From the IMG/VR virus record IMGVR_UViG_3300042504_002519, positions 1-64,000 of that record: a stretch of DNA of 64,000 bases. One strand, given 5' to 3'. The position numbers were made by a program, and so were the translations under genes. Below the pieces are notes generated by a model. The model was not told where the DNA came from and searched no databases. It saw nothing but the letters and a program-made list of their open reading frames with translations. The DNA comes from a virus. Below are positions 1 to 64,000 of this stretch, in pieces (within the stretch, counting starts at the first letter, position 1; each line of letters begins with the position of its first letter).

Positions 1-12
1 CTGCTTAAAGGC

Positions 13-1020
13 TTGAAGGCTGAGCAGCACCAGACGCTGGAAGCATTTATGGCCATGGCTAGCGCCCCAAAAGCGCTGCCCCCTCTGGAGACGGAGGGGG
101 AAAGCCCAGCAAAGGCCAAAAGTCAGCCCAGCCCACCACCGTCACCACCACCGCCAAGCCAGCCAGCGACGCCAGCGCCAGCACCGGAGCCAGTGGTGGA
201 GGGGTGGAAGCCGGTGCCGCTGGCCACTAGCCTGCCCCAGTACCTGGCCAGCCAGATCCATATCCTCTTGTCCGCTACGACTGGATCCGGTAAGACCCAC
301 CTGCTCCAGTGCCTTTGCGCCATCCTGGCTAACCGGGGCGATGAGCTGGTGATCTGTGATCCCAAGGGTAGCCGCTGGGGACAGTTGACCCCAGTTGTCG
401 CCCGAATGGATTCTGGCGTTGATTACGTCATGGTCATCCGGGACTTGGAAGCTGAGCTAAGGCGACGCTCTAAGCTCAACCAGGAGGGCCGCCCGGTGGG
501 CAACCATGTCTGGGTGGTATTCGACGAATGGACATTGCTCAAAGGTAGGTGTAGCACTATGGAGGGCTCTGTCAGGGCTGCCATGGAACAACGTCTGCTT
601 AGCCTGATCACCGCTGGGCGGGAACTGAATATGCACCTGCTTATGGTCAACCAGTCCCACTTGCTAGGCGACCTCAGCCTATCCGGCAACAAGAATACCT
701 TCAGCAGCGGCATACGGGATAACCTATGCACCGTGGGGCTAGGCTGCAAGTCTACCAAGGACAACCATGGCAAGCCCATGGAAGGGAACAGCAAGAGCAT
801 CGACAACATGCTCCAGGATCCTGCCTTAATCCGATCCCCCGCCGACCGGCAGGCCGCCCAGGGCTACCACAGCCAGATCCGCAGCCAGCCCGGAGTGAAC
901 CGGACCTACGCTATCTATGCCAATAGCCTGAGGATCGGCGTCGTACCTGATCTGCCTATCCCGCCGATCCAGCGCTTGACGCCGTTCTACCGGCCCAAGC
1001 CAGGCCAGGAGACCGCCTAG
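13..1020 (+). CDS. FtsK/TraD-like P-loop ATPase (probably 5'-partial)
   Basis: Walker A ATTGSGKT, Walker B VVFDEW, ICDPK and GRELNMHL..NQ motifs. Confidence 0.75.
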   Translation: MKAEQHQTLEAFMAMASAPKALPPLETEGESPAKAKSQPSPPPSPPPPSQPATPAPAPEPVVEGWKPVPLATSLPQYLASQIHILLSATTGSGKTHLLQCLCAILANRGDELVICDPKGSRWGQLTPVVARMDSGVDYVMVIRDLEAELRRRSKLNQEGRPVGNHVWVVFDEWTLLKGRCSTMEGSVRAAMEQRLLSLITAGRELNMHLLMVNQSHLLGDLSLSGNKNTFSSGIRDNLCTVGLGCKSTKDNHGKPMEGNSKSIDNMLQDPALIRSPADRQAAQGYHSQIRSQPGVNRTYAIYANSLRIGVVPDLPIPPIQRLTPFYRPKPGQETA

Positions 1021-1022
1021 CA

Positions 1023-1110
1023 GGTTCCCCGCTGCGGTGGGGGTGTGTCGTGGGGGTGTGTCGCTGGACTGCTGCAGGCGGTGCGGATCCCACTGTGGTG
1101 GGAGTGTGCC
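1023..1110 (+). CRISPR. Mini repeat cluster (2 hairpin repeats plus a duplicated handle) directly after the ATPase stop
   Basis: GGTTCCCCGCTGCGGTGGGGGTGTGTC and GGATCCCACTGTGGTGGGAGTGTGCC match the array repeat core. Confidence 0.7.
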
Positions 1111-1142
1111 AGAGGTTGTGCCAGTAATTTACTGGGGGTGTA

Positions 1143-1171
1143 TTGACATGCCGATATGGCGGGGGTATATT
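1143..1171 (+). promoter_or_regulatory. Sigma70-type early promoter
   Basis: TTGACA-N17-TATATT, preceded by tandem TGTGCCAG; same architecture at 3244-3272(-), 7459-7488, 12201-12230(-), 33477-33505. Confidence 0.75.
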
Positions 1172-1204
1172 GGAATTGTTGAACCACTTATCGAGGACAA
1201 TCCA

Positions 1205-1492
1205 ATGCTTTACAGTCAACAGGTTGATTTCCCGCTCGCCATCTCTGGTCATGCTCCCGCCCACAATACTCAAGCCGATTACCTGATCGGCAAGTATGTG
1301 GCAAGCGTCCGATCCTCTGGCGGAGTGTTCACGGGCTTTGTCGGGGACACAATGGAAGAGGTTCAAGCTGCTTTTGATCGCGAGCTCTGCGACTGGTGCC
1401 ATGACAATGGTCGTCGGGTGATGCAACCGCATATGGTGCGGAAGCATGTCTACAGCCCTCTTGGTGAAAAATTTGAGCCTTTGCCTGCTTGA
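1205..1492 (+). CDS. Hypothetical early protein
   Basis: ATG at 1205 after CCACTTA/GAGG, downstream of the early promoter. Confidence 0.6.
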   Translation: MLYSQQVDFPLAISGHAPAHNTQADYLIGKYVASVRSSGGVFTGFVGDTMEEVQAAFDRELCDWCHDNGRRVMQPHMVRKHVYSPLGEKFEPLPA

Positions 1493-1683
1493 TCAGGCAA
1501 GCAATCGATTCCCTACGCCCCTAGCCCTCGATGGGGGCTTTGTTTTGGCGCTAGGCTACGAACGCTAGGCCCCTAGCGCCATGGAGCTTTTGGGGGGTTC
1601 ATACCTCTGCAATGGATAGGGTATGACGTTGCAACCCCTTGCAAAGTATGACTATGGGCATACTTTTGATAGCGCTTAAAGGT

Positions 1684-2055
1684 ATGACTATGGCAACCAC
1701 TACCAACCTTCTAACCATTTCCATCCACGAGGACGAGGATCCCACCGTGGCCATGAACGAAAACTGGGGATCGTCCTACTTTCTGTCTAAGACCAAGCCA
1801 AAGACGCCAGAAGTCCTGGCCCGACTAGCTGGCAAGATCAACCAGCAGGTGGTGCAGGACGGCAAGCGCCGACGGCTATCGTTTTGGGTAGTGCGCAAGC
1901 CACCCCGCCAGCAAGGCGACCAGCCCAAGGCCAAGGTAGCCATTACCCTGGACGCTGACCTACTGGCCCTGGTGGATGCCCGGGCTGAGGCGGATCGCTC
2001 CTACCGCAGCACCGTAATTGAAGCGGCTTTGAGGGAGTATTTGGATCCAAAATAG
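1684..2055 (+). CDS. Ribbon-helix-helix (CopG-like) DNA-binding protein
   Basis: C-terminal KVAITLDADLLALVDARAEADRSYRSTVIEAALREYL. Confidence 0.7.
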   Translation: MTMATTTNLLTISIHEDEDPTVAMNENWGSSYFLSKTKPKTPEVLARLAGKINQQVVQDGKRRRLSFWVVRKPPRQQGDQPKAKVAITLDADLLALVDARAEADRSYRSTVIEAALREYLDPK

Positions 2056-2201
2056 GCTAAAAAATGGCATGGGGGAATTAATGCCTATTATCTTTTGAGG
2101 GTAAGAGGCGGTGAAACCCTTGCTAGGCAAGGGCTAGAGAAAAGTTGCGGATACAATTTCCTTGGAGGAAAGCGGATACATAGGCTTACTTAAGTAGTAC
2201 A

Positions 2202-2881
2202 ACTGGACTCCCACGCTAGTGGGGATACTTGGCGACGTAGGATCCACCCCCACGAATGTGTGGGTCAAGGGCTGTCAGGATCTACCCCCACCGCAGTGGG
2301 GAACGCTAGCTGAGCCAGGGTGAAAAACTCCCACGATGGCGGGTAAGTTCCTGGACGGACTCCCACGGAGTGGGTTGATTTGTGTAGAGACAGACTCCCA
2401 CGGGGTGGGATAAGCGGGAACTATCGGAAAAACTCCCACCGAAGTGGGGAAGAAATACCTGAGCTAGGGCGACAGACTCCCACAATGGTGGGGCTAGTAG
2501 GCCCGGGCAATGGCAGACAGACTCCCACGGGGGTGGGGTGCATGAGTTAACCGCAAATTGACAGACCCCCACTTCGGTGGGGTGCGGGAACTGTCCCTGA
2601 TCGACAGACCCCCACCGGGGTGGGGCTAGCTGGCCTGAGGAAAGGGACAAACCCCCACCGAAATGGGGAGGTGGTTGCCAGGGCCTAGCCCATGTGCCTG
2701 CGGGCGTCGTAAGATCCACTCCCACCGAGTGGGGAGGTGTTTGCGAGAGCCGGGTACTAAGCCGGTAGCTAGGCCTTCTCACGAAAAACCCCCACCCTGG
2801 TGGGATGTGCTTTGCGAGAGCTAGTAAGCCACCAATTCTGCCCAGATCTTCACTAGAAGCACCCCCACCGAAGTGGGATCC
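2202..2881 (-). CRISPR. CRISPR array A (about 15 degenerate type I-E-like repeats; 3 long spacers, then short units)
   Basis: Repeat core CCCCAC-N4-GTGGGG/A-GTNNNTC; periods 73,70,67 then 43,43,44,45,44,38,35,32,43,38,39. Confidence 0.9.
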
Positions 2882-2923
2882 ACTTACCACCAAGTTGTCA
2901 ATGTCCTGGCAGCAGTATAGCAC
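2882..2923 (-). promoter_or_regulatory. Array A leader (extended -10 plus boxA-like motif)
   Basis: GTGCTATACT..CAGGACATTGACAACTTGGTGGTAAGTGG, conserved in all four array leaders. Confidence 0.8.
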
Positions 2924-2947
2924 ATTGCTGGCCAGAGCCGCACAAGC

Positions 2948-3241
2948 AAAACCCCAGCCATGGGGCCGGGGTCTGCGGGGGTGGTGGGTGGAGGGAAGTT
3001 ATATTGCCCAGACGTACCACCCTTTTCCGTCACACCAGTTGGTACCGTGACCAACTAACGTTTTTTTATTGTCAAATATTTCGCAATCAAGGGAACCCAA
3101 TTCCCCACGGACGACGGCAGTACCCTCAAAATTTGAGGGTAGGGGCTTAAGACCCCTGAGGGTTCCAGCAATATGGAGTTCCCGGTTCTGAGTGCTAGTG
3201 ATTTTCATAGCTTTGTCCTCTCTGTAAGTGGTTCAACAATT
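2948..3241. repeat. About 295-bp inverted duplication, copy 1 (copy 2 at 33508-33800)
   Basis: Near-identical reverse complement covering 5' UTR, 69-aa ORF and terminator. Confidence 0.9.
2999..3208 (-). CDS. Small early hypothetical protein (duplicated gene)
   Basis: Own promoter, RBS and terminator; second copy at 33541. Confidence 0.7.
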   Translation of the reverse strand: MKITSTQNRELHIAGTLRGLKPLPSNFEGTAVVRGELGSLDCEIFDNKKTLVGHGTNWCDGKGWYVWAI

Positions 3242-3290
3242 TCAATATACAGGGGGTGTATCGACTTGTCAACACCCCCGGCCAAACAAA

Positions 3291-4109
3291 CTACCCCGCC
3301 ACAACCCATTCCTTCCACGCCAGCGGGCTAGCCTGGTTCAGGATCATGCCCGATACCCTGACAGGCCCCGTCAGATCGAACTCGGCTAGGCCTTTGGTTA
3401 GATGGCGCAGGCTGGCCCGGCCAAGGGACCATGGATCGACCAGGGTGCATTTCACCCCAGCAGCCACCACGATCCCGTCAGGGAACGCCTGGAGTCGCCG
3501 CCATGGCCACATGAGGTATTGCACCAGATCGGGGTTGTCAGCGTCCAGCGTCTCGGCGTAGTCGATGGGGCGCTTCCACCAGGGCACCCAGGACGATGCC
3601 GGCGCCGCATTGAGTTCCAGGAAGTCCGCTAGGGTATCGCCCCACTTCCAGGCCACCAGCTGGCCCATGTGGCTGGGCTTAGGCCCGCTGATCGGCAGGC
3701 CTTTTACCTGGGCCTTGAGCCCGGGCCTATCGCAGAAGTAGGCGGTGACTAGCGCCTTGATCAGGTCGGCCTCGGTTGGGCTGGCCAGGAAGTTGCGGGG
3801 CACCAGGGCAGGGCCGGAACCATCCATCAGGTCCATGATCGCCTGCGGGCTACGGATGGAGGCCTCAGGCAGGCCTGTTACCTGCAGGAATCCTGGCTCG
3901 CCCCAGTTGTTCCACAGCGGCATATCGCCTGGCAATGGCTGGTTTTTCATAGTGACGCTGGCCATAGCCAGCAGCAGGCGTAGGAACGCCTGGCGGGTGA
4001 GGTGGCCTTCGCTGATGTCGGTGTAGGCTTCAGGGCTGGCCAGTAGGTCGGCCAGGCTGGCGGTGCCCTGGGGGGTGGCAATGCAGGGGTAAGTAAAGAT
4101 GTCGGCCAT
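3291..4109 (-). CDS. cas8e: Truncated Cas8e (Cse1/CasA)-like large subunit, 272 aa
   Basis: Probable start MADIFTYPCI with GGAG RBS; Cse1-like motifs SLADLL, AFLRLLLA, FLQV, GDTLADFLELN, PWW, YLMWPWRRL, DPW; about half normal length. Confidence 0.75.
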   Translation of the reverse strand: MADIFTYPCIATPQGTASLADLLASPEAYTDISEGHLTRQAFLRLLLAMASVTMKNQPLPGDMPLWNNWGEPGFLQVTGLPEASIRSPQAIMDLMDGSGPALVPRNFLASPTEADLIKALVTAYFCDRPGLKAQVKGLPISGPKPSHMGQLVAWKWGDTLADFLELNAAPASSWVPWWKRPIDYAETLDADNPDLVQYLMWPWRRLQAFPDGIVVAAGVKCTLVDPWSLGRASLRHLTKGLAEFDLTGPVRVSGMILNQASPLAWKEWVVAG

Positions 4110-4178
4110 GTGGTTCTCCAGATAACGAAAAAGTGTTACTATCCAATTGTAAGCCATTAGTTGGGTTGCGAGCCGCAG

Positions 4179-4823
4179 ATGAATTTCCCACATGATGTTG
4201 TCAGAGATGCCTGGGCCGTCCGCCATGGTGGCCGCACCGAGGTGTCCGTAGGCCAGGACCGCATTGATATCGTTGTTGATGGCGACCAGTACGACACGCT
4301 GGTGGAGGTAAAGCCTGCCCACCAGGTGCGGGAGGCCATCGGCCAGGCCAATAGCTACCAGAGACGCTGGACTCGGCCCAGCAAAAAGCACTTGCTGCTA
4401 TTTCATGAGACTGGCCTACCGGCTAAGTCTACGGTGGAGCGCCTACGGACCCACCAAGCCTCCGGTGAGTTGTCCAGCTTCACATGGGAGATAGTGCCAG
4501 CGGTGCCCCGGCCTAGCTACCACATTGCTGGGGTGCCGATCAGCTTTGAGCGGGCTAAGGCAGATATTTGCGGCCATGTGGCCCGCATCAAGCGCAGTTT
4601 CCAGGATGGCCCTATTGCCGCCAACGATAGGGCTTTCCTGCACTACCTAATTGTCGGCGGCCAACGCCAGGCCCAGGGCGCCCAGCTAGCCTGGGGCGAC
4701 AAGGGTATTGAGCTGCAGGTAGTGCGGTTCGACAACAACGTGTTTGGCTTGTCTGCCCGATCCGCTGCGGTGGACTGGCTCAGACAGGCTAACTACAAAG
4801 CTGTTTACGGAGGATCACGATAA
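4179..4823 (+). CDS. PD-(D/E)xK nuclease with a C-terminal DCL/DUF3223-like domain, first gene of the cas operon
   Basis: E..RIDIV..LVEVK..AIGQANSY motif; stop overlaps the cas6 start (TAATG). Confidence 0.7.
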   Translation: MNFPHDVVRDAWAVRHGGRTEVSVGQDRIDIVVDGDQYDTLVEVKPAHQVREAIGQANSYQRRWTRPSKKHLLLFHETGLPAKSTVERLRTHQASGELSSFTWEIVPAVPRPSYHIAGVPISFERAKADICGHVARIKRSFQDGPIAANDRAFLHYLIVGGQRQAQGAQLAWGDKGIELQVVRFDNNVFGLSARSAAVDWLRQANYKAVYGGSR

Positions 4824-5506
4824 TGCTGTATTTGTCACGTTTTGCCCGGCCAGATGGCCATGGTAGCCTGCACCGCTATGTGATGGCGGGTTTTCCGGAT
4901 GATCTGGGCCCAGACCCCCGCAAGCAAGCTGGGGTGTTGTTTCGGGTTCAAGTCAATCGGGAGCCGGATTTTTTCGCTGCTGAAAATGACAATGAGTTGA
5001 TTGATAAGCGCGAATGCGCTGAAGGCGGATCCATTCTGGTGCAGTCAACCATGAAGCCGAAATGGCCAAAAAGCTATGAAGCTGAAGTGAAGCTGGAATT
5101 TAAGCCTAGCCTGCTAAAGGCGGAAAAGCGCTACCGGTTTCGTTTTGGTCTAAATTCCGTTGCCCAAAGTAACCGAGATGGCCGGTGCCGGCGTTATCCG
5201 GTGCCTGTTAGCCAATGGCTGGCGGCCAGGGAAGAAATGCTGGGCGCTACTTTTGACATTCGCAAAGTGGAGTCCATGGTTCTTTACGACCATGTAAGGC
5301 GAGAGCATTACACTCGTTCATTCCCCATTCATGTGTCGGTGATCGACGGATATTTACGTGTCACTGATCCCATCAAGCTGGCTCAGGCCATCCGCGAGGG
5401 CATTGGCCGGGAGAAGGCCTACGGCTGCGGGCTGCTGTCCTTGCTGCCGGTGGTGGCGGTGACTCCCGCGCCGTCGCCTGCCCTGGTGGGTGTGGCTCAA
5501 ACCTGA
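4823..5506 (+). CDS. cas6e: Type I-E crRNA endoribonuclease Cas6e (Cse3)
   Basis: MLYLSR start, LHRYV..FP, ILVQS, YRFR, G-loop GIGREKAYGCGLL. Confidence 0.93.
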   Translation: MLYLSRFARPDGHGSLHRYVMAGFPDDLGPDPRKQAGVLFRVQVNREPDFFAAENDNELIDKRECAEGGSILVQSTMKPKWPKSYEAEVKLEFKPSLLKAEKRYRFRFGLNSVAQSNRDGRCRRYPVPVSQWLAAREEMLGATFDIRKVESMVLYDHVRREHYTRSFPIHVSVIDGYLRVTDPIKLAQAIREGIGREKAYGCGLLSLLPVVAVTPAPSPALVGVAQT

Positions 5507-5509
5507 GCA

Positions 5510-5573
5510 GTGGCCCCACTCCGGTGGGCGTGGATCGACAACCAAAAAGGCCCCACAGGCGTGGGGGTGGCCA
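5510..5573 (+). CRISPR. Two repeat units inside the cas6-cas7 intergenic region
   Basis: CCCCACTCCGGTGGGCGTGGATC and CCCCACAGGCGTGGGGGTGGCC, period 37. Confidence 0.8.
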
Positions 5574-5602
5574 CCAGGCCCAGTCCTTAAGGGAGGAACC
5601 TT

Positions 5603-6838
5603 ATGTTTATCGAACTGCACCTGATCCATGCCTTGCCGCCCAGCAATGCCAACCGGGACAAGTCCGGGGCACCCAAAAAGATCCAATACGGTGGTAGCTG
5701 GCGGGCCCGGCTCTCCAGCCAGTCCCAGAAGCGGGCCGCCCGGCAGCACTACGAGCAATGGATGGCGGTTGACCGCAAGGCCTTAGCCTTTCGCAGCCGT
5801 CGCCATGACGTTGCCCTGGCTACCCGCCTAGCTTTCGGCGATGACGATGACAACCTGATGGTGGCCCGGTTCCTGCTGGGCTTATTCAACCTCAAGAACG
5901 ACAACCTGATCCCGGCCATGCTGGAGGAGCCCAGCAACTTGCTGTTCCTCTCAGAGCATGAGCTAGACACCATCGCCGCCATTGCCGCCGACTACCCGAT
6001 CTTGTTGCAGGACATGCTGGAGCGGGCCCAGCGTTATCGGGCAGCGTTGGATCCAAAGCCCAAGAAAGCGCCTGAGGCTGAGCATCCATCCGCCAGGGAT
6101 CTGCAAGGTATCCGCAAGGCCCTAGCCCAGCTAGGTCAGCAAGTGCCCGGTAGCGTGGCCCTGTTTGGCCGGATGATGGCCAGCCTGACTGAGGCCAGCG
6201 TCGATGGCTGCACCCAGGTGGCGGATGCCATCTCGGTTAATTCCTTTGGTATCACCAATGTCAAGGGCATGGGCCAAGTGATTGGCGAGCCAGACTTTTT
6301 CACCGCCGAGGATGATGTCGCTCCGATGGATGAAGAGGCTAAGGCTGGGGCGGGCCACCTGGGGGAGCTGCCTATCGTCTCGCCTGTGTACTACCGCTAT
6401 GCCAACCTCAATGTCACTGAACTAGCCTGCTTGGTTGGTGACCCTGGGCTGGCCCAACAGTTTGCCCGGGGATTCTTGACGGCATTCTGCGCTACCCTGC
6501 CCACCGGCTATATCCGCAGCCATGCCCACCTAACCCTGCCTGACTATGTGCAGATTAGCTGTACTGCTGCTCAGCCTTACACCTTGGCACCGGCATTCCA
6601 TGTGTCAATCAATAGCTGCACCACCGACGACGACTTCCTAGCCCAGGGTATCCCGCACCAGGCCGCTGATGCGCTGCGCCAGTACCAGGACCGGCTAAAC
6701 GTCATCTACGGCGACAAGTCGCTGTACAAAGCTGAAGTGACTACCCAGCCAGGCTGGTTCGGCCAGCCCCTGGACGGGGCCATTGATGGGGCCCTGCAAG
6801 TAGCCATGGGTGCTGGCAAGGAGGTGGCCTATGCCTAG
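5603..6838 (+). CDS. cas7e: Type I-E backbone subunit Cas7e (Cse4/CasC)
   Basis: MFIELHLIHALPPSNANRD.SGAPK..YGG..RARLSSQSQKRA, ALFGRM, DFFTA.DD, GAGHLG, YYRYANLN, LPTG. Confidence 0.95.
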   Translation: MFIELHLIHALPPSNANRDKSGAPKKIQYGGSWRARLSSQSQKRAARQHYEQWMAVDRKALAFRSRRHDVALATRLAFGDDDDNLMVARFLLGLFNLKNDNLIPAMLEEPSNLLFLSEHELDTIAAIAADYPILLQDMLERAQRYRAALDPKPKKAPEAEHPSARDLQGIRKALAQLGQQVPGSVALFGRMMASLTEASVDGCTQVADAISVNSFGITNVKGMGQVIGEPDFFTAEDDVAPMDEEAKAGAGHLGELPIVSPVYYRYANLNVTELACLVGDPGLAQQFARGFLTAFCATLPTGYIRSHAHLTLPDYVQISCTAAQPYTLAPAFHVSINSCTTDDDFLAQGIPHQAADALRQYQDRLNVIYGDKSLYKAEVTTQPGWFGQPLDGAIDGALQVAMGAGKEVAYA

Positions 6839-7277
6839 GCTAGTCCTGAAGCTAGCAGGCCCCATGGCTGCCTATGGCACCGGGCCACGGCTGCAGCAAC
6901 GACTGACGGAGGATGCCCCAACTGAGTCGGCGATCCGCGGCATGTTGTGTGCTGCCCTGGGGATACGTCGAGGCCAGTCAGCGCCGGAACTGGACGGGCT
7001 GCAGGTGGAGATAGGCGAGACAAGCCATGGCGGAGTGTTGGAGGACTTCCACACCATCCGCGATGCTATCACCTATGACGGGGCCCCAGGCCGCAATGCC
7101 ATCACCACCCGGCACTACCTGAGCGACTTCAGTTCCACCGTTACCCTGCGGGGTGACTTGCAGCAGATCCGCACCATTGCCAAGGCGCTGGCCCGGCCCA
7201 AGTTCCAGCTATACCTGGGACGCCGTAACTGTGTCCCAACTGGCCCGATCTGGGCTGTTGCCCGGGAGGAAGTTTAG
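6831..7277 (+). CDS. cas5e: Short Cas5e (CasD), 148 aa
   Basis: LVLKLAGPMAAYG, PTESAIRGMLCAALG, DFHT, RHYLSD, LYLGRRNCVP; lacks the usual C-terminal part. Confidence 0.92.
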   Translation: MPRLVLKLAGPMAAYGTGPRLQQRLTEDAPTESAIRGMLCAALGIRRGQSAPELDGLQVEIGETSHGGVLEDFHTIRDAITYDGAPGRNAITTRHYLSDFSSTVTLRGDLQQIRTIAKALARPKFQLYLGRRNCVPTGPIWAVAREEV

Positions 7278-7278
7278 C

Positions 7279-7426
7279 CGGTTCCCCACACTGGTGGGAG
7301 TAGTTCGTGTACTGCTTTAGCTCCCCACTGCGGTGGAGGTGGATCCAATATTTATAACAGGCCCCACCAGCGTGGGAGTGGATCCTATGTCAGTATCCCC
7401 TACTTCCCACCTGGTGGGAGTGTGCC
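7279..7426 (+). CRISPR. Leaderless mini-array of 4 repeats directly after the cas5 stop
   Basis: Hairpin cores at 7284, 7323, 7362, 7405 (periods 39, 39, 43). Confidence 0.85.
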
Positions 7427-7542
7427 AGAAGTTGTGCCACTAATATACCCCTAGCATATTGACAGGCCCGATATACCCCGGCTATATTGGTGACATGCCG
7501 CACCGCTACAGCGGCCATCCACACTACACAAGGATTAACGCT

Positions 7543-8010
7543 ATGAACACCGCCACTATCACCGCCACCCGCCACAATGGTTCTTTCGTCGCCTCCGCCT
7601 GGGAGTGCTGGTACGGAGCCTCTGACCGGGCCTGCCAAGCCACCGCCTGGGCCTGGGGCCTGTATACCGAAGCATTCTTTTCTGAAGCCGCCATGGCTCG
7701 TTACCGCTGGGCTGGCCAGATGATTGCCTGCCTGGGCCTGCTGGCCTACCTGGCTGGCAAGCTGATCCGCTTGTGGCTACAGCCCAGGGTTGATGCCTGG
7801 GTAGATAGCTGCCAAGCCCCTGAGCCCGTCCAGGAGGCCCCAGAGCCAGCCCCGGCACCGGTAGCTAGCCCAGTGCCCCAACCCCAACCCGAGGCCACCC
7901 CGCTGGCCGCCCTGGGTATCCGGGAGTTGCGCAAGCTGGGCACTGCTCGGGGCGTCAAGGGTGCAGCTCGGATGAAAAAGACTGAGCTACTGGCCAGCCT
8001 AGCGGCCTAG
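7543..8010 (+). CDS. Hypothetical protein with TM segment and C-terminal Rho-N-like domain
   Basis: LGIRELRKLGTARGVKGAARMKKTELL; follows the early promoter at 7459-7488. Confidence 0.6.
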   Translation: MNTATITATRHNGSFVASAWECWYGASDRACQATAWAWGLYTEAFFSEAAMARYRWAGQMIACLGLLAYLAGKLIRLWLQPRVDAWVDSCQAPEPVQEAPEPAPAPVASPVPQPQPEATPLAALGIRELRKLGTARGVKGAARMKKTELLASLAA

Positions 8011-8074
8011 ACCACTGCCGCTACCCCACAGCGTAGCGAGGGGACCAACCACTTACACCGAAAGGATCAACGCC

Positions 8075-8305
8075 ATGAACCAGTACCAACAGAAACAGCG
8101 ACAGTTTTATGTTGCCGCCACCCGCATGGGCCATGTCCAGACCGCCCTAGACGCCCTTTGGCGGGCTGCTAGCGAGGCCAGCCTGCTGGCTCCCGACGAG
8201 GTTAACTACCAGCACTTCACCACCGCCCGCATCCTGGCCTTGCTAGATGGGCTTGGCTGGGAGCAGTGTAGAGACGCCTGGCTGGATTCTGGCCTGGGGA
8301 TTTAG
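8075..8305 (+). CDS. Hypothetical protein
   Basis: CCACTTACA/AAGGA upstream, terminator downstream. Confidence 0.6.
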   Translation: MNQYQQKQRQFYVAATRMGHVQTALDALWRAASEASLLAPDEVNYQHFTTARILALLDGLGWEQCRDAWLDSGLGI

Positions 8306-8321
8306 CCCCTAGCCTGCCTGC

Positions 8322-8347
8322 CACCCCTGGCCCTCGCCGGGGGTTTT
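8322..8347 (+). terminator. Rho-independent terminator
   Basis: CCCCTGGC-cctc-GCCGGGGG-TTTT. Confidence 0.65.
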
Positions 8348-8377
8348 GTCTTGGTTGCGCCATTTGGCTAGAGTTGT

Positions 8378-8423
8378 GTGCTATAGTGGTGGCAGGAACC
8401 TTGACAACTTGGTGGTAGGTGAC
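8378..8423 (+). promoter_or_regulatory. Array B leader
   Basis: GTGCTATAGT..CAGGAACCTTGACAACTTGGTGGTAGGTG. Confidence 0.8.
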
Positions 8424-8838
8424 GGTGGACCCACTTCGGTGGGGGTTTCTCCTTCGCTCCCCCCACGGTGGCCACTATTCGGCCTAAGCAAAACACACCC
8501 CACTTCGGTGGGGGTTTCTCGCTTAGTGGCATTGCCCATCTTTAGCGCTGGCCTCGCAAAGCACACCCCACTCCGGTGGGGGTTGATCTACGGCCATCGA
8601 CAACGATCAGGCCATGCCTATCTCGCAAAGCAGGCCCCACCTCGGTGGGGGTTTCTCGGTCTGTGGCGTGTCGTGGTGGATGGTCTGCCTAACGTGACTC
8701 GCAAACACCTCCCCACTCCGGTGGGGGTTATTCGTGGGCCTACCTCTCCATCGTAAACGGCGGTTTCGCCATCCCCACTTCGGTGGGCGTTCTTCCAGCC
8801 CGTACCTCTCCTATACCCCACCCCTGTGGGAGTTTTCG
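8424..8838 (+). CRISPR. CRISPR array B (7 repeats)
   Basis: 36-nt repeat CTCGCAAAGCACACCCCACTCCGGTGGGGGTTTCTC variants; periods 69,68,69,76,62,about 43. Confidence 0.9.
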
Positions 8839-8872
8839 CCCTGGCCTAGCCGGGCTTGTGCGTTTTAGGCGC

Positions 8873-9760
8873 TTAAATATCCACGTAGTCCGAGCTGAAC
8901 ACCCCATTAAAATGCGCGTAGCGATCCATTGTGAACGACGGCTTCGCGTGTCCTAATTGCTGTGCAATGCTCCACCAGTCTGAGCCATGGGCGGCTGCGG
9001 TGACAGCATGGGCATGGCGCAGCCAGTGGGGGCTAGCCTGGGGCTTGCCGATCCTGGCCATGGCCACCTTCACCCATTGCCACGCGATAGGGTAGGGTAC
9101 CGGGAATATTTCGTCCTGGTCCAGCGCATCCTCTGGCCGGGCCTGAACCAGCGCGTCGTAGACCGCCTTAGAGCAGCCGATCTCTCGGGCCTTGTCGCCC
9201 TTGCCGTGGTGGATAGCCAGGAACACCCGCTGGCCGCGTAGGTGCAAGTCACACCACCGCACCGCTAGCGCCTCGCTGGCCCGAACGCCAGTAGCAAATA
9301 GGAAGCGCAGGAATAGCTTAGCCTCCAGGCTGGGTTCCTTGGCAATGGCCCGACGCATCTCGCCCTCGGTTAGGATCCGTTCCGCCATGACTGGCCGGGG
9401 CTTGCCTAGCCGGTAGACGGCGTGGGGGACATTAAATTGCAGGTAACGAATGGAGCTGCCGAACTTCCACAGCGACTTGATAGCCGCCTTGTGCAGGTTG
9501 CAGGTAGCATCGCTCCAGCGCTTCGGGAACGTGGCCTCGTAGTCGATTAGCATGGCCGCTGTGACCATGGCTAGCTGGTGGCAGTCGTGGTGGGCTAGCC
9601 AAGCCCGTAGCCGGGTGATCGCTCGACGGTAGGCTTTCTGGGTGCCAGCACTTCGGGAACGACTGATCCACATCTCGATCAGGTGGTCGTCGCTACTGGC
9701 CTGCTGCAGGGCAAGGCTAGCAGTCTGGGAGGGCTGGGAGGTGACGGTAATAGTATCCAT
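8873..9760 (-). CDS. Tyrosine recombinase/integrase
   Basis: SAM-like N-domain; TGVRASE, HGKGDK, HWLRH, LGH, RY catalytic motifs. Confidence 0.9.
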   Translation of the reverse strand: MDTITVTSQPSQTASLALQQASSDDHLIEMWISRSRSAGTQKAYRRAITRLRAWLAHHDCHQLAMVTAAMLIDYEATFPKRWSDATCNLHKAAIKSLWKFGSSIRYLQFNVPHAVYRLGKPRPVMAERILTEGEMRRAIAKEPSLEAKLFLRFLFATGVRASEALAVRWCDLHLRGQRVFLAIHHGKGDKAREIGCSKAVYDALVQARPEDALDQDEIFPVPYPIAWQWVKVAMARIGKPQASPHWLRHAHAVTAAAHGSDWWSIAQQLGHAKPSFTMDRYAHFNGVFSSDYVDI

Positions 9761-9764
9761 GGCT

Positions 9765-10457
9765 TCAGGGTGCCCAGTACCCTTGTTCCCCATGCTCGAA
9801 ACGAGCACTTCTAGCGGCGGTGAAAGCCTGGAGCAGTGGGCCAGCAAGAGGATCTATGTCGATATTGACTGAGGCAGAATCTACTATGTCTGATCCCGCA
9901 TGGCTTTTTAAGTCATACACTCCCGGCCAACATTCGTGACATAGCCAAAAATTTTCGTTTTCAAGCATTCCAATCATCCACCCTCTATGCCGCCAAGTAG
10001 GATAAACACTTTCTTCTTTGCAGTTAAATTGTGGAGGAGTATGCAGAAAAGCGCTTATATCATACTTGACGCGATCTGGGTTTAATCTGTATCCATTCAG
10101 CCTGTAAACGCAATTCTCATCTTCGGTGAAGTCTATCCAGGGCTGGCTCTGGATAAGCAATACCTTTTGACGGGAAACTTCTGCTAGTCTATTGCAAAGA
10201 ACCCACGCAGAATCGCCATTCTGCTTTGATTCGCCATTGCTATTAAACGTCGGGGACGCGACTAGCTTGGGCTTTATTTCTACCCATGCCTGCCAATCCT
10301 CGATCCAAAAGTCTGGAAGATACCAGTCCCCATCAAGGTTGAACCCTTCGGGCTCATAGGTCCAGTTCAGCCCCAGGGCATCAAAAAACACAGCCCACCG
10401 AGCCTCTAGCCTGGAGCGGAACCGGTAGCCACGGAACTCGGTTGTTATTGCTTGCAT
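9765..10457 (-). CDS. Phage PD-(D/E)xK-type putative nuclease
   Basis: FRSRLEARWAVFFD, YLPDFW, VEIKP. Confidence 0.7.
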   Translation of the reverse strand: MQAITTEFRGYRFRSRLEARWAVFFDALGLNWTYEPEGFNLDGDWYLPDFWIEDWQAWVEIKPKLVASPTFNSNGESKQNGDSAWVLCNRLAEVSRQKVLLIQSQPWIDFTEDENCVYRLNGYRLNPDRVKYDISAFLHTPPQFNCKEESVYPTWRHRGWMIGMLENENFWLCHECWPGVYDLKSHAGSDIVDSASVNIDIDPLAGPLLQAFTAARSARFEHGEQGYWAP

Positions 10458-10539
10458 AGCTTTATGGTTCTCCGTTGTGCAGTCTTGTATCCGGGCGGAC
10501 CGCCCATGGTGATCGCACCACCACAGGCTTGCTACTGGC

Positions 10540-10932
10540 CTAGAGGCCTTTTTCCTGAGCGACCTGGATGGCCCGGGCCTTGAGCATGGCTATCAAGGAC
10601 AGGCTAGTGGTGGCTACCTCGTTGGGGTCGATGCCATCCAGCACCGCCGTTAGGTAGGGTGCTCCCAAGCGTAGGCCAACGGCGATCTGGGGGCTGTCCT
10701 GGGCCATATCTTGCAACAGGCTGATCAGGTATCCCTTGAGCATCCGTCCCTTGAGGCCCAGGCCATCGAATTTGGCAGAGGCCACATCCACTAGGCTGTT
10801 GACCGCACCGCTGACGCCTGCCGCTGTGCGACTGCTGGCGATGGCGCCCCGCACCCCCTCAGTCAGGGTGGCCTTAAATTCATCGGTACTAACGGCGGTC
10901 TTTAGCAGACCAACCAGGAAAGTTTTGAACAT
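10540..10932 (-). CDS. Hypothetical protein
   Basis: 130-aa ORF with normal composition. Confidence 0.55.
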   Translation of the reverse strand: MFKTFLVGLLKTAVSTDEFKATLTEGVRGAIASSRTAAGVSGAVNSLVDVASAKFDGLGLKGRMLKGYLISLLQDMAQDSPQIAVGLRLGAPYLTAVLDGIDPNEVATTSLSLIAMLKARAIQVAQEKGL

Positions 10933-11085
10933 TTGGATCCCTTGGAAAGCAACAATTGGAAAGCAACTCTGAAACCCAACTTACAGCCGGGTGCTACCAT
11001 GCTAGCATGGCCATACTGGATCCGACTTGACAAGTTAGCCAGTATAGTATAGGGGAACACTGACTATATCGGCTGGTGGGGTGGC

Positions 11086-11676
11086 ATGAGCCGGGAAATA
11101 CGGATCCAAACACAGGAACTATTTGCGCGGCTTAGAACCCAACTAAAAGCCGCCGACTATAGGCGTACCCGTGACACCCTGATCCTGATCAACCTGGGCC
11201 TGGTGGAGAAGATCGCTGGCCGCTATGCCCAGGACGGTGTGGAAGTATTCGATGATTTGGTGCAGGTCGGGGTGATCGGCTTGATCAAGGCGGTGGATCG
11301 CTACAACCCAGCTAAGGGAACTGCCTTTAGCAGCTATGCTGTGCCCTATATCCGGGGTGAGATATTGCACCATCGCCGGGACCGGGCCGGGGCACTCAAG
11401 ATACCTCGTAGCTGGTCGGATCAATTTACCCTGCTGCGCCAGCTCTACGATGAACGGGCCAGCCATGCCGCCATGGCCAGCGCTACCCGGATCCCGATAG
11501 ACCAGATCCCGCAGGCCCTCAATGCCTTGCTACGGCCAGACTGCCTAAGCCTGGATGCACCGCTAGCGGCTGGCTTAACCGACTGCTGGGAGCTACCCGA
11601 TAGCAGGCCACCACCAGAGCCAGACTGGGAACCAGAACCAGTGTACGAGGTGAGCTGCTGGGGGCTGGCACAATAA
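11086..11676 (+). CDS. Phage SigB/SigF/SigG-family RNA polymerase sigma factor (region 4 apparently absent)
   Basis: NLGLVEKIA, DDLVQVGVIGLIKAVDRYNP.KG.AFSSYAVPYIRGEILHH.RD. Confidence 0.9.
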   Translation: MSREIRIQTQELFARLRTQLKAADYRRTRDTLILINLGLVEKIAGRYAQDGVEVFDDLVQVGVIGLIKAVDRYNPAKGTAFSSYAVPYIRGEILHHRRDRAGALKIPRSWSDQFTLLRQLYDERASHAAMASATRIPIDQIPQALNALLRPDCLSLDAPLAAGLTDCWELPDSRPPPEPDWEPEPVYEVSCWGLAQ

Positions 11677-11721
11677 AAAACCCGCCAGGTGGCGGGGTGG
11701 ATCCGGGTAGTCCCGGGGTGA

Positions 11722-11928
11722 CTAGAAGTCGCTAGAAGTTAGGTAATCGTCCTTAATCAGTGGCGCGATTGCGGCCTCTGCCGCCGCCTCGGTGGGGTAA
11801 GTGATCCATAAGTTGGCGTCCCGCTCGCCGAAAAGTGTCTGACAGTCCTCCCATTCGCCGGTTGTTGGCGATACACCAAAAACTCGATAACCGTTGTCTC
11901 GGGGGAACACGCTATAGCGAACAATCAC
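11722..11928 (-). CDS. Hypothetical protein
   Basis: AAGGAG RBS upstream, terminator at about 11675-11697. Confidence 0.55.
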   Translation of the reverse strand: MIVRYSVFPRDNGYRVFGVSPTTGEWEDCQTLFGERDANLWITYPTEAAAEAAIAPLIKDDYLTSSDF

Positions 11929-12009
11929 GGTGGTTACTCCTTAAGTAGGGTGGGTAGGTGCCCTGGGTGGCAGTCCCCAGGGCGGGGTGGTGGGGTAAAT
12001 GGCCAGGGC

Positions 12010-12171
12010 CTAGAGGTCGGCCAGGGTAATGTCCTGGACGGGCTGGGCCTGGATGCTGTCCCAGGCCTCGGGGCCGAAGCCAAAGACTGCCAGGCTGGCC
12101 TGGAGCATGGCCTCGCTGGCCTCCAAGCTGGCCAGGGTAAGGGTGGTGGGGGTGGTGGTGAAGGTGGACAT
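12010..12171 (-). CDS. Small early protein (53 aa, MSTFTTTPTT...; not in ORF track)
   Basis: Translated by hand; lies directly downstream of promoter 12201-12230. Confidence 0.55.
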   Translation of the reverse strand: MSTFTTTPTTLTLASLEASEAMLQASLAVFGFGPEAWDSIQAQPVQDITLADL

Positions 12172-12365
12172 GGGATGTAGTGGTGGTTGACAACAATTTC
12201 AATATACAGGGGGTATATAGGGCTTGTCAATATACCTCAGGTAAATTAGTGGCACAACTACTGGCACAGGCAAAGAATTGATCGGAATGATCAATAACTC
12301 GATCAATAACTGGCAGTAAAAAAACCCCAGCTCATGCCGGGGTAGTTCGTCCTTAAACGTGCCCG

Positions 12366-12388
12366 AAGGCACCCCCACGGTGGTGGGG
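12366..12388 (-). CRISPR. Solitary repeat unit at the 3' end of the leftward replication operon
   Basis: CCCCACCACCGTGGGGGTGCCTT, 11 nt after a stop and upstream of the terminator at about 12317-12342. Confidence 0.6.
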
Positions 12389-12399
12389 TAGCTAGCTAG

Positions 12400-12591
12400 C
12401 TAGAACGGCGGCCCAATACAGTCCAGGTCGTCGGGATCGTCCATGTTCAGGCTGAACAGTCCGCCAGCTTCGTTTGGCTGCACCATAACTGTGCTGCCTA
12501 CTACAGTCTTGACGGTAGCTGCTACCCAGGGCTGGCTCTTGGCTGGGCGGAACATTACGGAGTAGCCGGGGCGTAGGGATAGTCTGCTCAT
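12400..12591 (-). CDS. Hypothetical protein
   Basis: Coupled to ssb stop. Confidence 0.6.
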   Translation of the reverse strand: MSRLSLRPGYSVMFRPAKSQPWVAATVKTVVGSTVMVQPNEAGGLFSLNMDDPDDLDCIGPPF

Positions 12592-13016
12592 TAGAATGGA
12601 ATGTCCTCGTAGGTGGGCTGGCTGGGCTGATCAGGCTGGTCCTGGGGGCGCTCGGTTGATACGGCTGCAGTCGGGGAGTTCCTGACGACTTTGGCCATCT
12701 TCCAGGCCTTGACGATCAGCTTGGAGCGTCGCTTGCCGGTTTCCCGGTCTTGCCAGCTTTCCTCGTCGATCTGGCCTTCGGTGATGGCTACCCGGTCACC
12801 CTTGAGCAGGTTGTCGCCTGCCCATTCAGCGGCACGGCCAAAGCACTTGACGGTGATCCAGGCGGAACGGGCCTCGCCATTCTGGTCTTTGCCGGCGTAG
12901 ACAGCGATCCGCATCTCGCAGATCTTGCCTCCGGTGCTGGTAAACCGTAGTTCGGGGTCGGCGCCAAGGTTGCCGACACATTGGACTGAGTTGTAGGCGT
13001 AGGGTTCTGCAGGCAT
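12591..13016 (-). CDS. ssb: Single-stranded DNA-binding protein
   Basis: GNLGADPELRFT, WQDRETG..RSK, acidic C-terminus EDIPF. Confidence 0.95.
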   Translation of the reverse strand: MPAEPYAYNSVQCVGNLGADPELRFTSTGGKICEMRIAVYAGKDQNGEARSAWITVKCFGRAAEWAGDNLLKGDRVAITEGQIDEESWQDRETGKRRSKLIVKAWKMAKVVRNSPTAAVSTERPQDQPDQPSQPTYEDIPF

Positions 13017-13044
13017 GGTCTTGTCTCCTCTGTAAGTGTGTGGT

Positions 13045-14178
13045 CTATGCTTGTTCCCTGATCTGTACTGGCATCACCAGGTACACTTGGCCGCTGCCGG
13101 GGGCGGTGATCGTGGCTGGGCTGGTGGGGGTATTGGTGTGCAGGATCACCTGTTCACTGCCAAAGGCCCGCAAGCCATCCAGCAGGTAGTCGCCGTTGAA
13201 CGCCATGGGATTCTTGGCTTTGCCTAGCACATCCTCGCCCTGGCCATCGCTAGCCTCGCAGCCAACCAGCTCCCGTCCGCTACTGCCCTCCACGTCAGCC
13301 TCCAGCACTAGCTGGCCCTGGTCATCCCAGCGGTGCCTGATGATGCTGTTTTTCTGGCTGGCCACCACCATGATCCGGCTTAAGGCCTCGATCCAGGCCT
13401 GCCGGTTGATCAGGGTCTCCACCGCAAAGGCCTGGGGGATAAGCCGGCGATACTCTGGATACTGGCCCTCCAGCAGCCGGGTGGTAAATACCAGATCGCC
13501 CAGGTCAAAAGTGGCAATGATATTGTCCAGCGTTATCGTTACCATGCCTTCAGCCTTGGCCAGGTGCTTCCCCAGGGCCTCCAGGCCTTTGCTAGGCAAT
13601 GTGACAGGGGTAAAGGCTTCAACGCCCTCCTGGGCCACGGGAAACACGCTGAGGCGATGGCCATCGGTGGAAGCAACTTCCAGGCCATCGGCAGCGGGCT
13701 GCAGGTGAATGCCACAAAGGATCTGCTTACTCTCGTCATCGCTAGCGGTGACTAGCGTGGACTCTAGGGCCCTGGCCAAGGTGCTAGCCTCCAGGGTAAG
13801 CTGCTGGCCTTCTGCCCGTTCAATGAGTGGGTAGTCCTCCCCGGGCTGGCCGGATAGGCTGTAGCTGCCGCCTAGGGTGTTGATGGTGGCCTGGCTGGTT
13901 TCTGGATCCCAGTTAAGCGCTAGGTTTCCCTGCATCCGGCCCACCATATCGGTGAGTAGCTTGGCAGGTAGCAGGATCTCGCCCTGCACGGCAATGCTGG
14001 CGCTGGCCTTGGCGGTAATGGTCACCGCCCCCAGATCACTGCCCGTCACCGCCAGGGTGTCTCCCTCAGCTTTGAGTAGCAGGTTTGTCAGTACAGGGTT
14101 GCTGGGTCTGCTGGGTACCGCCCGGTTGGGCAGACCCAGGACAGCGGCTAGGTCTTTGGCGTCAATTGTCAGTTGCAT
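13045..14178 (-). CDS. dnaN: DNA polymerase III beta sliding clamp
   Basis: AVPSRPSNPVL, STDGHRL, RLLEGQYPEY, FNGDYLLD, YLVMPV. Confidence 0.95.
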   Translation of the reverse strand: MQLTIDAKDLAAVLGLPNRAVPSRPSNPVLTNLLLKAEGDTLAVTGSDLGAVTITAKASASIAVQGEILLPAKLLTDMVGRMQGNLALNWDPETSQATINTLGGSYSLSGQPGEDYPLIERAEGQQLTLEASTLARALESTLVTASDDESKQILCGIHLQPAADGLEVASTDGHRLSVFPVAQEGVEAFTPVTLPSKGLEALGKHLAKAEGMVTITLDNIIATFDLGDLVFTTRLLEGQYPEYRRLIPQAFAVETLINRQAWIEALSRIMVVASQKNSIIRHRWDDQGQLVLEADVEGSSGRELVGCEASDGQGEDVLGKAKNPMAFNGDYLLDGLRAFGSEQVILHTNTPTSPATITAPGSGQVYLVMPVQIREQA

Positions 14179-14758
14179 CTGTATTTCTCCAGTTAGTACA
14201 AAATTCGATATCTGTTCCCAAGTTGCCGCCGAAGCGGTGCCAGATGAACCAGGCCGTTGTCACCGAGTCACTGCCGCTGGTGTCCGCCCGGAACCGTGGC
14301 CGGGGGTTAAAGACGATCAGCTTGGCCGGTGGGTGTTCTGCCAGCCAGCGGGCCCGGTTGTCGCAGGGCTCCAGGTAACTGAGCCTCAGTAACATGGCCA
14401 TGCCTACCCGGCAGTTGTCGTAGGCCAGGGGCAGGATCGCCGGGGCCTGGCTGTAGGGTGGGTTGCTGATCACCCAGTCGTAGCGGGCCATGCGGGCCCA
14501 GGCGCCAGGATCGGCGGCATCCATGGTGAGTGCAGCGGGCTTGGTTTCGTCAATGTCGGCGGTATCCACCAGACGAAACAGGCCAGACTCCTTCAGTACA
14601 TCGCTGATCGCCCCCTCGCCATTGCAGGGTTCCAGGACGGTGGCCTTGTTGCGCCAGGGGACAAAGCGATGGCTATTCAGCAGTGCCCAGGTGAGCAGGC
14701 TGGGGGTGGGGTAAAAGTCGAGGGGCTGGCGGGCAAGGTGCTCAGTTTGAGTGTTCAT
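14162..14758 (-). CDS. DNA N6-adenine methyltransferase
   Basis: DFYPTP, LEPCNGEGAI, NPPY. Confidence 0.85.
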   Translation of the reverse strand: MNTQTEHLARQPLDFYPTPSLLTWALLNSHRFVPWRNKATVLEPCNGEGAISDVLKESGLFRLVDTADIDETKPAALTMDAADPGAWARMARYDWVISNPPYSQAPAILPLAYDNCRVGMAMLLRLSYLEPCDNRARWLAEHPPAKLIVFNPRPRFRADTSGSDSVTTAWFIWHRFGGNLGTDIEFCTNWRNTDATDN

Positions 14759-14811
14759 GGCTCTCTTTGTAAGTGGGTGGTGTTTTGTCAGTGGCTTAGA
14801 GTTGGGTTCTA

Positions 14812-15738
14812 TTAAGCCACGTCGAAGAGGCTTTGCTGCGCCACGTCCTCGCACTGAGCAAGGTTCTTGGTGGATGCCCGGTAATAGCTTTCTTTCAGCT
14901 CGATGCCCACATAACGCCGTCCCATCTTTAGTGCCACATGGCCGCTGCTGCCAATGCCGTTGAAGGGATCTAGGACGGTATCGCATGGGTTGGTCCATAG
15001 CTGGATGGCCCGCTCGATAACCTGCAGCTGCAGCGGGCAGATGTGCCGCTCATCGTTATTGTCTCGAGCGCTTTGGTACTGGAGTGTGTCAGATGGGTTG
15101 ATGTCTGCCCACACAGGGCTAGCGTATTGCTGCCAGATGTTTACCGAGTCCCTATCTTTTTGGCCGGTACGGGCAGGAGGATTGTCGCCCACATAGTCTA
15201 CCAGCGGCCCATCAACGGGCTCAGGGTTGTCGCCTGGCTTGCGCATCACCACAAGGTAATCAGGGATGCCCTGGCGGCTAAGGGCGCTGTCTTTCTTAAG
15301 TTGCTTGTGCAGCAGCCCGAGCGCCTTAGTCCGTTGCATTGCCATTACAGGGTCCTTCCAGATGACAACCTCAGAGTGGTAGATAAACCCCTCTGACTGG
15401 AAGGACCGGATGAGATCACCACGGAAGTCCCTGATCCCGATGTAGCCATCCCTGGCTTTGCTGGTGGGTAGGTTCATGCAGTGGAACGCCACTAGTCGCC
15501 CTGGCATCAAGGTGCGGTATAGCTCTTTAATCAAGAACTGGAAATGCTCAGCGAAGTCTTGATCATCTTTGCAGTTGCCCATATCCCGATCTGAGTTGGA
15601 GTAGGTATACAAACTGGCGAATGGCGGGCTAAACACTGAGAAATGGATCGAGTTGTCGGGGATGCCTTTGGCGACTTCAACGCAGTCACCGTGGTAAAGC
15701 ATGTAGTTGGTGCCTTGTTGCTGGTTTAGAATTTTCAT
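14812..15738 (-). CDS. N4/N6 DNA methyltransferase (beta class)
   Basis: GDC, SPPF, HICP, LDPFNGIGS, GIELK. Confidence 0.88.
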   Translation of the reverse strand: MKILNQQQGTNYMLYHGDCVEVAKGIPDNSIHFSVFSPPFASLYTYSNSDRDMGNCKDDQDFAEHFQFLIKELYRTLMPGRLVAFHCMNLPTSKARDGYIGIRDFRGDLIRSFQSEGFIYHSEVVIWKDPVMAMQRTKALGLLHKQLKKDSALSRQGIPDYLVVMRKPGDNPEPVDGPLVDYVGDNPPARTGQKDRDSVNIWQQYASPVWADINPSDTLQYQSARDNNDERHICPLQLQVIERAIQLWTNPCDTVLDPFNGIGSSGHVALKMGRRYVGIELKESYYRASTKNLAQCEDVAQQSLFDVA

Positions 15739-15746
15739 GGGTTCTC

Positions 15747-17144
15747 CTAGGCGCATTGTGGGTACTTCAGCCAGTCTGGAATGAACATATCTACGGATGG
15801 CTGATAGCCCGTAGATGTTCGAGTAGTCCTGCCCAATAGCCGCATTGATTCATCCCTCATCAGTGCGGCCATGGCGTCTGCCATTTGTCGTGCTGCGTCA
15901 TCCTTACGCCGAATGTTAGCGATGACGGCCCCTTCCCTTTGCTCGTAAACAATGTGAACATTGACCGAGTTATTCTGGCCAAATCGCCAGCATCGCCTAA
16001 CGGCTTGGTAGTAGGCCTCATAGCTGTGGGACATGCCCACAAAAATAATATTGCTGCAATTCTGCCAGTTCATCCCAAAGCCAGCAATTGACGGCTTGGT
16101 GACCAGGGATTTGATGGTGCCAGACTGGAACCCGATCATCGAGATGGTCTTATGGTCGTCGCTGTCGGATCCCTTGATTTCTACAGCCCCAGGGATCATC
16201 TTGCTGAGCATTTCAGATTCATCGTTCAGGTCGCACCATATCAACCACTGATCGTCTGGTGCTTGCTGGACTATCTCTAGGGCCTTGGCGCATCTATCCT
16301 CTAGCGACTCGCGCCGGATGTGCCGCTGGTCGCTCAGCGTATCTGCTGAATGCCAAAACAACAGCCCTTCGGGGGGCTGAATGTTAGACTCGACAGGATG
16401 ATCGTGGATCACCAAGTCAGGCAGGTTAAAGCCATCATCGGCAAAGTCAAGATCCGATGGCTTGCGAATCATCACAGCCCAACTGCAGACCCACCGCCAA
16501 AAGTCATCAACGGCATGGCCCTTGATCCGCCAGTCCGATGTTCTACCGCCGTCATGGGTGAAGAACATGGCTAGCATTTCTTCTCGTGTCATGGCCCCTA
16601 CAAACTCAGCATGGTTGCCAAGCTCCATGTAGTCATTGGGGGCAGGAGTCGCCGAACAGGCCAGCTTAAACGGAGTGCTGGCAAATGACTCAATGATCTG
16701 AGTTCGGTATTTGCCGGTGTAGCTCTTGAGGATTGAGCTTTCATCCAGCACGATGCCAGAAAACGAGTCAGCATCGAACCGATCAAGCTTTTGATAGTTG
16801 GTGATGTTGATGCCATTGGTGACATCATCCTGGGACTGACACTGAGTCACTTCTATGTCAAATTTTGCACCTTCTCTAACTGTCTGCGTAGAGACAGCCA
16901 GCGGGGCCAGGACCAGGACAGGTGCCCCAGTGTGCTTGTGAACCTGATCGGCCCAGGCCAACTGCTGCAGGGTTTTGCCTAGGCCACAGTCAGCCCAGAT
17001 GCAAAACCGGCCCTGGATAAGGGCTCGATGGACAATTGCTCGCTGATACGGAAAGAGATGGCGGTTTAGCCCGCCAGGGTCACAGTCGATGCCGTTGGCA
17101 TCGATCCATTTCCGCTTGTTGTTGATAAAGTCGTGGTAGCTCAT
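15747..17144 (-). CDS. SNF2-like SF2 helicase
   Basis: DCGLGKT, DESS, SATP, GFGMNWQ, QAVRRCWRFGQ. Confidence 0.9.
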   Translation of the reverse strand: MSYHDFINNKRKWIDANGIDCDPGGLNRHLFPYQRAIVHRALIQGRFCIWADCGLGKTLQQLAWADQVHKHTGAPVLVLAPLAVSTQTVREGAKFDIEVTQCQSQDDVTNGINITNYQKLDRFDADSFSGIVLDESSILKSYTGKYRTQIIESFASTPFKLACSATPAPNDYMELGNHAEFVGAMTREEMLAMFFTHDGGRTSDWRIKGHAVDDFWRWVCSWAVMIRKPSDLDFADDGFNLPDLVIHDHPVESNIQPPEGLLFWHSADTLSDQRHIRRESLEDRCAKALEIVQQAPDDQWLIWCDLNDESEMLSKMIPGAVEIKGSDSDDHKTISMIGFQSGTIKSLVTKPSIAGFGMNWQNCSNIIFVGMSHSYEAYYQAVRRCWRFGQNNSVNVHIVYEQREGAVIANIRRKDDAARQMADAMAALMRDESMRLLGRTTRTSTGYQPSVDMFIPDWLKYPQCA

Positions 17145-17281
17145 GGCTCTTTGTAAGTGGTTGGCGGCTTATGGTTGGGTTCCAATAGACAGCTTATCCC
17201 CAGAGTGACACCCTGTCAATATACTGGGAGTAGATCGGGCAGGGATGCTACGCTATGATCAATTGGCTTAGAGTTGGGTTC

Positions 17282-17980
17282 CTATTCAAAAACCCGTTTT
17301 ACTTTCCTGGCTGCGTCGCCGCAGGCTTCTTGGCATTGGTCATTACCCCATCGATTTTCTTCGTTGATCGACTTCCTGGCTACCGCTTCAGCTAGGCTGA
17401 TGGCCGCTAGCTCCACATCATCGAGCCCGTCCCTGGTATGCACCACGCCCTGGGCTTGCCGGATCTGCTTGGCCGGGGCACCCAGGATCGGCACGTTGAT
17501 AGCGTCAGTACATTTGGCATAGCCAATGCCTTCAACACCGTGTTCCTTGAGGGTATCGGTGAAGTGTCGGCGGTTCAGCTTGCCGTCTAGCCTAGCCTTG
17601 ATCCAGTTGTCGGATCGGCCCTGGCGCTTGTACTTGCTGACGGCATGGGTCAGGGCCTTGTCGGGATCGGCAAGAATGCCAGCGGCCCAGGCCCGGAACT
17701 CCGCACCACGCTGGCCAGGGCATAGCATCAGGATCTGGTAGATGCCCTCTTCAGTGGCTACCGGGGTGTCTCGCTGCCCTCGGCCTGGGAATTTGAAGTT
17801 AACGCAGAAACCGTTAACCTCAGAGTGCTTGTCCTGTATGCGTTTTAGGGTTTCTCGTGTGTGGCTTTTATCAGCCACCCCGAACGCCACCAGTACATCG
17901 TAAACACTGAACCGTCGATCTTCAGTACTGCGGATGGTGGATCCGCTGCAATCGAACTCAAAGACTGTTAAGTTGTTCAT
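17282..17980 (-). CDS. Bro-N/antirepressor-like DNA-binding protein
   Basis: FSVYDVL..FKFPGRGQRDTPVATEEGIYQIL..AEFRAWAA. Confidence 0.7.
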   Translation of the reverse strand: MNNLTVFEFDCSGSTIRSTEDRRFSVYDVLVAFGVADKSHTRETLKRIQDKHSEVNGFCVNFKFPGRGQRDTPVATEEGIYQILMLCPGQRGAEFRAWAAGILADPDKALTHAVSKYKRQGRSDNWIKARLDGKLNRRHFTDTLKEHGVEGIGYAKCTDAINVPILGAPAKQIRQAQGVVHTRDGLDDVELAAISLAEAVARKSINEENRWGNDQCQEACGDAARKVKRVFE

Positions 17981-18047
17981 GGCTTTCCTTGTAAGCAAAT
18001 GGTTTCTCGCTTAGAGCTGGGTTCTTAGTCTTGCAGGACCAGTCCTA

Positions 18048-18644
18048 CTAGATCAGGTCGCGGATCTGCCGTATCACGGATCCAATGTTGAAGTCTGCTT
18101 GGTACGGATCGAACCGAACAAAGGAGCAAGCTAACGCCGACTTGATAGCCTTTTGCCTTTGATGCTCTTTGCGGCTGTCGTAAGCTGTATGCCCGTTTTC
18201 GTCGCATTCGACAGCGATCCTGGCTTCAGCAAGATAGAGATCGATACGGTAGCCAGCGCAGTAGAACTGGCGAATTGGGTTTTGGTCGGAGAAAGCTTCC
18301 GCAATGACTTTGATGGTTTGGACTTCAGCCCGGGGGTAAAATTTATCGCTTGTGATTTCTGCCTGCCAAGGAGCCGCTTTGCACATTTCAAGGATTCTGC
18401 GAATTGTGGCCTCATCTGCTACCGGAGTAGGCCGTTGCCCGCGCCCAGGAAATTGGTGACGTAAAACTGTGGCGGCGAGTTCGGGATGCTTGTCAATCAG
18501 GCGTTTATAGATGTTGCAGGCGTTAGCTGATTTATCGACCACCCCGAACGTTACCAGTACGTCGTAAACGCTGAACCGTCGATCCTTGGTGCTGCGAATG
18601 GTTGATTTGTTGTAGTCATCCCCAAAAATTGTTAGGTCGTCCAT
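18048..18644 (-). CDS. Bro-N-like domain fused to a DUF559/Vsr-like endonuclease
   Basis: Same N-domain as the neighbouring gene; QF..YRIDLY..IAVECDENGH. Confidence 0.75.
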   Translation of the reverse strand: MDDLTIFGDDYNKSTIRSTKDRRFSVYDVLVTFGVVDKSANACNIYKRLIDKHPELAATVLRHQFPGRGQRPTPVADEATIRRILEMCKAAPWQAEITSDKFYPRAEVQTIKVIAEAFSDQNPIRQFYCAGYRIDLYLAEARIAVECDENGHTAYDSRKEHQRQKAIKSALACSFVRFDPYQADFNIGSVIRQIRDLI

Positions 18645-18744
18645 GGCTCTCTTTGTAAGTGGTTGGCGTGTGGTTGATAGCCAGCGGCTTTTAGTTGGGT
18701 TTTAAGGCAAAAACACAAACTTTTAGCCCTGGCCAGTGGAAGGC

Positions 18745-18984
18745 TTAGCGGGAATTGCGCCAGGCCCGCTCGACTTTGGTCAGCGTGGCCAAGTCTGTTT
18801 TGAGCACTGTGACTAACTTTGCCATATCTGCTGGTGTCATTCTGGGAACAGACAGTCCTTGCTCCCATTTTTGGACAGTGGACACGCTAACACCTAATTG
18901 TTGTGCTAGCTCCTCCTGGGTTAGTCCGGAGGCGACTCGTAATGTTTTCATGTTTATCTCCGGTAGAGTCATCCCTATTATCAC
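18745..18984 (-). CDS. XRE-family HTH regulator (Cro/CI-like)
   Basis: LRVASGLTQEELAQQLGVSVSTVQKWEQG. Confidence 0.9.
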   Translation of the reverse strand: MIIGMTLPEINMKTLRVASGLTQEELAQQLGVSVSTVQKWEQGLSVPRMTPADMAKLVTVLKTDLATLTKVERAWRNSR

Positions 18985-19226
18985 CTAGATCCTAGGAATA
19001 GACTAACACGATCCCTTATAGGGAACGGCGAAACTCATAAGGGAAACCTATCAAGAGGATACTAGGAACTACTTGACAGATACCAAGCCCAGGCCCTACT
19101 ATTGAAATATCGACAGCAACCCACAGCCGCTAGCTAATAGCCGGGTTCTGTCAGTCCAGAGAAAAGGGGTCCGTCGCGCCAACGACTCGCCCCTTCGTTA
19201 AATCCACTTACAAAGGATCTTCCCTA

Positions 19227-19556
19227 ATGATACGCCAAATTTCCGTAACCGTCCTGGCCGCTTCCCTTTCCTTGCTTGCCCTGCCCACCATGCCCTCCGC
19301 GACTGCTGTGGCCCTGCGTGGCGACGGCTATTGCCCACCCGAGCAATACAGCTCGGACCCCGACTGTGTCCCTCGCGGATGGCGGGGCACTGGCCGGATC
19401 GGTGACGCTGACGAAGCCTCCAGCCGGGACCGGTTCCCCGAATGCATGAACGGCGTGTGCCGCAACCGTCAGGCCAGCCTGGTAGCCACGTCCGAGGCTG
19501 ACAAGCGCAACCAGTTCCCTGGCGGTCGTCCACGTCAGCCTGAGCACCTAGGCTAG
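19227..19556 (+). CDS. Putative secreted PatX/PatS-like protein (RGTGR motif)
   Basis: Signal-peptide-like N-terminus then VPRGWRGTGR. Confidence 0.55.
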   Translation: MIRQISVTVLAASLSLLALPTMPSATAVALRGDGYCPPEQYSSDPDCVPRGWRGTGRIGDADEASSRDRFPECMNGVCRNRQASLVATSEADKRNQFPGGRPRQPEHLG

Positions 19557-19625
19557 ATCCCTGGGGGCTGGCCCTTGCTGGCCCCAACCTGTTCCGCCAA
19601 CCATCCACACCACTTACAGAGAACC

Positions 19626-19919
19626 ATGGAATACACCAGCACTATCGAACGCTACGAGCCTACAGCACTGGATCTAGTCCAGGAGTCGCCGGTGAGCGAC
19701 GATCCCCAAGTCAAGCTGTACTCTGCCCAAGTTGTTTATCCCTCTGGGGAATGGCTAAACCTAGACAATATCCGGGTTATTGCTGGCCCTGGGGAGGCCT
19801 TCCTGGCTGCTGAGCTGGCTGGGATTTTTGCCGACCAGATCCAGGGTGCCAAGGTCAACACCGTCTGGTGCCCCGCCGACGTCCGGGACCAGGTGTTTGC
19901 TGACGACGACGAGTTTTAG
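19626..19919 (+). CDS. Hypothetical protein
   Basis: CCACTTACAGAGAACC-ATG. Confidence 0.6.
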   Translation: MEYTSTIERYEPTALDLVQESPVSDDPQVKLYSAQVVYPSGEWLNLDNIRVIAGPGEAFLAAELAGIFADQIQGAKVNTVWCPADVRDQVFADDDEF

Positions 19920-19967
19920 TCCACCACGATGGGGTCTTCGGGCCCCTTAGTCTTTAGGAGAACCACC

Positions 19968-20444
19968 ATGGCCGCAACCCTGTTAACCGCCACCGTCGAG
20001 ACCATTGGCAAGCCTAAGACCAGCAAGTACGAAGGCAAGCCCGACTACAGGCCCGTAGCCTTCAAGCTGCCGGATGGCAGTGAGGTATGGCGCAACTACA
20101 ACGTTGGATCGCCTGAACTAGCTTGGCTGCAACGTGGCCAGGCTTACCAAGTAGTCGTTGACGGCGATACTGTGACTCCGGTACAGCCGGAGCAAGCCAC
20201 TAGCCAGCCACAGGCCCAGCCTAGTCAGCCTGCTACTAGCTACCAGCCATCGCCCAGGCTAGACCAGATGGCCAAGGAAGAGAAGGCTGAAATTATCAGC
20301 TACATCACCTCCCTGGCTGGCCTCTACGCCTACGCCTACCAACAGGCCCAGGCTACGTTGACGCCCCATGGTGCACCCCTGGAGGCGATCCAGGCGGCTG
20401 CATCCACCACATTCATCCAGGCCGCAAAGCGCTTTCAACTGTGA
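19968..20444 (+). CDS. Hypothetical protein
   Basis: AGGAG RBS; start MAATLL. Confidence 0.65.
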   Translation: MAATLLTATVETIGKPKTSKYEGKPDYRPVAFKLPDGSEVWRNYNVGSPELAWLQRGQAYQVVVDGDTVTPVQPEQATSQPQAQPSQPATSYQPSPRLDQMAKEEKAEIISYITSLAGLYAYAYQQAQATLTPHGAPLEAIQAAASTTFIQAAKRFQL

Positions 20445-20626
20445 GCGCCACCATCGCCCGGCTGCGCCCCTGCCTGGCCGGGCGGCTATCCATTTTTCTG
20501 CATACACGGGCCCAGTACTTACGCCAGATCATTGCTAGGCACCCTGAGGATGGGGCTGCACAGCACGAACTGGAGCTAGTGCTAGCCCAGATCCGATACC
20601 TACCCTTTATTGAGGAACGACCATGA
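20441..20626 (+). CDS. Hypothetical protein
   Basis: Overlapping start/stop with both neighbours. Confidence 0.5.
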   Translation: MSATIARLRPCLAGRLSIFLHTRAQYLRQIIARHPEDGAAQHELELVLAQIRYLPFIEERP

Positions 20627-20959
20627 ACTTACCCGCTGACCCTACCCGCACCGAGATCTTGGCCTACCTGCTGGCCTACTCAGCCTACTGGCGGGGTGAA
20701 CTAGAGAGCGCTATGGATGCGGCCAATGTGCCGTCGAGCAGCATTAACGCCATCCAGGGCGACTTATCTGCCGCCCTGTTTGCTGAAACGACCATGAACT
20801 TACCCGCTGACCCTACCCGCTCCGAGGTGCTGGCCTACCTGCTGGCCTACTCAGCCTACTGGCGGGGTGAACTAGAGAGCGCTATGGATGCGGCCAATGT
20901 GCCGTCGAGCAGCATTAACGCCATCCAGGGCGACTTATCTGCCGCCCTGTTTGCTGAAA
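20616..20959 (+). repeat. 171-bp near-perfect tandem duplication
   Basis: Units start at 20616 and 20787. Confidence 0.95.
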
Positions 20960-21003
20960 TGGCCAGAGTAAACCAAGCCCGTATGGAGGATGACGGCCTA
21001 TGA
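20623..21003 (+). CDS. Hypothetical protein built from a 57-aa tandem duplication
   Basis: MNLPADPTR... occurs twice. Confidence 0.65.
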   Translation: MNLPADPTRTEILAYLLAYSAYWRGELESAMDAANVPSSSINAIQGDLSAALFAETTMNLPADPTRSEVLAYLLAYSAYWRGELESAMDAANVPSSSINAIQGDLSAALFAEMARVNQARMEDDGL

Positions 21004-21161
21004 AACGACGTAAACCCCTGGCCGACAACGTAGCTGCTGAGCTACGCCGAGAACTACGGCAGCAGCAGGCACAGCAAGGCCAGCAAGGCCAGGAACCCCA
21101 GCAAAGCCAGCAACAGGGCTGGCAGGAACAGATACAGCAACAACTAGACGAGGTGTACTAA
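21000..21161 (+). CDS. Small Gln-rich protein (53 aa; not in ORF track)
   Basis: ATGA and TAATG coupling to both neighbours. Confidence 0.55.
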   Translation: MKRRKPLADNVAAELRRELRQQQAQQGQQGQEPQQSQQQGWQEQIQQQLDEVY

Positions 21162-21349
21162 TGGCAACTTATGTTTTTACCTGGGAGAAGGCCTATGCTA
21201 GCGGAGTGCTAGAGGGCAGCTCGACTGTCCAGATCACCAGTGGGGATATTCGCATGGGCATCACCGCTGCTCAATTGCAGATAGCCCAGCTTCACTCAGT
21301 CTCACCTAATGAAGTCCACATCCGCGATATCCAACGGGTTAGGCTCTAG
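21161..21349 (+). CDS. Hypothetical protein
   Basis: Coupled start; terminator at 21377-21402. Confidence 0.55.
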   Translation: MATYVFTWEKAYASGVLEGSSTVQITSGDIRMGITAAQLQIAQLHSVSPNEVHIRDIQRVRL

Positions 21350-21441
21350 CTAGCGAAGCTTTTTTGCTGCCATCTAAACCCCGGCTATAAGCTGGGGTTT
21401 TTGCTTTGGGCACTATTTAAGTAAGTGCTGGTTGTAACAAA

Positions 21442-22302
21442 ATGTTGACCACGCGACGGCTATCAGATGAAGTCCTCGAAATCCGGATCCGCTACACCGG
21501 GGAGGAAACCTATCACTTTTTGTTGGCCAGCGACATTCACCTGGATAACCCAAAGTGTGATCGCAAGTTATTCTTTTCTCACCTCGACAAAATGAAGGCT
21601 CTCGGTGGTAGGGCCTTATTTTTTGGTGATGTGCTATGCCTGATGCAGGGCAAGCGCGACAAGCGGGGCAGCAAGGCCAGCATTCGCCCCGAGCACCAGG
21701 GCGCCAACTACTTTGACTTGGTATTCAAGGAGTCCGCTGACATTCTGGCACCCTACGGCCAGGAGATCCTAATGATGGGCAACGGCAACCATGAGACAGC
21801 CATCATCAACCACCAGGAGATAGATCCCCTGGCTAATGTGGTACAGCAGCTGCGGGGCCGCCACGGGGCCATCACCGAGCACATGGGCTATCAGGGCTGG
21901 ATCCGGTTTGTGTTTTACAAAGAACGGGGCCGAGGCGTCGAGGCTGTTCGGCGGTGCAACCTGTTCTTTCACCACGGGGCCTGGGGTGGTATTGTCACCA
22001 AGGGCACCATGGGCGGTGGCCGGTATGCCAGCATTGCACCGGACGCGGATATTATCGTCAATGGCCACAATCACGAGCGCAGCATCGTTTCTCACCCTTG
22101 CTACCGGTTGATCGAAACCGGCAAGGTGCGGGTGACGCCCCGATACCACGTGCAGTCTGGCACCTACAAGGAGGAGTTCGCTGGTAGCAACGGCTGGGCG
22201 GTGGAGCGGATCGTCATGCCGAAATCTCTAGGCGGCGTCTGGCTGAGGCTGACTCCCACTAAGTCCGCTGGCGTTGTGGTTTCACTGGAACCGGCTAGCT
22301 GA
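21442..22302 (+). CDS. Calcineurin-like metallophosphoesterase
   Basis: SDIH, GD, GNHE, HHG, GHNH motifs. Confidence 0.88.
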   Translation: MLTTRRLSDEVLEIRIRYTGEETYHFLLASDIHLDNPKCDRKLFFSHLDKMKALGGRALFFGDVLCLMQGKRDKRGSKASIRPEHQGANYFDLVFKESADILAPYGQEILMMGNGNHETAIINHQEIDPLANVVQQLRGRHGAITEHMGYQGWIRFVFYKERGRGVEAVRRCNLFFHHGAWGGIVTKGTMGGGRYASIAPDADIIVNGHNHERSIVSHPCYRLIETGKVRVTPRYHVQSGTYKEEFAGSNGWAVERIVMPKSLGGVWLRLTPTKSAGVVVSLEPAS

Positions 22303-22314
22303 AATCGGTTAACT

Positions 22315-22356
22315 GTGCTATAGTAAAGGACAGGAACCTTGAAAATTTGGTGGTAA
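22315..22356 (+). promoter_or_regulatory. Array C leader
   Basis: GTGCTATAGT..CAGGAACCTTGAAAATTTGGTGGTAAG. Confidence 0.8.
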
Positions 22357-22863
22357 GTCGACCCACTTTGGTGGGAGTTTTTCAAGGTCTATCGTCAGTC
22401 ACCCCTGCTACCGGCTATACTGGCCTGGATCCCACTTCGGTGGGGGTTTTTCGCACTCAGTCGGTAGCCACTCGCGGCCAGCGCCAAAGCCTACCCCACC
22501 CCAGTGGGGGTTTATCTGGGAGTTTTTCGCCACCCCTGCTACCGGATGATCGAAACCACGCTGGCCTGGATCCCACCCTGGTGGGCGTTTTTCGCTCGAT
22601 AAGGGATCCCCATTTTGGTGGGGGTGTATCCGAAGACTGGCAACGATATGGCCCCACTTCGGTGGGAGTGGTTCTTTCCCCGTGGTTAGCCCCGCGCTGG
22701 TGGGGGTGGCTCTCGCTTTGTGCCCGCCCCACCCTGGTGGGAGTTCGTCCCAACTCTGGTTGTACCCCATCCTGGTGGGGGTTTATCTTGACTATGGCGA
22801 CTCCCCACTGCTGTGGGAGTGTGTCAATCTGCAGTTCGCCCCCCACTCTGGTGGGAGTAAAAC
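22357..22863 (+). CRISPR. CRISPR array C (11 repeats plus one partial)
   Basis: Three long units then periods 37,44,38,37,38,38,38; terminator at 22915-22939. Confidence 0.9.
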
Positions 22864-22961
22864 CCAATTGTAAGCAAATTGCGGTAGACTGGATTTGTTA
22901 GATGCACCACTCCGACCCCGGCCACGGCTGGGGTTTTTTGTTGCCTGGGCATTCTGGATCC

Positions 22962-23585
22962 ATGGCAACCAAGAAACCCACACCAAAGCTACGATCCAAG
23001 CATGCGCCCAAGCCAGCACCTGGTGCTAGGCGGGGCAACCGGCAGGTGGTAAAAACGTCCGGCCAGCCTGCTACGCCAGCCTGCAAGGAGCGGGCTTTTG
23101 AGCTGTACTGCGAGCTGGGGCCTCAATGGGCTGAAATATCCAGGCGACTGAAGGGCGAAGGCTTTAACCGCTGTGGCAATACCACGATCAGCGGCTGGGC
23201 CAAAGCAGGCGACTGGCACGCCAGAAAGCTGGCTTTGTCGGAGTCACCAGGCGAAGCGGCAAAGGTGCCCCACAAGGCCAAAGTAGCACCGCCCCCACCG
23301 CCTGCTACGGACATAGGCAGCTACCGCACCAAAAAGACCAACCTGGAGCACGTCAGGACGGCGATTGAGCAGGTGGTGCAGTCGATCTGCGACGCACGGG
23401 CCACCAGCGACCTGCGGGCCATTGGCAGCTTGGCTACGGCGTTGGTAAAGCTGATTGAGTTGGAAGGCAAATTGAGCCCCGCCACGGCATCCGAGCTAGC
23501 AGCCAGGGCCGTAGATCTGGGCCTGGATCCAGAGCAATTTATGGCCGCATTGGCGGAGCAATGGCGGATCGCCAAGGCTGGCTAG
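22962..23585 (+). CDS. Probable terminase small subunit (HTH, DUF1804-like)
   Basis: KERAFELY..EISRRL..TISGWAKAGDW..K; helical C-terminus; late promoter motif upstream. Confidence 0.55.
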   Translation: MATKKPTPKLRSKHAPKPAPGARRGNRQVVKTSGQPATPACKERAFELYCELGPQWAEISRRLKGEGFNRCGNTTISGWAKAGDWHARKLALSESPGEAAKVPHKAKVAPPPPPATDIGSYRTKKTNLEHVRTAIEQVVQSICDARATSDLRAIGSLATALVKLIELEGKLSPATASELAARAVDLGLDPEQFMAALAEQWRIAKAG

Positions 23586-24217
23586 AACCCCCACCGTGGT
23601 GGGGATAGCCTAGCAAGTGAACAACGCCCACAGGGGTGGGGATGGTTTGACGAGGGAGAGACGCCCACGGAGGTGGGGCTGCGTCTTGCAGGCAGGATCA
23701 ACGCCCACCAAAGTGGGGCTGGCTGCAAGGACGAGAGACCCCCACGGTGGTGGGATGTGATGCAGTTCTAGGAAGTACTCCCACCGAAGTGGGGAGGTGT
23801 TTGCGAGGGAGCTATCCACCGCCGCTAGGGTTTCCTTAGCGAGAAACCCCCACCGAAGTGGGGAGGTGTTTGCGAGTTGCCTAGCAGCTCCCCCAGGTTG
23901 GCCTGCTCGAGGAACCCCCACCGAAGTGGGGTGTGCTTGCGAGATGGCTAGGGTGATGGCACCCGACCTAGTAAGGCCAGAGAAACCCCCACCGGAGTGG
24001 GGTGTGCTTTGCGAGGGCCCAGCTGGATACCGTGGCATCGGAGCTATCCACCGAGAAACCCCCACCGGAGTGGGGTGTGCTTTGCGAGGACCGCCAAGCA
24101 ACTTTAAGCAGGTGAAACAAAATGAGGAGAAACCCCCACCGAAGTGGGGAGGTGGTTGCGAGACACGGCGCTGGCCGATAGCCAAAACCACGAAAAACCC
24201 CCACCGGAGTAGGATCC
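23582..24217 (-). CRISPR. CRISPR array D (12 repeats; 6 long spacers, then short units)
   Basis: Two identical 36-nt repeats at 23980 and 24053; periods 65,74,73,71,68,69 then 39,37,40,37,37. Confidence 0.95.
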
Positions 24218-24267
24218 ACCGTCACTTACCACCAAGTTGTCAAGGTTCCTACCTACCACTATAGCAC
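24218..24267 (-). promoter_or_regulatory. Array D leader
   Basis: GTGCTATAGT..AGGAACCTTGACAACTTGGTGGTAAGTGACGGTGG. Confidence 0.8.
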
Positions 24268-24316
24268 GGATCCACCAGCCTGGGCACCCTATAAAAAATT
24301 CTCTGAGGGATCCACC

Positions 24317-24469
24317 ATGAGCGAGGACATCAAAGCCCAGGTCCGGGCCATTGCCCATGAAATTGCCCGCCGCGAGGTCTTTGAACACGAGCTCCGCTTC
24401 ACTTTGTCCGGTGCCCTGCTGGGCGCTGTCGCGATGCTAGCCTGGCTGGTAGCCACGGGGCGGTTCTGA
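24317..24469 (+). CDS. Small membrane protein (50 aa; not in ORF track)
   Basis: MSEDIKAQ... with C-terminal hydrophobic helix; GAGGG RBS; late promoter at 24282. Confidence 0.55.
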   Translation: MSEDIKAQVRAIAHEIARREVFEHELRFTLSGALLGAVAMLAWLVATGRF

Positions 24470-24735
24470 TGGACCTCCAGGCCATGCTGGATGAGCTAGA
24501 CCGGCTAGGGGCCATCCTGGACGAGCTGGCCGGGGACAAGCCACAGCCACCCGGCTGGCCGCTGGGGGCGGATGAGGTTGACTATGGCCATGACATTCTG
24601 ATCCGCCTGGACCGGGAAGAACCCTGCCGGATATGCCAGCAGTTGGCCAACTGGGGATCGCTGTTATTGGGTGAGTATGTCTGCGGCCAGGGCTGCTACG
24701 ATACCTTGATCTCCCCGTCCTGGGATCCTGCATAG
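24469..24735 (+). CDS. Hypothetical protein with two CxxC motifs
   Basis: CRIC and CGQGC; TGATG coupling. Confidence 0.5.
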   Translation: MDLQAMLDELDRLGAILDELAGDKPQPPGWPLGADEVDYGHDILIRLDREEPCRICQQLANWGSLLLGEYVCGQGCYDTLISPSWDPA

Positions 24736-25172
24736 CCTTCCTTGGCCAGCAGGAACCGCCCATCATAGCCATCCCCCACAAAAGCCCGCACAGCTTCGTA
24801 ACCGACTGGCTGGATATACCAGACATAGGCAAAGTTCTTGGCCTCAGCGGTGCCTAGCAGGGTAGCTAGCTGGGCCGCTGTCACCTGAAGCAGGCCAGCT
24901 TGGCTGCTAGCGGTATTGGTGCTGCGGGTGATGCCAGATCCTATCGACAGGCTAAGGGCTGGCGTGGTGCTGATCGGCTTGAATTTCTTATCCAACTCAA
25001 AGAATCGCACCGATATGCTGGCGTTGACATAGTTGGTGACGGTATCGGCACTGGGGCGGGTAAACTGCCAGCTAAGCCCGGCTAGGCCAGCTCCTGCCAG
25101 CACCGTCTTTCCATTGAGTGCATCAGTCACAATCGCAGTCCTCCAAGGTAAGTGTGGGCGCAATGGATCCAA
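24696..25172 (-). CDS. Hypothetical virion-associated protein
   Basis: Last gene of the leftward fibre cluster. Confidence 0.55.
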   Translation of the reverse strand: MDPLRPHLPWRTAIVTDALNGKTVLAGAGLAGLSWQFTRPSADTVTNYVNASISVRFFELDKKFKPISTTPALSLSIGSGITRSTNTASSQAGLLQVTAAQLATLLGTAEAKNFAYVWYIQPVGYEAVRAFVGDGYDGRFLLAKEGYAGSQDGEIKVS

Positions 25173-25404
25173 TATTCAGCCCTGCCATGATCGCCGCTAC
25201 CGCTAGGGCTGGGGCCAGGGTGGCTAGGTCCAGGCTAGGGGCTAGGCTGGCCAGCGATAGGCTAGGGTGCTGGGCCAGTAGATGCAGGGCAGGGGCGAGG
25301 CTATCCAGGTGGATGCAGGGGATGCACTGCACGATCAGCAGGGCGATTCCAGGGTGCAGCCCGAGGGGATAGAGGGTGCCGGTTAAGCCGAGTGGGTAGA
25401 GCAT
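25123..25404 (-). CDS. Hypothetical protein with LxSLxP repeats
   Basis: GGGAG RBS; operon position. Confidence 0.4.
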   Translation of the reverse strand: MLYPLGLTGTLYPLGLHPGIALLIVQCIPCIHLDSLAPALHLLAQHPSLSLASLAPSLDLATLAPALAVAAIMAGLNIGSIAPTLTLEDCDCD

Positions 25405-25467
25405 GGGGCTAGCTCCCTACCTTTTTGCTGGCGTCGGGAATATGGTTCATGGCTGAGGACAAGGGAT

Positions 25468-26268
25468 TTAGACATTAGGGGCAAAGTTTTTGTAAGGGTG
25501 ATCGTTTGGAAGAGAGCCTGTTAAACCGTATTTATGGGCGAAATAGCCTTCAACAAGCTGACGATTCGTCGTATCCCAAGCTTGACTGGATATAAGAACT
25601 TCGCCAATTTTTCCGTTGTAATTCAAGCTTGAATCTGAATAGTTACCAAGAATCCAGTTAATCCCGCCAGTGGGTGTGGCAGCTAGGCTACCTGTAAAAG
25701 AGGTTATTAAGCTCCCCGATAAGTAAGCATCTCCAGTACTCTCAGAGGTTTTTATTAAAATAAAAAAAGTGGTTGTTCCAGCAACGGCGAAATTAGTATT
25801 CTCTGCATAGGTCCTAAAATTACCAGAGTTGTCACCCCAATATAATCCTGCATTGGACGAAGATGAGTTAAGTTCAACCAGATGGCTCCAAGGCCCTGCT
25901 GGTTGATGAATTATTACGGGTGAATTGCTGACAACATCTGGTTTGATCACAAATGCTTTGCTGTAGGTGTTATCAAACTGTAAAAGCGTAGTCGAGTTAG
26001 AAATAGTCAGACTATCGTTAGTTCCATCAAAATCAATAGCTGGGTTGCCATTGATTTCTGAGGCTAGATAACCCGGCCTGAGGCTTTCTGTAGATTGCGT
26101 AGCATGGCGATCATTGCCACTTTTGTCCCGCCACTCAGATACAGAATCGCTCACCAAGGTCAGAGTGCTAGCATCATCTGCCTCTAGCCACAGCTCGTTA
26201 TTGCTTAGCTGCGCTGGCGTCCATAGGTTAGTCGCCACATAGCTAGTTCGGCGTCGATGAATACTCAT
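25468..26268 (-). CDS. LamG/concanavalin-like virion or tail protein
   Basis: WLEADD, VSEWRDKSGN, FDGTND, GKIGEVLI, VEGYFAHKYG. Confidence 0.7.
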   Translation of the reverse strand: MSIHRRRTSYVATNLWTPAQLSNNELWLEADDASTLTLVSDSVSEWRDKSGNDRHATQSTESLRPGYLASEINGNPAIDFDGTNDSLTISNSTTLLQFDNTYSKAFVIKPDVVSNSPVIIHQPAGPWSHLVELNSSSSNAGLYWGDNSGNFRTYAENTNFAVAGTTTFFILIKTSESTGDAYLSGSLITSFTGSLAATPTGGINWILGNYSDSSLNYNGKIGEVLISSQAWDTTNRQLVEGYFAHKYGLTGSLPNDHPYKNFAPNV

Positions 26269-26702
26269 AGGCCAGTCGCCACCCATTCGTCGGTGTCTCG
26301 CTTACGGAGTGATGCTTCTTTGTGCTGAGCCAGGGTTGTAGATGCATTGCGCAAGGTGACGCCGCTGCCAGCAATAGTTACCGCCCCGGCACCTAGGTTG
26401 TAGACGTAGATTACAGATCCTACAGGAAAGGCGATACTGGCATTGGTGGGAACGGTCAACGTTCTGGCTGAAGCGCTATTGAATGCCACAACCCGACCCA
26501 GATCAGCTAAGGCCAGGGTATAGTCAGCGGTCTGGGCGGTGCCCTCTCGCAACAAGATCGGAGCAAACTCCACCATTTCGGTGGTGCCCTTGACATAGAG
26601 CCGTCCGGCTGTCGGATCAAAGGCGGGTTCAGCCGCATCCCAATTAGCAGCAGTCGGCACCCCGCTGCCTTGGCGTAACAAGATTTTGTACTTGCGCGGC
26701 AT
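26265..26702 (-). CDS. Tail fibre-associated protein
   Basis: QTADYTLALADLG..TVPTNASIAFPVG..GAGAVTI. Confidence 0.6.
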   Translation of the reverse strand: MPRKYKILLRQGSGVPTAANWDAAEPAFDPTAGRLYVKGTTEMVEFAPILLREGTAQTADYTLALADLGRVVAFNSASARTLTVPTNASIAFPVGSVIYVYNLGAGAVTIAGSGVTLRNASTTLAQHKEASLRKRDTDEWVATGL

Positions 26703-27880
26703 TAGAATGTCCCTCCATCAATGATTGTGGCCCAGGAGATTGTATCGGTAGCGGCATCATAGGCTAGGATGCCATCAACACTGCCACCGCCATCTAGAGC
26801 GCTGATCGTGTCTACCGTATTGGCAACCAGGACAGCACCCTTGGGGATAGTAGTCAAGCCAGTGCCGCCATAAATAGCAGGAATGACTGAGCCATTCCAT
26901 ATACCAGTGGTGATGGTGCCAACGCTGGTCAGGCTGGAAGCCGTGACGCCAGAGCCCAGGGCGCTAGAGCTAAGGACGGATGTACCATTGATGTAAAACG
27001 CTTTGCCAGTCAGTAGGTTTAGATGTTCACTACTGGTCCAGGCGTCGGTTGCATCCACCCAGTTGAAGGTTTTGTCAGTGGTGCCCTTAAGGGTGATCCC
27101 GCCGCCATCTGCACCGGCATCCGTGGGAGAGGCCACATCACCCAGGACAAAGTTTTTATCGTCAATGGTGACGGTCGTGCTGTTGATCGTGGTGGTGGTG
27201 CCATTGACGGTTAGATCGCCTGTGACGGTGACATTGCTGCCAAAGGTGACGGGCTGGGTCGCCTGGGCCATCTGGTCTAATCGACTGGTCCGCACCTGGG
27301 TGTCGAAGTCGCTGATCTTAGCCGCTGTCAATGCAGGAATATCCTCCGCTACCAATGCCCTAAATGTGGGTGCTGCATTGGCCCCGGTCGTAGGTCCAGC
27401 AAACACTTGGTTGGCGGCTTGAGTAGCTAGGGCCGCCGTTAGGGTGCCGCTGGCCGTAACAGGCGATCCGGTGACGGTGAACAAGTTGGGAAGTGATAGT
27501 CCTACACTGGTGACGCTACCACCCCCGGCAGCAGACACCACCGATTTGACGTAGGCTGTAGTGGCCAGTCGGGTAGAGTCATCGCTCGACGCCTGGGTGA
27601 CGCCTGTAGCACTGTTAGTGCCGGTGCCAGAGAAAACACAGGGTCCAGAAAAGGTTTTCGTGCCAGTGACGGTCTGAGTTGTTCCCAGGGTGGTGTAGGC
27701 ACCAGGGCCAGCAATGGCGTCAATCTGGCTAGCGGTCCCGTTTTCGCCGCCAGTACCTTTACCATAGTACAGAGTATTGTCAGCCTCGTTATAGGCTAGC
27801 TCAGCGTTGGCTAAGACAAGACCCTGAACCCCAAGAGCACCCGTAGAGGCGCGTCGTTTAATTCGGATGATATTAGACAT
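26702..27880 (-). CDS. Tail fibre-like protein
   Basis: IRIKR..ELAYNEADNTLYYG N-terminus, GDLTVNGTTTTINSTTVTIDD, C-terminal IDGGTF. Confidence 0.7.
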   Translation of the reverse strand: MSNIIRIKRRASTGALGVQGLVLANAELAYNEADNTLYYGKGTGGENGTASQIDAIAGPGAYTTLGTTQTVTGTKTFSGPCVFSGTGTNSATGVTQASSDDSTRLATTAYVKSVVSAAGGGSVTSVGLSLPNLFTVTGSPVTASGTLTAALATQAANQVFAGPTTGANAAPTFRALVAEDIPALTAAKISDFDTQVRTSRLDQMAQATQPVTFGSNVTVTGDLTVNGTTTTINSTTVTIDDKNFVLGDVASPTDAGADGGGITLKGTTDKTFNWVDATDAWTSSEHLNLLTGKAFYINGTSVLSSSALGSGVTASSLTSVGTITTGIWNGSVIPAIYGGTGLTTIPKGAVLVANTVDTISALDGGGSVDGILAYDAATDTISWATIIDGGTF

Positions 27881-28131
27881 TAAAAATTACCTCCATCGGT
27901 AAGAGTGGCTTTGGTCGTTTGGTCAGTGATAGTCAATTGTCCATTACCCCAAATCGGCACCGATCCATTGACAGGATTGGTGGTGGTGATGACTAGGTTG
28001 GGCGGCAGCCCCAGAGCCGTTTTAAGCTGCGCCAGGGTGGCATAACCTAGACTGCTGCCGATGCTGGTGCCATCGGTAACAAGGGCATGGGTGGGGATAG
28101 CGACCTGTTGGCGTAGGGGTTTGTTACTCAT
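27880..28131 (-). CDS. Small fibre-associated protein
   Basis: C-terminal DGGNF; coupled. Confidence 0.5.
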   Translation of the reverse strand: MSNKPLRQQVAIPTHALVTDGTSIGSSLGYATLAQLKTALGLPPNLVITTTNPVNGSVPIWGNGQLTITDQTTKATLTDGGNF

Positions 28132-28133
28132 GG

Positions 28134-28523
28134 CTAGCTCCAATAGACAAGGCCGCTGAGGCCAACGACAGGGATCGCTGGATTAGCTTCACCCACCGGC
28201 ACCCGATCAACAGCCGTCTGGGCAGAAATAGCAGGGTCGCCATCAGCGTCAAGCAGGTTGAACTCTTGCAGTAAAGTGCCATCCCGGTTGTATTGATAGG
28301 CTTTGCTTTGGCCGTAGTTGATTTGAAATCGCCCTGTAGTGAAAGCTTGGATCAACGACAGGCTAGTGGCTAGGCTAGCCCCAGTACTGCCTGAGTCGAG
28401 ATGATCGCTGATGAGCACATCCCAGACAGCACCCGCAATAGATGCGATACTCTCGGGAGTGAGGCCCCCTTCAGTTGGCCCGAAAAAGCCATCAGTGGCT
28501 AGTCGCAAGGGATCTAGGCTCAT
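28134..28523 (-). CDS. Hypothetical virion protein
   Basis: IAGAVWD motif; coupled. Confidence 0.5.
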   Translation of the reverse strand: MSLDPLRLATDGFFGPTEGGLTPESIASIAGAVWDVLISDHLDSGSTGASLATSLSLIQAFTTGRFQINYGQSKAYQYNRDGTLLQEFNLLDADGDPAISAQTAVDRVPVGEANPAIPVVGLSGLVYWS

Positions 28524-29044
28524 GGCTGCCTCGTGCTAGTGACGGTATTGCCGTCGTTTGTTTCGGCATGGACAATTTGAATGCCACCCTGGCCCAAGGT
28601 TTCGGTTACAGCCCCGGTCGTTAGGTTGCGAGTTCTGGTAACAGGGTTGGTAGTATCAAGCTGTGCCTTCCGCCATAGCTCGTTGAGCCTGGTGTTTTGC
28701 TCAGTGGTGAGGCCTGAGGCTGTGGTTAAAGTCCGGGTGACATAGGCCCAAACAGCAGCGCTAATCTCTGCTTCTGTCGGCAGTAGCTGAATAGCTGCCA
28801 GAATGGCGGCATCATCCGGCTTACTGCTAACCACATCAATTCCCAACAACCTTGCTCCAGCATTGGCAAACCAGCGTACCTCGCCGCCTGTATCCGGCAG
28901 CTCCACTGCAGCCCGCCAAATGCCATCGCCCAAGTGGGTGCCATTGGTCAGGTTGCCTAGGGTAGTGCCATCAAATAGGCGATATTGAATGCCCGCTGTG
29001 TAACGGGAACCCAGGCTAGCGATGCTGGTGATAGTTTGGGGCAT
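28520..29044 (-). CDS. Hypothetical virion protein
   Basis: ISAAVWAYVTRTLT motif; coupled. Confidence 0.55.
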   Translation of the reverse strand: MPQTITSIASLGSRYTAGIQYRLFDGTTLGNLTNGTHLGDGIWRAAVELPDTGGEVRWFANAGARLLGIDVVSSKPDDAAILAAIQLLPTEAEISAAVWAYVTRTLTTASGLTTEQNTRLNELWRKAQLDTTNPVTRTRNLTTGAVTETLGQGGIQIVHAETNDGNTVTSTRQP

Positions 29045-29343
29045 TAGGCGACTCCTATGGCAGTAATAGCGCCATCGGTGCGGGTAATGGTCTTGGTACG
29101 CACTACCGCAGGGCTGCGGGTGTAGTCAGTTTCGGTGATGCTGGTAATAGCGCCATTGGTGCGGGTGATGGCTTTGCGGTACAGCTCCGCCCCGCCATTG
29201 CTGACGTAGATGCTAATTTGCGTGATAGCGCCATTGGTGCGGGTGATGGTTTTGTAAAACGGTTCAGGCCGCAAGGAGACCAGCGGCAAAATGTTGGTGG
29301 TTTCCAGGTTGCCCGAACTGCCGAGCTGGACTGCCTTAGTCAT
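29044..29343 (-). CDS. Hypothetical virion protein with 3 internal KTITRTNGAIT repeats
   Basis: Repeats visible in both DNA and protein. Confidence 0.55.
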   Translation of the reverse strand: MTKAVQLGSSGNLETTNILPLVSLRPEPFYKTITRTNGAITQISIYVSNGGAELYRKAITRTNGAITSITETDYTRSPAVVRTKTITRTDGAITAIGVA

Positions 29344-29347
29344 GGCG

Positions 29348-29869
29348 TTATACCACTGTCAGCGTGATTGGTGGATCATTCTCAAAGACAATTGACGTAG
29401 GTGCGATTGCATTGCCAAGCCGCTGCAAGATAACGTTCGCGCCAGGGGTAGCAGGGGCGGTAGACGAAAATCCACCCGCAGCAGTAGCACTCAAGAACAC
29501 TGGGCCAACGGTGGCACCGGTGACAGCGGTATTGCGCCCAGATAGGTACACCGTGGCATTAGCAGGAGAAGTCACCCCCGTCAGTACATAGCCAATGGCA
29601 GGGCGATTGTTGCTTGCATCCGCCTTGCGGGCTTTGACAGTACCAGTGTCGTCAAAAACGTTTACAAAGTCGCCAGCGGTTAGATTTTCGCTGGTTGGCA
29701 GAAGCACTGTTTGAAGCTCAACACCAGGTGGCAGAAAGGTGGTATCTAGCAGACCCGAGCTATTGGTAGCGATCAGCTTGTTGGCATCGCCTGCCCCAGC
29801 ACTGCTGCTAGGTGCCTCAGTCAAGGTAGGGGTGCCGCTTACAACGGTTAAAAACTTTTTCGTCGTCAT
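29348..29869 (-). CDS. Capsid cement/fibre-like protein
   Basis: ENLTAGDFV..KADAS..AIG..FLS motifs. Confidence 0.55.
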   Translation of the reverse strand: MTTKKFLTVVSGTPTLTEAPSSSAGAGDANKLIATNSSGLLDTTFLPPGVELQTVLLPTSENLTAGDFVNVFDDTGTVKARKADASNNRPAIGYVLTGVTSPANATVYLSGRNTAVTGATVGPVFLSATAAGGFSSTAPATPGANVILQRLGNAIAPTSIVFENDPPITLTVV

Positions 29870-29873
29870 GGGG

Positions 29874-30272
29874 TTAGGCTCCTAAGAATATGGGAGAAGG
29901 TGGTTGAAGGTTAATCGTCGTAGCTGAGACTGGCTGGGCCAGCACTAGCAAAAAGCCCGTGGTGGGTGGCGACTGGGTAAGCTGGCCATTGGTGCCCAGG
30001 TAAATGGGGCTGCCACGGGTCCAGTTCCACACAGCATCGCTAATTTCCCCTAGCCGGTAGGCTACGCCTTCAGCCCCTTGGCTGATCGCATAGGGCAAGA
30101 TGCCAGCAACTCGGTAGGCATGGCTGGAGGTGCTGCTGTCTGCATAGGCAAACTGGCCTGCATTGTCGAGGATTACCGCCCTGATGGCCGATAGGTTGAT
30201 GCTGGCGGTGGCAGTGGTGACCGCATCGCCAAGATCGGGGAGTAGTGAAACTGGCAGGTAGACAACGCCCAT
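29874..30272 (-). CDS. Capsid cement/fibre-like protein
   Basis: WNWTRGSPIYLGTNGQLTQSPPTTGF. Confidence 0.55.
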   Translation of the reverse strand: MGVVYLPVSLLPDLGDAVTTATASINLSAIRAVILDNAGQFAYADSSTSSHAYRVAGILPYAISQGAEGVAYRLGEISDAVWNWTRGSPIYLGTNGQLTQSPPTTGFLLVLAQPVSATTINLQPPSPIFLGA

Positions 30273-30280
30273 AGCTCCTC

Positions 30281-30715
30281 CTATAGCACCAATGCGGTAA
30301 TGTCGTCAGCCTTGGCGTTGAGTGTATCCACACTCGCCTGGCTAGCCTTGGTGTCCACGCTGGCCTGAGTCGCTAGGCCCGATAGCTGCGTGTCCATATT
30401 GGCGCTAGCCAGCCCCAGGGCGGCGCGGATACCTGCGGCCTGGTCTGCTTGGTTGGGCGCGGGTTCAATCGCTACGGCACTCAGGAACGCCCCTGCCGCT
30501 CCTGCATTGTTCAAATACCATTCCAGCGTCCCGCCATCGTCAGGGGCGCTTATACCGCCATTCACCCGGTAATAGCCAGTAGCAGAAACCTCCGCTACCC
30601 CTGTGGTGGTAAAGGCTGTGGCAATGGTCGTGCCATCGACCGCACGGATAAGATAACCAACGCTTTGGCTAGCTCGAGTGGGGGCGACAAGGGCGGCGGG
30701 GATGACTTGGGTCAT
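30281..30715 (-). CDS. Hypothetical virion protein
   Basis: Operon position. Confidence 0.5.
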   Translation of the reverse strand: MTQVIPAALVAPTRASQSVGYLIRAVDGTTIATAFTTTGVAEVSATGYYRVNGGISAPDDGGTLEWYLNNAGAAGAFLSAVAIEPAPNQADQAAGIRAALGLASANMDTQLSGLATQASVDTKASQASVDTLNAKADDITALVL

Positions 30716-31014
30716 GGCTCATTCTCTGGCCATTGGGGCATTGGGTGGTGAACTTTAATCGCTTCCAGCAAGGCACAAAAAGCCGTAAAGGGTTGTGTCT
30801 GAAATCGCTCGGCAAGTTCAGCAAAACCAGGAAATGCCAGGGCAGCTTGATCGGCGGCGTCTAGAGAAGGATAGTTACGTTCAAATCCTTGCTGTAACGG
30901 GCCAACAATGGGCGGCTCACCCTCAAAGGTGGCTACTCGACGCCAGTAGCTTTGCATAGAGATAGCGCCTGAGGGAATGGCAATGTCAGCCTGAAATCTC
31001 GAAAGTTGTTCCAT
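30712..31014 (-). CDS. Hypothetical protein (possible fibre chaperone)
   Basis: Follows a fibre-like gene. Confidence 0.45.
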   Translation of the reverse strand: MEQLSRFQADIAIPSGAISMQSYWRRVATFEGEPPIVGPLQQGFERNYPSLDAADQAALAFPGFAELAERFQTQPFTAFCALLEAIKVHHPMPQWPENEP

Positions 31015-31016
31015 AG

Positions 31017-31844
31017 TTAAGTTTTCACTTTAATAACGTTGCCGTCTCGCCATAGGTCACCGACGGCTATTGAGGCGTCTGAAGTAGGCAAATTAGCAAA
31101 ATTTATCTTTGAGCCCCCCACGTTTAGGTTTTGAGCAATACCTACCCCACCGGCTACGGTCATAGCTCCTGTAGTTGTCGAAGTACTTGAAGTGGTAGCG
31201 TAGTTAATGAAAGTTGCCGCCGTCATCCTGTAAACGAGAGATGTTGAATCCCTGCTAAGAGGGATTAAATACCAATCTGCTGCCATTGCTACACGGTTAT
31301 TAGGATCCCCTGGAGCTGCTGTAGTCAAGGCAGTAAAGATCAAAGATGCTCCCCCTCCGCTCCACTCCTCAAATCCCCTAGGGCGTGCAGCAAAAACAAA
31401 TATCCAATCATCAGCTAGCACCCCGGAAGGATTTGAGATGCTTCCTCTCGCCCTTCTCCCCTCAAATCCAGTATGCGAGAAATAAAAGTCGCTGTTGTAT
31501 ACCTCAGCCAGAAAACTGTTAAGGGGTCTATTACTTTGAGAAAAAAACGGCAATTCAGAGTTTAGAACAGAAATTGCAGTTGTCTGGGGATTTGCAGGGG
31601 AAACAGCGACCGACCCCAATCCGCTTAAATTGCCCCCAGTAATGGCTACCGCATTAGCATTTTGAGCCGACATAGTCCCCAGGGTAGGCGCACCGCTCAG
31701 ACTGGAATAGGGAAGTAGGGATATTACCCACTTCCCTAGAGAGCTATTCCAGATTAACGGGTAGCCATTCTGGCCAACCTCAGGGTTCACCGATACGTCG
31801 GTCAGTTCCTTGAGTTGCGAGGGGGACAGATACGCTGTAGGCAC
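31017..31844 (-). CDS. Tail fibre-like protein
   Basis: LGTMSAQNANAVAITGG, STSTTTGAMTVAGGVGIAQNLNVGG, NLPTSD..GDLWRDG; AT-rich. Confidence 0.6.
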   Translation of the reverse strand: MPTAYLSPSQLKELTDVSVNPEVGQNGYPLIWNSSLGKWVISLLPYSSLSGAPTLGTMSAQNANAVAITGGNLSGLGSVAVSPANPQTTAISVLNSELPFFSQSNRPLNSFLAEVYNSDFYFSHTGFEGRRARGSISNPSGVLADDWIFVFAARPRGFEEWSGGGASLIFTALTTAAPGDPNNRVAMAADWYLIPLSRDSTSLVYRMTAATFINYATTSSTSTTTGAMTVAGGVGIAQNLNVGGSKINFANLPTSDASIAVGDLWRDGNVIKVKT

Positions 31845-32015
31845 TACTCCAGCCCTCCATTTAGTCCAAATTTAGTCCATCCGTAACTACCCAAACTCAC
31901 AACCCCCACTACACAGGGGTTCTGTGGCGTTGAATAGTTGCGGGGAGAGCAGCTAGTACCCATGTTCGTATCTATGGCCCTACTTTTCCTGTTCACTCCT
32001 CCATAGTGTGCCCAA

Positions 32016-32115
32016 TGTGCCAGTTGCGATGTGCCAGTTAGGTTATCGCAAGAATGGATCCACTTTGCCGTAACTTGTGCCAGTTGACTGTGCCAACCAA
32101 CCTATGTGCCAGTTG
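32016..32115 (+). repeat. Cluster of five TGTGCCA(GTT) direct repeats
   Basis: Copies at about 32016, 32030, 32076, 32090, 32105 in a roughly 480-bp non-coding region upstream of a recombinase. Confidence 0.8.
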
Positions 32116-32332
32116 AGCAAGCCAAGCTAAGCCGGTTTTCGTTCTCACCATTCCCAATGTGAGACACTGTAACGAGGTTTCAAGGGTTTCAGCCTGTCTC
32201 ACGCTGTCTTACGGGCTCAAAGCCACTACCAGCGGCTAGGATGGCGTAAATTCGTTATTTTTACCTTATAAAATACAAATTAGTTAAGGTAGAATGGTTT
32301 TGAACTGGCACACTTACAAAGGACGATCACCC

Positions 32333-32875
32333 ATGGCGGGACAAGCCAAAGTATTAACCCAAGATGAGATAGACACACTCCTATACCATTGCTCCAGTCC
32401 TCGGGACCGGGCCTTGATCGGGTGCATGTTATTTTGTGGCCTGCGAGTAGCCGAAGCGGTGGCCCTCAGTCCGAGTGATATAAAAGGAGGGATGCTTGTA
32501 CTACCCAAAGCGAAGACCAAGGGCAAGCTAGCCAGCCGGTCCATTCCGGTGCATCCTAGCCTAATGCTGTTGCTGCAACAATACGGTCCACCCCAGGGCG
32601 AGTACCTATTCCCTGGCCGTCATGGCCGGGGCCACCTGCACCCCGCCAGCGCCAGCCAGGTGATCCAAGACTGCCTTACCCTAGCAGGCCTCTGCGGGCT
32701 GGGCATCACCACCCATAGCTTCAGGCGCACCGCCCTGACCAAGTTGAGCAATGCCGGCGTCCCCCTGCGGGTGATCCAACAGATCAGCGGCCACAAGAGC
32801 CTAGCCAGCCTGCAGTTGTACCTGCAAGTCACACCAGACCAGGTGGAATCGGCGGTGCTGGCAGCGTTTAGTTGA
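32333..32875 (+). CDS. Small tyrosine recombinase (catalytic domain only)
   Basis: GLRVAE, KTKGK, THSFRRT, SGH, LY. Confidence 0.9.
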   Translation: MAGQAKVLTQDEIDTLLYHCSSPRDRALIGCMLFCGLRVAEAVALSPSDIKGGMLVLPKAKTKGKLASRSIPVHPSLMLLLQQYGPPQGEYLFPGRHGRGHLHPASASQVIQDCLTLAGLCGLGITTHSFRRTALTKLSNAGVPLRVIQQISGHKSLASLQLYLQVTPDQVESAVLAAFS

Positions 32876-32931
32876 CTCCCACCATTGTGGGGCCTGCATC
32901 CCCTGGCCGAACCACTCCCACGCATGTGGGC
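32870..32931 (-). CRISPR. Two-repeat mini unit
   Basis: CCCACATGCGTGGGAGTGGTTC and CCCCACAATGGTGGGAGTCAAC, period about 39. Confidence 0.7.
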
Positions 32932-32961
32932 ACTCTGAGGCTAGAACTTGGGGGCTGCATT

Positions 32962-33129
32962 ATGCGGATCGAACTTACCTGGCTGCTGTATGCCGCCATA
33001 TTCCTGCAGGGTGCCTTATTTGCCTGGCTGTGGCAGCGCACCCGCATCATTATCCTAGAGCGGCGCTATAACCGAGTATACCGCACCTGCCTAAGACAGC
33101 GATGGGAACTACTCGACAAGCATCGCTGA
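32962..33129 (+). CDS. Small membrane protein
   Basis: N-terminal TM helix; late promoter motif at 32928. Confidence 0.45.
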   Translation: MRIELTWLLYAAIFLQGALFAWLWQRTRIIILERRYNRVYRTCLRQRWELLDKHR

Positions 33130-33417
33130 TCCGTCGCCAGCTAGCTGAGGCGGTGTCCCTGCTAGAACAGCACTGGCCAGCCCTGACGGCACAGCAGGCC
33201 CAGGCGCTACAGCGCATTTTGGCGAAGCTGGGGCCACTACCGTGAGCAGGCGTAGCCCGATCTGTTGCACCACCTCGGAGCGGCTCAGGCCGAGTTCCTT
33301 GGCAACCTGATCCAGGCCTTCCCAGGCCTCGTCAGTCATGCCTAGGCTTCTTTCTTTTTTACGGTGGCCCCAGAAGGCCTTGCGGGGGCGTAGGTTGGGG
33401 TAGATGATGTCTGGCAT
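33109..33417 (-). CDS. Ribbon-helix-helix (CopG-like) protein
   Basis: RSLGMTDEAWEGLDQVAKELGLSRSEVVQ. Confidence 0.7.
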   Translation of the reverse strand: MPDIIYPNLRPRKAFWGHRKKERSLGMTDEAWEGLDQVAKELGLSRSEVVQQIGLRLLTVVAPASPKCAVAPGPAVPSGLASAVLAGTPPQLAGDGSAMLVE

Positions 33418-33540
33418 AGGGGTTCTCCAATTTACCCCTACTATACAGCATGGCCAGCGGAAAGGCTAGGGGTATATTGACAAGCCGATATGGTGGGGGT
33501 ATAGTGGAATTGTTGAACCACTTACAGAGAGGACAAAGCT

Positions 33541-33749
33541 ATGAAAATCACTAGCACTCAGAACCGGGAACTCCATATTGCTGGAACCCTCAGGGGTCTT
33601 AAGCCCCTACCCTCAAATTTTGAGGGTACTGCCGTCGTCCGTGGGGAATTGGGTTCCCTTGATTGCGAAATATTTGACAATAAAAAACGTTAGTTGGTCA
33701 CGGTACCAACTGGTGTGACGGAAAAGGGTGGTACGTCTGGGCAATATAA
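33541..33749 (+). pseudogene. Frameshifted copy of the 2999..3208 gene
   Basis: A6 instead of A7 at about 33682 gives a stop after 50 aa. Confidence 0.7.
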
Positions 33750-33807
33750 CTTCCCTCCACCCACCACCCCCGCAGACCCCGGCCCCATGGCTGGGGTTTT
33801 TGTTTGC

Positions 33808-34380
33808 CTATAGCTTCCACACCCACAGCAGCAAGGCCGCTAGCCCGCCACTGGTGACCAGCATGATCCATTGCACAAATAGGCCTTGCTTTGTCCACCA
33901 GGCCCAGACGGCCTCCACCCATTCCGCCCACCATGGCCGGGCACCCCGGGGCGCATCGCCGGTTATTTCAGTGTGGTGGTCATGGCCATGGTCCTGCTTG
34001 ACTGGCTCAGTCATTAGCTTTGTCCCGCTAGTGTCGTCATCATCGTGGGATACCCGGTAGATCAGCCCGCCTAGCCAGAGCACATCATGCTCCATCAGGT
34101 CTAGCCATAGGCCAGGCTTTAGGGCCCTGCTATTGATATAGGTGCCATTGGTGCTAAATCCATCCTTCAGCTCCCACAGCCACACCCGTTCCCCCGCCTG
34201 GGTAACATCGGTGGCCCGTAGTTCGGCGTGTCGCTTCGAGAGTCGTGAGTCTATAATGTGAATATCGCATTGTGGATCCCGGCCAATACTCCACAGTCCA
34301 GCGGGGGGCGGCCAGGAACCATCCAGCACCCAGTAGGGGTGTTGGCCATCGACTGGGTGTAGGCAAAGTTTGCGGGTCAT
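33808..34380 (-). CDS. FHA-domain protein with C-terminal TM helix
   Basis: IGRDPQCDI..SRLSKRHA..STNGTYIN. Confidence 0.88.
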   Translation of the reverse strand: MTRKLCLHPVDGQHPYWVLDGSWPPPAGLWSIGRDPQCDIHIIDSRLSKRHAELRATDVTQAGERVWLWELKDGFSTNGTYINSRALKPGLWLDLMEHDVLWLGGLIYRVSHDDDDTSGTKLMTEPVKQDHGHDHHTEITGDAPRGARPWWAEWVEAVWAWWTKQGLFVQWIMLVTSGGLAALLLWVWKL

Positions 34381-34465
34381 GGCTATAGAATGCCCAGCCC
34401 ACCCAGCCTGGGGAATGCTGAGAATGTTGTCAGTCCCTACCCGGCCTAGGCCGGGTTTCCTGCCA

Positions 34466-35794
34466 ATGGCCACCCTCGGCGCACTAGAGCTAAGAGCAGA
34501 ATGGAAGAAATGGTTAGTCGCTAGCTATGCTGCGGTGCCGACCGACTCGGTGGACCTCGACAAGCTAGCCAGGAACCTGCTGCCCTGGGCCCAGCCATTG
34601 CTAGAGCCACGCCGGTATAAATGCCTATGGGGTGGCCGTGGCTCGGGTAAGTCCACCGCTGCGGCTGATGCGTTGCTGATCGAAGGGGCCCGGCGTAAGT
34701 GTCGGGTGCTATGCGCTAGGGAATTTCAGAATAGCTTGGCTGAGTCGGTGCATCAGCTATTGTGTGATCGCATCGAGGCGCTTGGCTTGCAGGACTGTTA
34801 CCGCATCCTAGATAGCGAGATCCGGGGCCCCCGGGGTACTCAATTTTTCTTTAAGGGCCTACGCCATAATGTGCGATCCCTCAAGTCCATTGCAGGTATT
34901 ACCCATGTCTGGGTGGAGGAGGCCCAGACCATCAGCCAGGAGTCTTGGGACATCCTAACGCCAACGGTACGGGCTTCGGGCTCTGAGATCTGGGTAACCT
35001 TCAACCCAGAGCAGGAGTCAGATACTATCTACCAACGCTTTGTCGTCAATGCTGAGGCCAGCGACTATGTTTGTCGGGTGAACTGGGACCAGAACCCTTA
35101 CTTCACCCCAGAGCTAGAGGATGAGCGCCAGCGGATGCTGCGCACCGACCCAGACCGTTATGACAACATATGGGAAGGCAACCCGATCCGGTTCAGCAAG
35201 GCCCAGGTATTCCATGGCAAGTGGGTGGTGGATGAATTTGAGCCTGGCGATGACTGGCAGGGGCCACACTTTGGCGCTGACTGGGGGTTTGGGCCAGATC
35301 CAACAGCGGCGATCAAGTGTTGGATCCATGAACGCCAGCTTTATATTGAACGCGAAAGCTATGCCTATGACCTGGCGCTGGATGAAATTGCTACCATCTG
35401 GAAGGTTGACGTTCCAGGCATTGCTACCTATCCAGTGCGGGCTGACAACTCCAGACCGGAGACCATCAAGCATGTCCGGGGCAAGGGCATCGCTGGCCTG
35501 ATAGCGGCTGACAAATGGCCCAATAGCATCAAAGACGGCATCGAATACCTACGCAGCTTCGACAAGATCATCATTCACCCACGCTGCAAAAACCTTAAAT
35601 TTGAGGCGATGAACTATAAGCGCAAGGTGGACCCCCATACCCAGGATGTACTACCCATCATCATTGACAAGCACCAGCACCTATGGGACTCATTGCGCTA
35701 TGCTTTGGATCCATTAATCCAGAACCGATCCACGCCGTTTGAGTACCGCACCGCCAAGTCGAAGCGGGTGGCCAGCCCCAAGCTAGGGTACTAG
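34466..35794 (+). CDS. Terminase large subunit (PBSX family)
   Basis: GGRGSGKS, CAREFQNS, WVEEA, TFNP, GADWG, HLWDSLRY. Confidence 0.95.
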   Translation: MATLGALELRAEWKKWLVASYAAVPTDSVDLDKLARNLLPWAQPLLEPRRYKCLWGGRGSGKSTAAADALLIEGARRKCRVLCAREFQNSLAESVHQLLCDRIEALGLQDCYRILDSEIRGPRGTQFFFKGLRHNVRSLKSIAGITHVWVEEAQTISQESWDILTPTVRASGSEIWVTFNPEQESDTIYQRFVVNAEASDYVCRVNWDQNPYFTPELEDERQRMLRTDPDRYDNIWEGNPIRFSKAQVFHGKWVVDEFEPGDDWQGPHFGADWGFGPDPTAAIKCWIHERQLYIERESYAYDLALDEIATIWKVDVPGIATYPVRADNSRPETIKHVRGKGIAGLIAADKWPNSIKDGIEYLRSFDKIIIHPRCKNLKFEAMNYKRKVDPHTQDVLPIIIDKHQHLWDSLRYALDPLIQNRSTPFEYRTAKSKRVASPKLGY

Positions 35795-35825
35795 GGCACC
35801 CTAGGGATAGCACTATGGAACCACC

Positions 35826-37532
35826 ATGGCCCTTCGCAAAAACTATCTAACCTCCAACCTGGTCCGGTTCGTTGATGATCCGTACCTATTCGCCTATGGC
35901 CGGTCCAATATTCTGGATCCAGGTGAGTTTGACGATGTTATCAGAGATGAGTCGAGCCGGGCCTACCAGGCGGCCAATCGGTTCTACTACGAGCTTAAGA
36001 TCTACGAAGAACTAGAGCGCGATGCCCATGTATTTGCTGTCCTTGAGTCCAGAAAGCTGGATGTGGTGCAACGGGAATGGATGATCGAACCTGCTAGCCA
36101 GAGCGCCAAGGACAAGCGCAATGCCCAGATGGTAGAGGCCATGCTGCGCAACCTGGCCACCACCACGCCAGATGCAGAGAAGGACCAGGCGATCATCAGC
36201 ACTGGCACTGGCTTTGACCAGGCCTGCCATGGCTTGCTCGATAGCCTGATGTATGGCGTCTCAATGGCTGAAATTATGTGGGATGGGGGCAAGGAGATCT
36301 ACCCCCAAGACCTGCGCACCCGGCACCCGCGACGCTTTGGCTTCACCCTGACCGAAGACGGCTGGGTGCCACGCCTACGCACCCGCACCAATATGGCCAT
36401 TGGTGAACCGATCCCGCCTCGTAAGTTTATCTTTCACCACCACCAGCTGCACTATGGCCCCTATGGTAGGGGGCTAGGCCATCGCCTATTCTGGCCAGTA
36501 TTTTTTAAGCGCCAGGACATCAAATTCTGGCTAGTCTTTGTCGAAAAGTTTGCCTCGCCCACCACCATCGCTAAGTTCCCGGTTGGGGCCAGTGATGCTG
36601 AAAAAGATGCGGTGATGACTGCCATCCAGAGCATTGCCTCAGAGACCGGCGTTGGCTTGCCCGAAGGCTATGAGCTGGACCTGCTAGAGGCCTCTCGCAG
36701 TAGTTCCGCCGATAGCTATGAAAAGCTTGCCAATTGGTGTGATGCGCAGATTAGCAAGGCCGTACTAGGCCAGACAGGCACCACCGACCAATCGACGGGG
36801 GGCGGCAGCCGGGCCAGGGATGAGGTGGCCGCTAGCGTTAGCCTGAAGCGCACCAAGGCCGATGCCGACCTACTGGCCGGGGCGATCACCAATAGCTTGA
36901 TCAAGTGGATTATTCGCCTTAATGCCGGGCCTGATGCAGCGGTGCCCCGGCTATGGTGGAAGTTCCCCGAGCTGGAGGTACAGGAAGACCTCAATGCCAG
37001 GGTGCAGCGGGATAGGACGCTCTACGATATGGGTTTTGTGGTCACCCGCGACTATGTGATCAAGACCTATGGCGTCGAACTGCAGGACGAAAAGCCAGAA
37101 GGCCCTACCGCTGAATCCCAGCTAGATGCCTTGTTCGGTGGTGGTGAGGCGCCAGCCCCGACTGAGCCTACGCCAGCCCCAGAGGCAGAAGCACCCCCAA
37201 CGCCAGAGCAGGCCCAGCAGGTGGAAGAGGCCAGCCAGGAGGCGACTGACGAAGAGGCGCCAGAGGACTTAGCTGAACCCGACGATAGGCGCGACTCATC
37301 CGATGACTATGCCGATCAAGCCATCGTCGAAATGCAGCCCATCCTAGCCGACTGGAGTCGGTTGATCAATGAAGCGGTGGATCAGTCCAATAGCTTCGAG
37401 GAGTTAGAGCAACGCTTACTACAACTGCAGGCGGATACTAGCCAGTTTGCCGAGATCCTGGGGGCTAGCATGGCCGCTGCTGAGGCCGCTGGCCGGTACG
37501 AGGTGATCGAAGAGGGTGAGCGGGATGTCTAA
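35826..37532 (+). CDS. Portal protein (Mu gp29/DUF935)
   Basis: YEELERDAHV..RK, W..FVEKF..P, ISKAVLGQT. Confidence 0.9.
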   Translation: MALRKNYLTSNLVRFVDDPYLFAYGRSNILDPGEFDDVIRDESSRAYQAANRFYYELKIYEELERDAHVFAVLESRKLDVVQREWMIEPASQSAKDKRNAQMVEAMLRNLATTTPDAEKDQAIISTGTGFDQACHGLLDSLMYGVSMAEIMWDGGKEIYPQDLRTRHPRRFGFTLTEDGWVPRLRTRTNMAIGEPIPPRKFIFHHHQLHYGPYGRGLGHRLFWPVFFKRQDIKFWLVFVEKFASPTTIAKFPVGASDAEKDAVMTAIQSIASETGVGLPEGYELDLLEASRSSSADSYEKLANWCDAQISKAVLGQTGTTDQSTGGGSRARDEVAASVSLKRTKADADLLAGAITNSLIKWIIRLNAGPDAAVPRLWWKFPELEVQEDLNARVQRDRTLYDMGFVVTRDYVIKTYGVELQDEKPEGPTAESQLDALFGGGEAPAPTEPTPAPEAEAPPTPEQAQQVEEASQEATDEEAPEDLAEPDDRRDSSDDYADQAIVEMQPILADWSRLINEAVDQSNSFEELEQRLLQLQADTSQFAEILGASMAAAEAAGRYEVIEEGERDV

Positions 37533-38304
37533 ACCGACCTATCGACGGCTACCCTTTCGCAAGGCCCTGGACTGGCTGAAAGCCAAGCTACCGATCCCGA
37601 CAGAGCGATGGGATACGCTGGTCGATGGTGCCCAGGACTGGGCTTTTACCATCGCCGGGGTGACCCATGGTCAGCTATTGCAGGAAGCACTGGACCTGGT
37701 AACCAAGGCGGTAGACGATGGGCAGCTATACCGCGACTTTAAGCAACAATTTGCAGAAACCTTTGTCAAGCGTGGCTTTAGCCCACTCAATGACTGGCGG
37801 ATGCGCCTGATCTTGCTGCAAAATATGCGCAATGCCTATGGGGCGGGGCGCTACCAGCAGCAGCATGACCCCGAAACGGTCCTACGCCGTCCTTACCTGG
37901 TCTACCGCCATGATGACCCTATCACCCCCAGGCCGCACCATGTCGCGCTAGATGGCTTTGTAGCCAGAGCAGATGATCCGATCTGGAATACGTTGCACCC
38001 GCCCAATGGGTTCGGCTGTCGGTGCCGCACCTTTAGCCTAAATGAACGTCAGCTACGCCAGGAAGGGATAAGCCTATCGGATCCATTGCCGACCATGACT
38101 GTCAAGGACAAGCGTACTGGCCAGCAGTTCACCGCCCCAGTCGTCAAGGTAGGCGATAGGACGGTGCCAGTGATTGAGCCTGGGTTTAACTTTGCCCCAG
38201 GTAGCACCCAGGACCGGGCCAGGGCCATCCAAGACACCGTCAGCCGGATGCACCCAGGGCTAAGGGAACGAGTGATGGGGATGATCAGGCGGAGGGATGG
38301 TTAG
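37525..38304 (+). CDS. Minor head protein (MuF/gp30)
   Basis: AFTIAG, N.RNAYGAGRY, RPHH..LDG, PPNGFGCRC. Confidence 0.9.
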   Translation: MSKPTYRRLPFRKALDWLKAKLPIPTERWDTLVDGAQDWAFTIAGVTHGQLLQEALDLVTKAVDDGQLYRDFKQQFAETFVKRGFSPLNDWRMRLILLQNMRNAYGAGRYQQQHDPETVLRRPYLVYRHDDPITPRPHHVALDGFVARADDPIWNTLHPPNGFGCRCRTFSLNERQLRQEGISLSDPLPTMTVKDKRTGQQFTAPVVKVGDRTVPVIEPGFNFAPGSTQDRARAIQDTVSRMHPGLRERVMGMIRRRDG

Positions 38305-39599
38305 TAGCTATCTCTGAGGCTATCGAAGTTAGGCTCTCGCCCTTGCTGAATAGACTTGAGGTTGTCATCGAAGGTCCGCAGTTGAGCGATCTTGCGGATC
38401 CGTTCTTGGTTGCGGCTATCAGCAGAGCGACGCTCCCCTTCGACCATATTCTTTCTCATGTAGGAGATGGTCTCACGGGCAGACTTGACGGAGGGATACT
38501 CAAACCCGTCAGAATCGGTAAATGTATCGTCGTCTTTCTTACCCTTCATGCGATTCAGATCCGCATCATAGTCTCTGATCATCTTCTTGGCTTCACTGTT
38601 TATGCCTCGCTCAGGCCCAAGCTCTTTCAGCCCCCTTTGGATCCGATCCCGCTCTTGCCGTAGCTGGCTTACAGTTACATTGCGCCCTTCATAGATGAAC
38701 TTAGCTGGACCTCGCTGTAATGACGCGATTTCAGCCTCTTTCCGCTTGATTTCAGCTTGATCGTCTTTATAGAGCTGCTTCGCGTCTCGATCCATCCTCT
38801 TTTGCAAGGATTGATAGTGAGCAATGGCTTCCTTGGGTGAGTCCCATTTCTCCTGCGGGCTAATCAGGTCTGATACGGGCCGATCCGCTGGACCGCCCTT
38901 GATCCGAGCGATGTAATCGTCCATCCTGGCCTTTTCCTGGGCATACTCCTTAGCAGAGGTATCTGTCCTCGACAGGATGCCGTCGATCTCGCTAGTGAGC
39001 TGGCTAACCCGTTTCTTAGCGATTTCACCCGCTCCAGCTTTAAGCTTCTTCAGGTCAGCGGGATCTGCCTTGCTCAGTGCATCGGCAGCTTTTTTCTGGC
39101 TAGGGTTGAGCTTGCCACCGCCTACTATGCAATTCCGCCCCTTAGCGATGCAGCTACCGCCACAAAGCTTTCCTTTGGTGCAATTCTTGGTCTTTCCACT
39201 ACCCTTGGATCCACCTTTGCCCCTAGCAAAGTCCACCGCATACCATACCCGCTCAGACATTGACGCCGCTTGTCTGTTGGGGTCTTCGTTGTAGCTAATT
39301 TCGCCATTGCGGTAGGTGGCAATATAGGCCTCGGGTGGCTGCGCACCAGTGACACCAGTAAAGCGAATGGTCCACCCATTGGCCGGGGTGCCAATGTCGA
39401 TGTCATCGATGCTGGTCATCCGTTGCTCGCCTTCATCGAAGAAGCTACGCACCAATAACATAGCCGCTTGTACCGTCTTCCTCGCCCCATCAGGCTTACG
39501 TTCCGCAAAGTCTGCAACAAAGTGCGGATAACCTTGCATGTCGTAGATGATAGGCATGGCAGCGAATAGAATGGCGTCGCTTTTAGTGTGCCCAGCCAT
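38301..39599 (-). CDS. Cys-motif family protein 1 (true start probably near 39557)
   Basis: VDFAR..KNCTKGKLCGGSCIAKGRNC then coiled C-terminus. Confidence 0.65.
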   Translation of the reverse strand: MAGHTKSDAILFAAMPIIYDMQGYPHFVADFAERKPDGARKTVQAAMLLVRSFFDEGEQRMTSIDDIDIGTPANGWTIRFTGVTGAQPPEAYIATYRNGEISYNEDPNRQAASMSERVWYAVDFARGKGGSKGSGKTKNCTKGKLCGGSCIAKGRNCIVGGGKLNPSQKKAADALSKADPADLKKLKAGAGEIAKKRVSQLTSEIDGILSRTDTSAKEYAQEKARMDDYIARIKGGPADRPVSDLISPQEKWDSPKEAIAHYQSLQKRMDRDAKQLYKDDQAEIKRKEAEIASLQRGPAKFIYEGRNVTVSQLRQERDRIQRGLKELGPERGINSEAKKMIRDYDADLNRMKGKKDDDTFTDSDGFEYPSVKSARETISYMRKNMVEGERRSADSRNQERIRKIAQLRTFDDNLKSIQQGREPNFDSLRDSY

Positions 39600-39785
39600 G
39601 GATCCATCACCCTGGGCAACCTAGATCCAGCGCTATGGATCCATGATGAGTCAGTTTCAGGTCAGTGCCGATGATAGCCAGGTCCAGGCGATGCTGGCCC
39701 GGGCGGCGCGTCGGCTAAACAAAACGACGCTCCCCTTCGACCATGTTCTTTCTCATGTAGGAGATGGTCTCACGGGCAGACTTGC
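39596..39785 (+). pseudogene. Chimeric remnant: duplicate of the 5' end of the gpG-like gene fused to a fragment of 38428-38488
   Basis: About 39596-39722 resembles 40643-40768; about 39725-39784 resembles 38429-38488. Confidence 0.75.
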
Positions 39786-39788
39786 AGG

Positions 39789-40607
39789 CTATAGGTTGAA
39801 GAACACTTTAGTCCTGTGTACCGATCCATCTGGTGAAACCCGAATCGCGGTAGCGTAGAGCCCTCTATCCCCCCTTTTGGTCTTAGCGCTGTTTCTGGCC
39901 AAGTCCATTATCTTGGCTCTGTCCTGACTTGACGCTACTCTGTAGATAGATGTCATCAGGTCAGGATTCTCAAATATAAAGTGATCATTGCCATCCTTCT
40001 TTGCATACTGGTGGGCCGCTTTTAGCGCAAGACCCTGGAAGTATGGATCTTTTTTGTATGCGGCAATATCGCCAGGTTTAGATGTGGCGGTGATCGACAG
40101 CTTTTCTTCATCCTCTGTGTCAGTCGGCTTTAGCCCCCGACTAGACTGAGGTTTAGAGCTTTTCCCTTTTGCAGGTGCACCCCCCGAGCTAACCCCCTCT
40201 TGCTTGGCCACCCATTCTGAAGCTGTTTTGAACTGCCCCTGCAATGGGTTGCGACAGTTGCGGTTCTGACTGATGCAGGTATAGCCACAGGCATAGCCTT
40301 TCTTGCAAGCCTTCACCTGTTTGGTATTGCCAGCCAGCTTTAGCCTAGCAAAGTCCAAGGCATCCTCCATGAAGTCTGCCCCATCTTCATCAGGCAGGTC
40401 ACCAGGGTTGACTGGCGCATAGTCGATCAACCCTGGCTTAATGGTGTATCTGAATGGTACACCATTACCCAGGAAAGTACCTCGGGCCTCTCCACCGGTA
40501 ACGGTGACACTCTCCACAGATAGACTACCTCGAGTGAAGGTTGATCGGATGATCAGCTGAACAATAGCCTTAATCTGCTCTGGTGTCGGGTTCTTGGGTA
40601 GCTTCAT
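39789..40607 (-). CDS. Cys-motif family protein 2
   Basis: LDFAR..KACKKGYACGYTCISQNRNC; N-domain homologous to 51478..51717. Confidence 0.7.
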   Translation of the reverse strand: MKLPKNPTPEQIKAIVQLIIRSTFTRGSLSVESVTVTGGEARGTFLGNGVPFRYTIKPGLIDYAPVNPGDLPDEDGADFMEDALDFARLKLAGNTKQVKACKKGYACGYTCISQNRNCRNPLQGQFKTASEWVAKQEGVSSGGAPAKGKSSKPQSSRGLKPTDTEDEEKLSITATSKPGDIAAYKKDPYFQGLALKAAHQYAKKDGNDHFIFENPDLMTSIYRVASSQDRAKIMDLARNSAKTKRGDRGLYATAIRVSPDGSVHRTKVFFNL

Positions 40608-40691
40608 GGGGGTTCTTTAGCGCTATCCCTAGTGTGCCCACCCATGGATCCATCACCCTGGGCACCCTGGATCCAGCATGACGGATCCACC

Positions 40692-41198
40692 ATGAGTCAG
40701 TTTCAGGTTAGTGCCGATGACAGCCAGGTGCAGGCGATGCTGGCCCGAGCGGCGCGTCGGCTAAACAACATGAGGCCCTTGTATGACGACATTGGGGCCT
40801 ACATGGAGCGGGATACAGACCAACGCTTCCAGCGACAACAGGCCCCGGATGGTACGCCATGGCGTGACCTATCGCCTAATACCTGGGCGGCCAAGCGTAA
40901 CCGCAAAATATTGAACGAGACTGGCCAGATGCGTGACTCGCTGGCCTATGAAGCGACTGGCACTGAGGTGATCATCGGCTTTGCTGACAAGAAAGCCCGC
41001 TGGCATCAGTTCGGCACCCGGCCCTATACCATTGTTCCTAAAAATGCCAGGATGCTGGCCTTCATGACCGCTGGCGGCCCTGCCTTCGCTAGGCAGGTAA
41101 ACCATCCAGGCATTCCAGCTAGGCCAATGCTAGGCATCAGCCGGGCCAATGTGGAGGAAATTGGCAGCATCGTCGGCGATCACATTGGCAAGCCATAG
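40692..41198 (+). CDS. Virion morphogenesis protein (Mu gpG-like)
   Basis: RFQRQQAPDGTPW.DLS, IL.ETG, HQFG, IPARPMLG. Confidence 0.9.
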   Translation: MSQFQVSADDSQVQAMLARAARRLNNMRPLYDDIGAYMERDTDQRFQRQQAPDGTPWRDLSPNTWAAKRNRKILNETGQMRDSLAYEATGTEVIIGFADKKARWHQFGTRPYTIVPKNARMLAFMTAGGPAFARQVNHPGIPARPMLGISRANVEEIGSIVGDHIGKP

Positions 41199-41246
41199 CT
41201 GGATCCATGGCTGGGCACACTTAAGACAGTTACCCAACCCTCAGCC

Positions 41247-42629
41247 ATGGTAGAAATTGAAATCCTTCGCAAGGGCCAGGCGGTCAGCTCCAACGGCACC
41301 GAAGTAGACCTGAACGATGAACTATTGGATCAGGTGGTCGAGTCCTACAACCCGACCAACTTCAAGGCACCCCTGATCGTCTCCCACAATACTGGCGGCC
41401 AGGACGATGCTAGCCTGGCCGAGTCGGAGCTAGCCTATGGCTTTCCGGTGGCCCTAAAGCGAGTTGGGGACCGGGTACGAGCTGTCTTTGATAAGGTATC
41501 GCCTCAATTTGTGCAATGGAACCGGGATGGACGGCTGCTAGGCATTTCCCCCAGCCTGTACCCACCCACCGCCCCAGCTAACCCTACCCCTGGCCGCTGG
41601 AGCCTACGCCACATTGCTGGCCTAGGTGCTTCACCGCCTGCCATCAAGGGCCTATCGCCGCTGGCCCTGTCTGAACTGACCGATGACCTCGACAATTGGG
41701 TACTCGACTTGAACGAATTTAGCCAGCCCGCTGATGATGCCGTCTCGGTCGCCTTCGACCTAGGCGAAAACAGCCTAGAAAGTGCAGCCACCACCATCAT
41801 GGAGCTGGCCAGCCAGATGCAGTCGGACCCAGAGGAAGGCTACATCCCTGATAGCCCTGAAGGTGAGGCGGTGCAGCTGATCCTCAGCGTTGCCCAGCAG
41901 ATGAAGGGCAGCGTCCCTGATGTCGCCGAAGACTATGACACCATCGTAGCGGCGGCTAGGACTGTCCTCGACGTAGCAGCCAAGGTGGCAGGCTATGGCG
42001 AAGTAGAAGAGCCTGAGGACGAGGACGACTACGAGTCCGAAGACTATGAATATGGCGGTCGGTGCAAAAAGTATCCAGGCTGTGGCTGCGTCGATGGCTG
42101 CGCGATGAAGAAAAATATGCAGTTCATGATGGCCAAGGTGCATGGATCCAAGATGAATTTTGGGGCTGGGCACAATAAGAACAAAGCCTATTACAACTAC
42201 GAAGAACCCCTACCGATCTCTGAAGGTGACACCATGTCTGATGCTGAACGCGACGAATTAGAGCTGCTTCGGGCCGAGCGAGAAGCCCTACAGCAAGAAG
42301 TTAGGGCCGCCCGGATCGAGTCTCTGGTCTCGTTCTGTGAAGCCTACCGGGACCGGTTCACTCCGGCCATGACTAGCCCCGTCTCGGTGGACTTCGGCGA
42401 AGAGTCCCACGAAATGGACGCGGTGGACTTCATGGCCAGCCTGAATGGCGCCCAACTGGCCTGGTTCAAAGAAATGGTTAAGTCCATGCCGCCCCAGGTG
42501 GACTTCGAGGAAATTGCCACTGATGACAAAGATCCGGGCTATGGCGATGATCTGTCCTTCGAGGAACAGTTACAGTCCGCCCGCCAAGCTCTGCAAAAAT
42601 CGTTTAACACTGCCGGGGGGCTCGAATAA
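41247..42629 (+). CDS. Prohead protease/scaffold (Mu gp32-like)
   Basis: APLIVSH, AYG, ISPSL, LRHIAGLGASPPAIKGL; acidic helical C-terminus. Confidence 0.85.
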   Translation: MVEIEILRKGQAVSSNGTEVDLNDELLDQVVESYNPTNFKAPLIVSHNTGGQDDASLAESELAYGFPVALKRVGDRVRAVFDKVSPQFVQWNRDGRLLGISPSLYPPTAPANPTPGRWSLRHIAGLGASPPAIKGLSPLALSELTDDLDNWVLDLNEFSQPADDAVSVAFDLGENSLESAATTIMELASQMQSDPEEGYIPDSPEGEAVQLILSVAQQMKGSVPDVAEDYDTIVAAARTVLDVAAKVAGYGEVEEPEDEDDYESEDYEYGGRCKKYPGCGCVDGCAMKKNMQFMMAKVHGSKMNFGAGHNKNKAYYNYEEPLPISEGDTMSDAERDELELLRAEREALQQEVRAARIESLVSFCEAYRDRFTPAMTSPVSVDFGEESHEMDAVDFMASLNGAQLAWFKEMVKSMPPQVDFEEIATDDKDPGYGDDLSFEEQLQSARQALQKSFNTAGGLE

Positions 42630-43174
42630 TGCCGATTCTCAACTATGCCAACATCACTGATGGCGATCTAATCTACGAAGGGCAGATCGTCTATACCGAG
42701 GATACGATCATCCGTACCGGCTACAACGCCGAAGCAAGTGCCATCATTCCCTTTGGCCGAGCTGTTGCCAAGGGTGCAGCTACCACCGGGGCCAGCAGCG
42801 ACCGGATCGACCTGGTCAACCTGGTCGATGGCAACTCTATCATCGTCGGCATCGCCGTTTCGACTGACGCCATTCAAAAGGTAACCGGCACCCCCGGCAC
42901 CGATGAGGCGGTCTCTGTCGTCTCTGGCGTGATGGGCTGGCCCGTTGACTATCCTGTGTCCTACCTGGTGCGGGGTGTCATCGGCGTCAGGGTAAGTGAT
43001 ACCGATACCGTCAAGCCTGGCGACGCTGTCTATGCCGTCCATACCGCCTCCAGCGGTGTGCTGGTGGGCACCTTCCGCAGTGACAGCACCAACGCCATCC
43101 AAATTACCAACGCTCGTTGGCTAGGCTATGGCGGTCAGAATGACATCGTTCCTCTCTCTATTAACTTGGCCTAG
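42629..43174 (+). CDS. Head decoration/cement protein
   Basis: IPFGRAV, RGVIGV; lies between protease and capsid. Confidence 0.65.
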   Translation: MPILNYANITDGDLIYEGQIVYTEDTIIRTGYNAEASAIIPFGRAVAKGAATTGASSDRIDLVNLVDGNSIIVGIAVSTDAIQKVTGTPGTDEAVSVVSGVMGWPVDYPVSYLVRGVIGVRVSDTDTVKPGDAVYAVHTASSGVLVGTFRSDSTNAIQITNARWLGYGGQNDIVPLSINLA

Positions 43175-43185
43175 GAGGTTTTTCA

Positions 43186-44130
43186 ATGGCAACTGGCGGA
43201 ACTCAGCTATATCGCTATCTTCAACAACGCTTGCCTGACATGATCACCAAGCGTTATGAGGATCTTCCTTATGATGCGGGGCTGCGGGTTGCCTCTGATG
43301 TAAACCTGCAAGCTGGTGCGCAAGAGATCGTAGCCGAAGTGCTCGACAAGGTGGGCGATGCCCAGGTTGTTGGCGATGGCACCTTCGACTTTCCTATCGT
43401 TGACCTCAACCTAAGCGAAGATCGCTATAAGGTGCTGATGGTCGGATCTGCTATGTCCTGGACGTTCCAACAAGAACGGGCCATGACCTTTGCAGGCAAC
43501 CTGACCCAGATGAATGCCCAGCGGGAGTCAACCGTTACCCGTTCTATTGCAGAGCGTCGTAACAAGATTGCCGCCTATGGCGAATCTCGGCTAGGCATTA
43601 CTGGCTTTTTGAATAATGCGTCGGTCACCCTGGTTAATAGCACCTTCGACTTCCACAACGCCAATACCACCCCTGACGATATGTACCAGTTCTTCCTAAC
43701 CCAGGTGGAACTGTTTGATACCGGCAGCAACAACGTCATGACGCCCACCCATGCCACCGTTAGTACTAAGCTGTACTACCGGCTATCAAAACGGCTTGGT
43801 GACACCCAGGTGACGGTCAAGGACTTCATCGAGCAGATGCTATCCAGCGAAGGAACCCCCTTCAAGATCCATAAGGACAAATGGAGCAATAGCAGCCTGC
43901 TGGAGGTCAATGGCGTTCAGGCCGGTGGTGTCAATAAGGATCGGATCACGCTGTTCACCATCAGCCGGGATATGGCTAGCCGTATGGTTGAGCCAACCGC
44001 GATGATGCCCATGGACTATGTGAGCGTCAAGAATGGGCGGAAAGTATTTCCGTTCTACTCCTGCGTGACACCAGTGATGTTCCATCAGATCCCTGGCTTC
44101 CGCTATATCGACGTTCCTAAGGCTGTTTAG
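43186..44130 (+). CDS. Major capsid protein (DUF2184-like, HK97 fold)
   Basis: Size and position; NKIAAYGE..LGITGFLN. Confidence 0.8.
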   Translation: MATGGTQLYRYLQQRLPDMITKRYEDLPYDAGLRVASDVNLQAGAQEIVAEVLDKVGDAQVVGDGTFDFPIVDLNLSEDRYKVLMVGSAMSWTFQQERAMTFAGNLTQMNAQRESTVTRSIAERRNKIAAYGESRLGITGFLNNASVTLVNSTFDFHNANTTPDDMYQFFLTQVELFDTGSNNVMTPTHATVSTKLYYRLSKRLGDTQVTVKDFIEQMLSSEGTPFKIHKDKWSNSSLLEVNGVQAGGVNKDRITLFTISRDMASRMVEPTAMMPMDYVSVKNGRKVFPFYSCVTPVMFHQIPGFRYIDVPKAV

Positions 44131-44149
44131 ATAATTCCTGGTGACTGAC

Positions 44150-44545
44150 ATGACAACCTGCGTTGTTTACAAACCAACGGCTTGTTTTCCGCCCAAGGGT
44201 GTAGCGAGTGAAGTATTCTTTGACTCGCTATGCCTAAAGGCTGGGGCCAAAAACTACCTAACTGACGATGAACTAGAACGGCTGATCAGCCATGACGACT
44301 ACCCTCGCTATGAAGCATGGGGAGCCATCGAGGTGATCCAGCCAGAGCAGGAAGCGCCAGAGCTAGCCCCGGCCCCAGGCAAGCCTACCTACCCGGCTAA
44401 CTTGTCTGGCATCTCGGTAGAAAAGGCAGAAGACATTGTCAATGGCTGTGATGATGTGGTTGTCCTGCGGGCCTGGTTTGACGCCGAAACCCGCAAAACG
44501 TTGCGTGAAATCCTGACCCGTCGAATCGAGGAGATTCTTGAATAA
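44150..44545 (+). CDS. Hypothetical head-associated protein
   Basis: Follows capsid; C-terminal ETRKTL...RIEE. Confidence 0.6.
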   Translation: MTTCVVYKPTACFPPKGVASEVFFDSLCLKAGAKNYLTDDELERLISHDDYPRYEAWGAIEVIQPEQEAPELAPAPGKPTYPANLSGISVEKAEDIVNGCDDVVVLRAWFDAETRKTLREILTRRIEEILE

Positions 44546-44961
44546 TGGCCCAACAGCGTATCGTCGCCAGCCTAGAGCAGGCGTACTTTGAAGTAGACCT
44601 ATCGCTTGCCACCAATGCCCTCTGCGTTGATCAAGCATTCTTTATTGCCCAGCTACCTTGTAAGGTAGTGGGAATCAGCTATATCCATGCCACGGCTGGC
44701 ACCGATGAAGGTGCAGTCAATGTGCAGGTAACCAAAGATACGGGCACTGATGCCCCTGGTGCTGGCACCAACCTACTGACCAATAACACCAATGCTGGGT
44801 TTAACTGCAAAGGCACTATCAATGTGCTGCAGACCGGCGCTTTAGTCACCGCCGAAGCAACCCGCACCCTGGCCGCTGGTGAGCGGCTATCGGTAGACTT
44901 TGCTGGCACCCTGACGGCCCTGGCTGGCGTCACCCTGTCGGTACGGCTGCAGTACGTCTGA
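44545..44961 (+). CDS. Hypothetical virion protein
   Basis: Coupled; terminator at 44989-45015. Confidence 0.6.
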   Translation: MAQQRIVASLEQAYFEVDLSLATNALCVDQAFFIAQLPCKVVGISYIHATAGTDEGAVNVQVTKDTGTDAPGAGTNLLTNNTNAGFNCKGTINVLQTGALVTAEATRTLAAGERLSVDFAGTLTALAGVTLSVRLQYV

Positions 44962-45015
44962 TAAGTTTCTCCTCTGTGGTTCTCCCTCGCCCCCGGCATT
45001 GCTGGGGGTTTTTTC

Positions 45016-46323
45016 TTACCGGTTAAAGCGCACTTCTACCACCTCATTGCCTTGAATGATCACCCGATCTACCAGCTCAGCATAGAGCTGTCGGCGCTCG
45101 GGCGCTTCCAAGGCGCTCCAGTCCATCGTGGCTGCATCAATGGCCTGTTGCTGTAGCCGCTGGCTGCTGGCTAGCACCTGACCCTGGCTGCTACGCCTGG
45201 CCAAGATCTCTGCCTCGATAGCGGCCATCTCTTCAGCAATGGCGGAGCGGTGCGCTAGGGGCCTCAGGGCGGCTAATTCTTGCTCTAGGGCAGCAATGGT
45301 AGGGTCAAAGGCTGTGTCGGACTCCAGGCCATAGGCGATGGCCTCAGCATGGTCGATCAATGCCTCCTGGATAGCGGCTTCGATCATGTCCTGGCGACAA
45401 GCGCGGGTATGGGGGCAATCGCGCTCAGGAAAGTCGGTCCTAACAGCACAGGTGAAATACCGATGGCTGCGCCCAACAAAGGTACGGCAACGGGTGCCAC
45501 AGACACAGGAAACAATCGGCGGCACCGGGTACACCCGCCCCTGGTTGTTGCCACGTAGCTGACGGTTTAAGCCAATCAGGTAGTCGATGCGCTGATACTC
45601 TTCCTCGCTGATCAATGCTTGGTGGGTGTTATAGCGCCATTCGCCTGTCCTAGCGTAGTGCAAGTGGCCACGCAGCGCAGCGCTACGCAGCCAGGCCCGC
45701 CATCCGCCTCGGGTCTTATAAAGCCCATGGCGTTCTCCCATGTGGTTCAGTAGCTTGGTCAAATTGCCATGCTCTAGGTAGAACTCTATCGCTTCTCTGG
45801 CCTTCGCCCAGTCTGGCCCGGGCTCATAGCGGCTACCGTCTGGGGATCGTTGGTAGCCAAAGGGCGCCGGGCCACCCATCGGCCTACCCTGGCGCCGCAT
45901 TTGCACCGTAGCCCGCTGTAGGCGCTCTGATAGCTCTACTGAGTAGTAGTGGGCCATCAACGACTTTACGCCGGTCGTAAGCAGTCCTGACGCGGTCTGG
46001 AGCGTAATCTCCTGGCCGGTGGTTAGTTCCTTGACGATGGCGCCAGCGGCCTCTAGCTGGGCAAGGCTTTCCATCGCCCAGACGGTATCTCTTGCCCAAC
46101 GGGTCCATTCCACCACCCAGACGGTTACCTGGTGCCGTTGCTGGCGTAGTTCTAAGGCCCTGTCCACCATGCGTAGGAACTCGGGCCGGTCCCGACGGCG
46201 CCCTGACACATTCTCAGTAAATAGCTCGTCAAACTCGAGCTGCTGCTGGAATTGTTGGATCTGCAGTGTCAGGCTTTGCTCTTCTGTCGATACCCGCCCG
46301 TAGCACAGTTGATAATGCGCCAT
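45016..46323 (-). CDS. Large serine recombinase/integrase (XisF-like)
   Basis: YGRVSTEEQ, SG..RPEF, recombinase domain APFGY, Zn ribbon C..CG..YFTC..C, coiled coil. Confidence 0.92.
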   Translation of the reverse strand: MAHYQLCYGRVSTEEQSLTLQIQQFQQQLEFDELFTENVSGRRRDRPEFLRMVDRALELRQQRHQVTVWVVEWTRWARDTVWAMESLAQLEAAGAIVKELTTGQEITLQTASGLLTTGVKSLMAHYYSVELSERLQRATVQMRRQGRPMGGPAPFGYQRSPDGSRYEPGPDWAKAREAIEFYLEHGNLTKLLNHMGERHGLYKTRGGWRAWLRSAALRGHLHYARTGEWRYNTHQALISEEEYQRIDYLIGLNRQLRGNNQGRVYPVPPIVSCVCGTRCRTFVGRSHRYFTCAVRTDFPERDCPHTRACRQDMIEAAIQEALIDHAEAIAYGLESDTAFDPTIAALEQELAALRPLAHRSAIAEEMAAIEAEILARRSSQGQVLASSQRLQQQAIDAATMDWSALEAPERRQLYAELVDRVIIQGNEVVEVRFNR

Positions 46324-46449
46324 AGCAACAACCCTCCTAGCCCTAGCGTACTACGCTGGCCTCGAGCGACTGTGCCATAGCAAGAGCCTTGAGGAAGTCT
46401 TACCATGGCGCTACCGGGCATCCTAAGGCCAGTGATGGAGCTAGGCAGA

Positions 46450-46721
46450 TGGTTGAATGGCATGGCGAACGGTTCGATGACTACAACACGCCAAAACGTA
46501 CACCCAACCATCCTACCCATAGCCATGCTGTACTGGTCCGCCATGATGGCGTGATCCGGCTAGTGCGCTTTGGGGCCCAGGGCGCTAAGGGTTCACCCAA
46601 GAAAAAGGGCGAGTCAGCGGCATGGAAGGCCCGTCGCCTAGCCTGGTATGCCAGGCATCGCCAGAACATTGCCAGAGGCCCGCTGTCGCCTGCCTGGTGG
46701 GCCGCTAAGGTGAAATGGTAG
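46450..46721 (+). CDS. Small basic phage protein
   Basis: PKRTPNHPTHSH..RLVRFGAQG..ARH..SPAWWA.KVKW; late promoter at 46416. Confidence 0.65.
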
Positions 46722-47214
46722 CCGCTATGGTGCCATCTTCGCTAACCACCAGGGGGATGTCATTATCAATGGCTAGCTGGTTCAGGTCGTCGATCTGCTC
46801 TTCGCTCAAGCTATAGGCCTGGTGGTTCCATAGCGCTATCAAGGGCTCAGGATCACCCATGGCGCCACCATTGCGCAAAGTTTGCAGTCGGCCTACCAGG
46901 GCGGGGAATAGTGGGTTAGTGGCCAGGATAGCTAGGATGTCGATGTCAGCCACCAGGCTATCGGCCATAGCGCCCCAGTTGGGCATCACCGGCGGGGGTG
47001 GGGGCGGGGGTGGCTCCTGCCAGGTGTTGGTAGCGCTGTCCCAGTAGGCCGTATCGCTGGGGCGTTCCGGCTTTAGCTGGACGGCAGTGCCGTCGTAGTA
47101 AAGATCATCGCGGTTAGCGTCGGGTCCTTCGACTAAGGTGCAGCCAGTTGGGGGTGTGACAGACGCATCATTGCTAGTGCCAGCGATCTCATTGCCAGCG
47201 ATCCAATAGTACAT
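46705..47214 (-). CDS. Tail fibre assembly-like protein
   Basis: RPS...YWD...W; follows the fibre gene. Confidence 0.55.
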   Translation of the reverse strand: MYYWIAGNEIAGTSNDASVTPPTGCTLVEGPDANRDDLYYDGTAVQLKPERPSDTAYWDSATNTWQEPPPPPPPPVMPNWGAMADSLVADIDILAILATNPLFPALVGRLQTLRNGGAMGDPEPLIALWNHQAYSLSEEQIDDLNQLAIDNDIPLVVSEDGTIAATISP

Positions 47215-47216
47215 AG

Positions 47217-48593
47217 TTAAGCCACCGGTTTGATAGTACGGGTCACGATCTGGCCACTCTCCGCTGCATCGAATGGCGTCCTAGCGTTGCCACCCCGGCC
47301 AGCAAAAGACGCGCCGCTGGAGCCTGGGTACGGATCAGCGCCGCCTACAGTCGCCCCATTGGATCCTGCGCTTCCATTGACGGTGCCTGGCGTGATAGTT
47401 GGCGCAATGAAAACGGCCCATCCGCCGCCCCCGGCCCTGCCCCCTAGTACACCCGCCGTCACGCTAGCACCACGCTGGCCAGCCGCCCCATCCCCGCCCC
47501 TGACATTGATGACGCCTGCATTGGAGATAGAAATTAATGAGGATAGGTGGACGATGCCGCCACTGCCGCCAGCGCCAGGCCCGATGCGAAGCCAGGCATT
47601 GTTAATGGTTCCTATTGCCGCATTGCCCCCATTGGCATTGATAATGCCAGCAGCGCCGATGGCGATGGGTCCAGACGCCTCGATAAACAACCCAGCCCCG
47701 CCAGCCCCGCCAGCCCCGCCGGTAATAGTAACGCTTTGTGAAGTGCCTTGAAGGTTGAAGTTAGGCCCACCGCCAGAGCTGCCATAGGGCTGAGCCTCCC
47801 ACGAATAAACCTGGCCTCGATTGGCGCCGATTCCTAGCCCTGTCAAGTCATCTCGGTAACCATCGCCGCTGCCAAGAAAGCCTCCTTCGCCATTATTAGG
47901 GCCACCCCTGAGAAATACAGATCCGGTGAGCGTTCCATTGATAGTCACCGCACCTGAGCAATAGATGCGGGTTAGGCCACTACTTAGGGTAACAGTGTGG
48001 CCACTATTGACGGTGAAGCTACTAAAGTAGTACACCTCTCGATCTAAGGTAATATTGGTCAACCCGCTTGGGTTAGTGCCAGACACCACACCAGTGGCAA
48101 AGCTACCATCGCCACCATTGCCGCCGATTAGTTTAATCGACTCCTGAATAGGCTTTACCTCGAATCGTGGCCTCCGGTCGATTACGGCACTAACGACCGT
48201 CGATGTGGTCACCACGCTGGCCAGGACGACACCTATCAATGGCACACTGGTACTAGCCGCAACAGCGCCACTATCATTGACAAATACCCAGTTGGTTGTA
48301 CTAGCTGTGAGGCCAACGCTGCCCGCCGCAATGGCTTGCCGTGCGCCAGTCGCTAGCGTAACGACGCCAGCGGCATAGTCGGCATTGAGGCCAGTGCCAG
48401 CCGTCACCTTCAACTCATCCCTAAAAGCCTGCCACTCTGGCAATATCTGGCCAGCGGTGGTACTGAGGTCGGCATTGGTGATCTTAGCGATCTCGCCATC
48501 ATCGTCAGGCGTATCGACAAAAACCGGGTTGTTGATGGCATTTAGGAAGGCAGAGGTAACAACCGTCCCATTTGCAAAAGTAGTCTTAGCCAT
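47217..48593 (-). CDS. Gly-rich tail fibre protein
   Basis: KTTFANGTVVTSAFLN N-terminus; Gly-rich repeats. Confidence 0.7.
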   Translation of the reverse strand: MAKTTFANGTVVTSAFLNAINNPVFVDTPDDDGEIAKITNADLSTTAGQILPEWQAFRDELKVTAGTGLNADYAAGVVTLATGARQAIAAGSVGLTASTTNWVFVNDSGAVAASTSVPLIGVVLASVVTTSTVVSAVIDRRPRFEVKPIQESIKLIGGNGGDGSFATGVVSGTNPSGLTNITLDREVYYFSSFTVNSGHTVTLSSGLTRIYCSGAVTINGTLTGSVFLRGGPNNGEGGFLGSGDGYRDDLTGLGIGANRGQVYSWEAQPYGSSGGGPNFNLQGTSQSVTITGGAGGAGGAGLFIEASGPIAIGAAGIINANGGNAAIGTINNAWLRIGPGAGGSGGIVHLSSLISISNAGVINVRGGDGAAGQRGASVTAGVLGGRAGGGGWAVFIAPTITPGTVNGSAGSNGATVGGADPYPGSSGASFAGRGGNARTPFDAAESGQIVTRTIKPVA

Positions 48594-48601
48594 AGTTCTC
48601 C

Positions 48602-49285
48602 TTAGGCGATACGTTGCCAGAATGTTGCATCAGTCGGCAGGTTGCCTGCGCTCGGGTTAGCGTTGATATAGACATAGCTGCGACTATCGACGGTATAAAA
48701 GACCGCGTCATTGTATTGATAGGTGGTGCCAGCCGCCCAGTTACCTTGCCAGACTGGCCCGCCCCGCAATGCAGCGGCATAGGTGCTATCACTGGCCAGC
48801 AAGGCCGCCACCCTGCGTACTGCTGTATCTAGTACATCGGTTGTTAGGCCAGTCGGCACCAATTCACTCCAGTTGACGGTATTGACATTGGGCACGATGG
48901 CCCGAAAGTCGCTGATCGTCTCCTCGGTGATCGTCGAATTGCGGGTTAGCTCCTCCGAGTCGCTGCTATGCAACTCGCCGGTGTAATATTTGTTGTCGGT
49001 GTGCAGATGAACCGGCCCATCATAGGGTTCGCCGTTCAAGAAGAAATAGTTGAATGTCGTTGTCTCAGTAAATAGCTCAAAGCGATAGGTAGTATTACTG
49101 GTGGCTGACTCTGGAATGGTGATGCTAAGCGCCCCGCTGGTGATGGTGAAGGTTTTGGGCTGCTCAGTATAGGTGGTATGGGGGTTGGTGCTAGTCACGT
49201 TGATCGGGCTATCGAGGGTCACCCGTAGCTTAGCGGTGAGGGTATCACCGCCAGAATTGCGCAAAGTAGCCTGGATGATCGTCAT
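48602..49285 (-). CDS. Tail-associated protein with C-terminal CBM-like motif
   Basis: WQGNWAAGTTYQYNDAV..P....FW. Confidence 0.55.
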   Translation of the reverse strand: MTIIQATLRNSGGDTLTAKLRVTLDSPINVTSTNPHTTYTEQPKTFTITSGALSITIPESATSNTTYRFELFTETTTFNYFFLNGEPYDGPVHLHTDNKYYTGELHSSDSEELTRNSTITEETISDFRAIVPNVNTVNWSELVPTGLTTDVLDTAVRRVAALLASDSTYAAALRGGPVWQGNWAAGTTYQYNDAVFYTVDSRSYVYINANPSAGNLPTDATFWQRIA

Positions 49286-49299
49286 GCCTATAGGGTGCC

Positions 49300-49905
49300 C
49301 TAGCTAAAAATTGGCGTGTCAAAGACCGGATCCCCGGCAACCGAAAAGCCTGCGTAGAATTGTTGGTAGCAAACCTGGCTGGTGACATAGACCGGGCTAT
49401 AAAGCTGGTTCAGCCGTTCTAATAATGCCCACTGGGATCCATTGCGGGCATAGATTAGCTTCACCCTTAGGAAATATTCAAACCCGCTATCACTGCCTAG
49501 GGTATCGCCAGCGGCGCTATAGCCAGCCAGGAAGTCGCCTAGAACATAAACCCGCATCTCTAGCCCAAATAGGGCGATGATCCACTCTAGCAAGGCCCTG
49601 GAGCCCTTCTCCGGCCACACTCGGCTAAAGGCTTCAGTGATCAACGTGCGCTTCACCGATACTGGCCACTCCGTATCCCAGTAGGCGCCGGTATAGCCCG
49701 ATAGCTGGGCTAGCCAGTCCAGGTTAGCCGCATTAGCCGTGGCTGGGTTCAGGTGGGTGGCGTAAAAGTTCTGTGCCAGCCCTCGGCTATTGGCTAGCAG
49801 TTCATCCCAGGGCAACGTCAGCCAGTCGGCAGCATCATTGCCTTGGTACTGCTGCGACTCCTCTGGCAGTCGTCCATAGATCGGTCGGTTAGTCGCCCAG
49901 CCCAT
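49300..49905 (-). CDS. Baseplate wedge/tail protein I (P2 gpI-like)
   Basis: LNPATA...LDWLAQ, KR.LI, KGS; follows baseplate J. Confidence 0.8.
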   Translation of the reverse strand: MGWATNRPIYGRLPEESQQYQGNDAADWLTLPWDELLANSRGLAQNFYATHLNPATANAANLDWLAQLSGYTGAYWDTEWPVSVKRTLITEAFSRVWPEKGSRALLEWIIALFGLEMRVYVLGDFLAGYSAAGDTLGSDSGFEYFLRVKLIYARNGSQWALLERLNQLYSPVYVTSQVCYQQFYAGFSVAGDPVFDTPIFS

Positions 49906-51080
49906 TAGTCCGGATCCCCCTGGCCGTAGCTATAGCTGAACAGGTTAGCGCCATCGACTAGCTCCACCACCAGGTCAATTAGGCTGCCAGCTGAATACCG
50001 ATAGGGTAAAGCTAGGTTAGTGGCTAGCTGGCTTTGGCCCACAATGCCCATAATCACTGACTGCACCGATTCCACGCCAGACAACCGCACCAGGTATTCA
50101 AGTTCCTTCACCAGGATGGTTTCTCCTAGCTCCAGGTTGCCAGGCGTTAGGTAGGCATCAAGCCTGGCATGAATGTCATCCGCTAGCGTCTCTGGGTTTT
50201 GGCCGCTGGGCAGCTTCGCTACCACCCGTACCGTCACATCCTGCACATCCACATTCGACGCATAGACCGCAATGGTGACATGGCTCTTGGCGGCTAGTGC
50301 GGCTTGGACGTCGGCCAGCTGGGCGGTACTGAGCAGTTCACCGCCAGGGTTCAAGCAAAATACATGAACACTTCCAGCCCTGGTGGTTACTTTGTCAGCG
50401 GCCAGGTTGCCGATGGCCTTGGCGACCGATCCATTACCCAGTAGGGCCCGGGTTTCTTCCTGGTAGTCGTCCGCACTGACCAGGCCACGCCGACGAATTG
50501 CGGCAAAGGCCCGAGCCTTGGTTTGGTCCACCGTCTCGCCATCGGTGCCACCGGTTGCCGCTTCAGTATTGGTGACAGAACCAAGGAATGATAGGGGCTG
50601 GCTAAGCCGGGTGATCGTATAGGCGCCCACATTGTAAGTACTACCCACCGCTGTCGCTGTTGCCGCCACGGTGCCTGCGATGTTGCCAGGGCTGATCACC
50701 AAGCTGGCGTTGGTGGTAAAGGAAAGGCCTCCGGTAGTCGATACTTCATAGCCCGCTGGCACCGTATAGCTGGTGCTAAGGACAGCGGTCAGGGTAAAGG
50801 TAAGGGTAACCGAGGCGCTGGTGCCTAGGATCTGCTGGATGCCTGCAATTTGTAGGTAGGCAATAGCCATCGCCTCTGGCAATTGGTTCAGGTAGTACAA
50901 TAGCTCAGCGCCAGCAAAGGCCTGCCCTTCGATCAAGGCCCGGGCTGGCGAACTAGGCGCAAAGCTATTGATCGCCCCACCACTAGCCACAAATACTCGA
51001 TCCAAGGCATACTCGACTAGCGTCGCCTCCGTCCTTGGATCCAGGCTAGGGATGACCAGGGGTGTTATCTGTGTTGCCAT
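49905..51080 (-). CDS. Baseplate J/gp47 protein
   Basis: LDPRT, A...G..YNV, VTNTEAATGGTDGET, LVSADDY. Confidence 0.9.
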   Translation of the reverse strand: MATQITPLVIPSLDPRTEATLVEYALDRVFVASGGAINSFAPSSPARALIEGQAFAGAELLYYLNQLPEAMAIAYLQIAGIQQILGTSASVTLTFTLTAVLSTSYTVPAGYEVSTTGGLSFTTNASLVISPGNIAGTVAATATAVGSTYNVGAYTITRLSQPLSFLGSVTNTEAATGGTDGETVDQTKARAFAAIRRRGLVSADDYQEETRALLGNGSVAKAIGNLAADKVTTRAGSVHVFCLNPGGELLSTAQLADVQAALAAKSHVTIAVYASNVDVQDVTVRVVAKLPSGQNPETLADDIHARLDAYLTPGNLELGETILVKELEYLVRLSGVESVQSVIMGIVGQSQLATNLALPYRYSAGSLIDLVVELVDGANLFSYSYGQGDPD

Positions 51081-51430
51081 TAGATCACCAGTCGATATTG
51101 GATAGCAGGCTGGGGCAGGCTAGCTAGCTGCCAGTTGATCGTCAGCAGGTAGCTGCCATCTTCATTAACCTGGCCCAGCACCTCGAAGGTAGCGTCTGTG
51201 ATCTGTAGCTCCAGCGCTTGCCGGATCCGCTCCGCCACTACGCTAGGGTTAGGATGGGCCTCAAAGGCAAGGTTGCTGGTGCCATACTGGGGGCGCATGA
51301 TACGCTCAAATGGCCTGGTTTCCAACACAGACAAGATGCTGTCTCGCACCAGATCAGCATCAGTCGCCGTCGCTAGGCCACCATCAACGATCCGTAACGG
51401 GTAGGCAAGGTCTCTGAGGATTGCAGTCAT
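51080..51430 (-). CDS. GPW/gp25 baseplate protein
   Basis: SILSVLETRPFERIMRPQYG. Confidence 0.88.
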   Translation of the reverse strand: MTAILRDLAYPLRIVDGGLATATDADLVRDSILSVLETRPFERIMRPQYGTSNLAFEAHPNPSVVAERIRQALELQITDATFEVLGQVNEDGSYLLTINWQLASLPQPAIQYRLVI

Positions 51431-51477
51431 GGTTATAGTGTGCCCTGGGCATCCTGGATCCAGCATTATGGTGACCC

Positions 51478-51717
51478 ATGCTTATCCCCATCGGCCAGCC
51501 CATCGACTTTCGCGCCAAACTACCCGCCAATCCGACCCGGGCCCAGCTGCGCAGCGTCGCCCAGATGATCATTGCCGCCAACTTTCCTGGCCCTGTGCAG
51601 GTGGAGGGTGTTCAGGTGTCTGGCGGCAAGGCTTCTGGTGAATTTATGGGCGATGGAGAGCGCTACAGCTACGAAATTACCGATGGAGCCCTCACCTACG
51701 ACCCTATTGACCGCTAG
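51478..51717 (+). CDS. Small protein homologous to the N-domain of 39789..40607
   Basis: IDFRAKLPANPT..VEGVQVSGGKASGEF..YDPI; own late promoter at 51447. Confidence 0.65.
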   Translation: MLIPIGQPIDFRAKLPANPTRAQLRSVAQMIIAANFPGPVQVEGVQVSGGKASGEFMGDGERYSYEITDGALTYDPIDR

Positions 51718-52351
51718 AGACCAGCGGATGGCCAGCGCTATCGACTGCGCCGACGACAGCTACCTCTTTGCTGCCGATCTTTACCTTACCGGTGCAGGTG
51801 AGGGTGATATTGCCGCTAGCGTCGATGACGATCTTGCCGCCATCCCCTTCAATGGTTAGCACCTGGGCGCTGACGATGGTGATGTCATCCCCGGCCTCCA
51901 CCTCGATAGCCTCGCCAGCTGTCACCGTCCACCCGGCTCCCACATTCCAGACGATGCCCTTGTCTACCTCCAGGGTGCTATCACCAGGGATGCGCCGCCA
52001 GTCATCATTCAATGGATCCGCCTTGGCGTAGGGTGGGTTCACCGAATTAACCATGACGCCGTCATAGACTGGATCATGGGGGTTGCCATCAAAGTTTTGC
52101 AGCGTCAAGGCCATGCCTACCCTGGGGACGGGTGGATCCCAGTATGGACAGGGTAGAGAGCGCATGGCATAGTCATGGCTGGTGAGGGCCGCCTTATCGG
52201 CGGTGGTGGTCCGCACCCGACGCAAGGCCAGCGGGTCATCAACGTCAGTCGTCGTCGCAAACAGGGCGGAGTCTTTGCGGCCCTCCAGGTCACCGGCTAA
52301 CGAGTGCAGCTTATCCAGCCCGGCCAGGGCGGCTAATAATGGGCTATCCAT
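51704..52351 (-). CDS. Baseplate spike (gpV/gp5-like)
   Basis: DDPLALRRVR, P.VG, FDGNPHDP, C-terminal beta-helix and DSAGH. Confidence 0.75.
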   Translation of the reverse strand: MDSPLLAALAGLDKLHSLAGDLEGRKDSALFATTTDVDDPLALRRVRTTTADKAALTSHDYAMRSLPCPYWDPPVPRVGMALTLQNFDGNPHDPVYDGVMVNSVNPPYAKADPLNDDWRRIPGDSTLEVDKGIVWNVGAGWTVTAGEAIEVEAGDDITIVSAQVLTIEGDGGKIVIDASGNITLTCTGKVKIGSKEVAVVGAVDSAGHPLVSSGQ

Positions 52352-54699
52352 CAGTATTTCATCCCAGAACGCTTACTACCACCAATGCCCGTATAAACTA
52401 CCCCTAGCTCAGAGGGTGGCACGACCTTGCCGCCAGGGGGGATGCCGCCACTTCTAAATTCAAAGTGCAGGTGAGCCCCAAACGAACGCCCCGTATTGCC
52501 AACGGTGCCGGTTGTCGAGCCTTGCTTAACGGTCTGTCCTTCTCTGACGTAGGTGAGGGTCAGGTGGGCCACCAGGGAATAAATGCCGCCCCCATGGCGG
52601 ATGACGATGTAGTTTCCCCACCCACCACCACAACTTTGATTGCCAACCCGGCATCCACGGACCACCCGGACAACAACACCATCAGCAGGGGCGATGACCG
52701 GGGTATTGGTTGGCGCAGCGATGTCGATGCCATTATGGTTGCGGCCAGCCCAGGCCCGGTAACCAATGCCTTCGCCAAAGGTACCACTGCGGATCGGGCA
52801 GATGAACCCACCCGGCTTTAGGTCCGCCTGACTGGCGGTGCCATCCTCCATCAGGGCAGTGCCATCCATGCCACCCCCGATGCCACCAGCGCCGCCTGCT
52901 GTCGCCTGGGGTGGGCGTTGCCGTTGGGGGCTATACAGTTCAACGTCTGTCGTAAATGGGCTGCCTACCTGCCAGCTATGGCTGACCGATCCGACTCGCC
53001 ATTCCCTCGCAAAGACAGTCGGCACGATCTCGCTGTCAATGGACACGATAGAACCTGGGGCTAGGATCAACGACTCCGGGCTAGTGAATAGGCTGGCCCG
53101 CGACTCATAGCCCTTCACCCGTCTGCTTTCGTCCTTGATCACCTCCGCCTCCGCCCGGCCGTCCGCCAGGTCGATAGCGCCTACCTTCTGGGTGGGTAGG
53201 CCCGTCTCGGTGCCATCCAGGACGGTGCCAGTCACCGGGGGCTTAGCCGCACCGGTCACCGCTGACTCAGGGGGCTTACTGGCGGTACTGGTGGCCGTAG
53301 AGTCTTCCTTGGTGATCGCCTCCGGTTGGCCCGTATCCCGGTTTAGGGTCGTCTTTTGCTCAGCGGCATTGACCGCTGGGGTGCTGGCTGGGGCATTGCT
53401 ATTGACCGGCATATCTTTGGTGGCCCTATCGCCAAAGGCTAGCCCGCCTGGCTTCAGATAGTCCTTGGTGATCACAAAGCCAGTAAAGTTGGGCCGTAAT
53501 GGGGTCAGCTTAAGGGTACTGCCACGGTCAGTCACCCGATAGCCAATGGCCTGGGCTTCCCTTAGCAATAGTTCATAGTCGGTGATGCCGGTCTGGTCCA
53601 GGTGCTGGTAGGTGGGCCCGTTGCCTTCCATCTCCAAGGTTAGGCCATAGCGCTGACATACCTTAGTGGCCAGATCCCTTAGTGTCAGGTTGCTATAGGC
53701 TGTATTCAGCTTGCGTCGGGTCATCAGCCAGCGGATCGACTGGCCTTCAAATACTGTCTGATCAACACCACGCCCGGTCGTACTGGTGCCAGTGTGGATG
53801 AAGTGATACTCCACCGTCTGGGATGGGCTGAAGCCCAGGCTAACGATGATCTCCTGGCCTTTCTGGCTAACCTCGGCGGCAGCCTCCTGGGCCTTATCCT
53901 GTACTGGCGTTGTACTGGTCGCCGTTGCGGCGCTGCTGGCCGCCGGGGCCTGGGTGGGAGCGGCTGAGCCACCGCCTCGATACTTGGCTAGGGCCTTCTC
54001 CCATACCTCTCGCATTTTGGACAAGCTTTTCTCCGGCTGGTCATAGCCTGCCCCTGGAAAGCTAGCCCATTCCTGCCTGCACTTGGTGACCGCTGCATCA
54101 AAGCGCCCGGCCCGTACATCCTGAAGGGCCCCCCGACCACGGATCAGCTTAATAGCACCCCGGTCCTGGCTGGCTGGAGTAAAGTCCGGCATATTCAGGC
54201 CATCCCAGGTCTTTTTTAGAAACTGATACCGGCCAGCAGCGTCAGAGCATAGGGTGCGGCTAGCGTTGCAATTGATCTGGGCTGGGTGGCGCTCGAAGCC
54301 ATCAAATAGCTTGCCGGTGAACATGGTGCGGTAGCCATTGGGGCCACTGGTGCCCTCCGCCCAGGCGATTACATCCAAAAATGCTTTTTCTTCTGCCGTC
54401 AGCTCCCCCGCCGTCACCGATGACTCACCCCCACTGGCCACGGTGCCCCCAGGGGTAGCAGGCGTCTGTTGTGGGTCTTCGAGTAGGTCGCTAGGTACTT
54501 CGATGCCACCAGCGGTAAAGCTCATCTCAAAGAAGGCAGCGGCTATCTTGAGGCCTGGATCGCTTACCTCGAAGCGACAATTGCTAGCCCGCTTGTCTTC
54601 GCCCAGGCTAATGGCTACATAGCGCAGCTTGCCATCACCTGTCTGGAATAGGCGATCACCGATCTTTACTTTGGCAAAGGGGGCAAGCAGTCGAACCAT
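52351..54699 (-). CDS. Baseplate hub (gpD-like) with inserted lambda-type lysozyme and C-terminal M23 peptidase
   Basis: AFLDVIAWAEGT..AAGRYQF..WASFPG; QTGITDYELL; HNGIDI..AHL..HLHFE. Confidence 0.85.
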   Translation of the reverse strand: MVRLLAPFAKVKIGDRLFQTGDGKLRYVAISLGEDKRASNCRFEVSDPGLKIAAAFFEMSFTAGGIEVPSDLLEDPQQTPATPGGTVASGGESSVTAGELTAEEKAFLDVIAWAEGTSGPNGYRTMFTGKLFDGFERHPAQINCNASRTLCSDAAGRYQFLKKTWDGLNMPDFTPASQDRGAIKLIRGRGALQDVRAGRFDAAVTKCRQEWASFPGAGYDQPEKSLSKMREVWEKALAKYRGGGSAAPTQAPAASSAATATSTTPVQDKAQEAAAEVSQKGQEIIVSLGFSPSQTVEYHFIHTGTSTTGRGVDQTVFEGQSIRWLMTRRKLNTAYSNLTLRDLATKVCQRYGLTLEMEGNGPTYQHLDQTGITDYELLLREAQAIGYRVTDRGSTLKLTPLRPNFTGFVITKDYLKPGGLAFGDRATKDMPVNSNAPASTPAVNAAEQKTTLNRDTGQPEAITKEDSTATSTASKPPESAVTGAAKPPVTGTVLDGTETGLPTQKVGAIDLADGRAEAEVIKDESRRVKGYESRASLFTSPESLILAPGSIVSIDSEIVPTVFAREWRVGSVSHSWQVGSPFTTDVELYSPQRQRPPQATAGGAGGIGGGMDGTALMEDGTASQADLKPGGFICPIRSGTFGEGIGYRAWAGRNHNGIDIAAPTNTPVIAPADGVVVRVVRGCRVGNQSCGGGWGNYIVIRHGGGIYSLVAHLTLTYVREGQTVKQGSTTGTVGNTGRSFGAHLHFEFRSGGIPPGGKVVPPSELGVVYTGIGGSKRSGMKY

Positions 54700-54729
54700 G
54701 GCAGGCTAGCGTTTCCTTTAGGTTGCCCA

Positions 54730-55176
54730 TCACACCTTCCTGGCCTCCTGCAGGCTATCAGTCCCCTGGGTGGGGCTTTTATCCAGCAGCCAGTCTACCA
54801 GCTGGGCCCGGCCCGACTCGATGGCCTGGACGCCTTGATCTAGTAGCTGGTTCAGGGGCCCTTCGATGTCGCCCACGATGCCATTAATGTCTGCCGCCTG
54901 GCGGATCACTTCAGGGATGTAGCTTTGCAGCTGGGCGGTAGCGCTGGCGATGGTGGCACTGACGCCAGTGCGGATCGACTGTAGGGCCGGTTCCAGCGTA
55001 GTGGCTAGCTCCTCCTGGCTGGGCACTAGCAAGGCCAACTGGGGCGATAGGGTCGCCAATGGGTTGAGGCCACCATTCTGATCGGCAATGTCCCTAAACC
55101 GAGACGGATCCCCTAGCACCCGACTGGCAAAGCTAGCCAAGTCCTCGCCTGGCAATGGCTCGATCAATGCTGGCAT
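54730..55176 (-). CDS. Tail protein X/LysM-like
   Basis: GEDLASFASRVLGDPSRFRDIADQN. Confidence 0.65.
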   Translation of the reverse strand: MPALIEPLPGEDLASFASRVLGDPSRFRDIADQNGGLNPLATLSPQLALLVPSQEELATTLEPALQSIRTGVSATIASATAQLQSYIPEVIRQAADINGIVGDIEGPLNQLLDQGVQAIESGRAQLVDWLLDKSPTQGTDSLQEARKV

Positions 55177-55346
55177 GACTTGCCCCGCCTGCGCTCTGGA
55201 TCCCAGATGATCGTACAGTCCTTGAGTGCGTAGTTATACCACGCGCCATCCGGGCCATGGATGATCAGCCGCTGTCCCTGGATCTGGGCAAGGCCCCGTA
55301 CAGCCGTGCCATCGGTCTTGGTGACAATTGCCTGTCTTGGTACCAT
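55164..55346 (-). CDS. Hypothetical protein
   Basis: Operon position. Confidence 0.45.
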   Translation of the reverse strand: MVPRQAIVTKTDGTAVRGLAQIQGQRLIIHGPDGAWYNYALKDCTIIWDPERRRGKSCQH

Positions 55347-56099
55347 TTAGTTCACCCCTGGATAGGTCCATCGAGCCCGGTAGCCCCGGCCATCAATATG
55401 CACAAACCCCTGGCCCCGGGCTAGCCCGCCTCGACTAGCCCACCATGGATCCAAACGATTATACACATTCACCAACGATACACCAGGGATGTGAAAGTCC
55501 ACGGCATCGCCAACCATATGCCGACTCTGGCTGGCACCGCCTATCCTGCGGTTAGTCACCGGATCCCGATACCAGGAGTTAACCACGACTGGTGCGCCGC
55601 CGAATAGGCCACGAACATTCTGCATCACCTCAGCGATCTTGATAATTTTGTAGACCACATCCGGGTTAGCAGGTTGCCGGTAGCTGCCAGCGCTATCGAC
55701 ATGGAGCGCTTCACCCCAGGTAAAGCTCTGGCTTTTTAGGCCAATTGAGTCGGTGCTGTAGTAGTTGCCATTGAACCCTGGCAGGACGATGCCATAGCCT
55801 TTGGCGGTATCGCTGGGGGTATCCTTGGGGTCATTATCCACGCCATGGCCCTGGGGATCCATGCAATGCTGGGCGTAGACCCACCAGGTATTTTTGCGGG
55901 ATGGGTGCAGGGTGGCCAGGTTGAAGCCTGTGGCATCGACGGTGAAGCAAATGTGGCCATGCTCATGGCGATAGGCAAGGATCGGTAGCACCGTACCCCG
56001 GATTACCTTGGCTACATCCTCAATGGGAAAGCTGGCCGCTGGCTCATGGCTAGGCTTCAGGTAGGTATCGACGGTAATGGTGATGGTGGGGCGTTCCAT
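55347..56099 (-). CDS. Peptidase M15A (probable endolysin)
   Basis: NSWYRDP..N..IGGASQSRHMVGDAVD..FVHID.RG. Confidence 0.88.
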   Translation of the reverse strand: MERPTITITVDTYLKPSHEPAASFPIEDVAKVIRGTVLPILAYRHEHGHICFTVDATGFNLATLHPSRKNTWWVYAQHCMDPQGHGVDNDPKDTPSDTAKGYGIVLPGFNGNYYSTDSIGLKSQSFTWGEALHVDSAGSYRQPANPDVVYKIIKIAEVMQNVRGLFGGAPVVVNSWYRDPVTNRRIGGASQSRHMVGDAVDFHIPGVSLVNVYNRLDPWWASRGGLARGQGFVHIDGRGYRARWTYPGVN

Positions 56100-56212
56100 A
56101 GCATCTCCTGGGTGATATAGCCTCGTCGGCCACTACCAGAACGCCTGCGGCCTGCATCCTGGATCCAAACGGCAGCAATGACGATAGTTAGTAGCAGGGC
56201 GATAGTACGCAT
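56057..56212 (-). CDS. Small membrane/secreted protein upstream of endolysin (51 aa; not in ORF track)
   Basis: MRTIALLLTIVIAAVW then RRRSGSGRR; late promoter at 56234-56246. Confidence 0.45.
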   Translation of the reverse strand: MRTIALLLTIVIAAVWIQDAGRRRSGSGRRGYITQEMLWNAPPSPLPSIPT

Positions 56213-56388
56213 GGCTGGACCGGGCTAGCTAGCTATAGGGTGCCCAGCCGGTTGACAGCCACTAGCCTACGGTTTATAGTTGGGTTGTGCCCTGCACACG
56301 AACTCCTAACTCTCTGCCCTCAGCACCTTGGGAAAATGCTGGGGGTTTTTTATTGACTGGGCACCCTAGGGTTAGCGCTAGGCAGCCT

Positions 56389-57447
56389 ATGCTAATCAAA
56401 ATTGACAACCCTATCCTTGGCTTCATAGACTTTAAGTCGGCCAAAGGTGGCAGCAAAAAGTGCGTTAAGGGCAAAGTGTGTGGCCTCACCTGCATCGCTA
56501 AAAGCCGGGTGTGTCGGATCGAGCTGAAAGGGGCCAATAAGGCAGCCAGCAAATGGCTGGTCAGCCAAAATACTTCGACAGATGACGGCCCACCAACAAT
56601 GAAAGGCCGCATCGAACGAGGCATCGAGCTATATCGGGAAGAGTTGAAGGCGATTGATCTGGCCATGGCTGAACAACAATCAGCCCGGGCCAACGCATGG
56701 GTTCTATACGATCAGGCAGTAGCAGAAATTAAAGCCTTTCGGGCGCAGAACCCGGATCTGCCGATCCCGCGACCACTCCTCAGCAGCCTAGCCAATGCGT
56801 CGAAAGAACAACAACGGCTTGATCGTATTGCCAACAACTCTGAAGTGGACAAAGCCTTCGGTGCATTGCGAGGCAAGATGCTCGCCAACGGTGATATTGC
56901 CGCGGCGACAGATAAGGTTGGCCGCATATCAATAGATGCTGACCTTCCCGCCGTCAAGATCAGCAACCAAAGCGTGGAGGATGAGCTCAAGGATCTGCAT
57001 AGAATTAGCAGCAACCGTGTCGAGCGACTAAACAAAGTATGGCAGGATCCAGACCGCGAACGGGCCTACGCCGACGATGAAGGCATTATCAATGTAGGCA
57101 AGGTAGACGATCTAGTTAATCCTCGAGCACTATGGCATGAGTTCGGCCATCACATAGAGTTTGAGGATGACAACGTCAAGGCGGCGGCTAACGACTTCAT
57201 TCAGCAACGCCGAGATGGGTCTCCGCCGCAGAGGCTAAACGAGCTAGCTCCAGGATCGAACTACAACGACGACGAAATGGCCTATCCTGGCCGATTCATC
57301 GATCCTTATATGGGCAAGGTGTATGATGATGGAGGCACCGAGGTGATTTCCATGGGGCTCGAAGGATTCCGATCCGTTGAAGCCATGCGGAAGCTATACA
57401 GAGACGATCCAGAACTCTTTACCTTCATGCTGGGAGTGTTGTCATGA
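56389..57447 (+). CDS. Cys-motif family protein 3 with C-terminal HExxH metallopeptidase-like domain
   Basis: IDFK..KKCVKGKVCGLTCIAKSRVC; LWHEFGHHIE; YMGKVY..TEVISMG. Confidence 0.75.
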   Translation: MLIKIDNPILGFIDFKSAKGGSKKCVKGKVCGLTCIAKSRVCRIELKGANKAASKWLVSQNTSTDDGPPTMKGRIERGIELYREELKAIDLAMAEQQSARANAWVLYDQAVAEIKAFRAQNPDLPIPRPLLSSLANASKEQQRLDRIANNSEVDKAFGALRGKMLANGDIAAATDKVGRISIDADLPAVKISNQSVEDELKDLHRISSNRVERLNKVWQDPDRERAYADDEGIINVGKVDDLVNPRALWHEFGHHIEFEDDNVKAAANDFIQQRRDGSPPQRLNELAPGSNYNDDEMAYPGRFIDPYMGKVYDDGGTEVISMGLEGFRSVEAMRKLYRDDPELFTFMLGVLS

Positions 57448-57731
57448 ACTGGCGCTATCGACTCGACATTTACGATGTAGTAGTTTCGCTGGAAGCTGTT
57501 AGCCCCAACACGCCTGCTCTAGTCGCCTACGAGGGGGACGCGGATGGCATCGATGTCGTCAAATGGAACCTGAGCAATGCCTATGGGGCCTTTGGCCATA
57601 GCTTTGACCCCGAGTCAACCACCGCCACCGACCTCGACTATGCCCTATTCAGCACATTTCCCGGCGATGTCACCCGACTGACGGCTGCACCATCCTATGA
57701 TCCAGGCATCCCCCAGGGTGCCGTCACCTAG
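57444..57731 (+). CDS. Small acidic protein (candidate immunity partner)
   Basis: ATGA overlap with the upstream gene. Confidence 0.55.
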   Translation: MNWRYRLDIYDVVVSLEAVSPNTPALVAYEGDADGIDVVKWNLSNAYGAFGHSFDPESTTATDLDYALFSTFPGDVTRLTAAPSYDPGIPQGAVT

Positions 57732-58543
57732 CGCTTCGGAATATTCGTTATACCTGGCGTCCTGAAGGCTTGCCCATCCCAGCGGCCAACGATACCCACC
57801 AGGTTGCGGGTCCCATCGTACATCCGCACATCACCTGAGTCTGGATCCGTCGATAGGAAGTACTGGCCAGACTGGATCAAGGCCGTCACCCTCGGGATAT
57901 AGAGCCCCGACTGGGCCTGGAGGTGTGCCTTACCCCTGGCACTACCCTCAGCCCGTTGTCGCTCCGTCAGGGGCAGCCTAGGCCGTCCATCGGTGTTAGG
58001 GGTAGGCGTAGCTGTCGTTGCCTGCTGACCCCGGTCTATGGCGCTGCTAGGCACCTCTAGCAGCTCGATGTCAACCTGCACCCTAGCCGACTGGCCACCC
58101 GCCAGCCAGCCCACCTCGGTCACCGATAGGCTAGTCAGCACACAGGGCGCTAGGACCACCCGCTGAGCCATCACCAGCGACAAGACAGGTGGGTTATAGG
58201 TTTGCTCGCTCAGCTTCGCCTCAGTCAGCGCAGAGAGGCCATCCACCAGGGGCTGGACTGTCTTACCCAGCCACCATGCATCGAGCAACACCCCAGGCAG
58301 GCGTAGGCTACGGCCAGAGGTGTACTGGTACTGCTGGATCGGGGTCTTGGTGGCATAGGTAGCCCCTTCGGCATAGGTGGCCCGGCGCTCCCAGGTGATC
58401 TGGGTTGGGTTATAAAGAAAGTTCCATAGCCTAGCGGTCTGGGCATTGGCGGCGCTGGCATATTCGAGTAGGAAGCATTCCACCTGAGTGCCATGGGTAT
58501 GTTCGCCCCCTGGCAGCCCGTCCATTACATTTTGGTTCCACAT
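57728..58543 (-). CDS. Tail tube initiator (gpU/CIS tube-like)
   Basis: FLYNPTQI, PIQQY..G..L, PPVL; follows the tape measure. Confidence 0.7.
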   Translation of the reverse strand: MWNQNVMDGLPGGEHTHGTQVECFLLEYASAANAQTARLWNFLYNPTQITWERRATYAEGATYATKTPIQQYQYTSGRSLRLPGVLLDAWWLGKTVQPLVDGLSALTEAKLSEQTYNPPVLSLVMAQRVVLAPCVLTSLSVTEVGWLAGGQSARVQVDIELLEVPSSAIDRGQQATTATPTPNTDGRPRLPLTERQRAEGSARGKAHLQAQSGLYIPRVTALIQSGQYFLSTDPDSGDVRMYDGTRNLVGIVGRWDGQAFRTPGITNIPKR

Positions 58544-58551
58544 AGCGCCCC

Positions 58552-60792
58552 CTAGGCCAGGCTAGCCTGCTGATGTTCACTTAGCCAGATCTCGAAATAT
58601 CGCAGCACGTCCATGGCATGGGCTTCGGCAGTGCCAGCACCCAGGTTAATGGTGGGGTTAAAGTTGTAGTTGGTCTGGCCGCCACCGCCCATCGCTGCGC
58701 CTGCAGCAAATACCCTGGCCTGGTCTGGGCGCAGGATAAATTCACTGCTATTGGCGATAACTGGCTTAGCGCCTGGCGGAGCGCTGGCCTGCTCCTGGCC
58801 GATAGCACCCAGCAAGCCACCAAAGGCAACCGGCAACTGCCCCCCGGCCCGGCTAATAGAGGCAAAAGCTTCCGCCCCTGGAAGGTTACTAGCCGTAGAA
58901 CCCACCGTTGAGGTGGCGGGCTGGGCATCGCCACCCATGCCAGGGATCATATTCAGGACTTTATTTTTGATGGCAGTAAACAACTTGCTAATCGCGTCAG
59001 TGACGGTTGTGTGAGCGTTAACCAAGAAGTTTTCAACCCGGGTAATAACACCCATCAGCCCGTTGGCTAGGCCATCACGAATCTTTTGGAACCATTCGAT
59101 AGCCGTAGCAGAGACCGTATCCCAGTTCTTGGCGATCAAGAAAGCCAGAGCCGCAATGCCAGCGGCAACCGCCAGGATAACCAACAATGGCAAACCGATC
59201 AAGGCACCCAGGACCGCCGAGATCAGTCCGGCAAAGGCCATCGTCAATGCGCTGATCAATGCACCGACTAGGACAGTGCTGGCCCAGACGGTAAAGATGG
59301 CTAGCCCTATGAGCAAGACAGCTTTCCAGTCCAGGTTAGATAGGGCTGCACCAATGCCAGACAAAATGACCATGGCCATACGGCCCACCGCCACCAGCAA
59401 AGCACCCAGATCAACTTTTTCTAGGAACCGCCCAATCTGATTGATAAGTGCTGCCAAGATACGCCCCACCTGGCCACCTAGACCGCTCATGTCCAGCCCG
59501 GCCAGGGCGGTGGTGAGGCCATTGAAAATGCTGGCCAGTAGTTCACCGATAGGGGCCTGTTCCAGGAAATTAGCCGCGCCAGACAATAGCCGACCCAGGC
59601 CACCGGTAGCATCGGCCAAAATGTTCCCTAGAAATCCAGCCACATTCTCGCGGATAGTCCCCAAGTTGCTGAGTACCACATCCCGTAGGTTAGCCCCATT
59701 CTCGATCAAGGCTGCAAAGTTAAATACAAAGTCACTAACCGCCTGGATGCCGGTATTGATGCGGTTAAAGGCACCCTGCAAGGCCTTCATCGGGTCCATG
59801 GTGTTGAGCCCCAGCACCGTCCCGAGGGCAGCAATAGGCCCCTTGGTGCCAAATAGGCCCTCCTCCCCGATCAATGACTTGATTACCTCGTTGTAGGCAC
59901 TGAAGGCGCTCTGGGTGCCCTTCATCTGGTCGTCCAGGTCACGCATTACCCCAAAGATGCCGCCACTAGGGTCAAACAACACTGACTTAAAGCCCTGGAT
60001 CAAGCCATCAACCGACTCGCCAGCCTGTTTCTTGAAGTCTTCGGTGATAAATTTCTTGCCAACTTCCTCGATCAGCTTCACCCGGGCTTTGACATCCAGA
60101 TCTCGCAGCGTGGCAACACCTAATTCCTGCAGGCGCTTTTCAATTTCGTTGAGAATAACCGGGTTCTGCTCGAAGAATGCGATAGTGCGCAGCTCCCCCG
60201 TTCCAGCCCCGCTCAGCGCCTTGGTCAGCCCCAGCGATGTATTGCCGATCATTTTGGTGCTAGCTGCTGTTAATGCACCATACGATTCGGAAATACTTGC
60301 CACCGTATTTTCAAAGCCTTGTAGGTCCACTTCGCCATCAACGCCCTTGAAGGCCTCCAGCACATTGTCCTGGATGGTCGTTGCCAGGTTCTTATACTCC
60401 TGGGTGGCTCCAGGCAGAGTGGCGGCTGACTTAGCCAGGCGATTGTTAAGGTTTTCGATGACCGATACAGCCTCTTCATAGCTTTTGCCGGTCAGGCTGG
60501 CAAAGGTGGTGGCAGCATTGATCTGCTCTAGCTGTAGCTGATTGGCCTGGTTGATCGCCCCGGTGATGCTCTGGGCCGCCTCCTGGGCCTTGCCAATGGC
60601 AAAGTTAAAGCCCTGGGTCAGCAAGTTAGCCTTAAAGACTGCCCCAGTCAATGACTCGCTGACGCCCCTATTAACCTGCTGGCTGACGCCATCGAAGGTG
60701 CCACGGATCTGCTGACCAAGGCGCTTGATCGGCCCACTGGCAAAGTCCTGGGCGCTGATCTTGATAAACAGGTTGGATATCAGCCCTTGCAT
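58552..60792 (-). CDS. Tape measure protein
   Basis: Long Ala/Gly-rich helical protein, ISAQDFAS N-terminus, KNWD. Confidence 0.85.
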   Translation of the reverse strand: MQGLISNLFIKISAQDFASGPIKRLGQQIRGTFDGVSQQVNRGVSESLTGAVFKANLLTQGFNFAIGKAQEAAQSITGAINQANQLQLEQINAATTFASLTGKSYEEAVSVIENLNNRLAKSAATLPGATQEYKNLATTIQDNVLEAFKGVDGEVDLQGFENTVASISESYGALTAASTKMIGNTSLGLTKALSGAGTGELRTIAFFEQNPVILNEIEKRLQELGVATLRDLDVKARVKLIEEVGKKFITEDFKKQAGESVDGLIQGFKSVLFDPSGGIFGVMRDLDDQMKGTQSAFSAYNEVIKSLIGEEGLFGTKGPIAALGTVLGLNTMDPMKALQGAFNRINTGIQAVSDFVFNFAALIENGANLRDVVLSNLGTIRENVAGFLGNILADATGGLGRLLSGAANFLEQAPIGELLASIFNGLTTALAGLDMSGLGGQVGRILAALINQIGRFLEKVDLGALLVAVGRMAMVILSGIGAALSNLDWKAVLLIGLAIFTVWASTVLVGALISALTMAFAGLISAVLGALIGLPLLVILAVAAGIAALAFLIAKNWDTVSATAIEWFQKIRDGLANGLMGVITRVENFLVNAHTTVTDAISKLFTAIKNKVLNMIPGMGGDAQPATSTVGSTASNLPGAEAFASISRAGGQLPVAFGGLLGAIGQEQASAPPGAKPVIANSSEFILRPDQARVFAAGAAMGGGGQTNYNFNPTINLGAGTAEAHAMDVLRYFEIWLSEHQQASLA

Positions 60793-61252
60793 CACCTACG
60801 CCTCATGGATCGGTTCTCCGCCTCAACTGCTGCATTGTGGATGGCGATAGCCCGATACAGCCGCAGGATAGGCATTTCCTCATACATTGGCAGGCTGGCA
60901 AAGCTACGGCCACTCAGGTGGTAGACCGTCTCTAGGAATCGGTCGTCGTCGTAGTCGAGGACGCTTGCAAAAAAGGGGCCATCGCCTCTGATATCAAGGC
61001 AAAGTCGCCAATGCTTAGCTCTTCTAGCTGCACCAGGTTGATGTCACTTTGCTCGCCATAGCGAATGCAACAGCGGGCGGCCAGGCGTAGGGCTAGCTCC
61101 ACCTCATCGTCGAGGGGTATGTTCTCCTGCCGCATGGTGCGCCGGATGCCACGGATGTCGCCCACCGTTGGCCCACGGAACCCGATCACCTTGCCATTAG
61201 ATAGCGTTACCTGTCCGGCCCCGTCGTCGTCAGTCAGTCGTTGTAGTTTCAT
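60792..61252 (-). CDS. Tail assembly chaperone (short form 60932..61252; long form via -1 frameshift)
   Basis: Slippery C-CCT-TTT-TTG at 60968-60977; the -1 frame stays open to a TGA overlapping the tape measure ATG. Confidence 0.8.
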
Positions 61253-61701
61253 CAGCCACGGCTCCAGTCATTGGCCCGACCAGCCAGGGTAAGCATGGAT
61301 ACGTCCTGGCTTTTCTTATCCGACTCGATCAAGGTGAACCGGGTCGGCATGAAGCCATAGACAATAAAGGGAGCGCCAATGCTAACTGGATCTGGGGCGT
61401 ACTCAACCGGCTGGATGGTCAGCGTATAGCCACGGGCATTAACGTCGTTGCCGCGCCGTAGCCTAAAATTTTTCCACAGGGTAATGATTTCGTCATCCGT
61501 CTCGGGCTCATAGGCCTTGGTCAGCCCGATCTCGGCAATAGAGCGGGGCCCTAGGAGCGGGTAGATGCGATTGCTGAAACCATCGGAATATTCCGAAGTC
61601 TGGGTACTGTCATCAATACCCGAAAATGTCTCAAAATAACAGGTCAAGTCCTGCATTGTTACCAAGAACTGGTTCTTGGCAATAGGATTAATTCGTGGCA
61701 T
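61252..61701 (-). CDS. Tail tube protein (gp19-like)
   Basis: FETFSG, G....EIGLTKAY; follows sheath. Confidence 0.8.
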   Translation of the reverse strand: MPRINPIAKNQFLVTMQDLTCYFETFSGIDDSTQTSEYSDGFSNRIYPLLGPRSIAEIGLTKAYEPETDDEIITLWKNFRLRRGNDVNARGYTLTIQPVEYAPDPVSIGAPFIVYGFMPTRFTLIESDKKSQDVSMLTLAGRANDWSRG

Positions 61702-61740
61702 GGCAGTACGTCAGGGTTACTGCTCTTAGTGTGCCCAGGC

Positions 61741-63234
61741 CTAGCTAGTCCGTTCTACGACCTGATCAATCGCCACCCGAATGACGCCAACGAAGATGCG
61801 CTCAGCGGTCGGGCTAGGGGCCACATAGCTATCAATGCGGATGATGCCATCCTCCAGGTCCAGGGCTGGGTTATTGGTCCGGTCGCAAATGTTTAGAAAG
61901 GCATCAGCAGGCGTTGCGCCAAAGAAAGCACCGCCACTCCAGAACCGATAGGCCACCAGGTCAGCGGTCTCTTTGATGCGGTTGAACAATACGCCCTGGC
62001 CGTCGATCACCGAGAATAGGATCTTGCCATTGGTCAGCGCTGTGTATAGCGTCCGGGCATAGACATTGAGGATGACCCGGGTATTGATAAACCGATAGTA
62101 GGGGCTAACGCTACGGGTTCTAGCCCCATAGACAACGATGCCAAGGCCCTTCAGGTTTTTCACCACATTGATCTGGTTGGCATTGAGGTCAGCGTGTTCG
62201 CTACGGCTTAGTTTGACCAGCACATCCGCCACCCCCCGCAGGGGGAACTGGGGGCCTGCTGGAGGTTGGTTGAAGCCTTGGCTAGCATAACGGCGCAGGG
62301 CAACGGTAGCAGCAGCCAGGGCAGGGCTGATGTCGTCATTGTCGGTATCCTTTAGCCAAGGGCAATAGTAGGCTAGATGGCCCCGGTCGCTGGCATAGAG
62401 CATCCCTTCGGTCTTAAATTCAGCCTTGGTATCATTGCTGCTGGGCGGGCCACTATCAGCAAGGGCCATCCAGTCATAGTTTTCGCTGGCCGCTTTGGCC
62501 TCTAAGGTATTGGCGATCTGGGTGCGCTCAAACTGTCGGGTGAGGCTATAGAATGCCTCCGGGCATACCAGGAAGCCTTGCTCATCATCTTCGTCAAAGC
62601 TATTTTCGATGGCGTAGATGTAGTCCCAATAGTTAGCTGTCGCCGGTGCCGCCACAGCCGCCACCGTCAGGTTAGCGGTTGTTGCTACAGCGGTAAAGGC
62701 CGTAGCGGTGGGGTTCTTTTGACGAATGTAGAACTGGCTATTGGCAAAGACGCTGGCCCCGGCATCGTTGATCTCGTATTCAGCCTCGACGGCGGTATTG
62801 ATAGCGGTGGTGCCATTGATGGCGGTCACCAGGCCGGTGATGATGGTGGTCGCGGTCGGGGCGGGGCTAGCGGGGGCGGTGTAGGTAACCGCAGTGCCAT
62901 TGATGGTGACGGTGAACGCCCCAGCGGTAGTATTGGTGATGGTGACGGTAGTGACAGGGGCGATGGCCGCCTTGACGTAGTAGAACTGCCCATTGGGCAC
63001 ATTGCGAAAGAAAAAGGCAAGGTTATTTAGGTTGACGGCACTCGAGCTGGTAAAGACATTCTCGAAGTCGTCAACACTGATCACCTGGGTGGGAGTATTG
63101 GCGGTGCCACCGGTGGCGGTGCCAACATAGTAGACCCGGTTGAAGGGGGCGATAGTCGCTGGAATAGGCCCCTCAGCGTTTTCGTAGACGTAGACGCCTG
63201 GAGCGGTTTGGGTAGCAGCGTTGAGGGCAACCAT
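61741..63234 (-). CDS. Tail sheath protein
   Basis: APGVYVYE, YYCPW, PPAG, LNANQINV, VYGART, RFINTR, CDRTNN. Confidence 0.93.
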   Translation of the reverse strand: MVALNAATQTAPGVYVYENAEGPIPATIAPFNRVYYVGTATGGTANTPTQVISVDDFENVFTSSSAVNLNNLAFFFRNVPNGQFYYVKAAIAPVTTVTITNTTAGAFTVTINGTAVTYTAPASPAPTATTIITGLVTAINGTTAINTAVEAEYEINDAGASVFANSQFYIRQKNPTATAFTAVATTANLTVAAVAAPATANYWDYIYAIENSFDEDDEQGFLVCPEAFYSLTRQFERTQIANTLEAKAASENYDWMALADSGPPSSNDTKAEFKTEGMLYASDRGHLAYYCPWLKDTDNDDISPALAAATVALRRYASQGFNQPPAGPQFPLRGVADVLVKLSRSEHADLNANQINVVKNLKGLGIVVYGARTRSVSPYYRFINTRVILNVYARTLYTALTNGKILFSVIDGQGVLFNRIKETADLVAYRFWSGGAFFGATPADAFLNICDRTNNPALDLEDGIIRIDSYVAPSPTAERIFVGVIRVAIDQVVERTS

Positions 63235-63282
63235 AGCAGCTTGGGATAGACTGCTTTTAGTGTGCCCAGCCATGGATCCAGG

Positions 63283-63915
63283 CTAGGGAACCGGATAGTC
63301 TAGCTCCTGGTCAAGGACGTTATCATCCAGGTCGCCTGCCTTGGCCCGACGCAGGCCCACCTTGATTTCTTCCAGCGGGAATGGCTGGCCGGGGACCGGT
63401 ATCGATGGATCCACCAGGCCAACATCGGCCAGGTGCTGCACGATGTCGGAGTAGACCAGCACTGACAGACTCCAGGTTTGGTTGTAGGTGTAGATACCCT
63501 CAGATAGGCCGGTGAAGGACTCTGATACCAGCGCCATGGGTTCAAAGTTGACGATGCGGTTAAGCCCCTCCAGCTCGCCAGTATAGGCCGGGCTATAGCC
63601 ACTCAGGGCCAGCCAGCAACGGTCTAGCACCAAGTAGACGCCGCTATGGGTGGATAGGTTAATAAATTCTGCCTGCAGGCCCCATTCGATGGTCATCCGC
63701 TGGCTGAAGTCGCGGCGGATGGAGTCAATGATCTCGGGTGGGTCAAAGCGCCGTCGTTGCATCGAAAAAAATATCTGGCTGCGATAGGGCGCCAGCTCAA
63801 ATTCGACCGGGGAGGCCGGAAATGCTTGCACATCGACGCCAATAGGTTCCATCGCCAGCCGTAGCCGGTGGATGATGCCTGACTCCAGGGTATGCAGCAA
63901 CGAGGTAAGGGGCAT
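63283..63915 (-). CDS. Tail terminator/completion protein (Mu gp37-like)
   Basis: LESGIIHRL..FP..ALSGY.P..Y; upstream of sheath. Confidence 0.65.
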   Translation of the reverse strand: MPLTSLLHTLESGIIHRLRLAMEPIGVDVQAFPASPVEFELAPYRSQIFFSMQRRRFDPPEIIDSIRRDFSQRMTIEWGLQAEFINLSTHSGVYLVLDRCWLALSGYSPAYTGELEGLNRIVNFEPMALVSESFTGLSEGIYTYNQTWSLSVLVYSDIVQHLADVGLVDPSIPVPGQPFPLEEIKVGLRRAKAGDLDDNVLDQELDYPVP

Positions 63916-64000
63916 TAGAAGCTTTTCATCCCGTCATAGGTAAAGACCCGACCGGTGCCGTTGACCACAAAGGGTCGGTTGCCACGGCCCTCGGTCATTG
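63915..64000 (-). CDS. 3' end of a probable head-tail adaptor (Mu gp36/DUF1320-like), partial
   Basis: ...NGTGRVFTYDGMKSF*, coupled to the next gene. Confidence 0.45.
   Translation of the reverse strand, partial: MTEGRGNRPFVVNGTGRVFTYDGMKSF

Follow-up and report, generated by a model that had tools for sequence, protein, structure and literature searches.

Why does a phage that encodes a CRISPR complex carry repeat hairpins outside its arrays, directly behind the stop codons of protein-coding genes? The question is raised by a lake cyanophage equipped with its own stripped-down CRISPR complex and represented by a 77.5-kb IMG/VR record, of which positions 1 to 64,000 are hereafter called the window. 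RNA runs holding this phage take the form of assembled contigs. The palindrome CCCAC-N4-GTGGG, with at most one mismatch, was matched 52 times in the window, compared with 4.85 ± 2.26 times in shuffled sequences, and the copies lie in the early half of the phage record. With the motif extended to loops of 3 and 5 nt, 63 units were counted in the whole record; the stretch from 33 to 67 kb is free of them, and all are in non-coding DNA, outside called genes. The solitary and mini repeats are 24-nt modules, in each of which a hairpin (CCCCAC, a loop of 3-5 nt, GTGGGG) is followed by an 8-nt handle (GTNNNTCN); the orientation of the handle is clear-cut for nearly all of the 63 units. Two classes can be distinguished, namely four arrays with a common leader and seven leaderless clusters of one to five units, five of them inside the window and two beyond it (Table 1). 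A search for the leader motif recovered it at the four arrays and at none of the leaderless clusters, which bears out the first-pass annotation on this point.

Table 1. Arrays, leaderless clusters and neighboring features of the cyanophage record (distances from stops are measured to the 6-bp stem)
Feature	Position	Strand	Remarks
ATPase-like gene	1-1020	+	P-loop; TrwB/HerA-type, weak (Pfam and PADLOC matches, ORF list)
Cluster S1	1027-1111	+	2 units; 6 nt from ATPase stop at 1020
S1 unit 1	1027-1050	+	CCCCGC-TGCG-GTGGGG, handle GTGTGTCG
S1 unit 2	1088-1111	+	hairpin plus GTGTGCCA; fused to conserved element upstream of promoter 1143-1171
Sigma-70-like promoter	1143-1171	+	strong, 11/12 matches; just 3′ of S1
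Array A1, with leader	2210-2877	-	long units by leader, then mini units of 35-45 nt
PD-(D/E)xK-like gene	4161-4823	+	weak SfsA-type match; opens cas operon; overlaps cas6e start
cas6e	4823-5506	+	227 aa; Pfam PF08798, 1e-26; PADLOC Cas6e
Cluster S2	5514-5574	+	2 units between cas6e and cas7e; 7 nt from cas6e stop at 5506
S2 unit 1	5514-5537	+	loop TCCG, handle GTGGATCG
S2 unit 2	5551-5574	+	loop AGGC, handle GTGGCCAC; 36 nt 5′ of cas7e ATG
cas7e	5603-6838	+	411 aa; Pfam PF09344, 2e-66; PADLOC Cas7e
cas5e, short form	6810-7277	+	148-155 aa; overlaps cas7e end; Pfam PF09704, 1e-29; PADLOC Cas5e
Cluster S3	7284-7427	+	4 units; 6 nt from cas5e stop at 7277; upstream of promoter 7459-7488
S3 stems	7284, 7323, 7362, 7405	+	handles in order GTAGTTCG, GTGGATCC, GTGGATCC, GTGTGCCA; linkers 15, 15, 19 nt; fourth loop 3 nt
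Sigma-70-like promoter	7459-7488	+	strong, 11/12 matches; just 3′ of S3
Array A2, with leader	8430-8830	+	
Intrinsic terminator	12316-12343	-	true (8-bp stem + T7); downstream of S4
Cluster S4	12359-12388	-	one repeat-type hairpin (12373-12388), then second GC hairpin (12359-12372); 11 nt from stop at 12400 ending helicase-methylase-clamp-SSB operon (PHROGs)
Array A3, with leader	22362-22855	+	distal mini units of 37-44 nt, design identical to solitary clusters
Array A4, with leader	23590-24213	-	distal mini units of 37-40 nt
Cluster S5	32877-32931	-	2 units (3 in relatives) between integrase stop 32875 (gap 1 nt) and small plus-strand membrane-protein gene
Cluster S6	67750-67913 (genome)	-	beyond window; 5 units, gap 6 nt
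Cluster S7	75950-76023 (genome)	+	beyond window; 2 units, gap 7 nt

Six of the seven leaderless clusters have the unit in sense orientation relative to the gene upstream, beginning 6-11 nt past the stop codon, a proximity with a probability of about 1e-6 under uniform placement within the respective intergenic regions; the clusters are anchored at the stop side and not at the promoter side. We consider stop-proximal repeat hairpins a confirmed feature of this genome. The annotated pattern of handle-bearing hairpins right after stops needs amending at three points: the S4 handle (GTGCCTTC, 12365-12372) is imperfect and doubles as half of the second, unrelated hairpin, the S5 handles are on the opposite strand, and the handle of the last unit in S1 and S3 also belongs to a promoter-upstream element (see below). 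In three relatives with 83-95% identical Cas7, every cluster is retained in position, and the distance from the stop to the first stem (6-8 nt, or 11-13 nt for S4) is alike in the genomes G000, G001 and G002. Stems and handles are invariant among the relatives, whereas loops and linkers diverge and unit counts vary (2-3 in S2; 3, 4 or 7 in S3; 2-3 in S5; 5-7 in S6). A distant relative, L017, with 35% identical Cas7 and the same short cas8-cas6-cas7-cas5 set, contains 30 motifs consisting of the stem end plus handle against one expected, all 30 on the gene strand; the first is located 3 nt past the cas5 stop and others follow the ends of three more ORFs, with no enrichment in the rest of the L017 genome.

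GC-rich stems of 5-6 bp right behind stop codons occupy the classic place of an exonuclease barrier, many array loops are UUCG or UCCG tetraloops and unit numbers vary freely, all of which would suit RNA hairpins that act independently of Cas proteins, as 3′-end stabilizers or attenuators comparable to REP elements or protective phage-mRNA hairpins, and resemble the repeat through common descent only. We regard this explanation as quite improbable, since the stem is invariant in sequence, and not in pairing alone, from cluster to cluster and from genome to genome, the unpaired handle GTNNNTC is conserved and the units are confined to phages encoding mini-Cascade. Furthermore, no U-tract was seen after S1-S3, and the phage uses ordinary terminators elsewhere (bona fide examples at 1517, 8323, 11696 and 12343).

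The cas operon of the phage encodes a Cas6e with an intact catalytic-histidine motif: in the PDB alignment, its LHR motif is aligned to the His motif of Thermobifida fusca Cse3, and it also retains the C-terminal glycine-rich loop. We see an even chance that the solitary and mini repeats are Cas6e processing sites within mRNAs, whose cleavage would give these messages defined, capped 3′ ends and liberate crRNA-like RNAs of 37-45 nt. The 24-nt modules would be descendants of the phage CRISPR repeat placed in the sense strand of early transcripts behind the stops, and the phage Cas6e, possibly along with a host type I-E Cas6e reading the same stem, would cut at the 3′ base of each hairpin. The earlier proposal that Cas6 cuts phage mRNAs at these places is partly supported by features observed directly, including the sequence of the shared stem, the sense strand in six of seven clusters, the fixed stop-proximal position, the missing U-tract, conservation and the Cas6e motif; it does not extend to S5, where the handles are on the strand opposite both neighbors. 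It is from these features that we infer transcription through the units, cleavage, capping by protein and any effect on expression. Processing by Cas6e is further challenged by several solitary stems of five pairs only (C.A or C.C at the base), by weak scores of individual solitary units against the array-repeat covariance model (E from 0.0015 to >1) and by whole-region MFE folds no better than those of shuffled sequences, S4 excepted. The sole solitary unit matching the array-repeat model R1 over its full length is S1 unit 1 (19.1 bits, E 0.0015), which is kept in G001 and G002. Also at odds with this reading, cas6 and cas7 of L017 are 8 nt apart without a hairpin, and the hairpin within the operon is thus no general feature. 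The idea that internal hairpins set subunit stoichiometry is weak and finds no support on the same evidence, and because a cut would leave cas7 and cas5 joined. Moreover, one hairpin would be enough for cleavage; the presence of multiple units and the conservation of the handle speak for a further role or another one.

The linkers come in discrete length classes (12-16, 19-21 and 24-25 nt) separated by empty gaps, most being 13-15 nt. The Cas7 backbone of type I-E Cascade has a 6-nt periodicity, and the discrete classes fit measurement by this backbone, a point in favor of the processing-site reading. Together with the 5′-handle consensus, which is conserved in solitary units even though cutting by Cas6e would not require it on its own, these lengths are consistent with leaderless mini-arrays that make short crRNA-like guides for regulation or anti-defense, in which case a place in the 3′ UTR would serve only to get them transcribed, and the mRNA would be affected incidentally, if at all. 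Mini-arrays within cas loci are common, CreA and CreR being crRNA-like regulatory examples (Shmakov et al., 10.1101/2023.03.03.530964), and viral Cracr arrays of type I-E are multi-unit, Cas6-processed and furnished with 21-24-nt spacers (Liu et al., 10.1101/2024.10.29.618823). As in these systems, degenerate repeats surround short spacer-like stretches between or beside cas genes (e.g., around cas6 in type I-B), and some linkers vary between relatives like spacers: the S7 linker is wholly unlike in three genomes despite conserved flanks, and the proximal S3 linkers differ as well. However, linker sequence is conserved in S1, S2 and the last two S3 units, the predominant length falls short of that in Cracr, some short linkers may be repeat-derived (a period of 37 nt is also what the long repeat measures), and the units, present at seven places in the genome, follow genes other than cas as well. 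In the known CreA, CreR and Cracr examples, the spacer matches a cas or toxin promoter at no fewer than 9-11 seed-proximal positions; within the phage genome itself, seed-anchored linker matches did not exceed shuffled controls (lowest P 0.035 among 44 tests, belonging to a terminal array unit), and related phage genomes yielded no linker match. We therefore judge the mini-array explanation unlikely. As for the extra short guides envisaged by the first-pass annotation, the handle and the linker lengths are compatible with them, but no linker was found to have a target.

The solitary clusters share their stem with the phage's own arrays and with cyanobacterial type I-E repeats, in which exactly CCCCAC-N4-GTGGGG is followed by GTG. 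This likeness raises the prospect of RNA anti-CRISPR decoys, repeat mimics that would be transcribed with early genes and titrate the Cas6e, Cas7e or Cas5e belonging to a type I-E system in the host. Isolated intergenic CRISPR-repeat hairpins with the stem of the likely host phylum would resemble the solitary repeat units, or Racrs, of phages and plasmids (Faure et al. 2019, cited in Camara-Wilpert et al. 2023, PMC10651486); co-transcription with a protein gene is known for some Racrs, as in RacrIC1-AcrIC5. Multiple copies and early placement are expected of decoys, and the top matches of the host-repeat model R2 in the window are two solitary units (5551-5569 and 12370-12388): S2 unit 2 (19.6 bits), which shares 19 identical nt with the I-E repeats at the cyanobacterial loci L023 and L035, and S4 (18.3 bits), kept in three relatives. 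At position 3 of the handle, 14 of 18 solitary units have G, as host repeats do, whereas 16 of the 18 long array units have T. Nevertheless, a decoy function seems to us a slim prospect. Racrs match a host repeat over almost the full length, whereas the match here ends after the hairpin and GTG (model positions 6-24 of 29), leaving the 3′ half of the handle (AACCG consensus) unmimicked. None of the 401 cyanobacterial genomes sampled contained the GTGGATC-type unit, which within IMG/VR was restricted to the phage's own family and four single matches; 66 I-E loci contained no host spacer against the phage. Finally, unlike Racrs, the units are promoter-less behind stops, in a phage with cognate Cas6e, Cas7e and Cas5e.

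A further possibility is that the clusters act at the DNA level or are neutral, for example, as scars of recombination between arrays, promoter-side protein-binding palindromes or, next to the integrase gene, part of an attachment site, with no role as RNA. Fast copy-number change is expected from recombination between repeats, the palindromic stem is the same on either strand, and S5, which adjoins the integrase gene, is inverted in all three genomes compared (handle consensus GTGGTTC, or GTGCTTC and GTGGCTC in relatives). In addition, S1 and S3 each end in a unit (at 1088 and 7405, respectively) that is fused to a conserved element, which precedes two near-identical strong promoters; the "handle" GTGTGCC of these units doubles as the first half of the element. 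Against this, handles follow the direction of transcription in six of seven clusters and in all L017 motifs, the anchoring is on the stop side, and stems and handles are conserved while nearby linkers decay; accordingly, we deem a purely DNA-level origin highly doubtful.

Polycistronic mRNAs of phage T7 contain RNase III processing sites, and Csy4 (Cas6f) hairpins are a synthetic-biology tool for insulating cistrons. The likeness, proposed here from sequence, is an intercistronic hairpin cut by an endonuclease, which would leave a 3′ hairpin stabilizing the upstream message and uncouple neighbors; however, the T7 hairpins are unrelated and cut by a host enzyme, and the Csy4 design is artificial. 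No description of a phage that naturally insulates cistrons with its own Cas6 turned up in the literature searched. As in adaptation-less phage CRISPR-Cas systems (reviewed in PMC11656645), cas genes without cas1 and cas2 are accompanied by several arrays and degenerate repeats, but in this phage family the repeat also occurs as leaderless clusters of 1-7 units at gene ends across the early region. If these are Cas6e processing sites, the upstream messages (those of the ATPase, nuclease-cas6, cas7-cas5, the replication operon and two others) would end in a Cas6e-capped hairpin that uncouples them from the cistron or promoter that follows at terminator-less junctions, and multi-unit clusters would release RNAs composed of a handle, a 12-21-nt linker and a hairpin, probably held by Cas5e and Cas7e as miniature crRNAs.

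The window extends over positions 1–64,000 of an IMG/VR virus record that is 77.5 kb long (CheckV completeness 69%), and many lake-water metagenomes contain DNA nearly identical to it. The hairpin CCCAC-N4-GTGGG, with at most one mismatch, is present in 52 copies in the window compared with 4.85 ± 2.26 copies in shuffled sequences, and 63 units are found in the entire record when loops of 3–5 nt are allowed. None of these lies inside a called gene or between 33 and 67 kb, the structural half of the genome. Almost every hairpin is bordered on one side by an 8-nt handle of the form G/A-GT-NNN-TC, which defines the strand of the unit and is placed relative to the hairpin as in type I-E CRISPR repeats. 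The first-pass annotation had described hairpins devoid of the array leader close behind stop codons; its coordinates are all correct, and the leader motif is indeed restricted to four array tracts (A1–A4), the other units forming leaderless clusters (S1–S7; Table). In the arrays, leader-proximal units carry a 37-nt repeat, consisting of a conserved 13-nt 5′ part (consensus CTCGCAAACACCT), a 16-nt hairpin and the handle GTTTCTCG, with spacers of ~32 nt, whereas distal units are reduced to hairpin and handle with a period of 37–45 nt. S1, S2, S3, S5, S6, and S7 each include at least two units, separated by linkers (handle end to next stem) of 13–37 nt.

Table. Coordinates of repeat arrays, leaderless clusters and associated genes in the phage and in its distant relative L017. 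Positions refer to the window unless marked "genome" (whole record) or "L017" (contig of the relative).
Feature	Position	Strand	Description
cas operon	4161-7277	+	PD-(D/E)xK-like protein (weak match), Cas6e, Cas7e, short Cas5e
Replication operon	ends 12400	-	helicase, methyltransferase, sliding clamp, SSB
Integrase-family protein	32294-32875	+	
A1	2210-2877	-	array, shared leader motif at start
A2	8430-8830	+	array, shared leader motif at start
A3	22362-22855	+	array, shared leader motif at start
A4	23590-24213	-	array, shared leader motif at start
S1	1027-1111	+	leaderless cluster
S2	5514-5574	+	leaderless cluster
S3	7284-7427	+	leaderless cluster
S4	12373-12388	-	leaderless cluster
S5	32877-32931	handles on -	leaderless cluster
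S6	genome 67750-67913	-	leaderless cluster, beyond window
S7	genome 75950-76023	+	leaderless cluster, beyond window
Miniature gene set	L017 6620-9753		short cas8e-like (272 aa), cas6e (182 aa), cas7e (434 aa), cas5e (148 aa)
Degenerate repeat units	L017 9757-14879		~30 units with handle GTTTRTC, interspersed with small ORFs

Handles of S1, S2, S3, S4, S6, and S7 lie on the same strand as the upstream gene, and the 6-bp stem begins 6 nt (S1, S3, S6), 7 nt (S2, S7) or 11 nt (S4) past its stop codon. The joint probability of such stop proximity is ~1e-6 when clusters are placed anywhere in their own intergenic regions, as delimited by crude gene calls. GGTTC, the pentanucleotide in front of the stem in S1 and S3, resembles the 5′ part of a type I-E repeat; thus, a full 29-nt repeat-like unit starts ~1 nt past the stop codon. 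The genes cas6e and cas7e are 96 nt apart; S2 takes up this interval except for a 37-nt leader that includes the ribosome-binding site. The exception is S5, which is located 1 nt after the integrase stop codon, between two plus-strand genes, with minus-strand handles in each of the three genomes compared (GTGGTTC in this phage, GTGGCTC and GTGCTTC in the relatives). A minus-strand ORF running through S5 was considered and rejected, since it is not conserved in relatives. The inverted cluster adjoins the integrase gene, and its GCAT-loop hairpin has the same sequence as the repeat hairpin in several type I-E loci (L021, L051, L060, and L064). The cluster might conceivably take part in site-specific recombination, for instance by mediating attachment at a host CRISPR repeat.

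The phage was compared with three phage records related to it, namely G001 (Cas7 88% identical), G002 (83%, with direct terminal repeats), and the fragment G003 (95%), and with several metagenome fragments. In the full sequences of G001 and G002, subjected to the same scan, all clusters are found at orthologous junctions with matching stop-to-stem gaps (6–8 nt; 11–13 nt for S4). The number of units per cluster varies between genomes (2 or 3 in S2; 3, 4 or 7 in S3; 2 or 3 in S5; 5 or 7 in S6). Alignments display constant stems and handles around changing loops (AGGC to GGCG, GCTA to GCCA), with a compensatory stem, CCCCAT/ATGGGG, in one unit, and many linkers are unrelated from genome to genome. 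The S7 linker, for instance, measures 36, 40, and 20 nt in three genomes and is wholly different in sequence, its flanks being ~90% identical. Set beside this combination of constant stems and handles with unrelated linkers, the possibility that the units are DNA-level or neutral features appears to us improbable.

L017, a more distant relative, is represented by a contig assigned to the bin of a cyanobacterial metagenome-assembled genome (MAG); its Cas7 is 35% identical to that of the phage and is encoded in a short cas8, cas6, cas7, cas5 set like that of the phage. All 30 stem-end-plus-handle motifs (GGRGGTNNNTC) of L017 are on the gene strand, with 1.0 expected; the first lies 3 nt past the cas5 stop codon, and the motif recurs just behind three further ORF ends. 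Here, too, the stems include compensatory variants (CTCCAC/GTGGAG, CCCCAT/ATGGGG). Collectively, the conservation of the clusters and the L017 pattern indicate that stop-anchored units characterise this phage lineage. This does not extend to the pair of units between cas6 and cas7, because in L017 these two genes are 8 nt apart. A profile scan of IMG/VR recovered known relatives only. A REP/BIME-like identity does not fit: REP/BIME elements occur in many copies across a cellular genome independently of CRISPR-Cas, whereas the present units are confined to mini-Cascade phage records, and GGRGGTNNNTC is not enriched in the remainder of the L017 MAG.

The solitary units, that is, members of S1–S7, were compared with CRISPR repeats. 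All of them match the 5-bp core of the array hairpin CCCCAC-N4-GTGGGG with at most one mismatch, but they lack the 13-nt 5′ part of the long array repeat and share with its handle GT...TC only. A covariance model of the long array repeat recovers the arrays at 30–57 bits and, among the solitary units, matches at full length only the first unit of S1 (19.1 bits, E 0.0015), the remaining ones giving hairpin-only matches (E from 0.018 to >5). Cyanobacterial type I-E repeats are 29 nt long and consist of 5 nt, a 6-bp stem, a 4-nt loop, and the 8-nt handle GTGAACCG. In 22 such loci, exactly the stem of the phage units precedes GTGAACCG, and the solitary handles likewise begin with GTG. The best window matches of a model built from cyanobacterial type I-E repeats are two solitary units, at 5551–5569 (19.6 bits, E ~1e-3) and 12370–12388 (18.3 bits), with the alignment spanning the hairpin and GTG only (positions 6–24 of 29) and leaving the AACCG part unmatched. 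As counted from the listed units, handle position 3 is G in 14 of 18 solitary units (mostly GTGGATC), like in host repeats, and T in 16 of 18 long array units. The exact GTGGATC-type unit is found in IMG/VR in this phage family and in four single matches, and in none of the 401 cyanobacterial genomes sampled; an Rfam search returned neither CRISPR-DR nor any other family above noise. In the whole record, the palindromes TGGCCA, GCTAGC, and GGATCC are 3.4–4.7-fold over-represented and CGATCG, ACGCGT, CGTACG, CGCGCG, ACATGT, and ATATAT are absent, a skew which suggests restriction avoidance; the solitary handle includes GGATC.

Solitary repeat units, viral mini-arrays, Racrs, CreA/CreR, and Cracr arrays are already known (PMC10651486, PMC11656645, 10.1101/2023.03.03.530964, 10.1101/2024.10.29.618823), and the host-like stem raises the question of whether the units are Racr-type decoys, which would inhibit a host type I-E system by tying up its Cas proteins. 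Racrs and solitary repeat units, however, resemble the host repeat over nearly its full length, whereas the similarity here is partial and concerns a cyanobacterial type I-E consensus that may not be that of the host. Furthermore, Racr loci possess their own promoter just upstream and are not associated with cas genes, whereas this phage encodes cas6e, cas7e, and cas5e, and its units, located 1–11 nt past stop codons, have no promoter-like site upstream. Spacers matching the phage were absent from the 66 type I-E loci searched. We therefore give little credence to the decoy explanation.

An intrinsic terminator role of the repeat hairpins was rejected in view of the absence of U-tracts: the terminator scan detected no T-runs after the hairpins at S1–S3 and S5. 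True terminators with T-runs are present elsewhere (1517, 8323, 11696, and 12343), so that the repeat hairpins are not the terminators of the phage. A strong promoter (TTGACA, 17–18 nt, TATATT; 11 of 12 matches) lies downstream of both S1 and S3, and neither interval between cluster and promoter contains a terminator; behind S4 lie a second hairpin and, 30 nt downstream of S4, a genuine terminator. Whole-region minimum free energy folding was uninformative in the GC-rich repeat context (z from −0.5 to −1.4), with S4 and its terminator alone standing out (z −2.8). Three strong promoters of the above type, nearly identical to one another, are preceded at ~15 nt by a conserved element of direct repeats (TGTGCCAG, 4 nt, TGTGCCAS, TAAT), located at 1104–1128, 7420–7444, and 12247–12272 (minus strand); a fourth such promoter, at 3272–3244 (minus strand) and facing array A1, is devoid of it. 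The element resembles an operator through which a phage regulator might control early transcription. Elsewhere, at 20603–20944 inside the plus-strand early operon, a 171-nt unit is present in two tandem copies, 94% identical.

The phage encodes a candidate enzyme for such hairpins. Cas6e, Cas7e, and the short Cas5e match PF08798 (1e-26), PF09344 (2e-66), and PF09704 (1e-29), respectively; the nearest cellular Cas7e homologs belong to cyanobacterial type I-E loci (~32–37% identity), and the Cas7 relatives P0020–P0039 are 37–49% identical. In an alignment to solved Cse3/CasE structures, the LHR motif of phage Cas6e (residues 16–18) falls on that of T. fusca Cse3, and the C-terminal glycine-rich loop is also retained. 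In type I-E, the His at this N-terminal site is catalytic. Type I-E Cas6e cuts the stem at its 3′ base, so that the downstream product receives an 8-nt 5′ handle, and remains on the upstream hairpin after cleavage. The most economical reading, which we regard as about evenly balanced between right and wrong, is that the units are Cas6e substrates in early mRNAs; this retains, in general form, the first-pass idea that Cas6 cuts phage mRNAs, whereas its corollary that S2 sets the stoichiometry of Cascade subunits found no support. Cleavage would leave the upstream message ending in a capped hairpin and, at terminator-less junctions, would make it independent of the cistron or promoter that follows. 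Against the conserved handle and the confinement of the units to mini-Cascade phages, Cas-independent hairpins that simply stabilise messages strike us as a poor bet.

Parts of the window are represented in four metatranscriptome runs, in the form of assembled contigs. Where these break or form chimeric joints at hairpins (e.g., 5570 to 1027), repeats and strain variants are the cause, and the positions were not taken as RNA ends. One freshwater contig of 879 nt spans cas7e-cas5e (6399–7270) with 2 differences and ends 7 nt short of the cas5e stop codon and 14 nt short of the first S3 hairpin; assembled contigs such as this cannot reveal RNA ends, and DNA carry-over is possible.

Clusters with several units would, upon Cas6e cleavage, release handle-linker-hairpin RNAs of 37–45 nt, and the conserved handle and length classes suggest that such small RNAs would be bound by Cas5e and Cas7e. 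Linker lengths fall into discrete classes of 12–16 nt (57 of 128 unique linkers), 19–21 nt, and 24–25 nt, with 17–18 and 22–23 nt empty and a broader group at 36–53 nt. The classes are seen in all three phage genomes and form a ladder of ~5.5–6 nt. This is the step that a Cas7 backbone would impose, a hint which is suggestive only, because a period of 5 scores almost like 6 and units are often mutual copies. The long repeat is as long as the commonest period (37–38 nt), and many mini units may therefore be spacerless repeats with a decayed 13-nt 5′ part.

If the small RNAs were the point, the clusters would be mini-arrays whose real function is a regulatory or anti-defence crRNA-like product, for which the nearest literature concerns cas-locus mini-arrays (10.1101/2023.03.03.530964) and viral Cracr arrays (10.1101/2024.10.29.618823). 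The layout of CreA/CreR and viral Cracr, two repeat-like elements around a short spacer-like sequence, is also present here. Those systems rely on seed-proximal complementarity (~9–11 nt or more) to a cas or toxin promoter; seed-anchored matches of the linkers in the phage's own genome did not exceed shuffled controls in 44 tests, the lowest P, 0.035, belonging to a 13-nt match between the last A3 unit and position 4144. In related phage genomes, array spacers alone produced matches and solitary linkers none. We consider the mini-array explanation unlikely, if less so than decoys or plain stabilisers. One long A3 spacer (22508–22560) agrees in 25 of 27 nt with the gene just upstream of A3 (22093–22119) and in 26 of 27 nt with the G001 orthologue of that gene (7889–7915); close relatives of the phage may therefore be targeted by the arrays.

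Cas6e cleavage of early mRNAs could also have a wider scope, which we advance tentatively and think doubtful: the CRISPR RNA-processing enzyme might be the general early-mRNA maturation system of this phage family. Early cistrons, including cas7-cas5, are flanked by repeat units, and Cas6e would therefore excise messages like giant crRNAs, with genes as spacers. Each excised message would start with a handle leader bearing a 5′-OH and end in a 3′ hairpin capped by Cas6e. Such a system would replace terminators as well as RNase III and other host RNases, and the level of Cas6e would govern early gene expression.

Stop-anchored units are thus a real, conserved feature, and the proposed mechanism is plausible. 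The differences from the known systems are the systematic positioning of units right after stop codons, seen at seven junctions; their presence inside the phage's own cas operon; their sense orientation; the lack of a promoter of their own; the conservation of place with variable number across the lineage; and the fact that the phage itself encodes the cognate Cas6e. In the literature searched, we found no description of natural Cas6-dependent mRNA punctuation in a phage. Functional analogies are provided by the engineered Csy4 insulator and the RNase III sites of T7. If Cas6e cuts at the units, they would represent a natural counterpart of the former and offer compact, orthogonal hairpin/enzyme pairs for operon design. 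If, instead, the clusters serve to make small RNAs, these would be the shortest natural crRNA-like units so far (~13–15-nt linkers) and a model for minimal Cascade assembly. Cas6e-dependent punctuation, if true, would mean that a virus has recruited a CRISPR endonuclease to punctuate and stabilise its own messages, the cas messages included, and that non-defence uses of CRISPR parts reach beyond guides, decoys, and regulators.

Follow-up and report, generated by a model that had tools for sequence, protein, structure and literature searches.

The short CRISPR-like units of this lake phage look like working miniature guide RNAs rather than decayed array ends, because both the lengths of these units and the way in which they mutate keep to the six-base step of the Cas7 backbone. 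We consider it about as likely as not that they are functional mini-crRNA genes, passed on vertically, which belong to a reduced type I-E system encoded by the phage itself. About 34 such units per genome, with guides of 13 to 26 nt, are distributed over 11 places (four arrays and seven clusters). The genome is 77.5 kb long, and the window corresponds to its first 64,000 nt. The RNA-library sequences used are assembled contigs.

Anatomy and distribution of the short units

The repeat of the long units measures 36 nt and reads CTCGCAAA(C/G)CAC(C/A)(T/C)C-CCCAC-N4-GTGGG-GGTTTCTC, which includes a 14-nt 5′ flank. From this repeat, the short units retain the hairpin and xGTNNNTC alone, the hairpin being CCCAC-N3-6-GTGGG followed by a GU-NNN-UC handle. 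The window contains 16 copies of CCCCAC-N4-GTGGGG, as compared to 0.03 expected in shuffled sequence. When hairpins of the 77.5-kb genome are defined by their stem only, 42 of 53 show GTNNNTC on exactly one side (chance below 1%, by our own estimate). Across the system, guide length ranges from 13 to about 40 nt.

The two-tier layout proposed in the preliminary description is confirmed in all four arrays, with long-unit periods of 62-77 nt and the short units distal (Table 1). The successive periods are 73, 71, 66, then 43, 43, 44, 45, 44, 39, 35, 31, 43, 36, 41 in array A (minus strand, 2877 to 2202); 69, 68, 69, 76, 62, then 43 in array B (plus strand, 8430-8838); 69, 64, 77, then 37, 44, 38, 37, 38, 38, 38 in array C (plus strand, 22362-22863); and 65, 74, 73, 71, 68, 69, then 39, 37, 40, 37, 37 in array D (minus strand, 24213 to 23582). 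Outliers from the main short periods do exist, as had been stated, but they are 31, 35, 36, 40 and 41 and not 32, 35 and 40. The leader of array A contains an extended -10 (TGCTATACT), and a terminator-like hairpin lies upstream of it at 2950-2967. The 11 linkers of the array A short tier measure 10-23 nt, most of them 21-23 nt, and several are kept in sister phages. Conservation is also seen in array B, whose 21-nt linker, CAGCCCGTACCT(C/A)TCCTATAC, is kept in at least four phages and varies at position 13, and in array D, where three short linkers are 88-100% identical in G003. In the sister phage G001, the homologue of array C consists of a leader followed by short units only, which we count as a promoter of their own for the short units.

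Short units had been reported from the four arrays. They are present there but are not restricted to them: seven further clusters lie within operons, five in the window and two beyond it, and all seven are carried on the sense strand of the flanking gene. The cluster between cas6e and cas7e overlaps the end of cas6e and stops just upstream of a Shine-Dalgarno-like AAGGGAGG that precedes cas7e. The cluster following cas5e has 3 to 7 copies in sister phages, and the unit adjacent to ssb is followed by a GTGCC-TTCG-GGCAC hairpin.

Table 1 Positions of the arrays, short-unit clusters and cas genes
Feature	Position	Strand	Description
Two-unit cluster	1028..1110	+	After ATPase-like gene; duplicated 3′ arm and handle (GTGGGGGTGTGTC x2)
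Array A, short tier	2202..2667	-	12 hairpin and handle units, plus terminal unit with degenerate handle
Array A, leader and long tier	2646..2950	-	Hairpins at 2877, 2804, 2733; 36-nt repeats, 31-37-nt spacers
Half-size Cas8e, 272 aa	3291..4109	-	Divergent from cas operon
Clade-specific 214-aa protein	4179..4823	+	First gene of cas operon; invariant D..EVK motif
cas6e	4823..5506	+	PF08798 E 1e-26; PADLOC Cas6e E 5e-28
Three-unit intercistronic cluster, cas6e/cas7e	5477..5573	+	Kept in G001, G002, L041
cas7e	5603..6838	+	PF09344 E 2e-66; TIGR01869
cas5e, short, 155 aa	6810..7277	+	TIGR01868 E 4e-31; PADLOC Cas5e E 1e-40
Four-unit cluster	7285..7427	+	Immediately 3′ of cas5e
Array B	8430..8838	+	Five long units, one 21-nt-linker unit, terminal degenerate unit
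Solitary unit	12366..12387	-	After ssb; kept in G001-G003
Array C, long tier	22362..22571	+	Three units
Array C, short tier	22572..22863	+	Eight units, linkers 15-16 and 22 nt
Array D, short tier	23582..23793	-	Six units, linkers 15-18 nt
Array D, long tier and leader junction	23794..24234	-	Six long units
Two-unit cluster	32870..32930	-	In structural-gene half of genome; three units in G001-G003
Cluster beyond window	67742-67913	-	
Cluster beyond window	75950-76031	+	

Unit lengths and substitution pattern

Linker lengths were counted in 52 independent short-linker families drawn from four genomes and nine loci. They fall at 14-18 nt (37 families), 21-22 nt (10 families) and 26-27 nt (four families), with one 10-nt outlier, and linkers of 19-20 or 23-25 nt are found in none of the 52. 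Once the eighth base of the handle is subtracted, these classes are in register with 32-18, 32-12 and 32-6. Unit lengths across related phages are thus discrete, in steps of about 6 nt, rather than continuous. This agrees with the preliminary description, except that its two length clusters become three classes when sister phages are included. Tandem duplication of units is also visible, with three identical copies of 37 nt in L028 and L030, so that equal periods are partly inherited. In addition, a period of 36-37 nt is what 36-nt repeats without spacers would give, and the main length class could be their frozen relic.

In the short units, 99% of the stem positions remain paired. Stem variants in 235 non-redundant units comprise 38 G·U wobbles, two compensatory U-A pairs and 14 mismatches, only two of which would have the potential to form a wobble on the opposite strand; in the short and long tiers only, there are 37 wobbles versus 6 mismatches. 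Since this wobble bias lies on the transcribed strand, it is the RNA from the assigned strand that is under selection. Between orthologous units, GU and UC of the handle are unchanged at all 88 sites, as compared to change rates of 0.38 per site for the three central handle bases and 0.36 per site for the loops. These patterns indirectly support the earlier suggestion of selection rather than decay. Linkers also change less than loops, in a comparison that is biased towards low linker rates because orthologous families were defined by linker similarity. The invariance of the handle points to Cas5e binding, as Cas6e cutting alone would not need it; the role of the 5′ handle is treated in PMC10651486.

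Changes in orthologous linkers peak at positions 1, 7, 13 and 19, counted from the end of GUNNNUC; in terms of a crRNA, these are handle -1 and spacer positions 6, 12 and 18. Of the 49 changes, 19 fall on these positions, which make up 53 of the 280 sites (permutation p = 0.0006 for the flipped-base register, 0.0017 for any register), in a test covering 16 families of related sequences. Positions 8 and 14 are raised as well, which blurs the register. The four peak positions are those at which bases are flipped out in type I-E Cascade. Together with linker classes about 6 nt apart, this 6-nt period lends indirect support to the proposed link with Cas7. At the level of whole sequences, relatives hold a counterpart of at least 80% identity for 19 of 34 short linkers versus 2 of 19 long spacers.

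Phage cas genes, targets and alternative explanations

The Cas6e, Cas7e and Cas5e set that identifies type I-E is encoded by the phage according to Pfam, NCBIfam and PADLOC. Full-length Cas8e (Cse1) has about 500 residues and carries a C-terminal helical bundle. The profile of the phage Cas8e family matches T. thermophilus CasA/Cse1 (E 2e-8) over N-terminal chain residues 6-218 of about 500. A Foldseek search with the AlphaFold2 model (pLDDT 89) retrieves Cse1 (E 1e-10; TM 0.70 by query length, 0.44 by target length), and the model is slightly more than half as long as solved Cse1. Because the profile covers the N-terminal part and the model just over half of the Cse1 length, the C-terminal bundle appears to be missing, as judged by length rather than by residue-level mapping. 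For the 214-aa protein, a homologue search returned only homologues of 79-95% identity, and its AlphaFold2 model is poor (pLDDT 39). PF09485, the Cas11 (Cse2) family, gave no match in the 77.5-kb genome but gave one in a control genome. Neither the Cas3 core nor Cas1 occurs in this genome, in G001 or in G002, the last of which has terminal repeats.

From these features, we infer how short units may be used. Array units would be transcribed from the leader promoter and the other units as parts of sense-strand operons. Cas6e would then cleave at the foot of the CCCAC/GTGGG hairpin, on its 3′ side. The resulting RNA would start with the handle GU-NNN-UC(N), continue with a guide of about 13-16, 19-21 or 25-26 nt and end in the hairpin. 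The handle would be bound by Cas5e and the hairpin retained by Cas6e, whole numbers of Cas7e would fill the guide (about 3, 4 or 5 subunits, versus 6 on a 32-nt guide), and the half Cas8e would complete the complex. Without Cas11 and the Cas11-like C-terminal half of Cas8e, nothing would fix the length of the backbone, so that very different guide lengths could be tolerated. The short guides most likely act by binding (repression or marking) rather than by full R-loop cleavage, and their conserved targets would be found not in the phage but in its host or in other elements. More tentatively, this clade of lake phages may possess natural graded-length Cascades with 3, 4 or 5 Cas7e and neither Cas11 nor Cas3, programmed in each genome by some 34-50 hard-wired guides (13-26 nt), which would bind conserved host sequences or sequences in rival elements and form a phage RNA-guided regulon.

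Against this genome and three sister genomes, short guides find matches no better than those of shuffled guides, and an IMG/VR scan with two conserved guides gave unrelated, chance-level matches only. PAM-proximal complementarity to promoters shows no excess in phage genomes or array leaders. The earlier idea that short guides repress phage promoters is therefore not supported. A 12-nt match of a "terminal guide" to the cas promoter was rejected as a guide-target pair, the sequence being a recurrent promoter-like motif. As for long guides, one array C spacer agrees at 25 of 27 positions with an upstream gene of the phage itself and at 26 of 27 with sister phages, and matches of long spacers to sister phages are few and imperfect. 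Together with the sharing of only 2 of 19 long spacers, these matches indirectly fit the suggested role of long guides in inter-phage conflict.

Short guides without a target in the sequences searched would also be expected if the units did not guide but acted as sponges or decoys, in the manner of RNA anti-CRISPRs, with Cas6e, Cas5e and Cas7e tied up in sterile mini-complexes and linker sequence irrelevant. The captured proteins could belong to the phage itself, to a sister phage that competes with it or to a type I-E system of the host. This explanation, which we consider unlikely, accounts for the extreme shortness of the guides, for the many copies whose number shifts by tandem duplication and for a CCCAC/GTGGG stem common to other type I-E repeats (the 29-nt repeats of L037, L039 and L056); Racr and Cracr RNAs do compete for Cas proteins. 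However, an irrelevant linker should evolve like the loops, whereas the linkers change less and with a 6-nt period. Racr RNAs need no 5′ handle, yet the handle is invariant here. Moreover, the cognate Cas proteins are phage-encoded and the units are co-transcribed with the phage's own long guides, so that sponges would lead to self-poisoning. A decoy role towards host Cas6/Cas7, as considered in the preliminary description, agrees poorly with the phage's own cognate Cas proteins and with linkers that are conserved base by base. Finally, a repeat-pattern scan of species-representative genomes gave four single matches and no array, hence no host array with the phage repeat in that set.

Slightly more doubtful still is a role as punctuation or 3′-end elements, whereby Cas6e would cut read-through and polycistronic RNAs at the hairpins. 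Cistrons such as cas6e and cas7e would be separated, upstream RNAs capped by a protein-bound hairpin and downstream RNAs left with a 5′-OH, the small RNAs being by-products. The intergenic, sense-strand position of the clusters, including those between cas6e and cas7e and after cas5e, agrees with such a role, as do terminal units placed directly before the recurrent promoter-like AACCCAACTNTAAGCC or the ribosome-binding site of the next gene, and the similar clusters at array ends. On the other hand, a single hairpin would suffice where 3 to 12 are found in tandem, and the invariant GU..UC, discrete linker lengths and 6-nt period are left unexplained. Punctuation can coexist with the mini-crRNA explanation.

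Very improbable, in our opinion, are neutral relics, i.e. trailer-end units whose spacers were deleted between repeats and which spread by slippage, with young or homogenised hairpins and handles: although intermediates with a 5′ repeat flank and a truncated spacer exist (G001 6670, G003 13917, L033 3142, L040 3520), and although short units sit at distal array ends, are vertically inherited and have a period matching the repeat length, the sequence of loops, of handle centres and of most linkers has become random around stems that stay paired with G·U-biased changes, homogenisation could not preserve both arms yet skip the intervening 4-nt loop, lengths are discrete, and units without long ones occupy seven non-array places and one array with its own leader.

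If short guides are loaded as proposed for mini-crRNAs, they would provide natural evidence that the type I backbone is a modular ruler, used at several lengths in one genome, and that a Cascade without Cas11 and with half a Cas8e is workable with guides of about 13-16 nt. This would bear on the evolution of multisubunit effectors from simpler forms, a question posed in PMC5159557, and would add a phage strategy to Racr and Cracr RNAs. It would also offer a very compact, multiplexable DNA-binding scaffold; as a regulon, the system would be built from the smallest known type I effector. Even if only decoys or processing sites, the units would represent a large and unusual case of repeat-derived RNA elements across phage operons.

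Comparison with known systems

Like canonical type I-E systems, the phage system has Cas6e, Cas7e, Cas5e and the Cas8e fold, and its repeats show a 5-6-bp C-rich stem followed by a 7-8-nt handle. It differs from them by truncated Cas8e and Cas5e, by its 36-nt repeat and in that no Cas11, Cas3 or Cas1 was found. In its distant relatives L037 and L039, the repeats are of the ordinary 29-nt kind and most periods measure 62-64 nt. CreA/CreR and crlRNA mini-arrays, which Shmakov et al. are said to have described in 2023, reportedly combine hard-wired guides, degenerate repeats beside cas genes and partial pairing, with one guide per locus and a known target in the same locus. The guides are likewise hard-wired and non-acquired in the phage, but there are dozens of them and a search of the locus for matches found none.

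Racr RNAs are also phage repeat mimics, which Cas6 binds and cleaves and on which Cas7 is loaded (PMC10651486). They are usually solitary, unlinked to cas genes and handle-free, and form complexes without Cas5 and Cas8 (Camara-Wilpert et al. 2023, PMC10651486). The present units, in contrast, are in tandem, accompanied by cas genes, and would each give a processed RNA with the conserved handle.

In E. coli, whose system is also of type I-E, guide length sets the number of Cas7: shortened crRNAs yield Cascades with fewer Cas7 that retain activity with spacers as short as 14 nt (Kuznedelov et al. 2016, PMC5159557), the activity at 14 nt being priming (PMC5159557). Those are laboratory constructs in a complete Cas8e-Cas11-Cas3 system, whereas the shortened forms are natural and conserved here, in a system without Cas11 or Cas3.

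Viral Cracr RNAs with 17-24-nt spacers form Csy complexes with 4 rather than 6 Cas7 (10.1101/2024.10.29.618823). Their arrays of 2-3 units work with the Cas proteins of the host and show matches to its cas or creT promoters (Liu et al., 10.1101/2024.10.29.618823). The phage units resemble them as phage-borne, arrayed, repeat-like units, in which a hairpin and a handle flank a spacer-like sequence below canonical length. PAM-proximal pairing of at least 9-11 nt with the promoter of a cas or toxin gene, as in Cracr, was not found in phage genomes and array leaders. The phage differs further in its roughly 34 units per genome at 11 places, most with guides of 13-16 nt, in their position behind ordinary spacer arrays or within operons, and in that it encodes its own Cas6e, Cas7e, Cas5e and half Cas8e rather than relying on host Cas proteins. 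Overall, Cracr arrays and the engineered shortened Cascades are the nearest precedents for these units.

Two-tier arrays and dispersed short units

The palindrome CCCCAC-N4-GTGGGG occurs 16 times in the window, against 0.03 occurrences expected. Arrays were assigned to the strand on which xGTNNNTC comes after the hairpin. All four open with a conserved leader junction (..GGTGACGGTGGA), with an extended -10 upstream of it in array A. Each then contains 3–6 long units, built on a 36-nt repeat with periods of 62–77 nt, before switching to periods of 31–45 nt, which establishes the two-tier organization proposed in the preliminary description. As also proposed there, the short units retain the hairpin (CCCAC-N3-6-GTGGG) and the handle (GTNNNTC). 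They retain nothing else: the repeat's 14-nt 5′ flank can no longer be recognised in them (Hamming distance to the consensus 7–12 of 13, where we estimate about 9.75 for random sequence).

Short units were found in seven further clusters beyond the four arrays, all overlooked initially and all on the sense strand of the flanking genes, including one between cas6e and cas7e and one directly after cas5e. The same layout is present in three sister phages (G001–G003) and in nine further loci (Cas7e 83–98% identical). When hairpins were searched for by stem only, 42 of 53 bore the handle on exactly one side. Rfam and tRNA scans gave no matches, and multi-unit RNA folding, which pairs arms of neighbouring units together, was uninformative.

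Positions of features in the window, or in the whole 77.5-kb contig where marked "genome"
Feature	Position	Strand
Last unit of a cluster, ending in AGTGTGCC	1089-1125	
Last unit of a cluster, ending in AGTGTGCC	7406-7440	
Partial duplication, GTGGGGGTGTGTC twice	1037-1063	
Array A	2877 to 2202	-
Gene of 272-aa protein, divergent from cas operon	3291-4109	-
Clade-specific 214-aa gene, first of cas operon	4179-4823	+
cas6e	4823-5506	+
cas7e	5603-6838	+
Short cas5e	6810-7277	+
Site matched by guide family, upstream of array B	8318-8333	
Array B	8430-8838	+
Sigma-70-family protein	11086-11676	
171-bp unit, two tandem copies	20616-20959	
Predicted gene overlapped by the 171-bp copies	20623-21003	
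Upstream gene segment matched by array C spacer	22093-22119	
Array C	22362-22863	+
Array C long spacer	22517-22557	
Array D	24213 to 23582	-
Guide of the 32930 cluster	32891-32930	
Motif AACCCAACTNTAAGCC	4143-4154; 14805; 17178; 17277; 22864-22875; 56283; genome 66042; genome 67741	

In addition, the 3′ stem arm and handle are partially duplicated on their own in places, for example as GTGGGGGTGTGTC, and similarly in G002 (about 480–529) and in L039, a more distant relative (about 990–1021). The 5′ part of one array C "spacer" is such a duplicated 3′ arm and handle (TGGGAGTTTTTC). These partial duplications suggest replication slippage at the units.

The two tiers differ in how far they are shared, since 2 of the 19 long spacers are common to relatives versus 19 of the 34 short linkers, a contrast that is the usual turnover at the leader end of arrays. 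Long guides had been assigned to attack between phages; matches to sister phages do exist, but they are few and imperfect, and fit a conflict between related phages thinly. One array C long spacer matches the phage's own upstream gene at 25 of 27 positions and sister phages at 26 of 27. Protospacers were too few for deriving a PAM.

Expansion of the short units appears to be particular to this phage clade, since the more distant relatives L037 and L039, both on short contigs, have ordinary 29-nt type I-E repeats (GTCTTCCCCACATGCGTGGGGGTGAGTCG) with periods mostly of 62–64 nt. Their arrays flank cas genes, on both sides in L039 and on the one side seen in L037, and in L039 one short unit, 38 nt long, occupies a leader-proximal position.

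Constraint on hairpin, handle and linker

A comparison of 235 non-redundant units shows that selection acts on the RNA hairpin of the assigned strand. Short-unit stems are 99% paired, and stem variants of both tiers comprise 37 G·U wobbles and two compensatory U-A pairs, versus six mismatches, only one of which would wobble on the opposite strand. Transitions are expected equally on both arms, and the wobble asymmetry therefore argues for selection on the RNA. Between orthologous units, the GU and UC of the handle show zero changes, the three central handle bases 0.38 changes per site and the loops 0.36. Decay or copying-based homogenisation, by which neutral relics would evolve, cannot retain the arms and handle ends yet randomise the 4-nt loop that the arms enclose. 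Hence, the reading of preserved stems and variable loops as selection is supported.

Linkers, taken as the stretch after GTNNNTC up to the CCCAC that follows, were collapsed to 52 sequence-independent families. Their lengths fall into classes of 14–18 nt (n = 37), 21–22 nt (n = 10) and 26–27 nt (n = 4). A single family lies outside these classes, at 10 nt, and none of the 52 measures 19–20 or 23–25 nt. The corresponding periods are 36–40, 43–44 and 48–49 nt, where 36–37 nt is also the repeat's own length and equal periods are partly inherited, since units duplicate in tandem (three identical 37-nt copies each in loci L028 and L030). Without the eighth handle base, the classes become about 14–16, 20–21 and 25–26 nt, the register of 32 minus 18, 12 and 6. 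One orthologous linker goes from 23 nt in one phage to 27 nt in another, crossing the empty 24–25-nt interval. The stepping of unit lengths by about 6 nt noted earlier is thus discrete across relatives.

The same spacing is found in substitutions. Orthologous short linkers were compared within 16 families, a small sample of related sequences. Changes concentrate at positions 1, 7, 13 and 19 after GTNNNTC, with 19 of the 49 changes on 53 of the 280 sites (column shuffling within families, p = 0.0006 for this register, or 0.0017 when any register is allowed). In type I-E Cascade, these positions correspond to handle base -1 and spacer positions 6, 12 and 18, whose bases are flipped out by the Cas7 thumbs and unpaired with the target. 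Positions 8 and 14 are somewhat elevated too; the offset-by-three positions 4, 10 and 16 are not, which rules out codon periodicity. The proposed link between unit lengths and the 6-nt footprint of Cas7 is strengthened by this register, which implies, from sequence comparison, that the short RNA would sit on a Cas7 backbone counted from the handle. The remaining linker bases seem to be under base-specific constraint, which pairing to something would most simply explain.

A reduced type I-E gene set and its genomic setting

The window covers the first 64 kb of a single viral contig of 77.5 kb. A profile built from the family of the 272-aa protein hits T. thermophilus CasA/Cse1 (E 2e-8). Structure comparison of its AlphaFold2 model (pLDDT 89) also finds Cse1 (E 1e-10, TM 0.70), so that the protein is predicted to be roughly half of a Cas8e. 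Cas11, a Cas3 core and Cas1 were not found in the 77.5-kb genome; two sister genomes, one with terminal repeats, likewise lack Cas3 and Cas1. The 214-aa protein has homologues from its own clade only (79–95% identity); its invariant residues D33, D36 and E49-V50-K51 resemble a PD-(D/E)xK site, making it a candidate nuclease, and its AlphaFold2 prediction is poor (pLDDT 39).

Also present are ssb, dnaN and genes for integrases, a sigma factor, a methylase and tail-like proteins. Many lake-water metagenomes contain DNA near-identical to the phage; of a 10-kb stretch used as query, over half is covered in 21 DNA runs. The closest cellular Cas7e proteins are cyanobacterial, at about 35% identity, which is insufficient for assigning a host; the HIP1 octamer of cyanobacteria, GCGATCGC, has zero copies in the whole genome, and a scan of species-representative genomes for the repeat pattern gave four single matches and no host array. 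Strongly over-represented words genome-wide are TGGATCCA (28 copies), GCTAGC (97) and TGGCCA (110). A 171-bp unit is present in two tandem copies, 97% identical.

The motif AACCCAACTNTAAGCC lies roughly 30–60 nt upstream of gene starts where checked, and also directly after terminal hairpin units. It is conserved in the sister phages and probably acts as a promoter or operator specific to the phage. A "terminal guide" of array C, CCAATTGTAAGC, has a 12-nt identity to its copy at the cas promoter and was rejected as a self-targeting candidate, the motif being upstream of many genes. The last unit of two clusters is followed by the conserved element AGA(A/G)GTTGTGCCA(C/G)TAAT, a possible promoter or operator ahead of the next gene. 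Three metatranscriptome runs contain parts of the locus, in assembled form only. Contigs end at 7269/7270, but repeats cause assembly breaks at the same place, in the DNA run too, and these ends therefore say nothing on transcription or processing.

Targets and possible role of the short guides

In a self-target search, the longest exact matches were no longer than those of shuffled guides. Seed patterns that left each sixth base free, tried in two registers, gave no excess over shuffled guides, and all 92 guides searched against four genomes (own and three sisters) likewise stayed at the shuffled level. The suggestion that the short guides serve CRISPRi of phage promoters is thus not borne out in these four genomes. 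A search of IMG/VR with two conserved 21–22-nt guides returned three unrelated contigs, none with hairpins, which we judge to be about the number expected by chance. Among guides compared with the array leaders, the family GCCAG..GG.TG.AGGC, from the 32930 cluster, gives the best hit to the region upstream of array B in each of the four genomes (homologous sites in G001, at 18089, G002 and G003), with 1–2 mismatches at pairing positions; at the G001 site, both mismatches of the G003 guide are at positions 6 and 12. This match is a lead only, because the sites are not the same from genome to genome and the motif, compositionally common, is similar to GGCCAG words, which are over-represented; it could reflect autoregulation or arise by chance from base composition.

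The anatomy of the short units fits hard-wired mini-crRNAs: Cas6e would process them, and Cas5e, Cas6e and about three, four or five Cas7e subunits would hold them. Without Cas11 and the Cas11-like half of Cas8e, a variable backbone length may be tolerated, and guides this short would presumably act by binding. Cas6e-dependent punctuation of transcripts explains part of the data and may well coexist with such mini-crRNAs, but does not jointly explain a handle that never changes, linker lengths in discrete classes and a 6-nt period. Units acting as decoys would explain part of the data, but not these three features together. Neutral relics, too, account for part and fail on the same combination.

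Both ideas have precedent. In E. coli, shortening the crRNA yields Cascades that contain fewer Cas7 subunits, and activity persists with spacers as short as 14 nt (PMC5159557). Viral crRNA-like RNAs with 17–24-nt spacers form arrays of 2–3 units, with four Cas7 per complex instead of six (10.1101/2024.10.29.618823). In contrast to both, the phage has about 34 units in 11 places, its shortest guide class is 13–16 nt, it encodes its own reduced effector, and its units are placed behind ordinary arrays and inside operons.

Follow-up and report, generated by a model that had tools for sequence, protein, structure and literature searches.

The window analysed here, a stretch of 64,000 nucleotides (positions 1 to 64,000 of the 77,534-bp IMG/VR virus record IMGVR_UViG_3300042504_002519), belongs to a temperate, tailed phage from a lake, which probably infects cyanobacteria; genes for a tail sheath, a portal and a tape measure are present in the record. 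Between positions 3291 and 7277 of the window lie five genes, all of them where a preliminary description of this DNA had placed them: a cas8e-like gene on the minus strand (3291..4109) and, diverging from it on the plus strand, the gene of a protein termed X here (4179..4823), cas6e (4823..5506), cas7e (5603..6838) and cas5e (6831..7277). The five proteins together amount to 1,272 aa, and their genes are surrounded by four arrays, each with a conserved leader. The type I-E profile and fold matches given below, along with the phage structural genes, bear out the proposal that this is a reduced type I-E Cascade carried by a phage.

The identities of cas6e, cas7e and cas5e, originally assigned by motif, are upheld by profiles. 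Cas6e (227 aa) matches PF08798 (E 1e-26) and the PADLOC Cas6e model (E 5e-28), and its start codon overlaps the stop codon of the X gene by one base (TA[A]TG), as had been read from the sequence. Cas7e (411 aa) matches PF09344 (E 2e-66) and TIGR01869 (183 bits, above the cut-off), and its gene overlaps that of Cas5e by 8 nt. Cas5e, which is indeed only 148 aa long, matches TIGR01868 (E 4e-31) solely over profile positions 3-159 of 230. Using hhalign, its residues 1-142 were aligned with residues 1-146 of 235 in four canonical cyanobacterial Cas5e proteins (probability 99.8%), and the PADLOC models of short Cas5e match it from end to end. Both alignments stop before the C-terminal third: this Cas5e lacks the last 90 or so residues of its canonical counterpart.

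The divergent gene encodes a mini-Cas8e of 272 aa. It has no direct Pfam match of its own, and PF09481 (Cse1) is found in its relatives at 41-54% identity. The profile A1 retrieves CasA at E 2.5e-4, and Foldseek matches the protein to 4f3e at E 2e-8. In its AF2 model (pLDDT 82), residues 1-272 superpose by VIA on residues 6-361 of Thermus thermophilus CasA, with a Z of 19.9 and an rmsd of 3.1 A over 249 aligned residues. The Cas8e-like character of this gene is thereby confirmed, and the extent of the modelled alignment shows the protein to be the Cse1 N-terminal domain without the C-terminal four-helix bundle.

First noted within the window together with that of cas2, the absence of cas3, cas11 and cas1 holds across the whole record: profiles for Cas1, the Cas3 core, the Cas3 HD domain, Cse2 and full-length Cse1 had no match there at E<=10. 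The Cas1, Cas3 core, Cas3 HD and Cse2 profiles had no match in two relatives either (G001 and G002), the second of which, at 74 kb, is complete since it bears an exact terminal repeat of 127 bp.

The window contains 43 copies of the repeat hairpin CCCACnnnnGTGGG, where chance would give 0.18. In array B (8380..8830, plus strand), where the long spacers measure 25-39 nt, the repeat consists of 13 nt, a 16-nt hairpin and an 8-nt handle (GTTTCTCG). Array A (2210..2930, minus strand) begins with three long units, followed by short units of 38-45 nt, and array D (23590..24285, minus strand) has six long units with a period of 65-74 nt before short units of 37-40 nt; many array units leave only 13-21 nt between handle and hairpin. 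Array C (22318..22875, plus strand) contains spacer C3, which matches an SbcD-like exonuclease gene adjacent to the array: 26 of 28 nt are identical to the allele of the relative G001 and 25 of 28 to the phage's own. Long spacers differ almost wholly between close relatives, and array variants are present in lake populations. Solitary hairpins, all on the plus strand, are found between cas6 and cas7 (two, 5514..5566) and directly 3' of cas5 (three, 7284..7377, spaced by 39 nt). Between cas8 and X lies a divergent intergenic (promoter) region of 69 bp (4110..4178), in which no sigma-70 consensus site was found; within it, 4143-4154 (CCAATTGTAAGC) carry the exact 12-nt sequence found immediately after the last handle of array C.

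Protein X (214 aa), the product of the first gene of the cas6-7-5 operon, has two domains. Residues 1-109 form a RecB/NucS-like PD-(D/E)xK nuclease domain with E21, D30, E43-x-K45 and Q56xxxY60, and the remainder, residues 110-214, is an alpha/beta domain restricted to the copies linked to Cascade. The AF2 model (pLDDT 91.8) has an alpha-beta-beta-beta-alpha-beta core, which by VIA resembles the nuclease domain of NucS (2vld; Z 10.3, rmsd 2.2 A over 93 aa), Can1 (Z 8.1) and Can2 (Z 8.0); in BFVD, the best matches are to the nuclease domain of KilA-N proteins (E 9e-7). We are confident, from this predicted structure, that the N-terminal domain adopts the PD-(D/E)xK fold. The E..D..EVK..AIGQ..Y motifs are present as originally described, and the set is predicted to be catalytic. 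The term “restriction-like” fares less well: the fold and motifs support the nuclease assignment, but the QxxxY makes RecB/NucS/Cas4-like the better name. A Pfam search with X yielded only a sub-threshold match to SfsA and nothing else at E<=1.

In an alignment of 13 diverse X homologues (A2), E21, D30, E43 and Q56 are invariant and the full set, with K45 and Y60, is kept in 12; in the exception, L013, neither the K of ExK nor the Y of QxxxY is retained. The dN/dS of X is about 0.15 (0.13-0.17), a range equal to that of cas7 and cas8. Full-length X is represented by some 12 sequences among 1.8 billion proteins, and in five of eight diverse representatives the 3' end runs into a repeat hairpin, which places these in a CRISPR context. 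The nuclease module has a wider distribution: 23 of 401 cyanobacterial genomes match the X profile, solely at positions 3-110, and the module occurs either as a stand-alone gene of about 130 aa in cyanobacteria or fused to KilA-N (P0052 and giant-virus proteins). A stand-alone homologue has a weak match to Cas4b (E 4e-4).

The order cas8, divergent from X-cas6-cas7-cas5, is kept in L001, L002, L007, L008, L009, L011, L012 and L013, while Cas8 identity falls from 93% to 39%. That the nuclease accompanies cas genes in homologous loci was largely sustained, X being found with the mini-Cascade in six of the seven distinct loci examined (eight of nine metagenomic and viral sequences), but it did not extend to L006 (Cas8 identity 36%), where the order is cas8-cas6-cas7-cas5; the X profile had no match among the scored candidates of this 5-Mb MAG. 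A mini-Cascade thus need not be accompanied by X. In L009, X is 25% identical and the Cas proteins 35-58%, so that X diverges faster, and between the window and L008 the history of X and cas6 differs from that of cas7 and cas5. No Cas-X fusion protein was found, which counts weakly against an effector role of X. Taken together, L006 and the loss of K and Y in L013 imply that the nuclease is not an obligatory, always-catalytic part of the core.

How, then, might such a complex act? By homology, Cas6e would cut the array transcripts at the base of the hairpin, the short Cas5e would cap the 8-nt handle, Cas7e would coat the guide and the Cas8e N-terminal domain would sit at the foot and read the PAM, in a complex for which searches found no Cas11, no helical “belly” of Cas8 and no Cas3. 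X, presumably co-translated with Cas6e, would join a catalytic RecB/NucS-like module to a Cascade-linked C-terminal domain; the latter may dock it on the target-bound complex, where its nuclease could make local cuts in the displaced or the target DNA. In this way X would stand in for Cas3 in trans, comparably to the fused HNH of the Cas5-HNH Cascade. Gene context, conservation and fold lead us to favour, tentatively and at slightly less than an even chance, this role of X as the DNA-cutting effector. L006 and L013 weaken it.

Another possibility is that the mini-Cascade only binds, in the manner of CRISPRi, as do type IV-A and Cas3-less derived type I systems; it would silence genes of rival phages or of the host as well as its own promoter, with X an accessory acting on DNA ends or in recombination, for example in DNA processing during inter-phage recombination. 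We consider this rather unlikely, though L006 and L013 both speak for it, the 13-21-nt units are too short for canonical interference and could serve regulation, a 12-nt guide is identical to part of the region between cas8 and X, and type IV-A needs no nuclease for its role in plasmid competition (PMC11656645, PMC11519345). It accounts poorly for a full catalytic motif in 12 of 13 homologues under purifying selection, for the translational coupling of X to cas6 and the retention of its position over deep divergence, and for a C-terminal domain confined to Cascade-linked copies. Since the nuclease module is mobile, X could also be a selfish insertion, or an independently useful nuclease (homing-endonuclease-like or anti-host), that a single phage lineage took into its cas operon and that has no functional tie to Cascade. 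The stand-alone and KilA-N-fused forms, the absence from L006, the fastest divergence in the operon and the discordant histories relative to L008 all fit this idea, which is nevertheless improbable given the constancy of position and orientation from 93% to 39% Cas8 identity, the one-base overlap with cas6, a dN/dS equal to that of the cas genes and the extra domain seen only beside Cascade.

Two further explanations turn to the host. X might be a Cas4-like nuclease that processes prespacers for the phage arrays, with a host integrase module acting in trans, as in-trans acquisition is known for type IV-A3 (bioRxiv 10.1101/2023.06.23.546257); the RecB/Cas4-type motifs with QxxxY, the Cas4b match of the stand-alone homologue and the turnover of long spacers between close relatives and in lakes, despite the absence of a phage Cas1, are compatible with this. 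However, that absence also counts against the idea, X has a single cysteine and hence no Cas4 Fe-S cluster, it lies in the effector operon, and type I-E is rare in cyanobacteria (Cas7e in only 5 of 401 genomes), the phage repeat not exceeding control level in four genomes with a canonical I-E Cas7e; such a role is highly improbable. The same scarcity bears on the idea that the phage Cascade borrows a host type I-E Cas3, X being irrelevant to cutting. Canonical I-E recruits Cas3 via Cas8e, the N-terminal domain of which the phage retains; yet it has neither the helical bundle of Cas8 nor a Cas11, and, while the true host may differ from the genomes surveyed, supply of Cas3 by the host is unlikely and this reading as a whole has very little probability.

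The idea that X replaces Cas3 is not itself new, because fused-nuclease precedents exist. In Cas5-HNH and Cas8-HNH, a fused nuclease takes the place of Cas3 (PMC10910872; PMC11459484, PMC11480323). The Cas5-HNH Cascade (Altae-Tran 2023, PMC10910872; 8yb6, 8zlu, PMC11794572) shares with the phage system a type I-E origin and, in most examples, the lack of Cas3; its Cas5e likewise has an altered C-terminal part, it uses a small nuclease in place of Cas3 for local cutting, as proposed for X, and the best structural matches to mini-Cas8 include its Cse1 (Z 17.7-18.4). There, however, HNH is fused to Cas5, and Cas11 and full-length Cas8e are present, whereas the phage has a separate PD-(D/E)xK protein, a Cas5 that is simply truncated, no Cas8 bundle and no Cas11. 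Cas5-HNH forms indels without Cas11, at lower activity (PMC10910872), and Cas11 is reported to be redundant in E. coli for silencing and plasmid interference (PMC12235044). Cas11-VRR, a VRR-NUC PD-(D/E)xK domain fused to Cse2 of type I-E (reported, and left uncharacterised, in PMC10910872), resembles X in fold and in occupying the small-subunit position of the effector operon. X differs in having no Cse2 part (hhalign probability 0.1%; no PF09485 match), no VRR-NUC match, given its Pfam result, a length about 100 aa shorter and its alpha/beta C-terminal domain.

The type I-F Cas8-HNH system (HNH-Cascade; PMC11459484, PMC11480323) also belongs to type I, lacks Cas3 and makes precise cuts by means of an added nuclease, but its backbone is I-F and its HNH sits as an insertion within Cas8. 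Type IV-A, together with other Cas3-less systems derived from type I (PMC11656645, PMC11519345), is similar in residing on mobile elements without an adaptation module or Cas3; these systems serve inter-element conflict and acquire spacers in trans, but they have other Cas7, Cas5 and Cas8 families and DinG rather than a nuclease, whereas the phage proteins clearly belong to I-E families. The nuclease domains of NucS/EndoMS, RecB/Cas4 and Can1/Can2/Card1 have the fold and E..D..ExK..QxxxY set of X, which, at about 10% identity, lacks the Cas4 cysteine cluster, the NucS N-terminal domain and a detected CARF.

No published description of a Cas3-less type I-E with a separate nuclease such as X was found in the literature, in agreement with the initial view that this is not a described subtype; the closest precedents are Cas5-HNH, Cas8-HNH and Cas11-VRR, relative to which novelty is confined to the stand-alone form of the nuclease and to how far the system is reduced. 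The mini-Cascade is real, and as a Cas3-less type I-E variant it is new. At least one of its spacers, C3, targets a related phage's allele of a phage gene, and this one spacer suggests that the system is likely to be used in conflict between related phages.

The three genes that the preliminary description had read by motif as cas6e, cas7e and cas5e are confirmed by profile searches: Cas6e (4823–5506) matches PF08798 (E 1e-26), the backbone subunit Cas7e (Cse4, 5603–6838) matches PF09344 (E 2e-66) and TIGR01869 (183 bits; cut-off, 178 bits), and Cas5e (CasD, 6831–7277) matches TIGR01868 (E 4e-31). Cas5e is indeed short: its 148 aa align with residues 1–146 of the 235 of a canonical cyanobacterial Cas5e (hhalign, probability 99.8%), and the short Cas5e models of PADLOC match it end to end. 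The divergent gene on the minus strand (3291–4109), described as Cas8e-like and termed mini-Cas8 here, encodes 272 aa without a direct match to any known family; its relatives are proteins of 220–290 aa, several of which contain PF09481 (Cse1), and the profile of this group matches T. thermophilus CasA (E 2.5e-4). The AF2 model of mini-Cas8 (pLDDT 82) aligns over its full length with CasA residues 6–361 only (Z 19.9; Foldseek E 2e-8), so that it is the N-terminal domain of Cas8e without the C-terminal four-helix bundle. Neither the 148-aa Cas5 nor the 272-aa Cas8 contains a further domain, and Pfam detects no HNH in them. A comparison of the operon (4179–7277) with that of a homologous locus, L008, reveals Cas7 and Cas5 that are 99% and 97% identical, as against 86% for X (the 214-aa product of the first gene) and 78% for Cas6, with a dS of 0.06–0.15 for cas7 and cas5 against about 0.6 for X and cas6; this inequality indicates a mosaic produced by recombination within the operon.

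Canonical type I-E systems have a full Cas8e, Cas11 (Cse2), Cas3 and the adaptation module Cas1-Cas2, whereas the phage has of Cas8e only the N-domain, and Cas11, Cas3 and Cas1 were not found. The absence of cas3, cas11 and cas1, first noticed in the window, extends to the whole of the 77,534-bp IMG/VR record, in which the window occupies the first 64 kb and which CheckV rates as 69% complete: the profiles for Cas1 (PF01867), the Cas3 core (TIGR01587), the Cas3 HD domain (PF18019), Cse2 (PF09485) and full Cse1 find no match there at E≤10. In two related phages, G001 and G002, the same two Cas3 profiles are unmatched at E≤1 to 10 and that of Cse2 at E≤10, and Cas1 is unmatched as well. Since G002 has an exact terminal repeat of 127 bp and is complete, it provides a full genome of this phage lineage without Cas1, Cas3 core, Cas3 HD or Cse2.

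The gene for X (4179–4823) has a stop codon that shares a base with the start codon of cas6, and its product is, by predicted fold and motifs, the PD-(D/E)xK protein that had been proposed. When 1.8 billion representative proteins were searched exhaustively with HMMER, only 12 relatives were found. In the alignment of these 13 sequences, D10, A13, E21, D30, E43, G55 and Q56 are invariant, and K45 and Y60 are kept in 12, so that the motif set E..D..ExK..QxxxY is of the RecB/NucS/Cas4 type. The AF2 model (pLDDT 91.8) has an alpha-beta-beta-beta-alpha-beta core, and residues 1–109 superimpose on NucS (2vld; Z 10.3, rmsd 2.2 Å over 93 aa) and on other PD-(D/E)xK proteins (AF1548, Z 9.2; Can1 and Can2, Z 8). 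The top Foldseek match is SfsA, and a viral structure library yields the nuclease domain of KilA-N proteins (E 9e-7). Searches of Pfam, NCBIfam, PHROGs and PADLOC gave no direct match besides a sub-threshold SfsA (in Pfam, none other at E≤1), a sequence-profile search of the PDB found nothing, and the only lead from the ESM Atlas was a weak one, to Mrr_cat. From its model and motifs, X is a member of the RecB/NucS-like branch of the PD-(D/E)xK superfamily and a predicted nuclease, for which the metal-dependent DNA cleavage typical of that branch would be expected. Its second domain (residues 110–214, alpha/beta) is confined to the Cascade-linked proteins; neither the Cse2 nor the Cas5e profile resembles it (X against Cse2 in hhalign, probability 0.1%), and its sole structural match, the uncharacterised NMR structure 2k0m (Z 7.4), is uninformative. 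At both of the loci inspected for stand-alone homologues of the nuclease module (L030, 1435–2373; L031, 929–1782), the gene lies beside that of a Gly/Ala-rich, glycine-zipper-like membrane protein, the pair being an uncharacterised two-gene cassette without a Pfam family.

The system is accompanied by four arrays, A (2210–2877, minus strand), B (8430–8830, plus), C (22362–22855, plus) and D (23590–24213, minus), with near-identical leaders. The canonical type I-E repeat measures roughly 29 nt and contains a GC stem-loop and a 5′ handle of 8 nt. The phage repeat has a 16-nt hairpin followed by the 8-nt GTTTCTCG as its handle, but it is longer, at about 37 nt, and also comprises 13 conserved nt; in Rfam, neither CRISPR-DR nor any other family is matched in the window. 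The arrays are two-tiered, with leader-proximal spacers of 25–40 nt and distal units with a period of 37–45 nt. Solitary repeat hairpins also occur directly 3′ of genes, in the cas6/cas7 gap (5514–5566), after cas5 (7284–7377) and at 1028–1102, 12374–12387 and 32878–32930. In relatives (L013 and P0044–P0048), the X and cas6 reading frames run into such hairpins and so acquire tails ending in ‘..VGVCR’. This arrangement suggests that Cas6e may cut phage mRNAs. The 12 nt that follow the last handle of array C (22864–22875, CCAATTGTAAGC) recur at 4143–4154, in the middle of the 69-bp intergenic region between cas8 and X; judged by this identity, they could be a CreR-like autoregulatory guide.

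One spacer points to related phages as targets: C3 of array C agrees in 26 of 28 nt with an SbcD-like exonuclease gene of G001 and in 25 of 28 with the copy in the phage itself. When the spacers were compared with this phage, G001 and G002, a protospacer was found for C3 only and, weakly, for C1 of the same array; with so few, no PAM can be derived. The long spacers are almost all different among the three phages, which have their array layout in common, and variants of array B in lake metagenome contigs have units skipped or replaced. These differences indicate a turnover of spacers, even though no Cas1 gene was found in the phage.

The window encodes structural proteins (tail sheath, portal, head protease, tape-measure protein and an endolysin-like protein), a tyrosine integrase and a replication block (SSB, beta clamp, DNA methylase and SNF2-like helicase), and hence the phage is temperate and tailed. 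Adjoining the integrase, a 230-aa reading frame (9765–10457, minus strand) contains a second PD-(D/E)xK-like motif, YLPDFW...VEIKP, and has no Pfam or PADLOC match. The relatives of the phage come from lake-water metagenomes, in which the locus is abundant (22 runs contain at least half of its sampled words); among the deposited phage genomes of INPHARED, array D is unmatched and Cas7e has only remote hits at 26–30% identity. In a cyanobacterial MAG there is a distant version of the cas module, locus L006 (9947–13080 of contig CAVYAN010000048), which has co-directional cas8-cas6-cas7-cas5 genes followed by its own array; the phage-like genes around it encode a DNA methylase and a protein resembling PAPS reductase. 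Contigs from two RNA-library runs of one lake study match 6399–7270 (cas7-cas5), 5172–5413 (cas6) and 2393–2572 (distal array A) at 98–100% identity, a weak hint that these parts are expressed in nature, DNA carry-over being another possible source; X and cas8 are not covered in that study, and gaps between contigs prove nothing.

Several observations speak for a link between X and the Cascade. The order in which cas8 diverges from X-cas6-cas7-cas5 is conserved in L001, L002, L007, L008, L009, L011, L012 and L013, in which Cas8 is between 93% and 39% identical; the stop codon of X overlaps the cas6 start; the dN/dS of X (0.13–0.17) equals that of cas7 and cas8; and in five of eight diverse X homologues the 3′ end of the reading frame extends into a repeat hairpin. 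The expected co-occurrence of nuclease and cas genes therefore holds for these loci, but it fails in L006 (Cas8 identity 36%), which has cas8-cas6-cas7-cas5 without X and in whose MAG the X profile is unmatched among the scored candidates. Moreover, the X of L013 has neither the K of ExK nor the Y of QxxxY, and X diverges faster than the Cas proteins. These three observations argue against an obligatory catalytic role of X; overall, the original interpretation is supported in part. No fusion of X to a Cas protein was found among longer proteins (467–2000 aa), which is rated as weak evidence. A mini-Cascade that silences by binding only, X having some other role, is conceivable, if rather doubtful.

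The nuclease module also occurs by itself: 23 of 401 cyanobacterial genomes have genes of about 130 aa whose matches, with E values down to 1e-16, extend over profile positions 3–110 only. In P0052, a homologous protein, it is fused to a KilA-N-like domain; that X is an unrelated mobile nuclease is nevertheless improbable, given the conserved operon. As for adaptation, Cas4 has a four-cysteine Fe-S cluster and is linked to Cas1-Cas2, whereas X has a single cysteine, and so no such cluster, in a phage where no Cas1 was found; the sole Cas4b match is weak (E 4e-4) and comes from a stand-alone homologue, and a Cas4-like adaptation role is very unlikely. Least probable is a Cas3 borrowed from the host: Cas7e is present in just 5 of the 401 sampled cyanobacterial genomes, and in the four of these with a canonical I-E Cas7e the phage repeat has hits at control level only. 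The most likely mechanism, which we favour with reserve, is that the mini-Cascade with its guide RNA would bind the DNA of related phages and X would supply local cleavage in trans. More tentative is the fuller proposal of a five-protein, 1,272-aa, roughly 4-kb RNA-guided cutter in which an adaptor domain of a kind not seen before may bring the 214-aa X in trans to a mini-Cascade lacking Cas11 and Cas3, a cutter which may be used against related phages and which may gain its spacers without a phage Cas1-Cas2.

There are partial precedents for such a system. Altae-Tran et al. (2023, PMC10910872) described Cas5-HNH, derived from type I-E, and Cas8-HNH, derived from type I-F, with Cas3 missing in most examples of both, as well as type I-E systems in which a VRR-NUC PD-(D/E)xK nuclease is fused to Cas11; Cas5-HNH without Cas11 retained a reduced activity (PMC10910872). 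In E. coli, a report describes Cas11 as redundant for silencing and plasmid interference (PMC12235044). Together, these studies provide a precedent for the replacement of Cas3 by a small nuclease and for function without Cas11. The phage system differs from them: in HNH-Cascade the HNH domain is fused to Cas5 or Cas8, whereas the phage Cas5 and Cas8 have none; in Cas11-VRR the nuclease is fused to Cse2, whereas X has neither Cse2 similarity (0.1%) nor a VRR-NUC match in Pfam at E≤1. A I-E CAST, in which TnsA/B/C and TniQ lie beside a Cas3-less Cascade, was also considered and rejected: the neighbouring genes (RHH, FtsK/TrwB-like ATPase, tyrosine integrase, sigma factor, SSB, beta clamp, methylase and helicase) include no Tn7 parts, and TnsA is not in the best 50 VIA structural matches of X. 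In the literature searched, no precedent was found for a RecB/NucS-like nuclease that is a protein of its own and has an adaptor-like domain, for a Cascade that has lost Cas11, the Cas8 bundle and the C-terminus of Cas5 together, or for a phage setting with four two-tier arrays; the architecture thus appears, as first supposed, not to have been described.

Related phages seem to use the system as a weapon against each other, and its spacer turnover without adaptation genes is a problem in itself. Should X be the effector, the system would be the first known case of type I CRISPR-Cas with a stand-alone PD-(D/E)xK nuclease recruited in place of Cas3 or a fused HNH, and its Cascade, with no Cas11, half of Cas8 and two thirds of Cas5, would be the most reduced I-E Cascade known. 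Such a system would bear on the feasibility of compact, precisely cutting type I genome editors, on the minimal architecture for R-loop formation and on the swapping of effector nucleases in the evolution of CRISPR systems.
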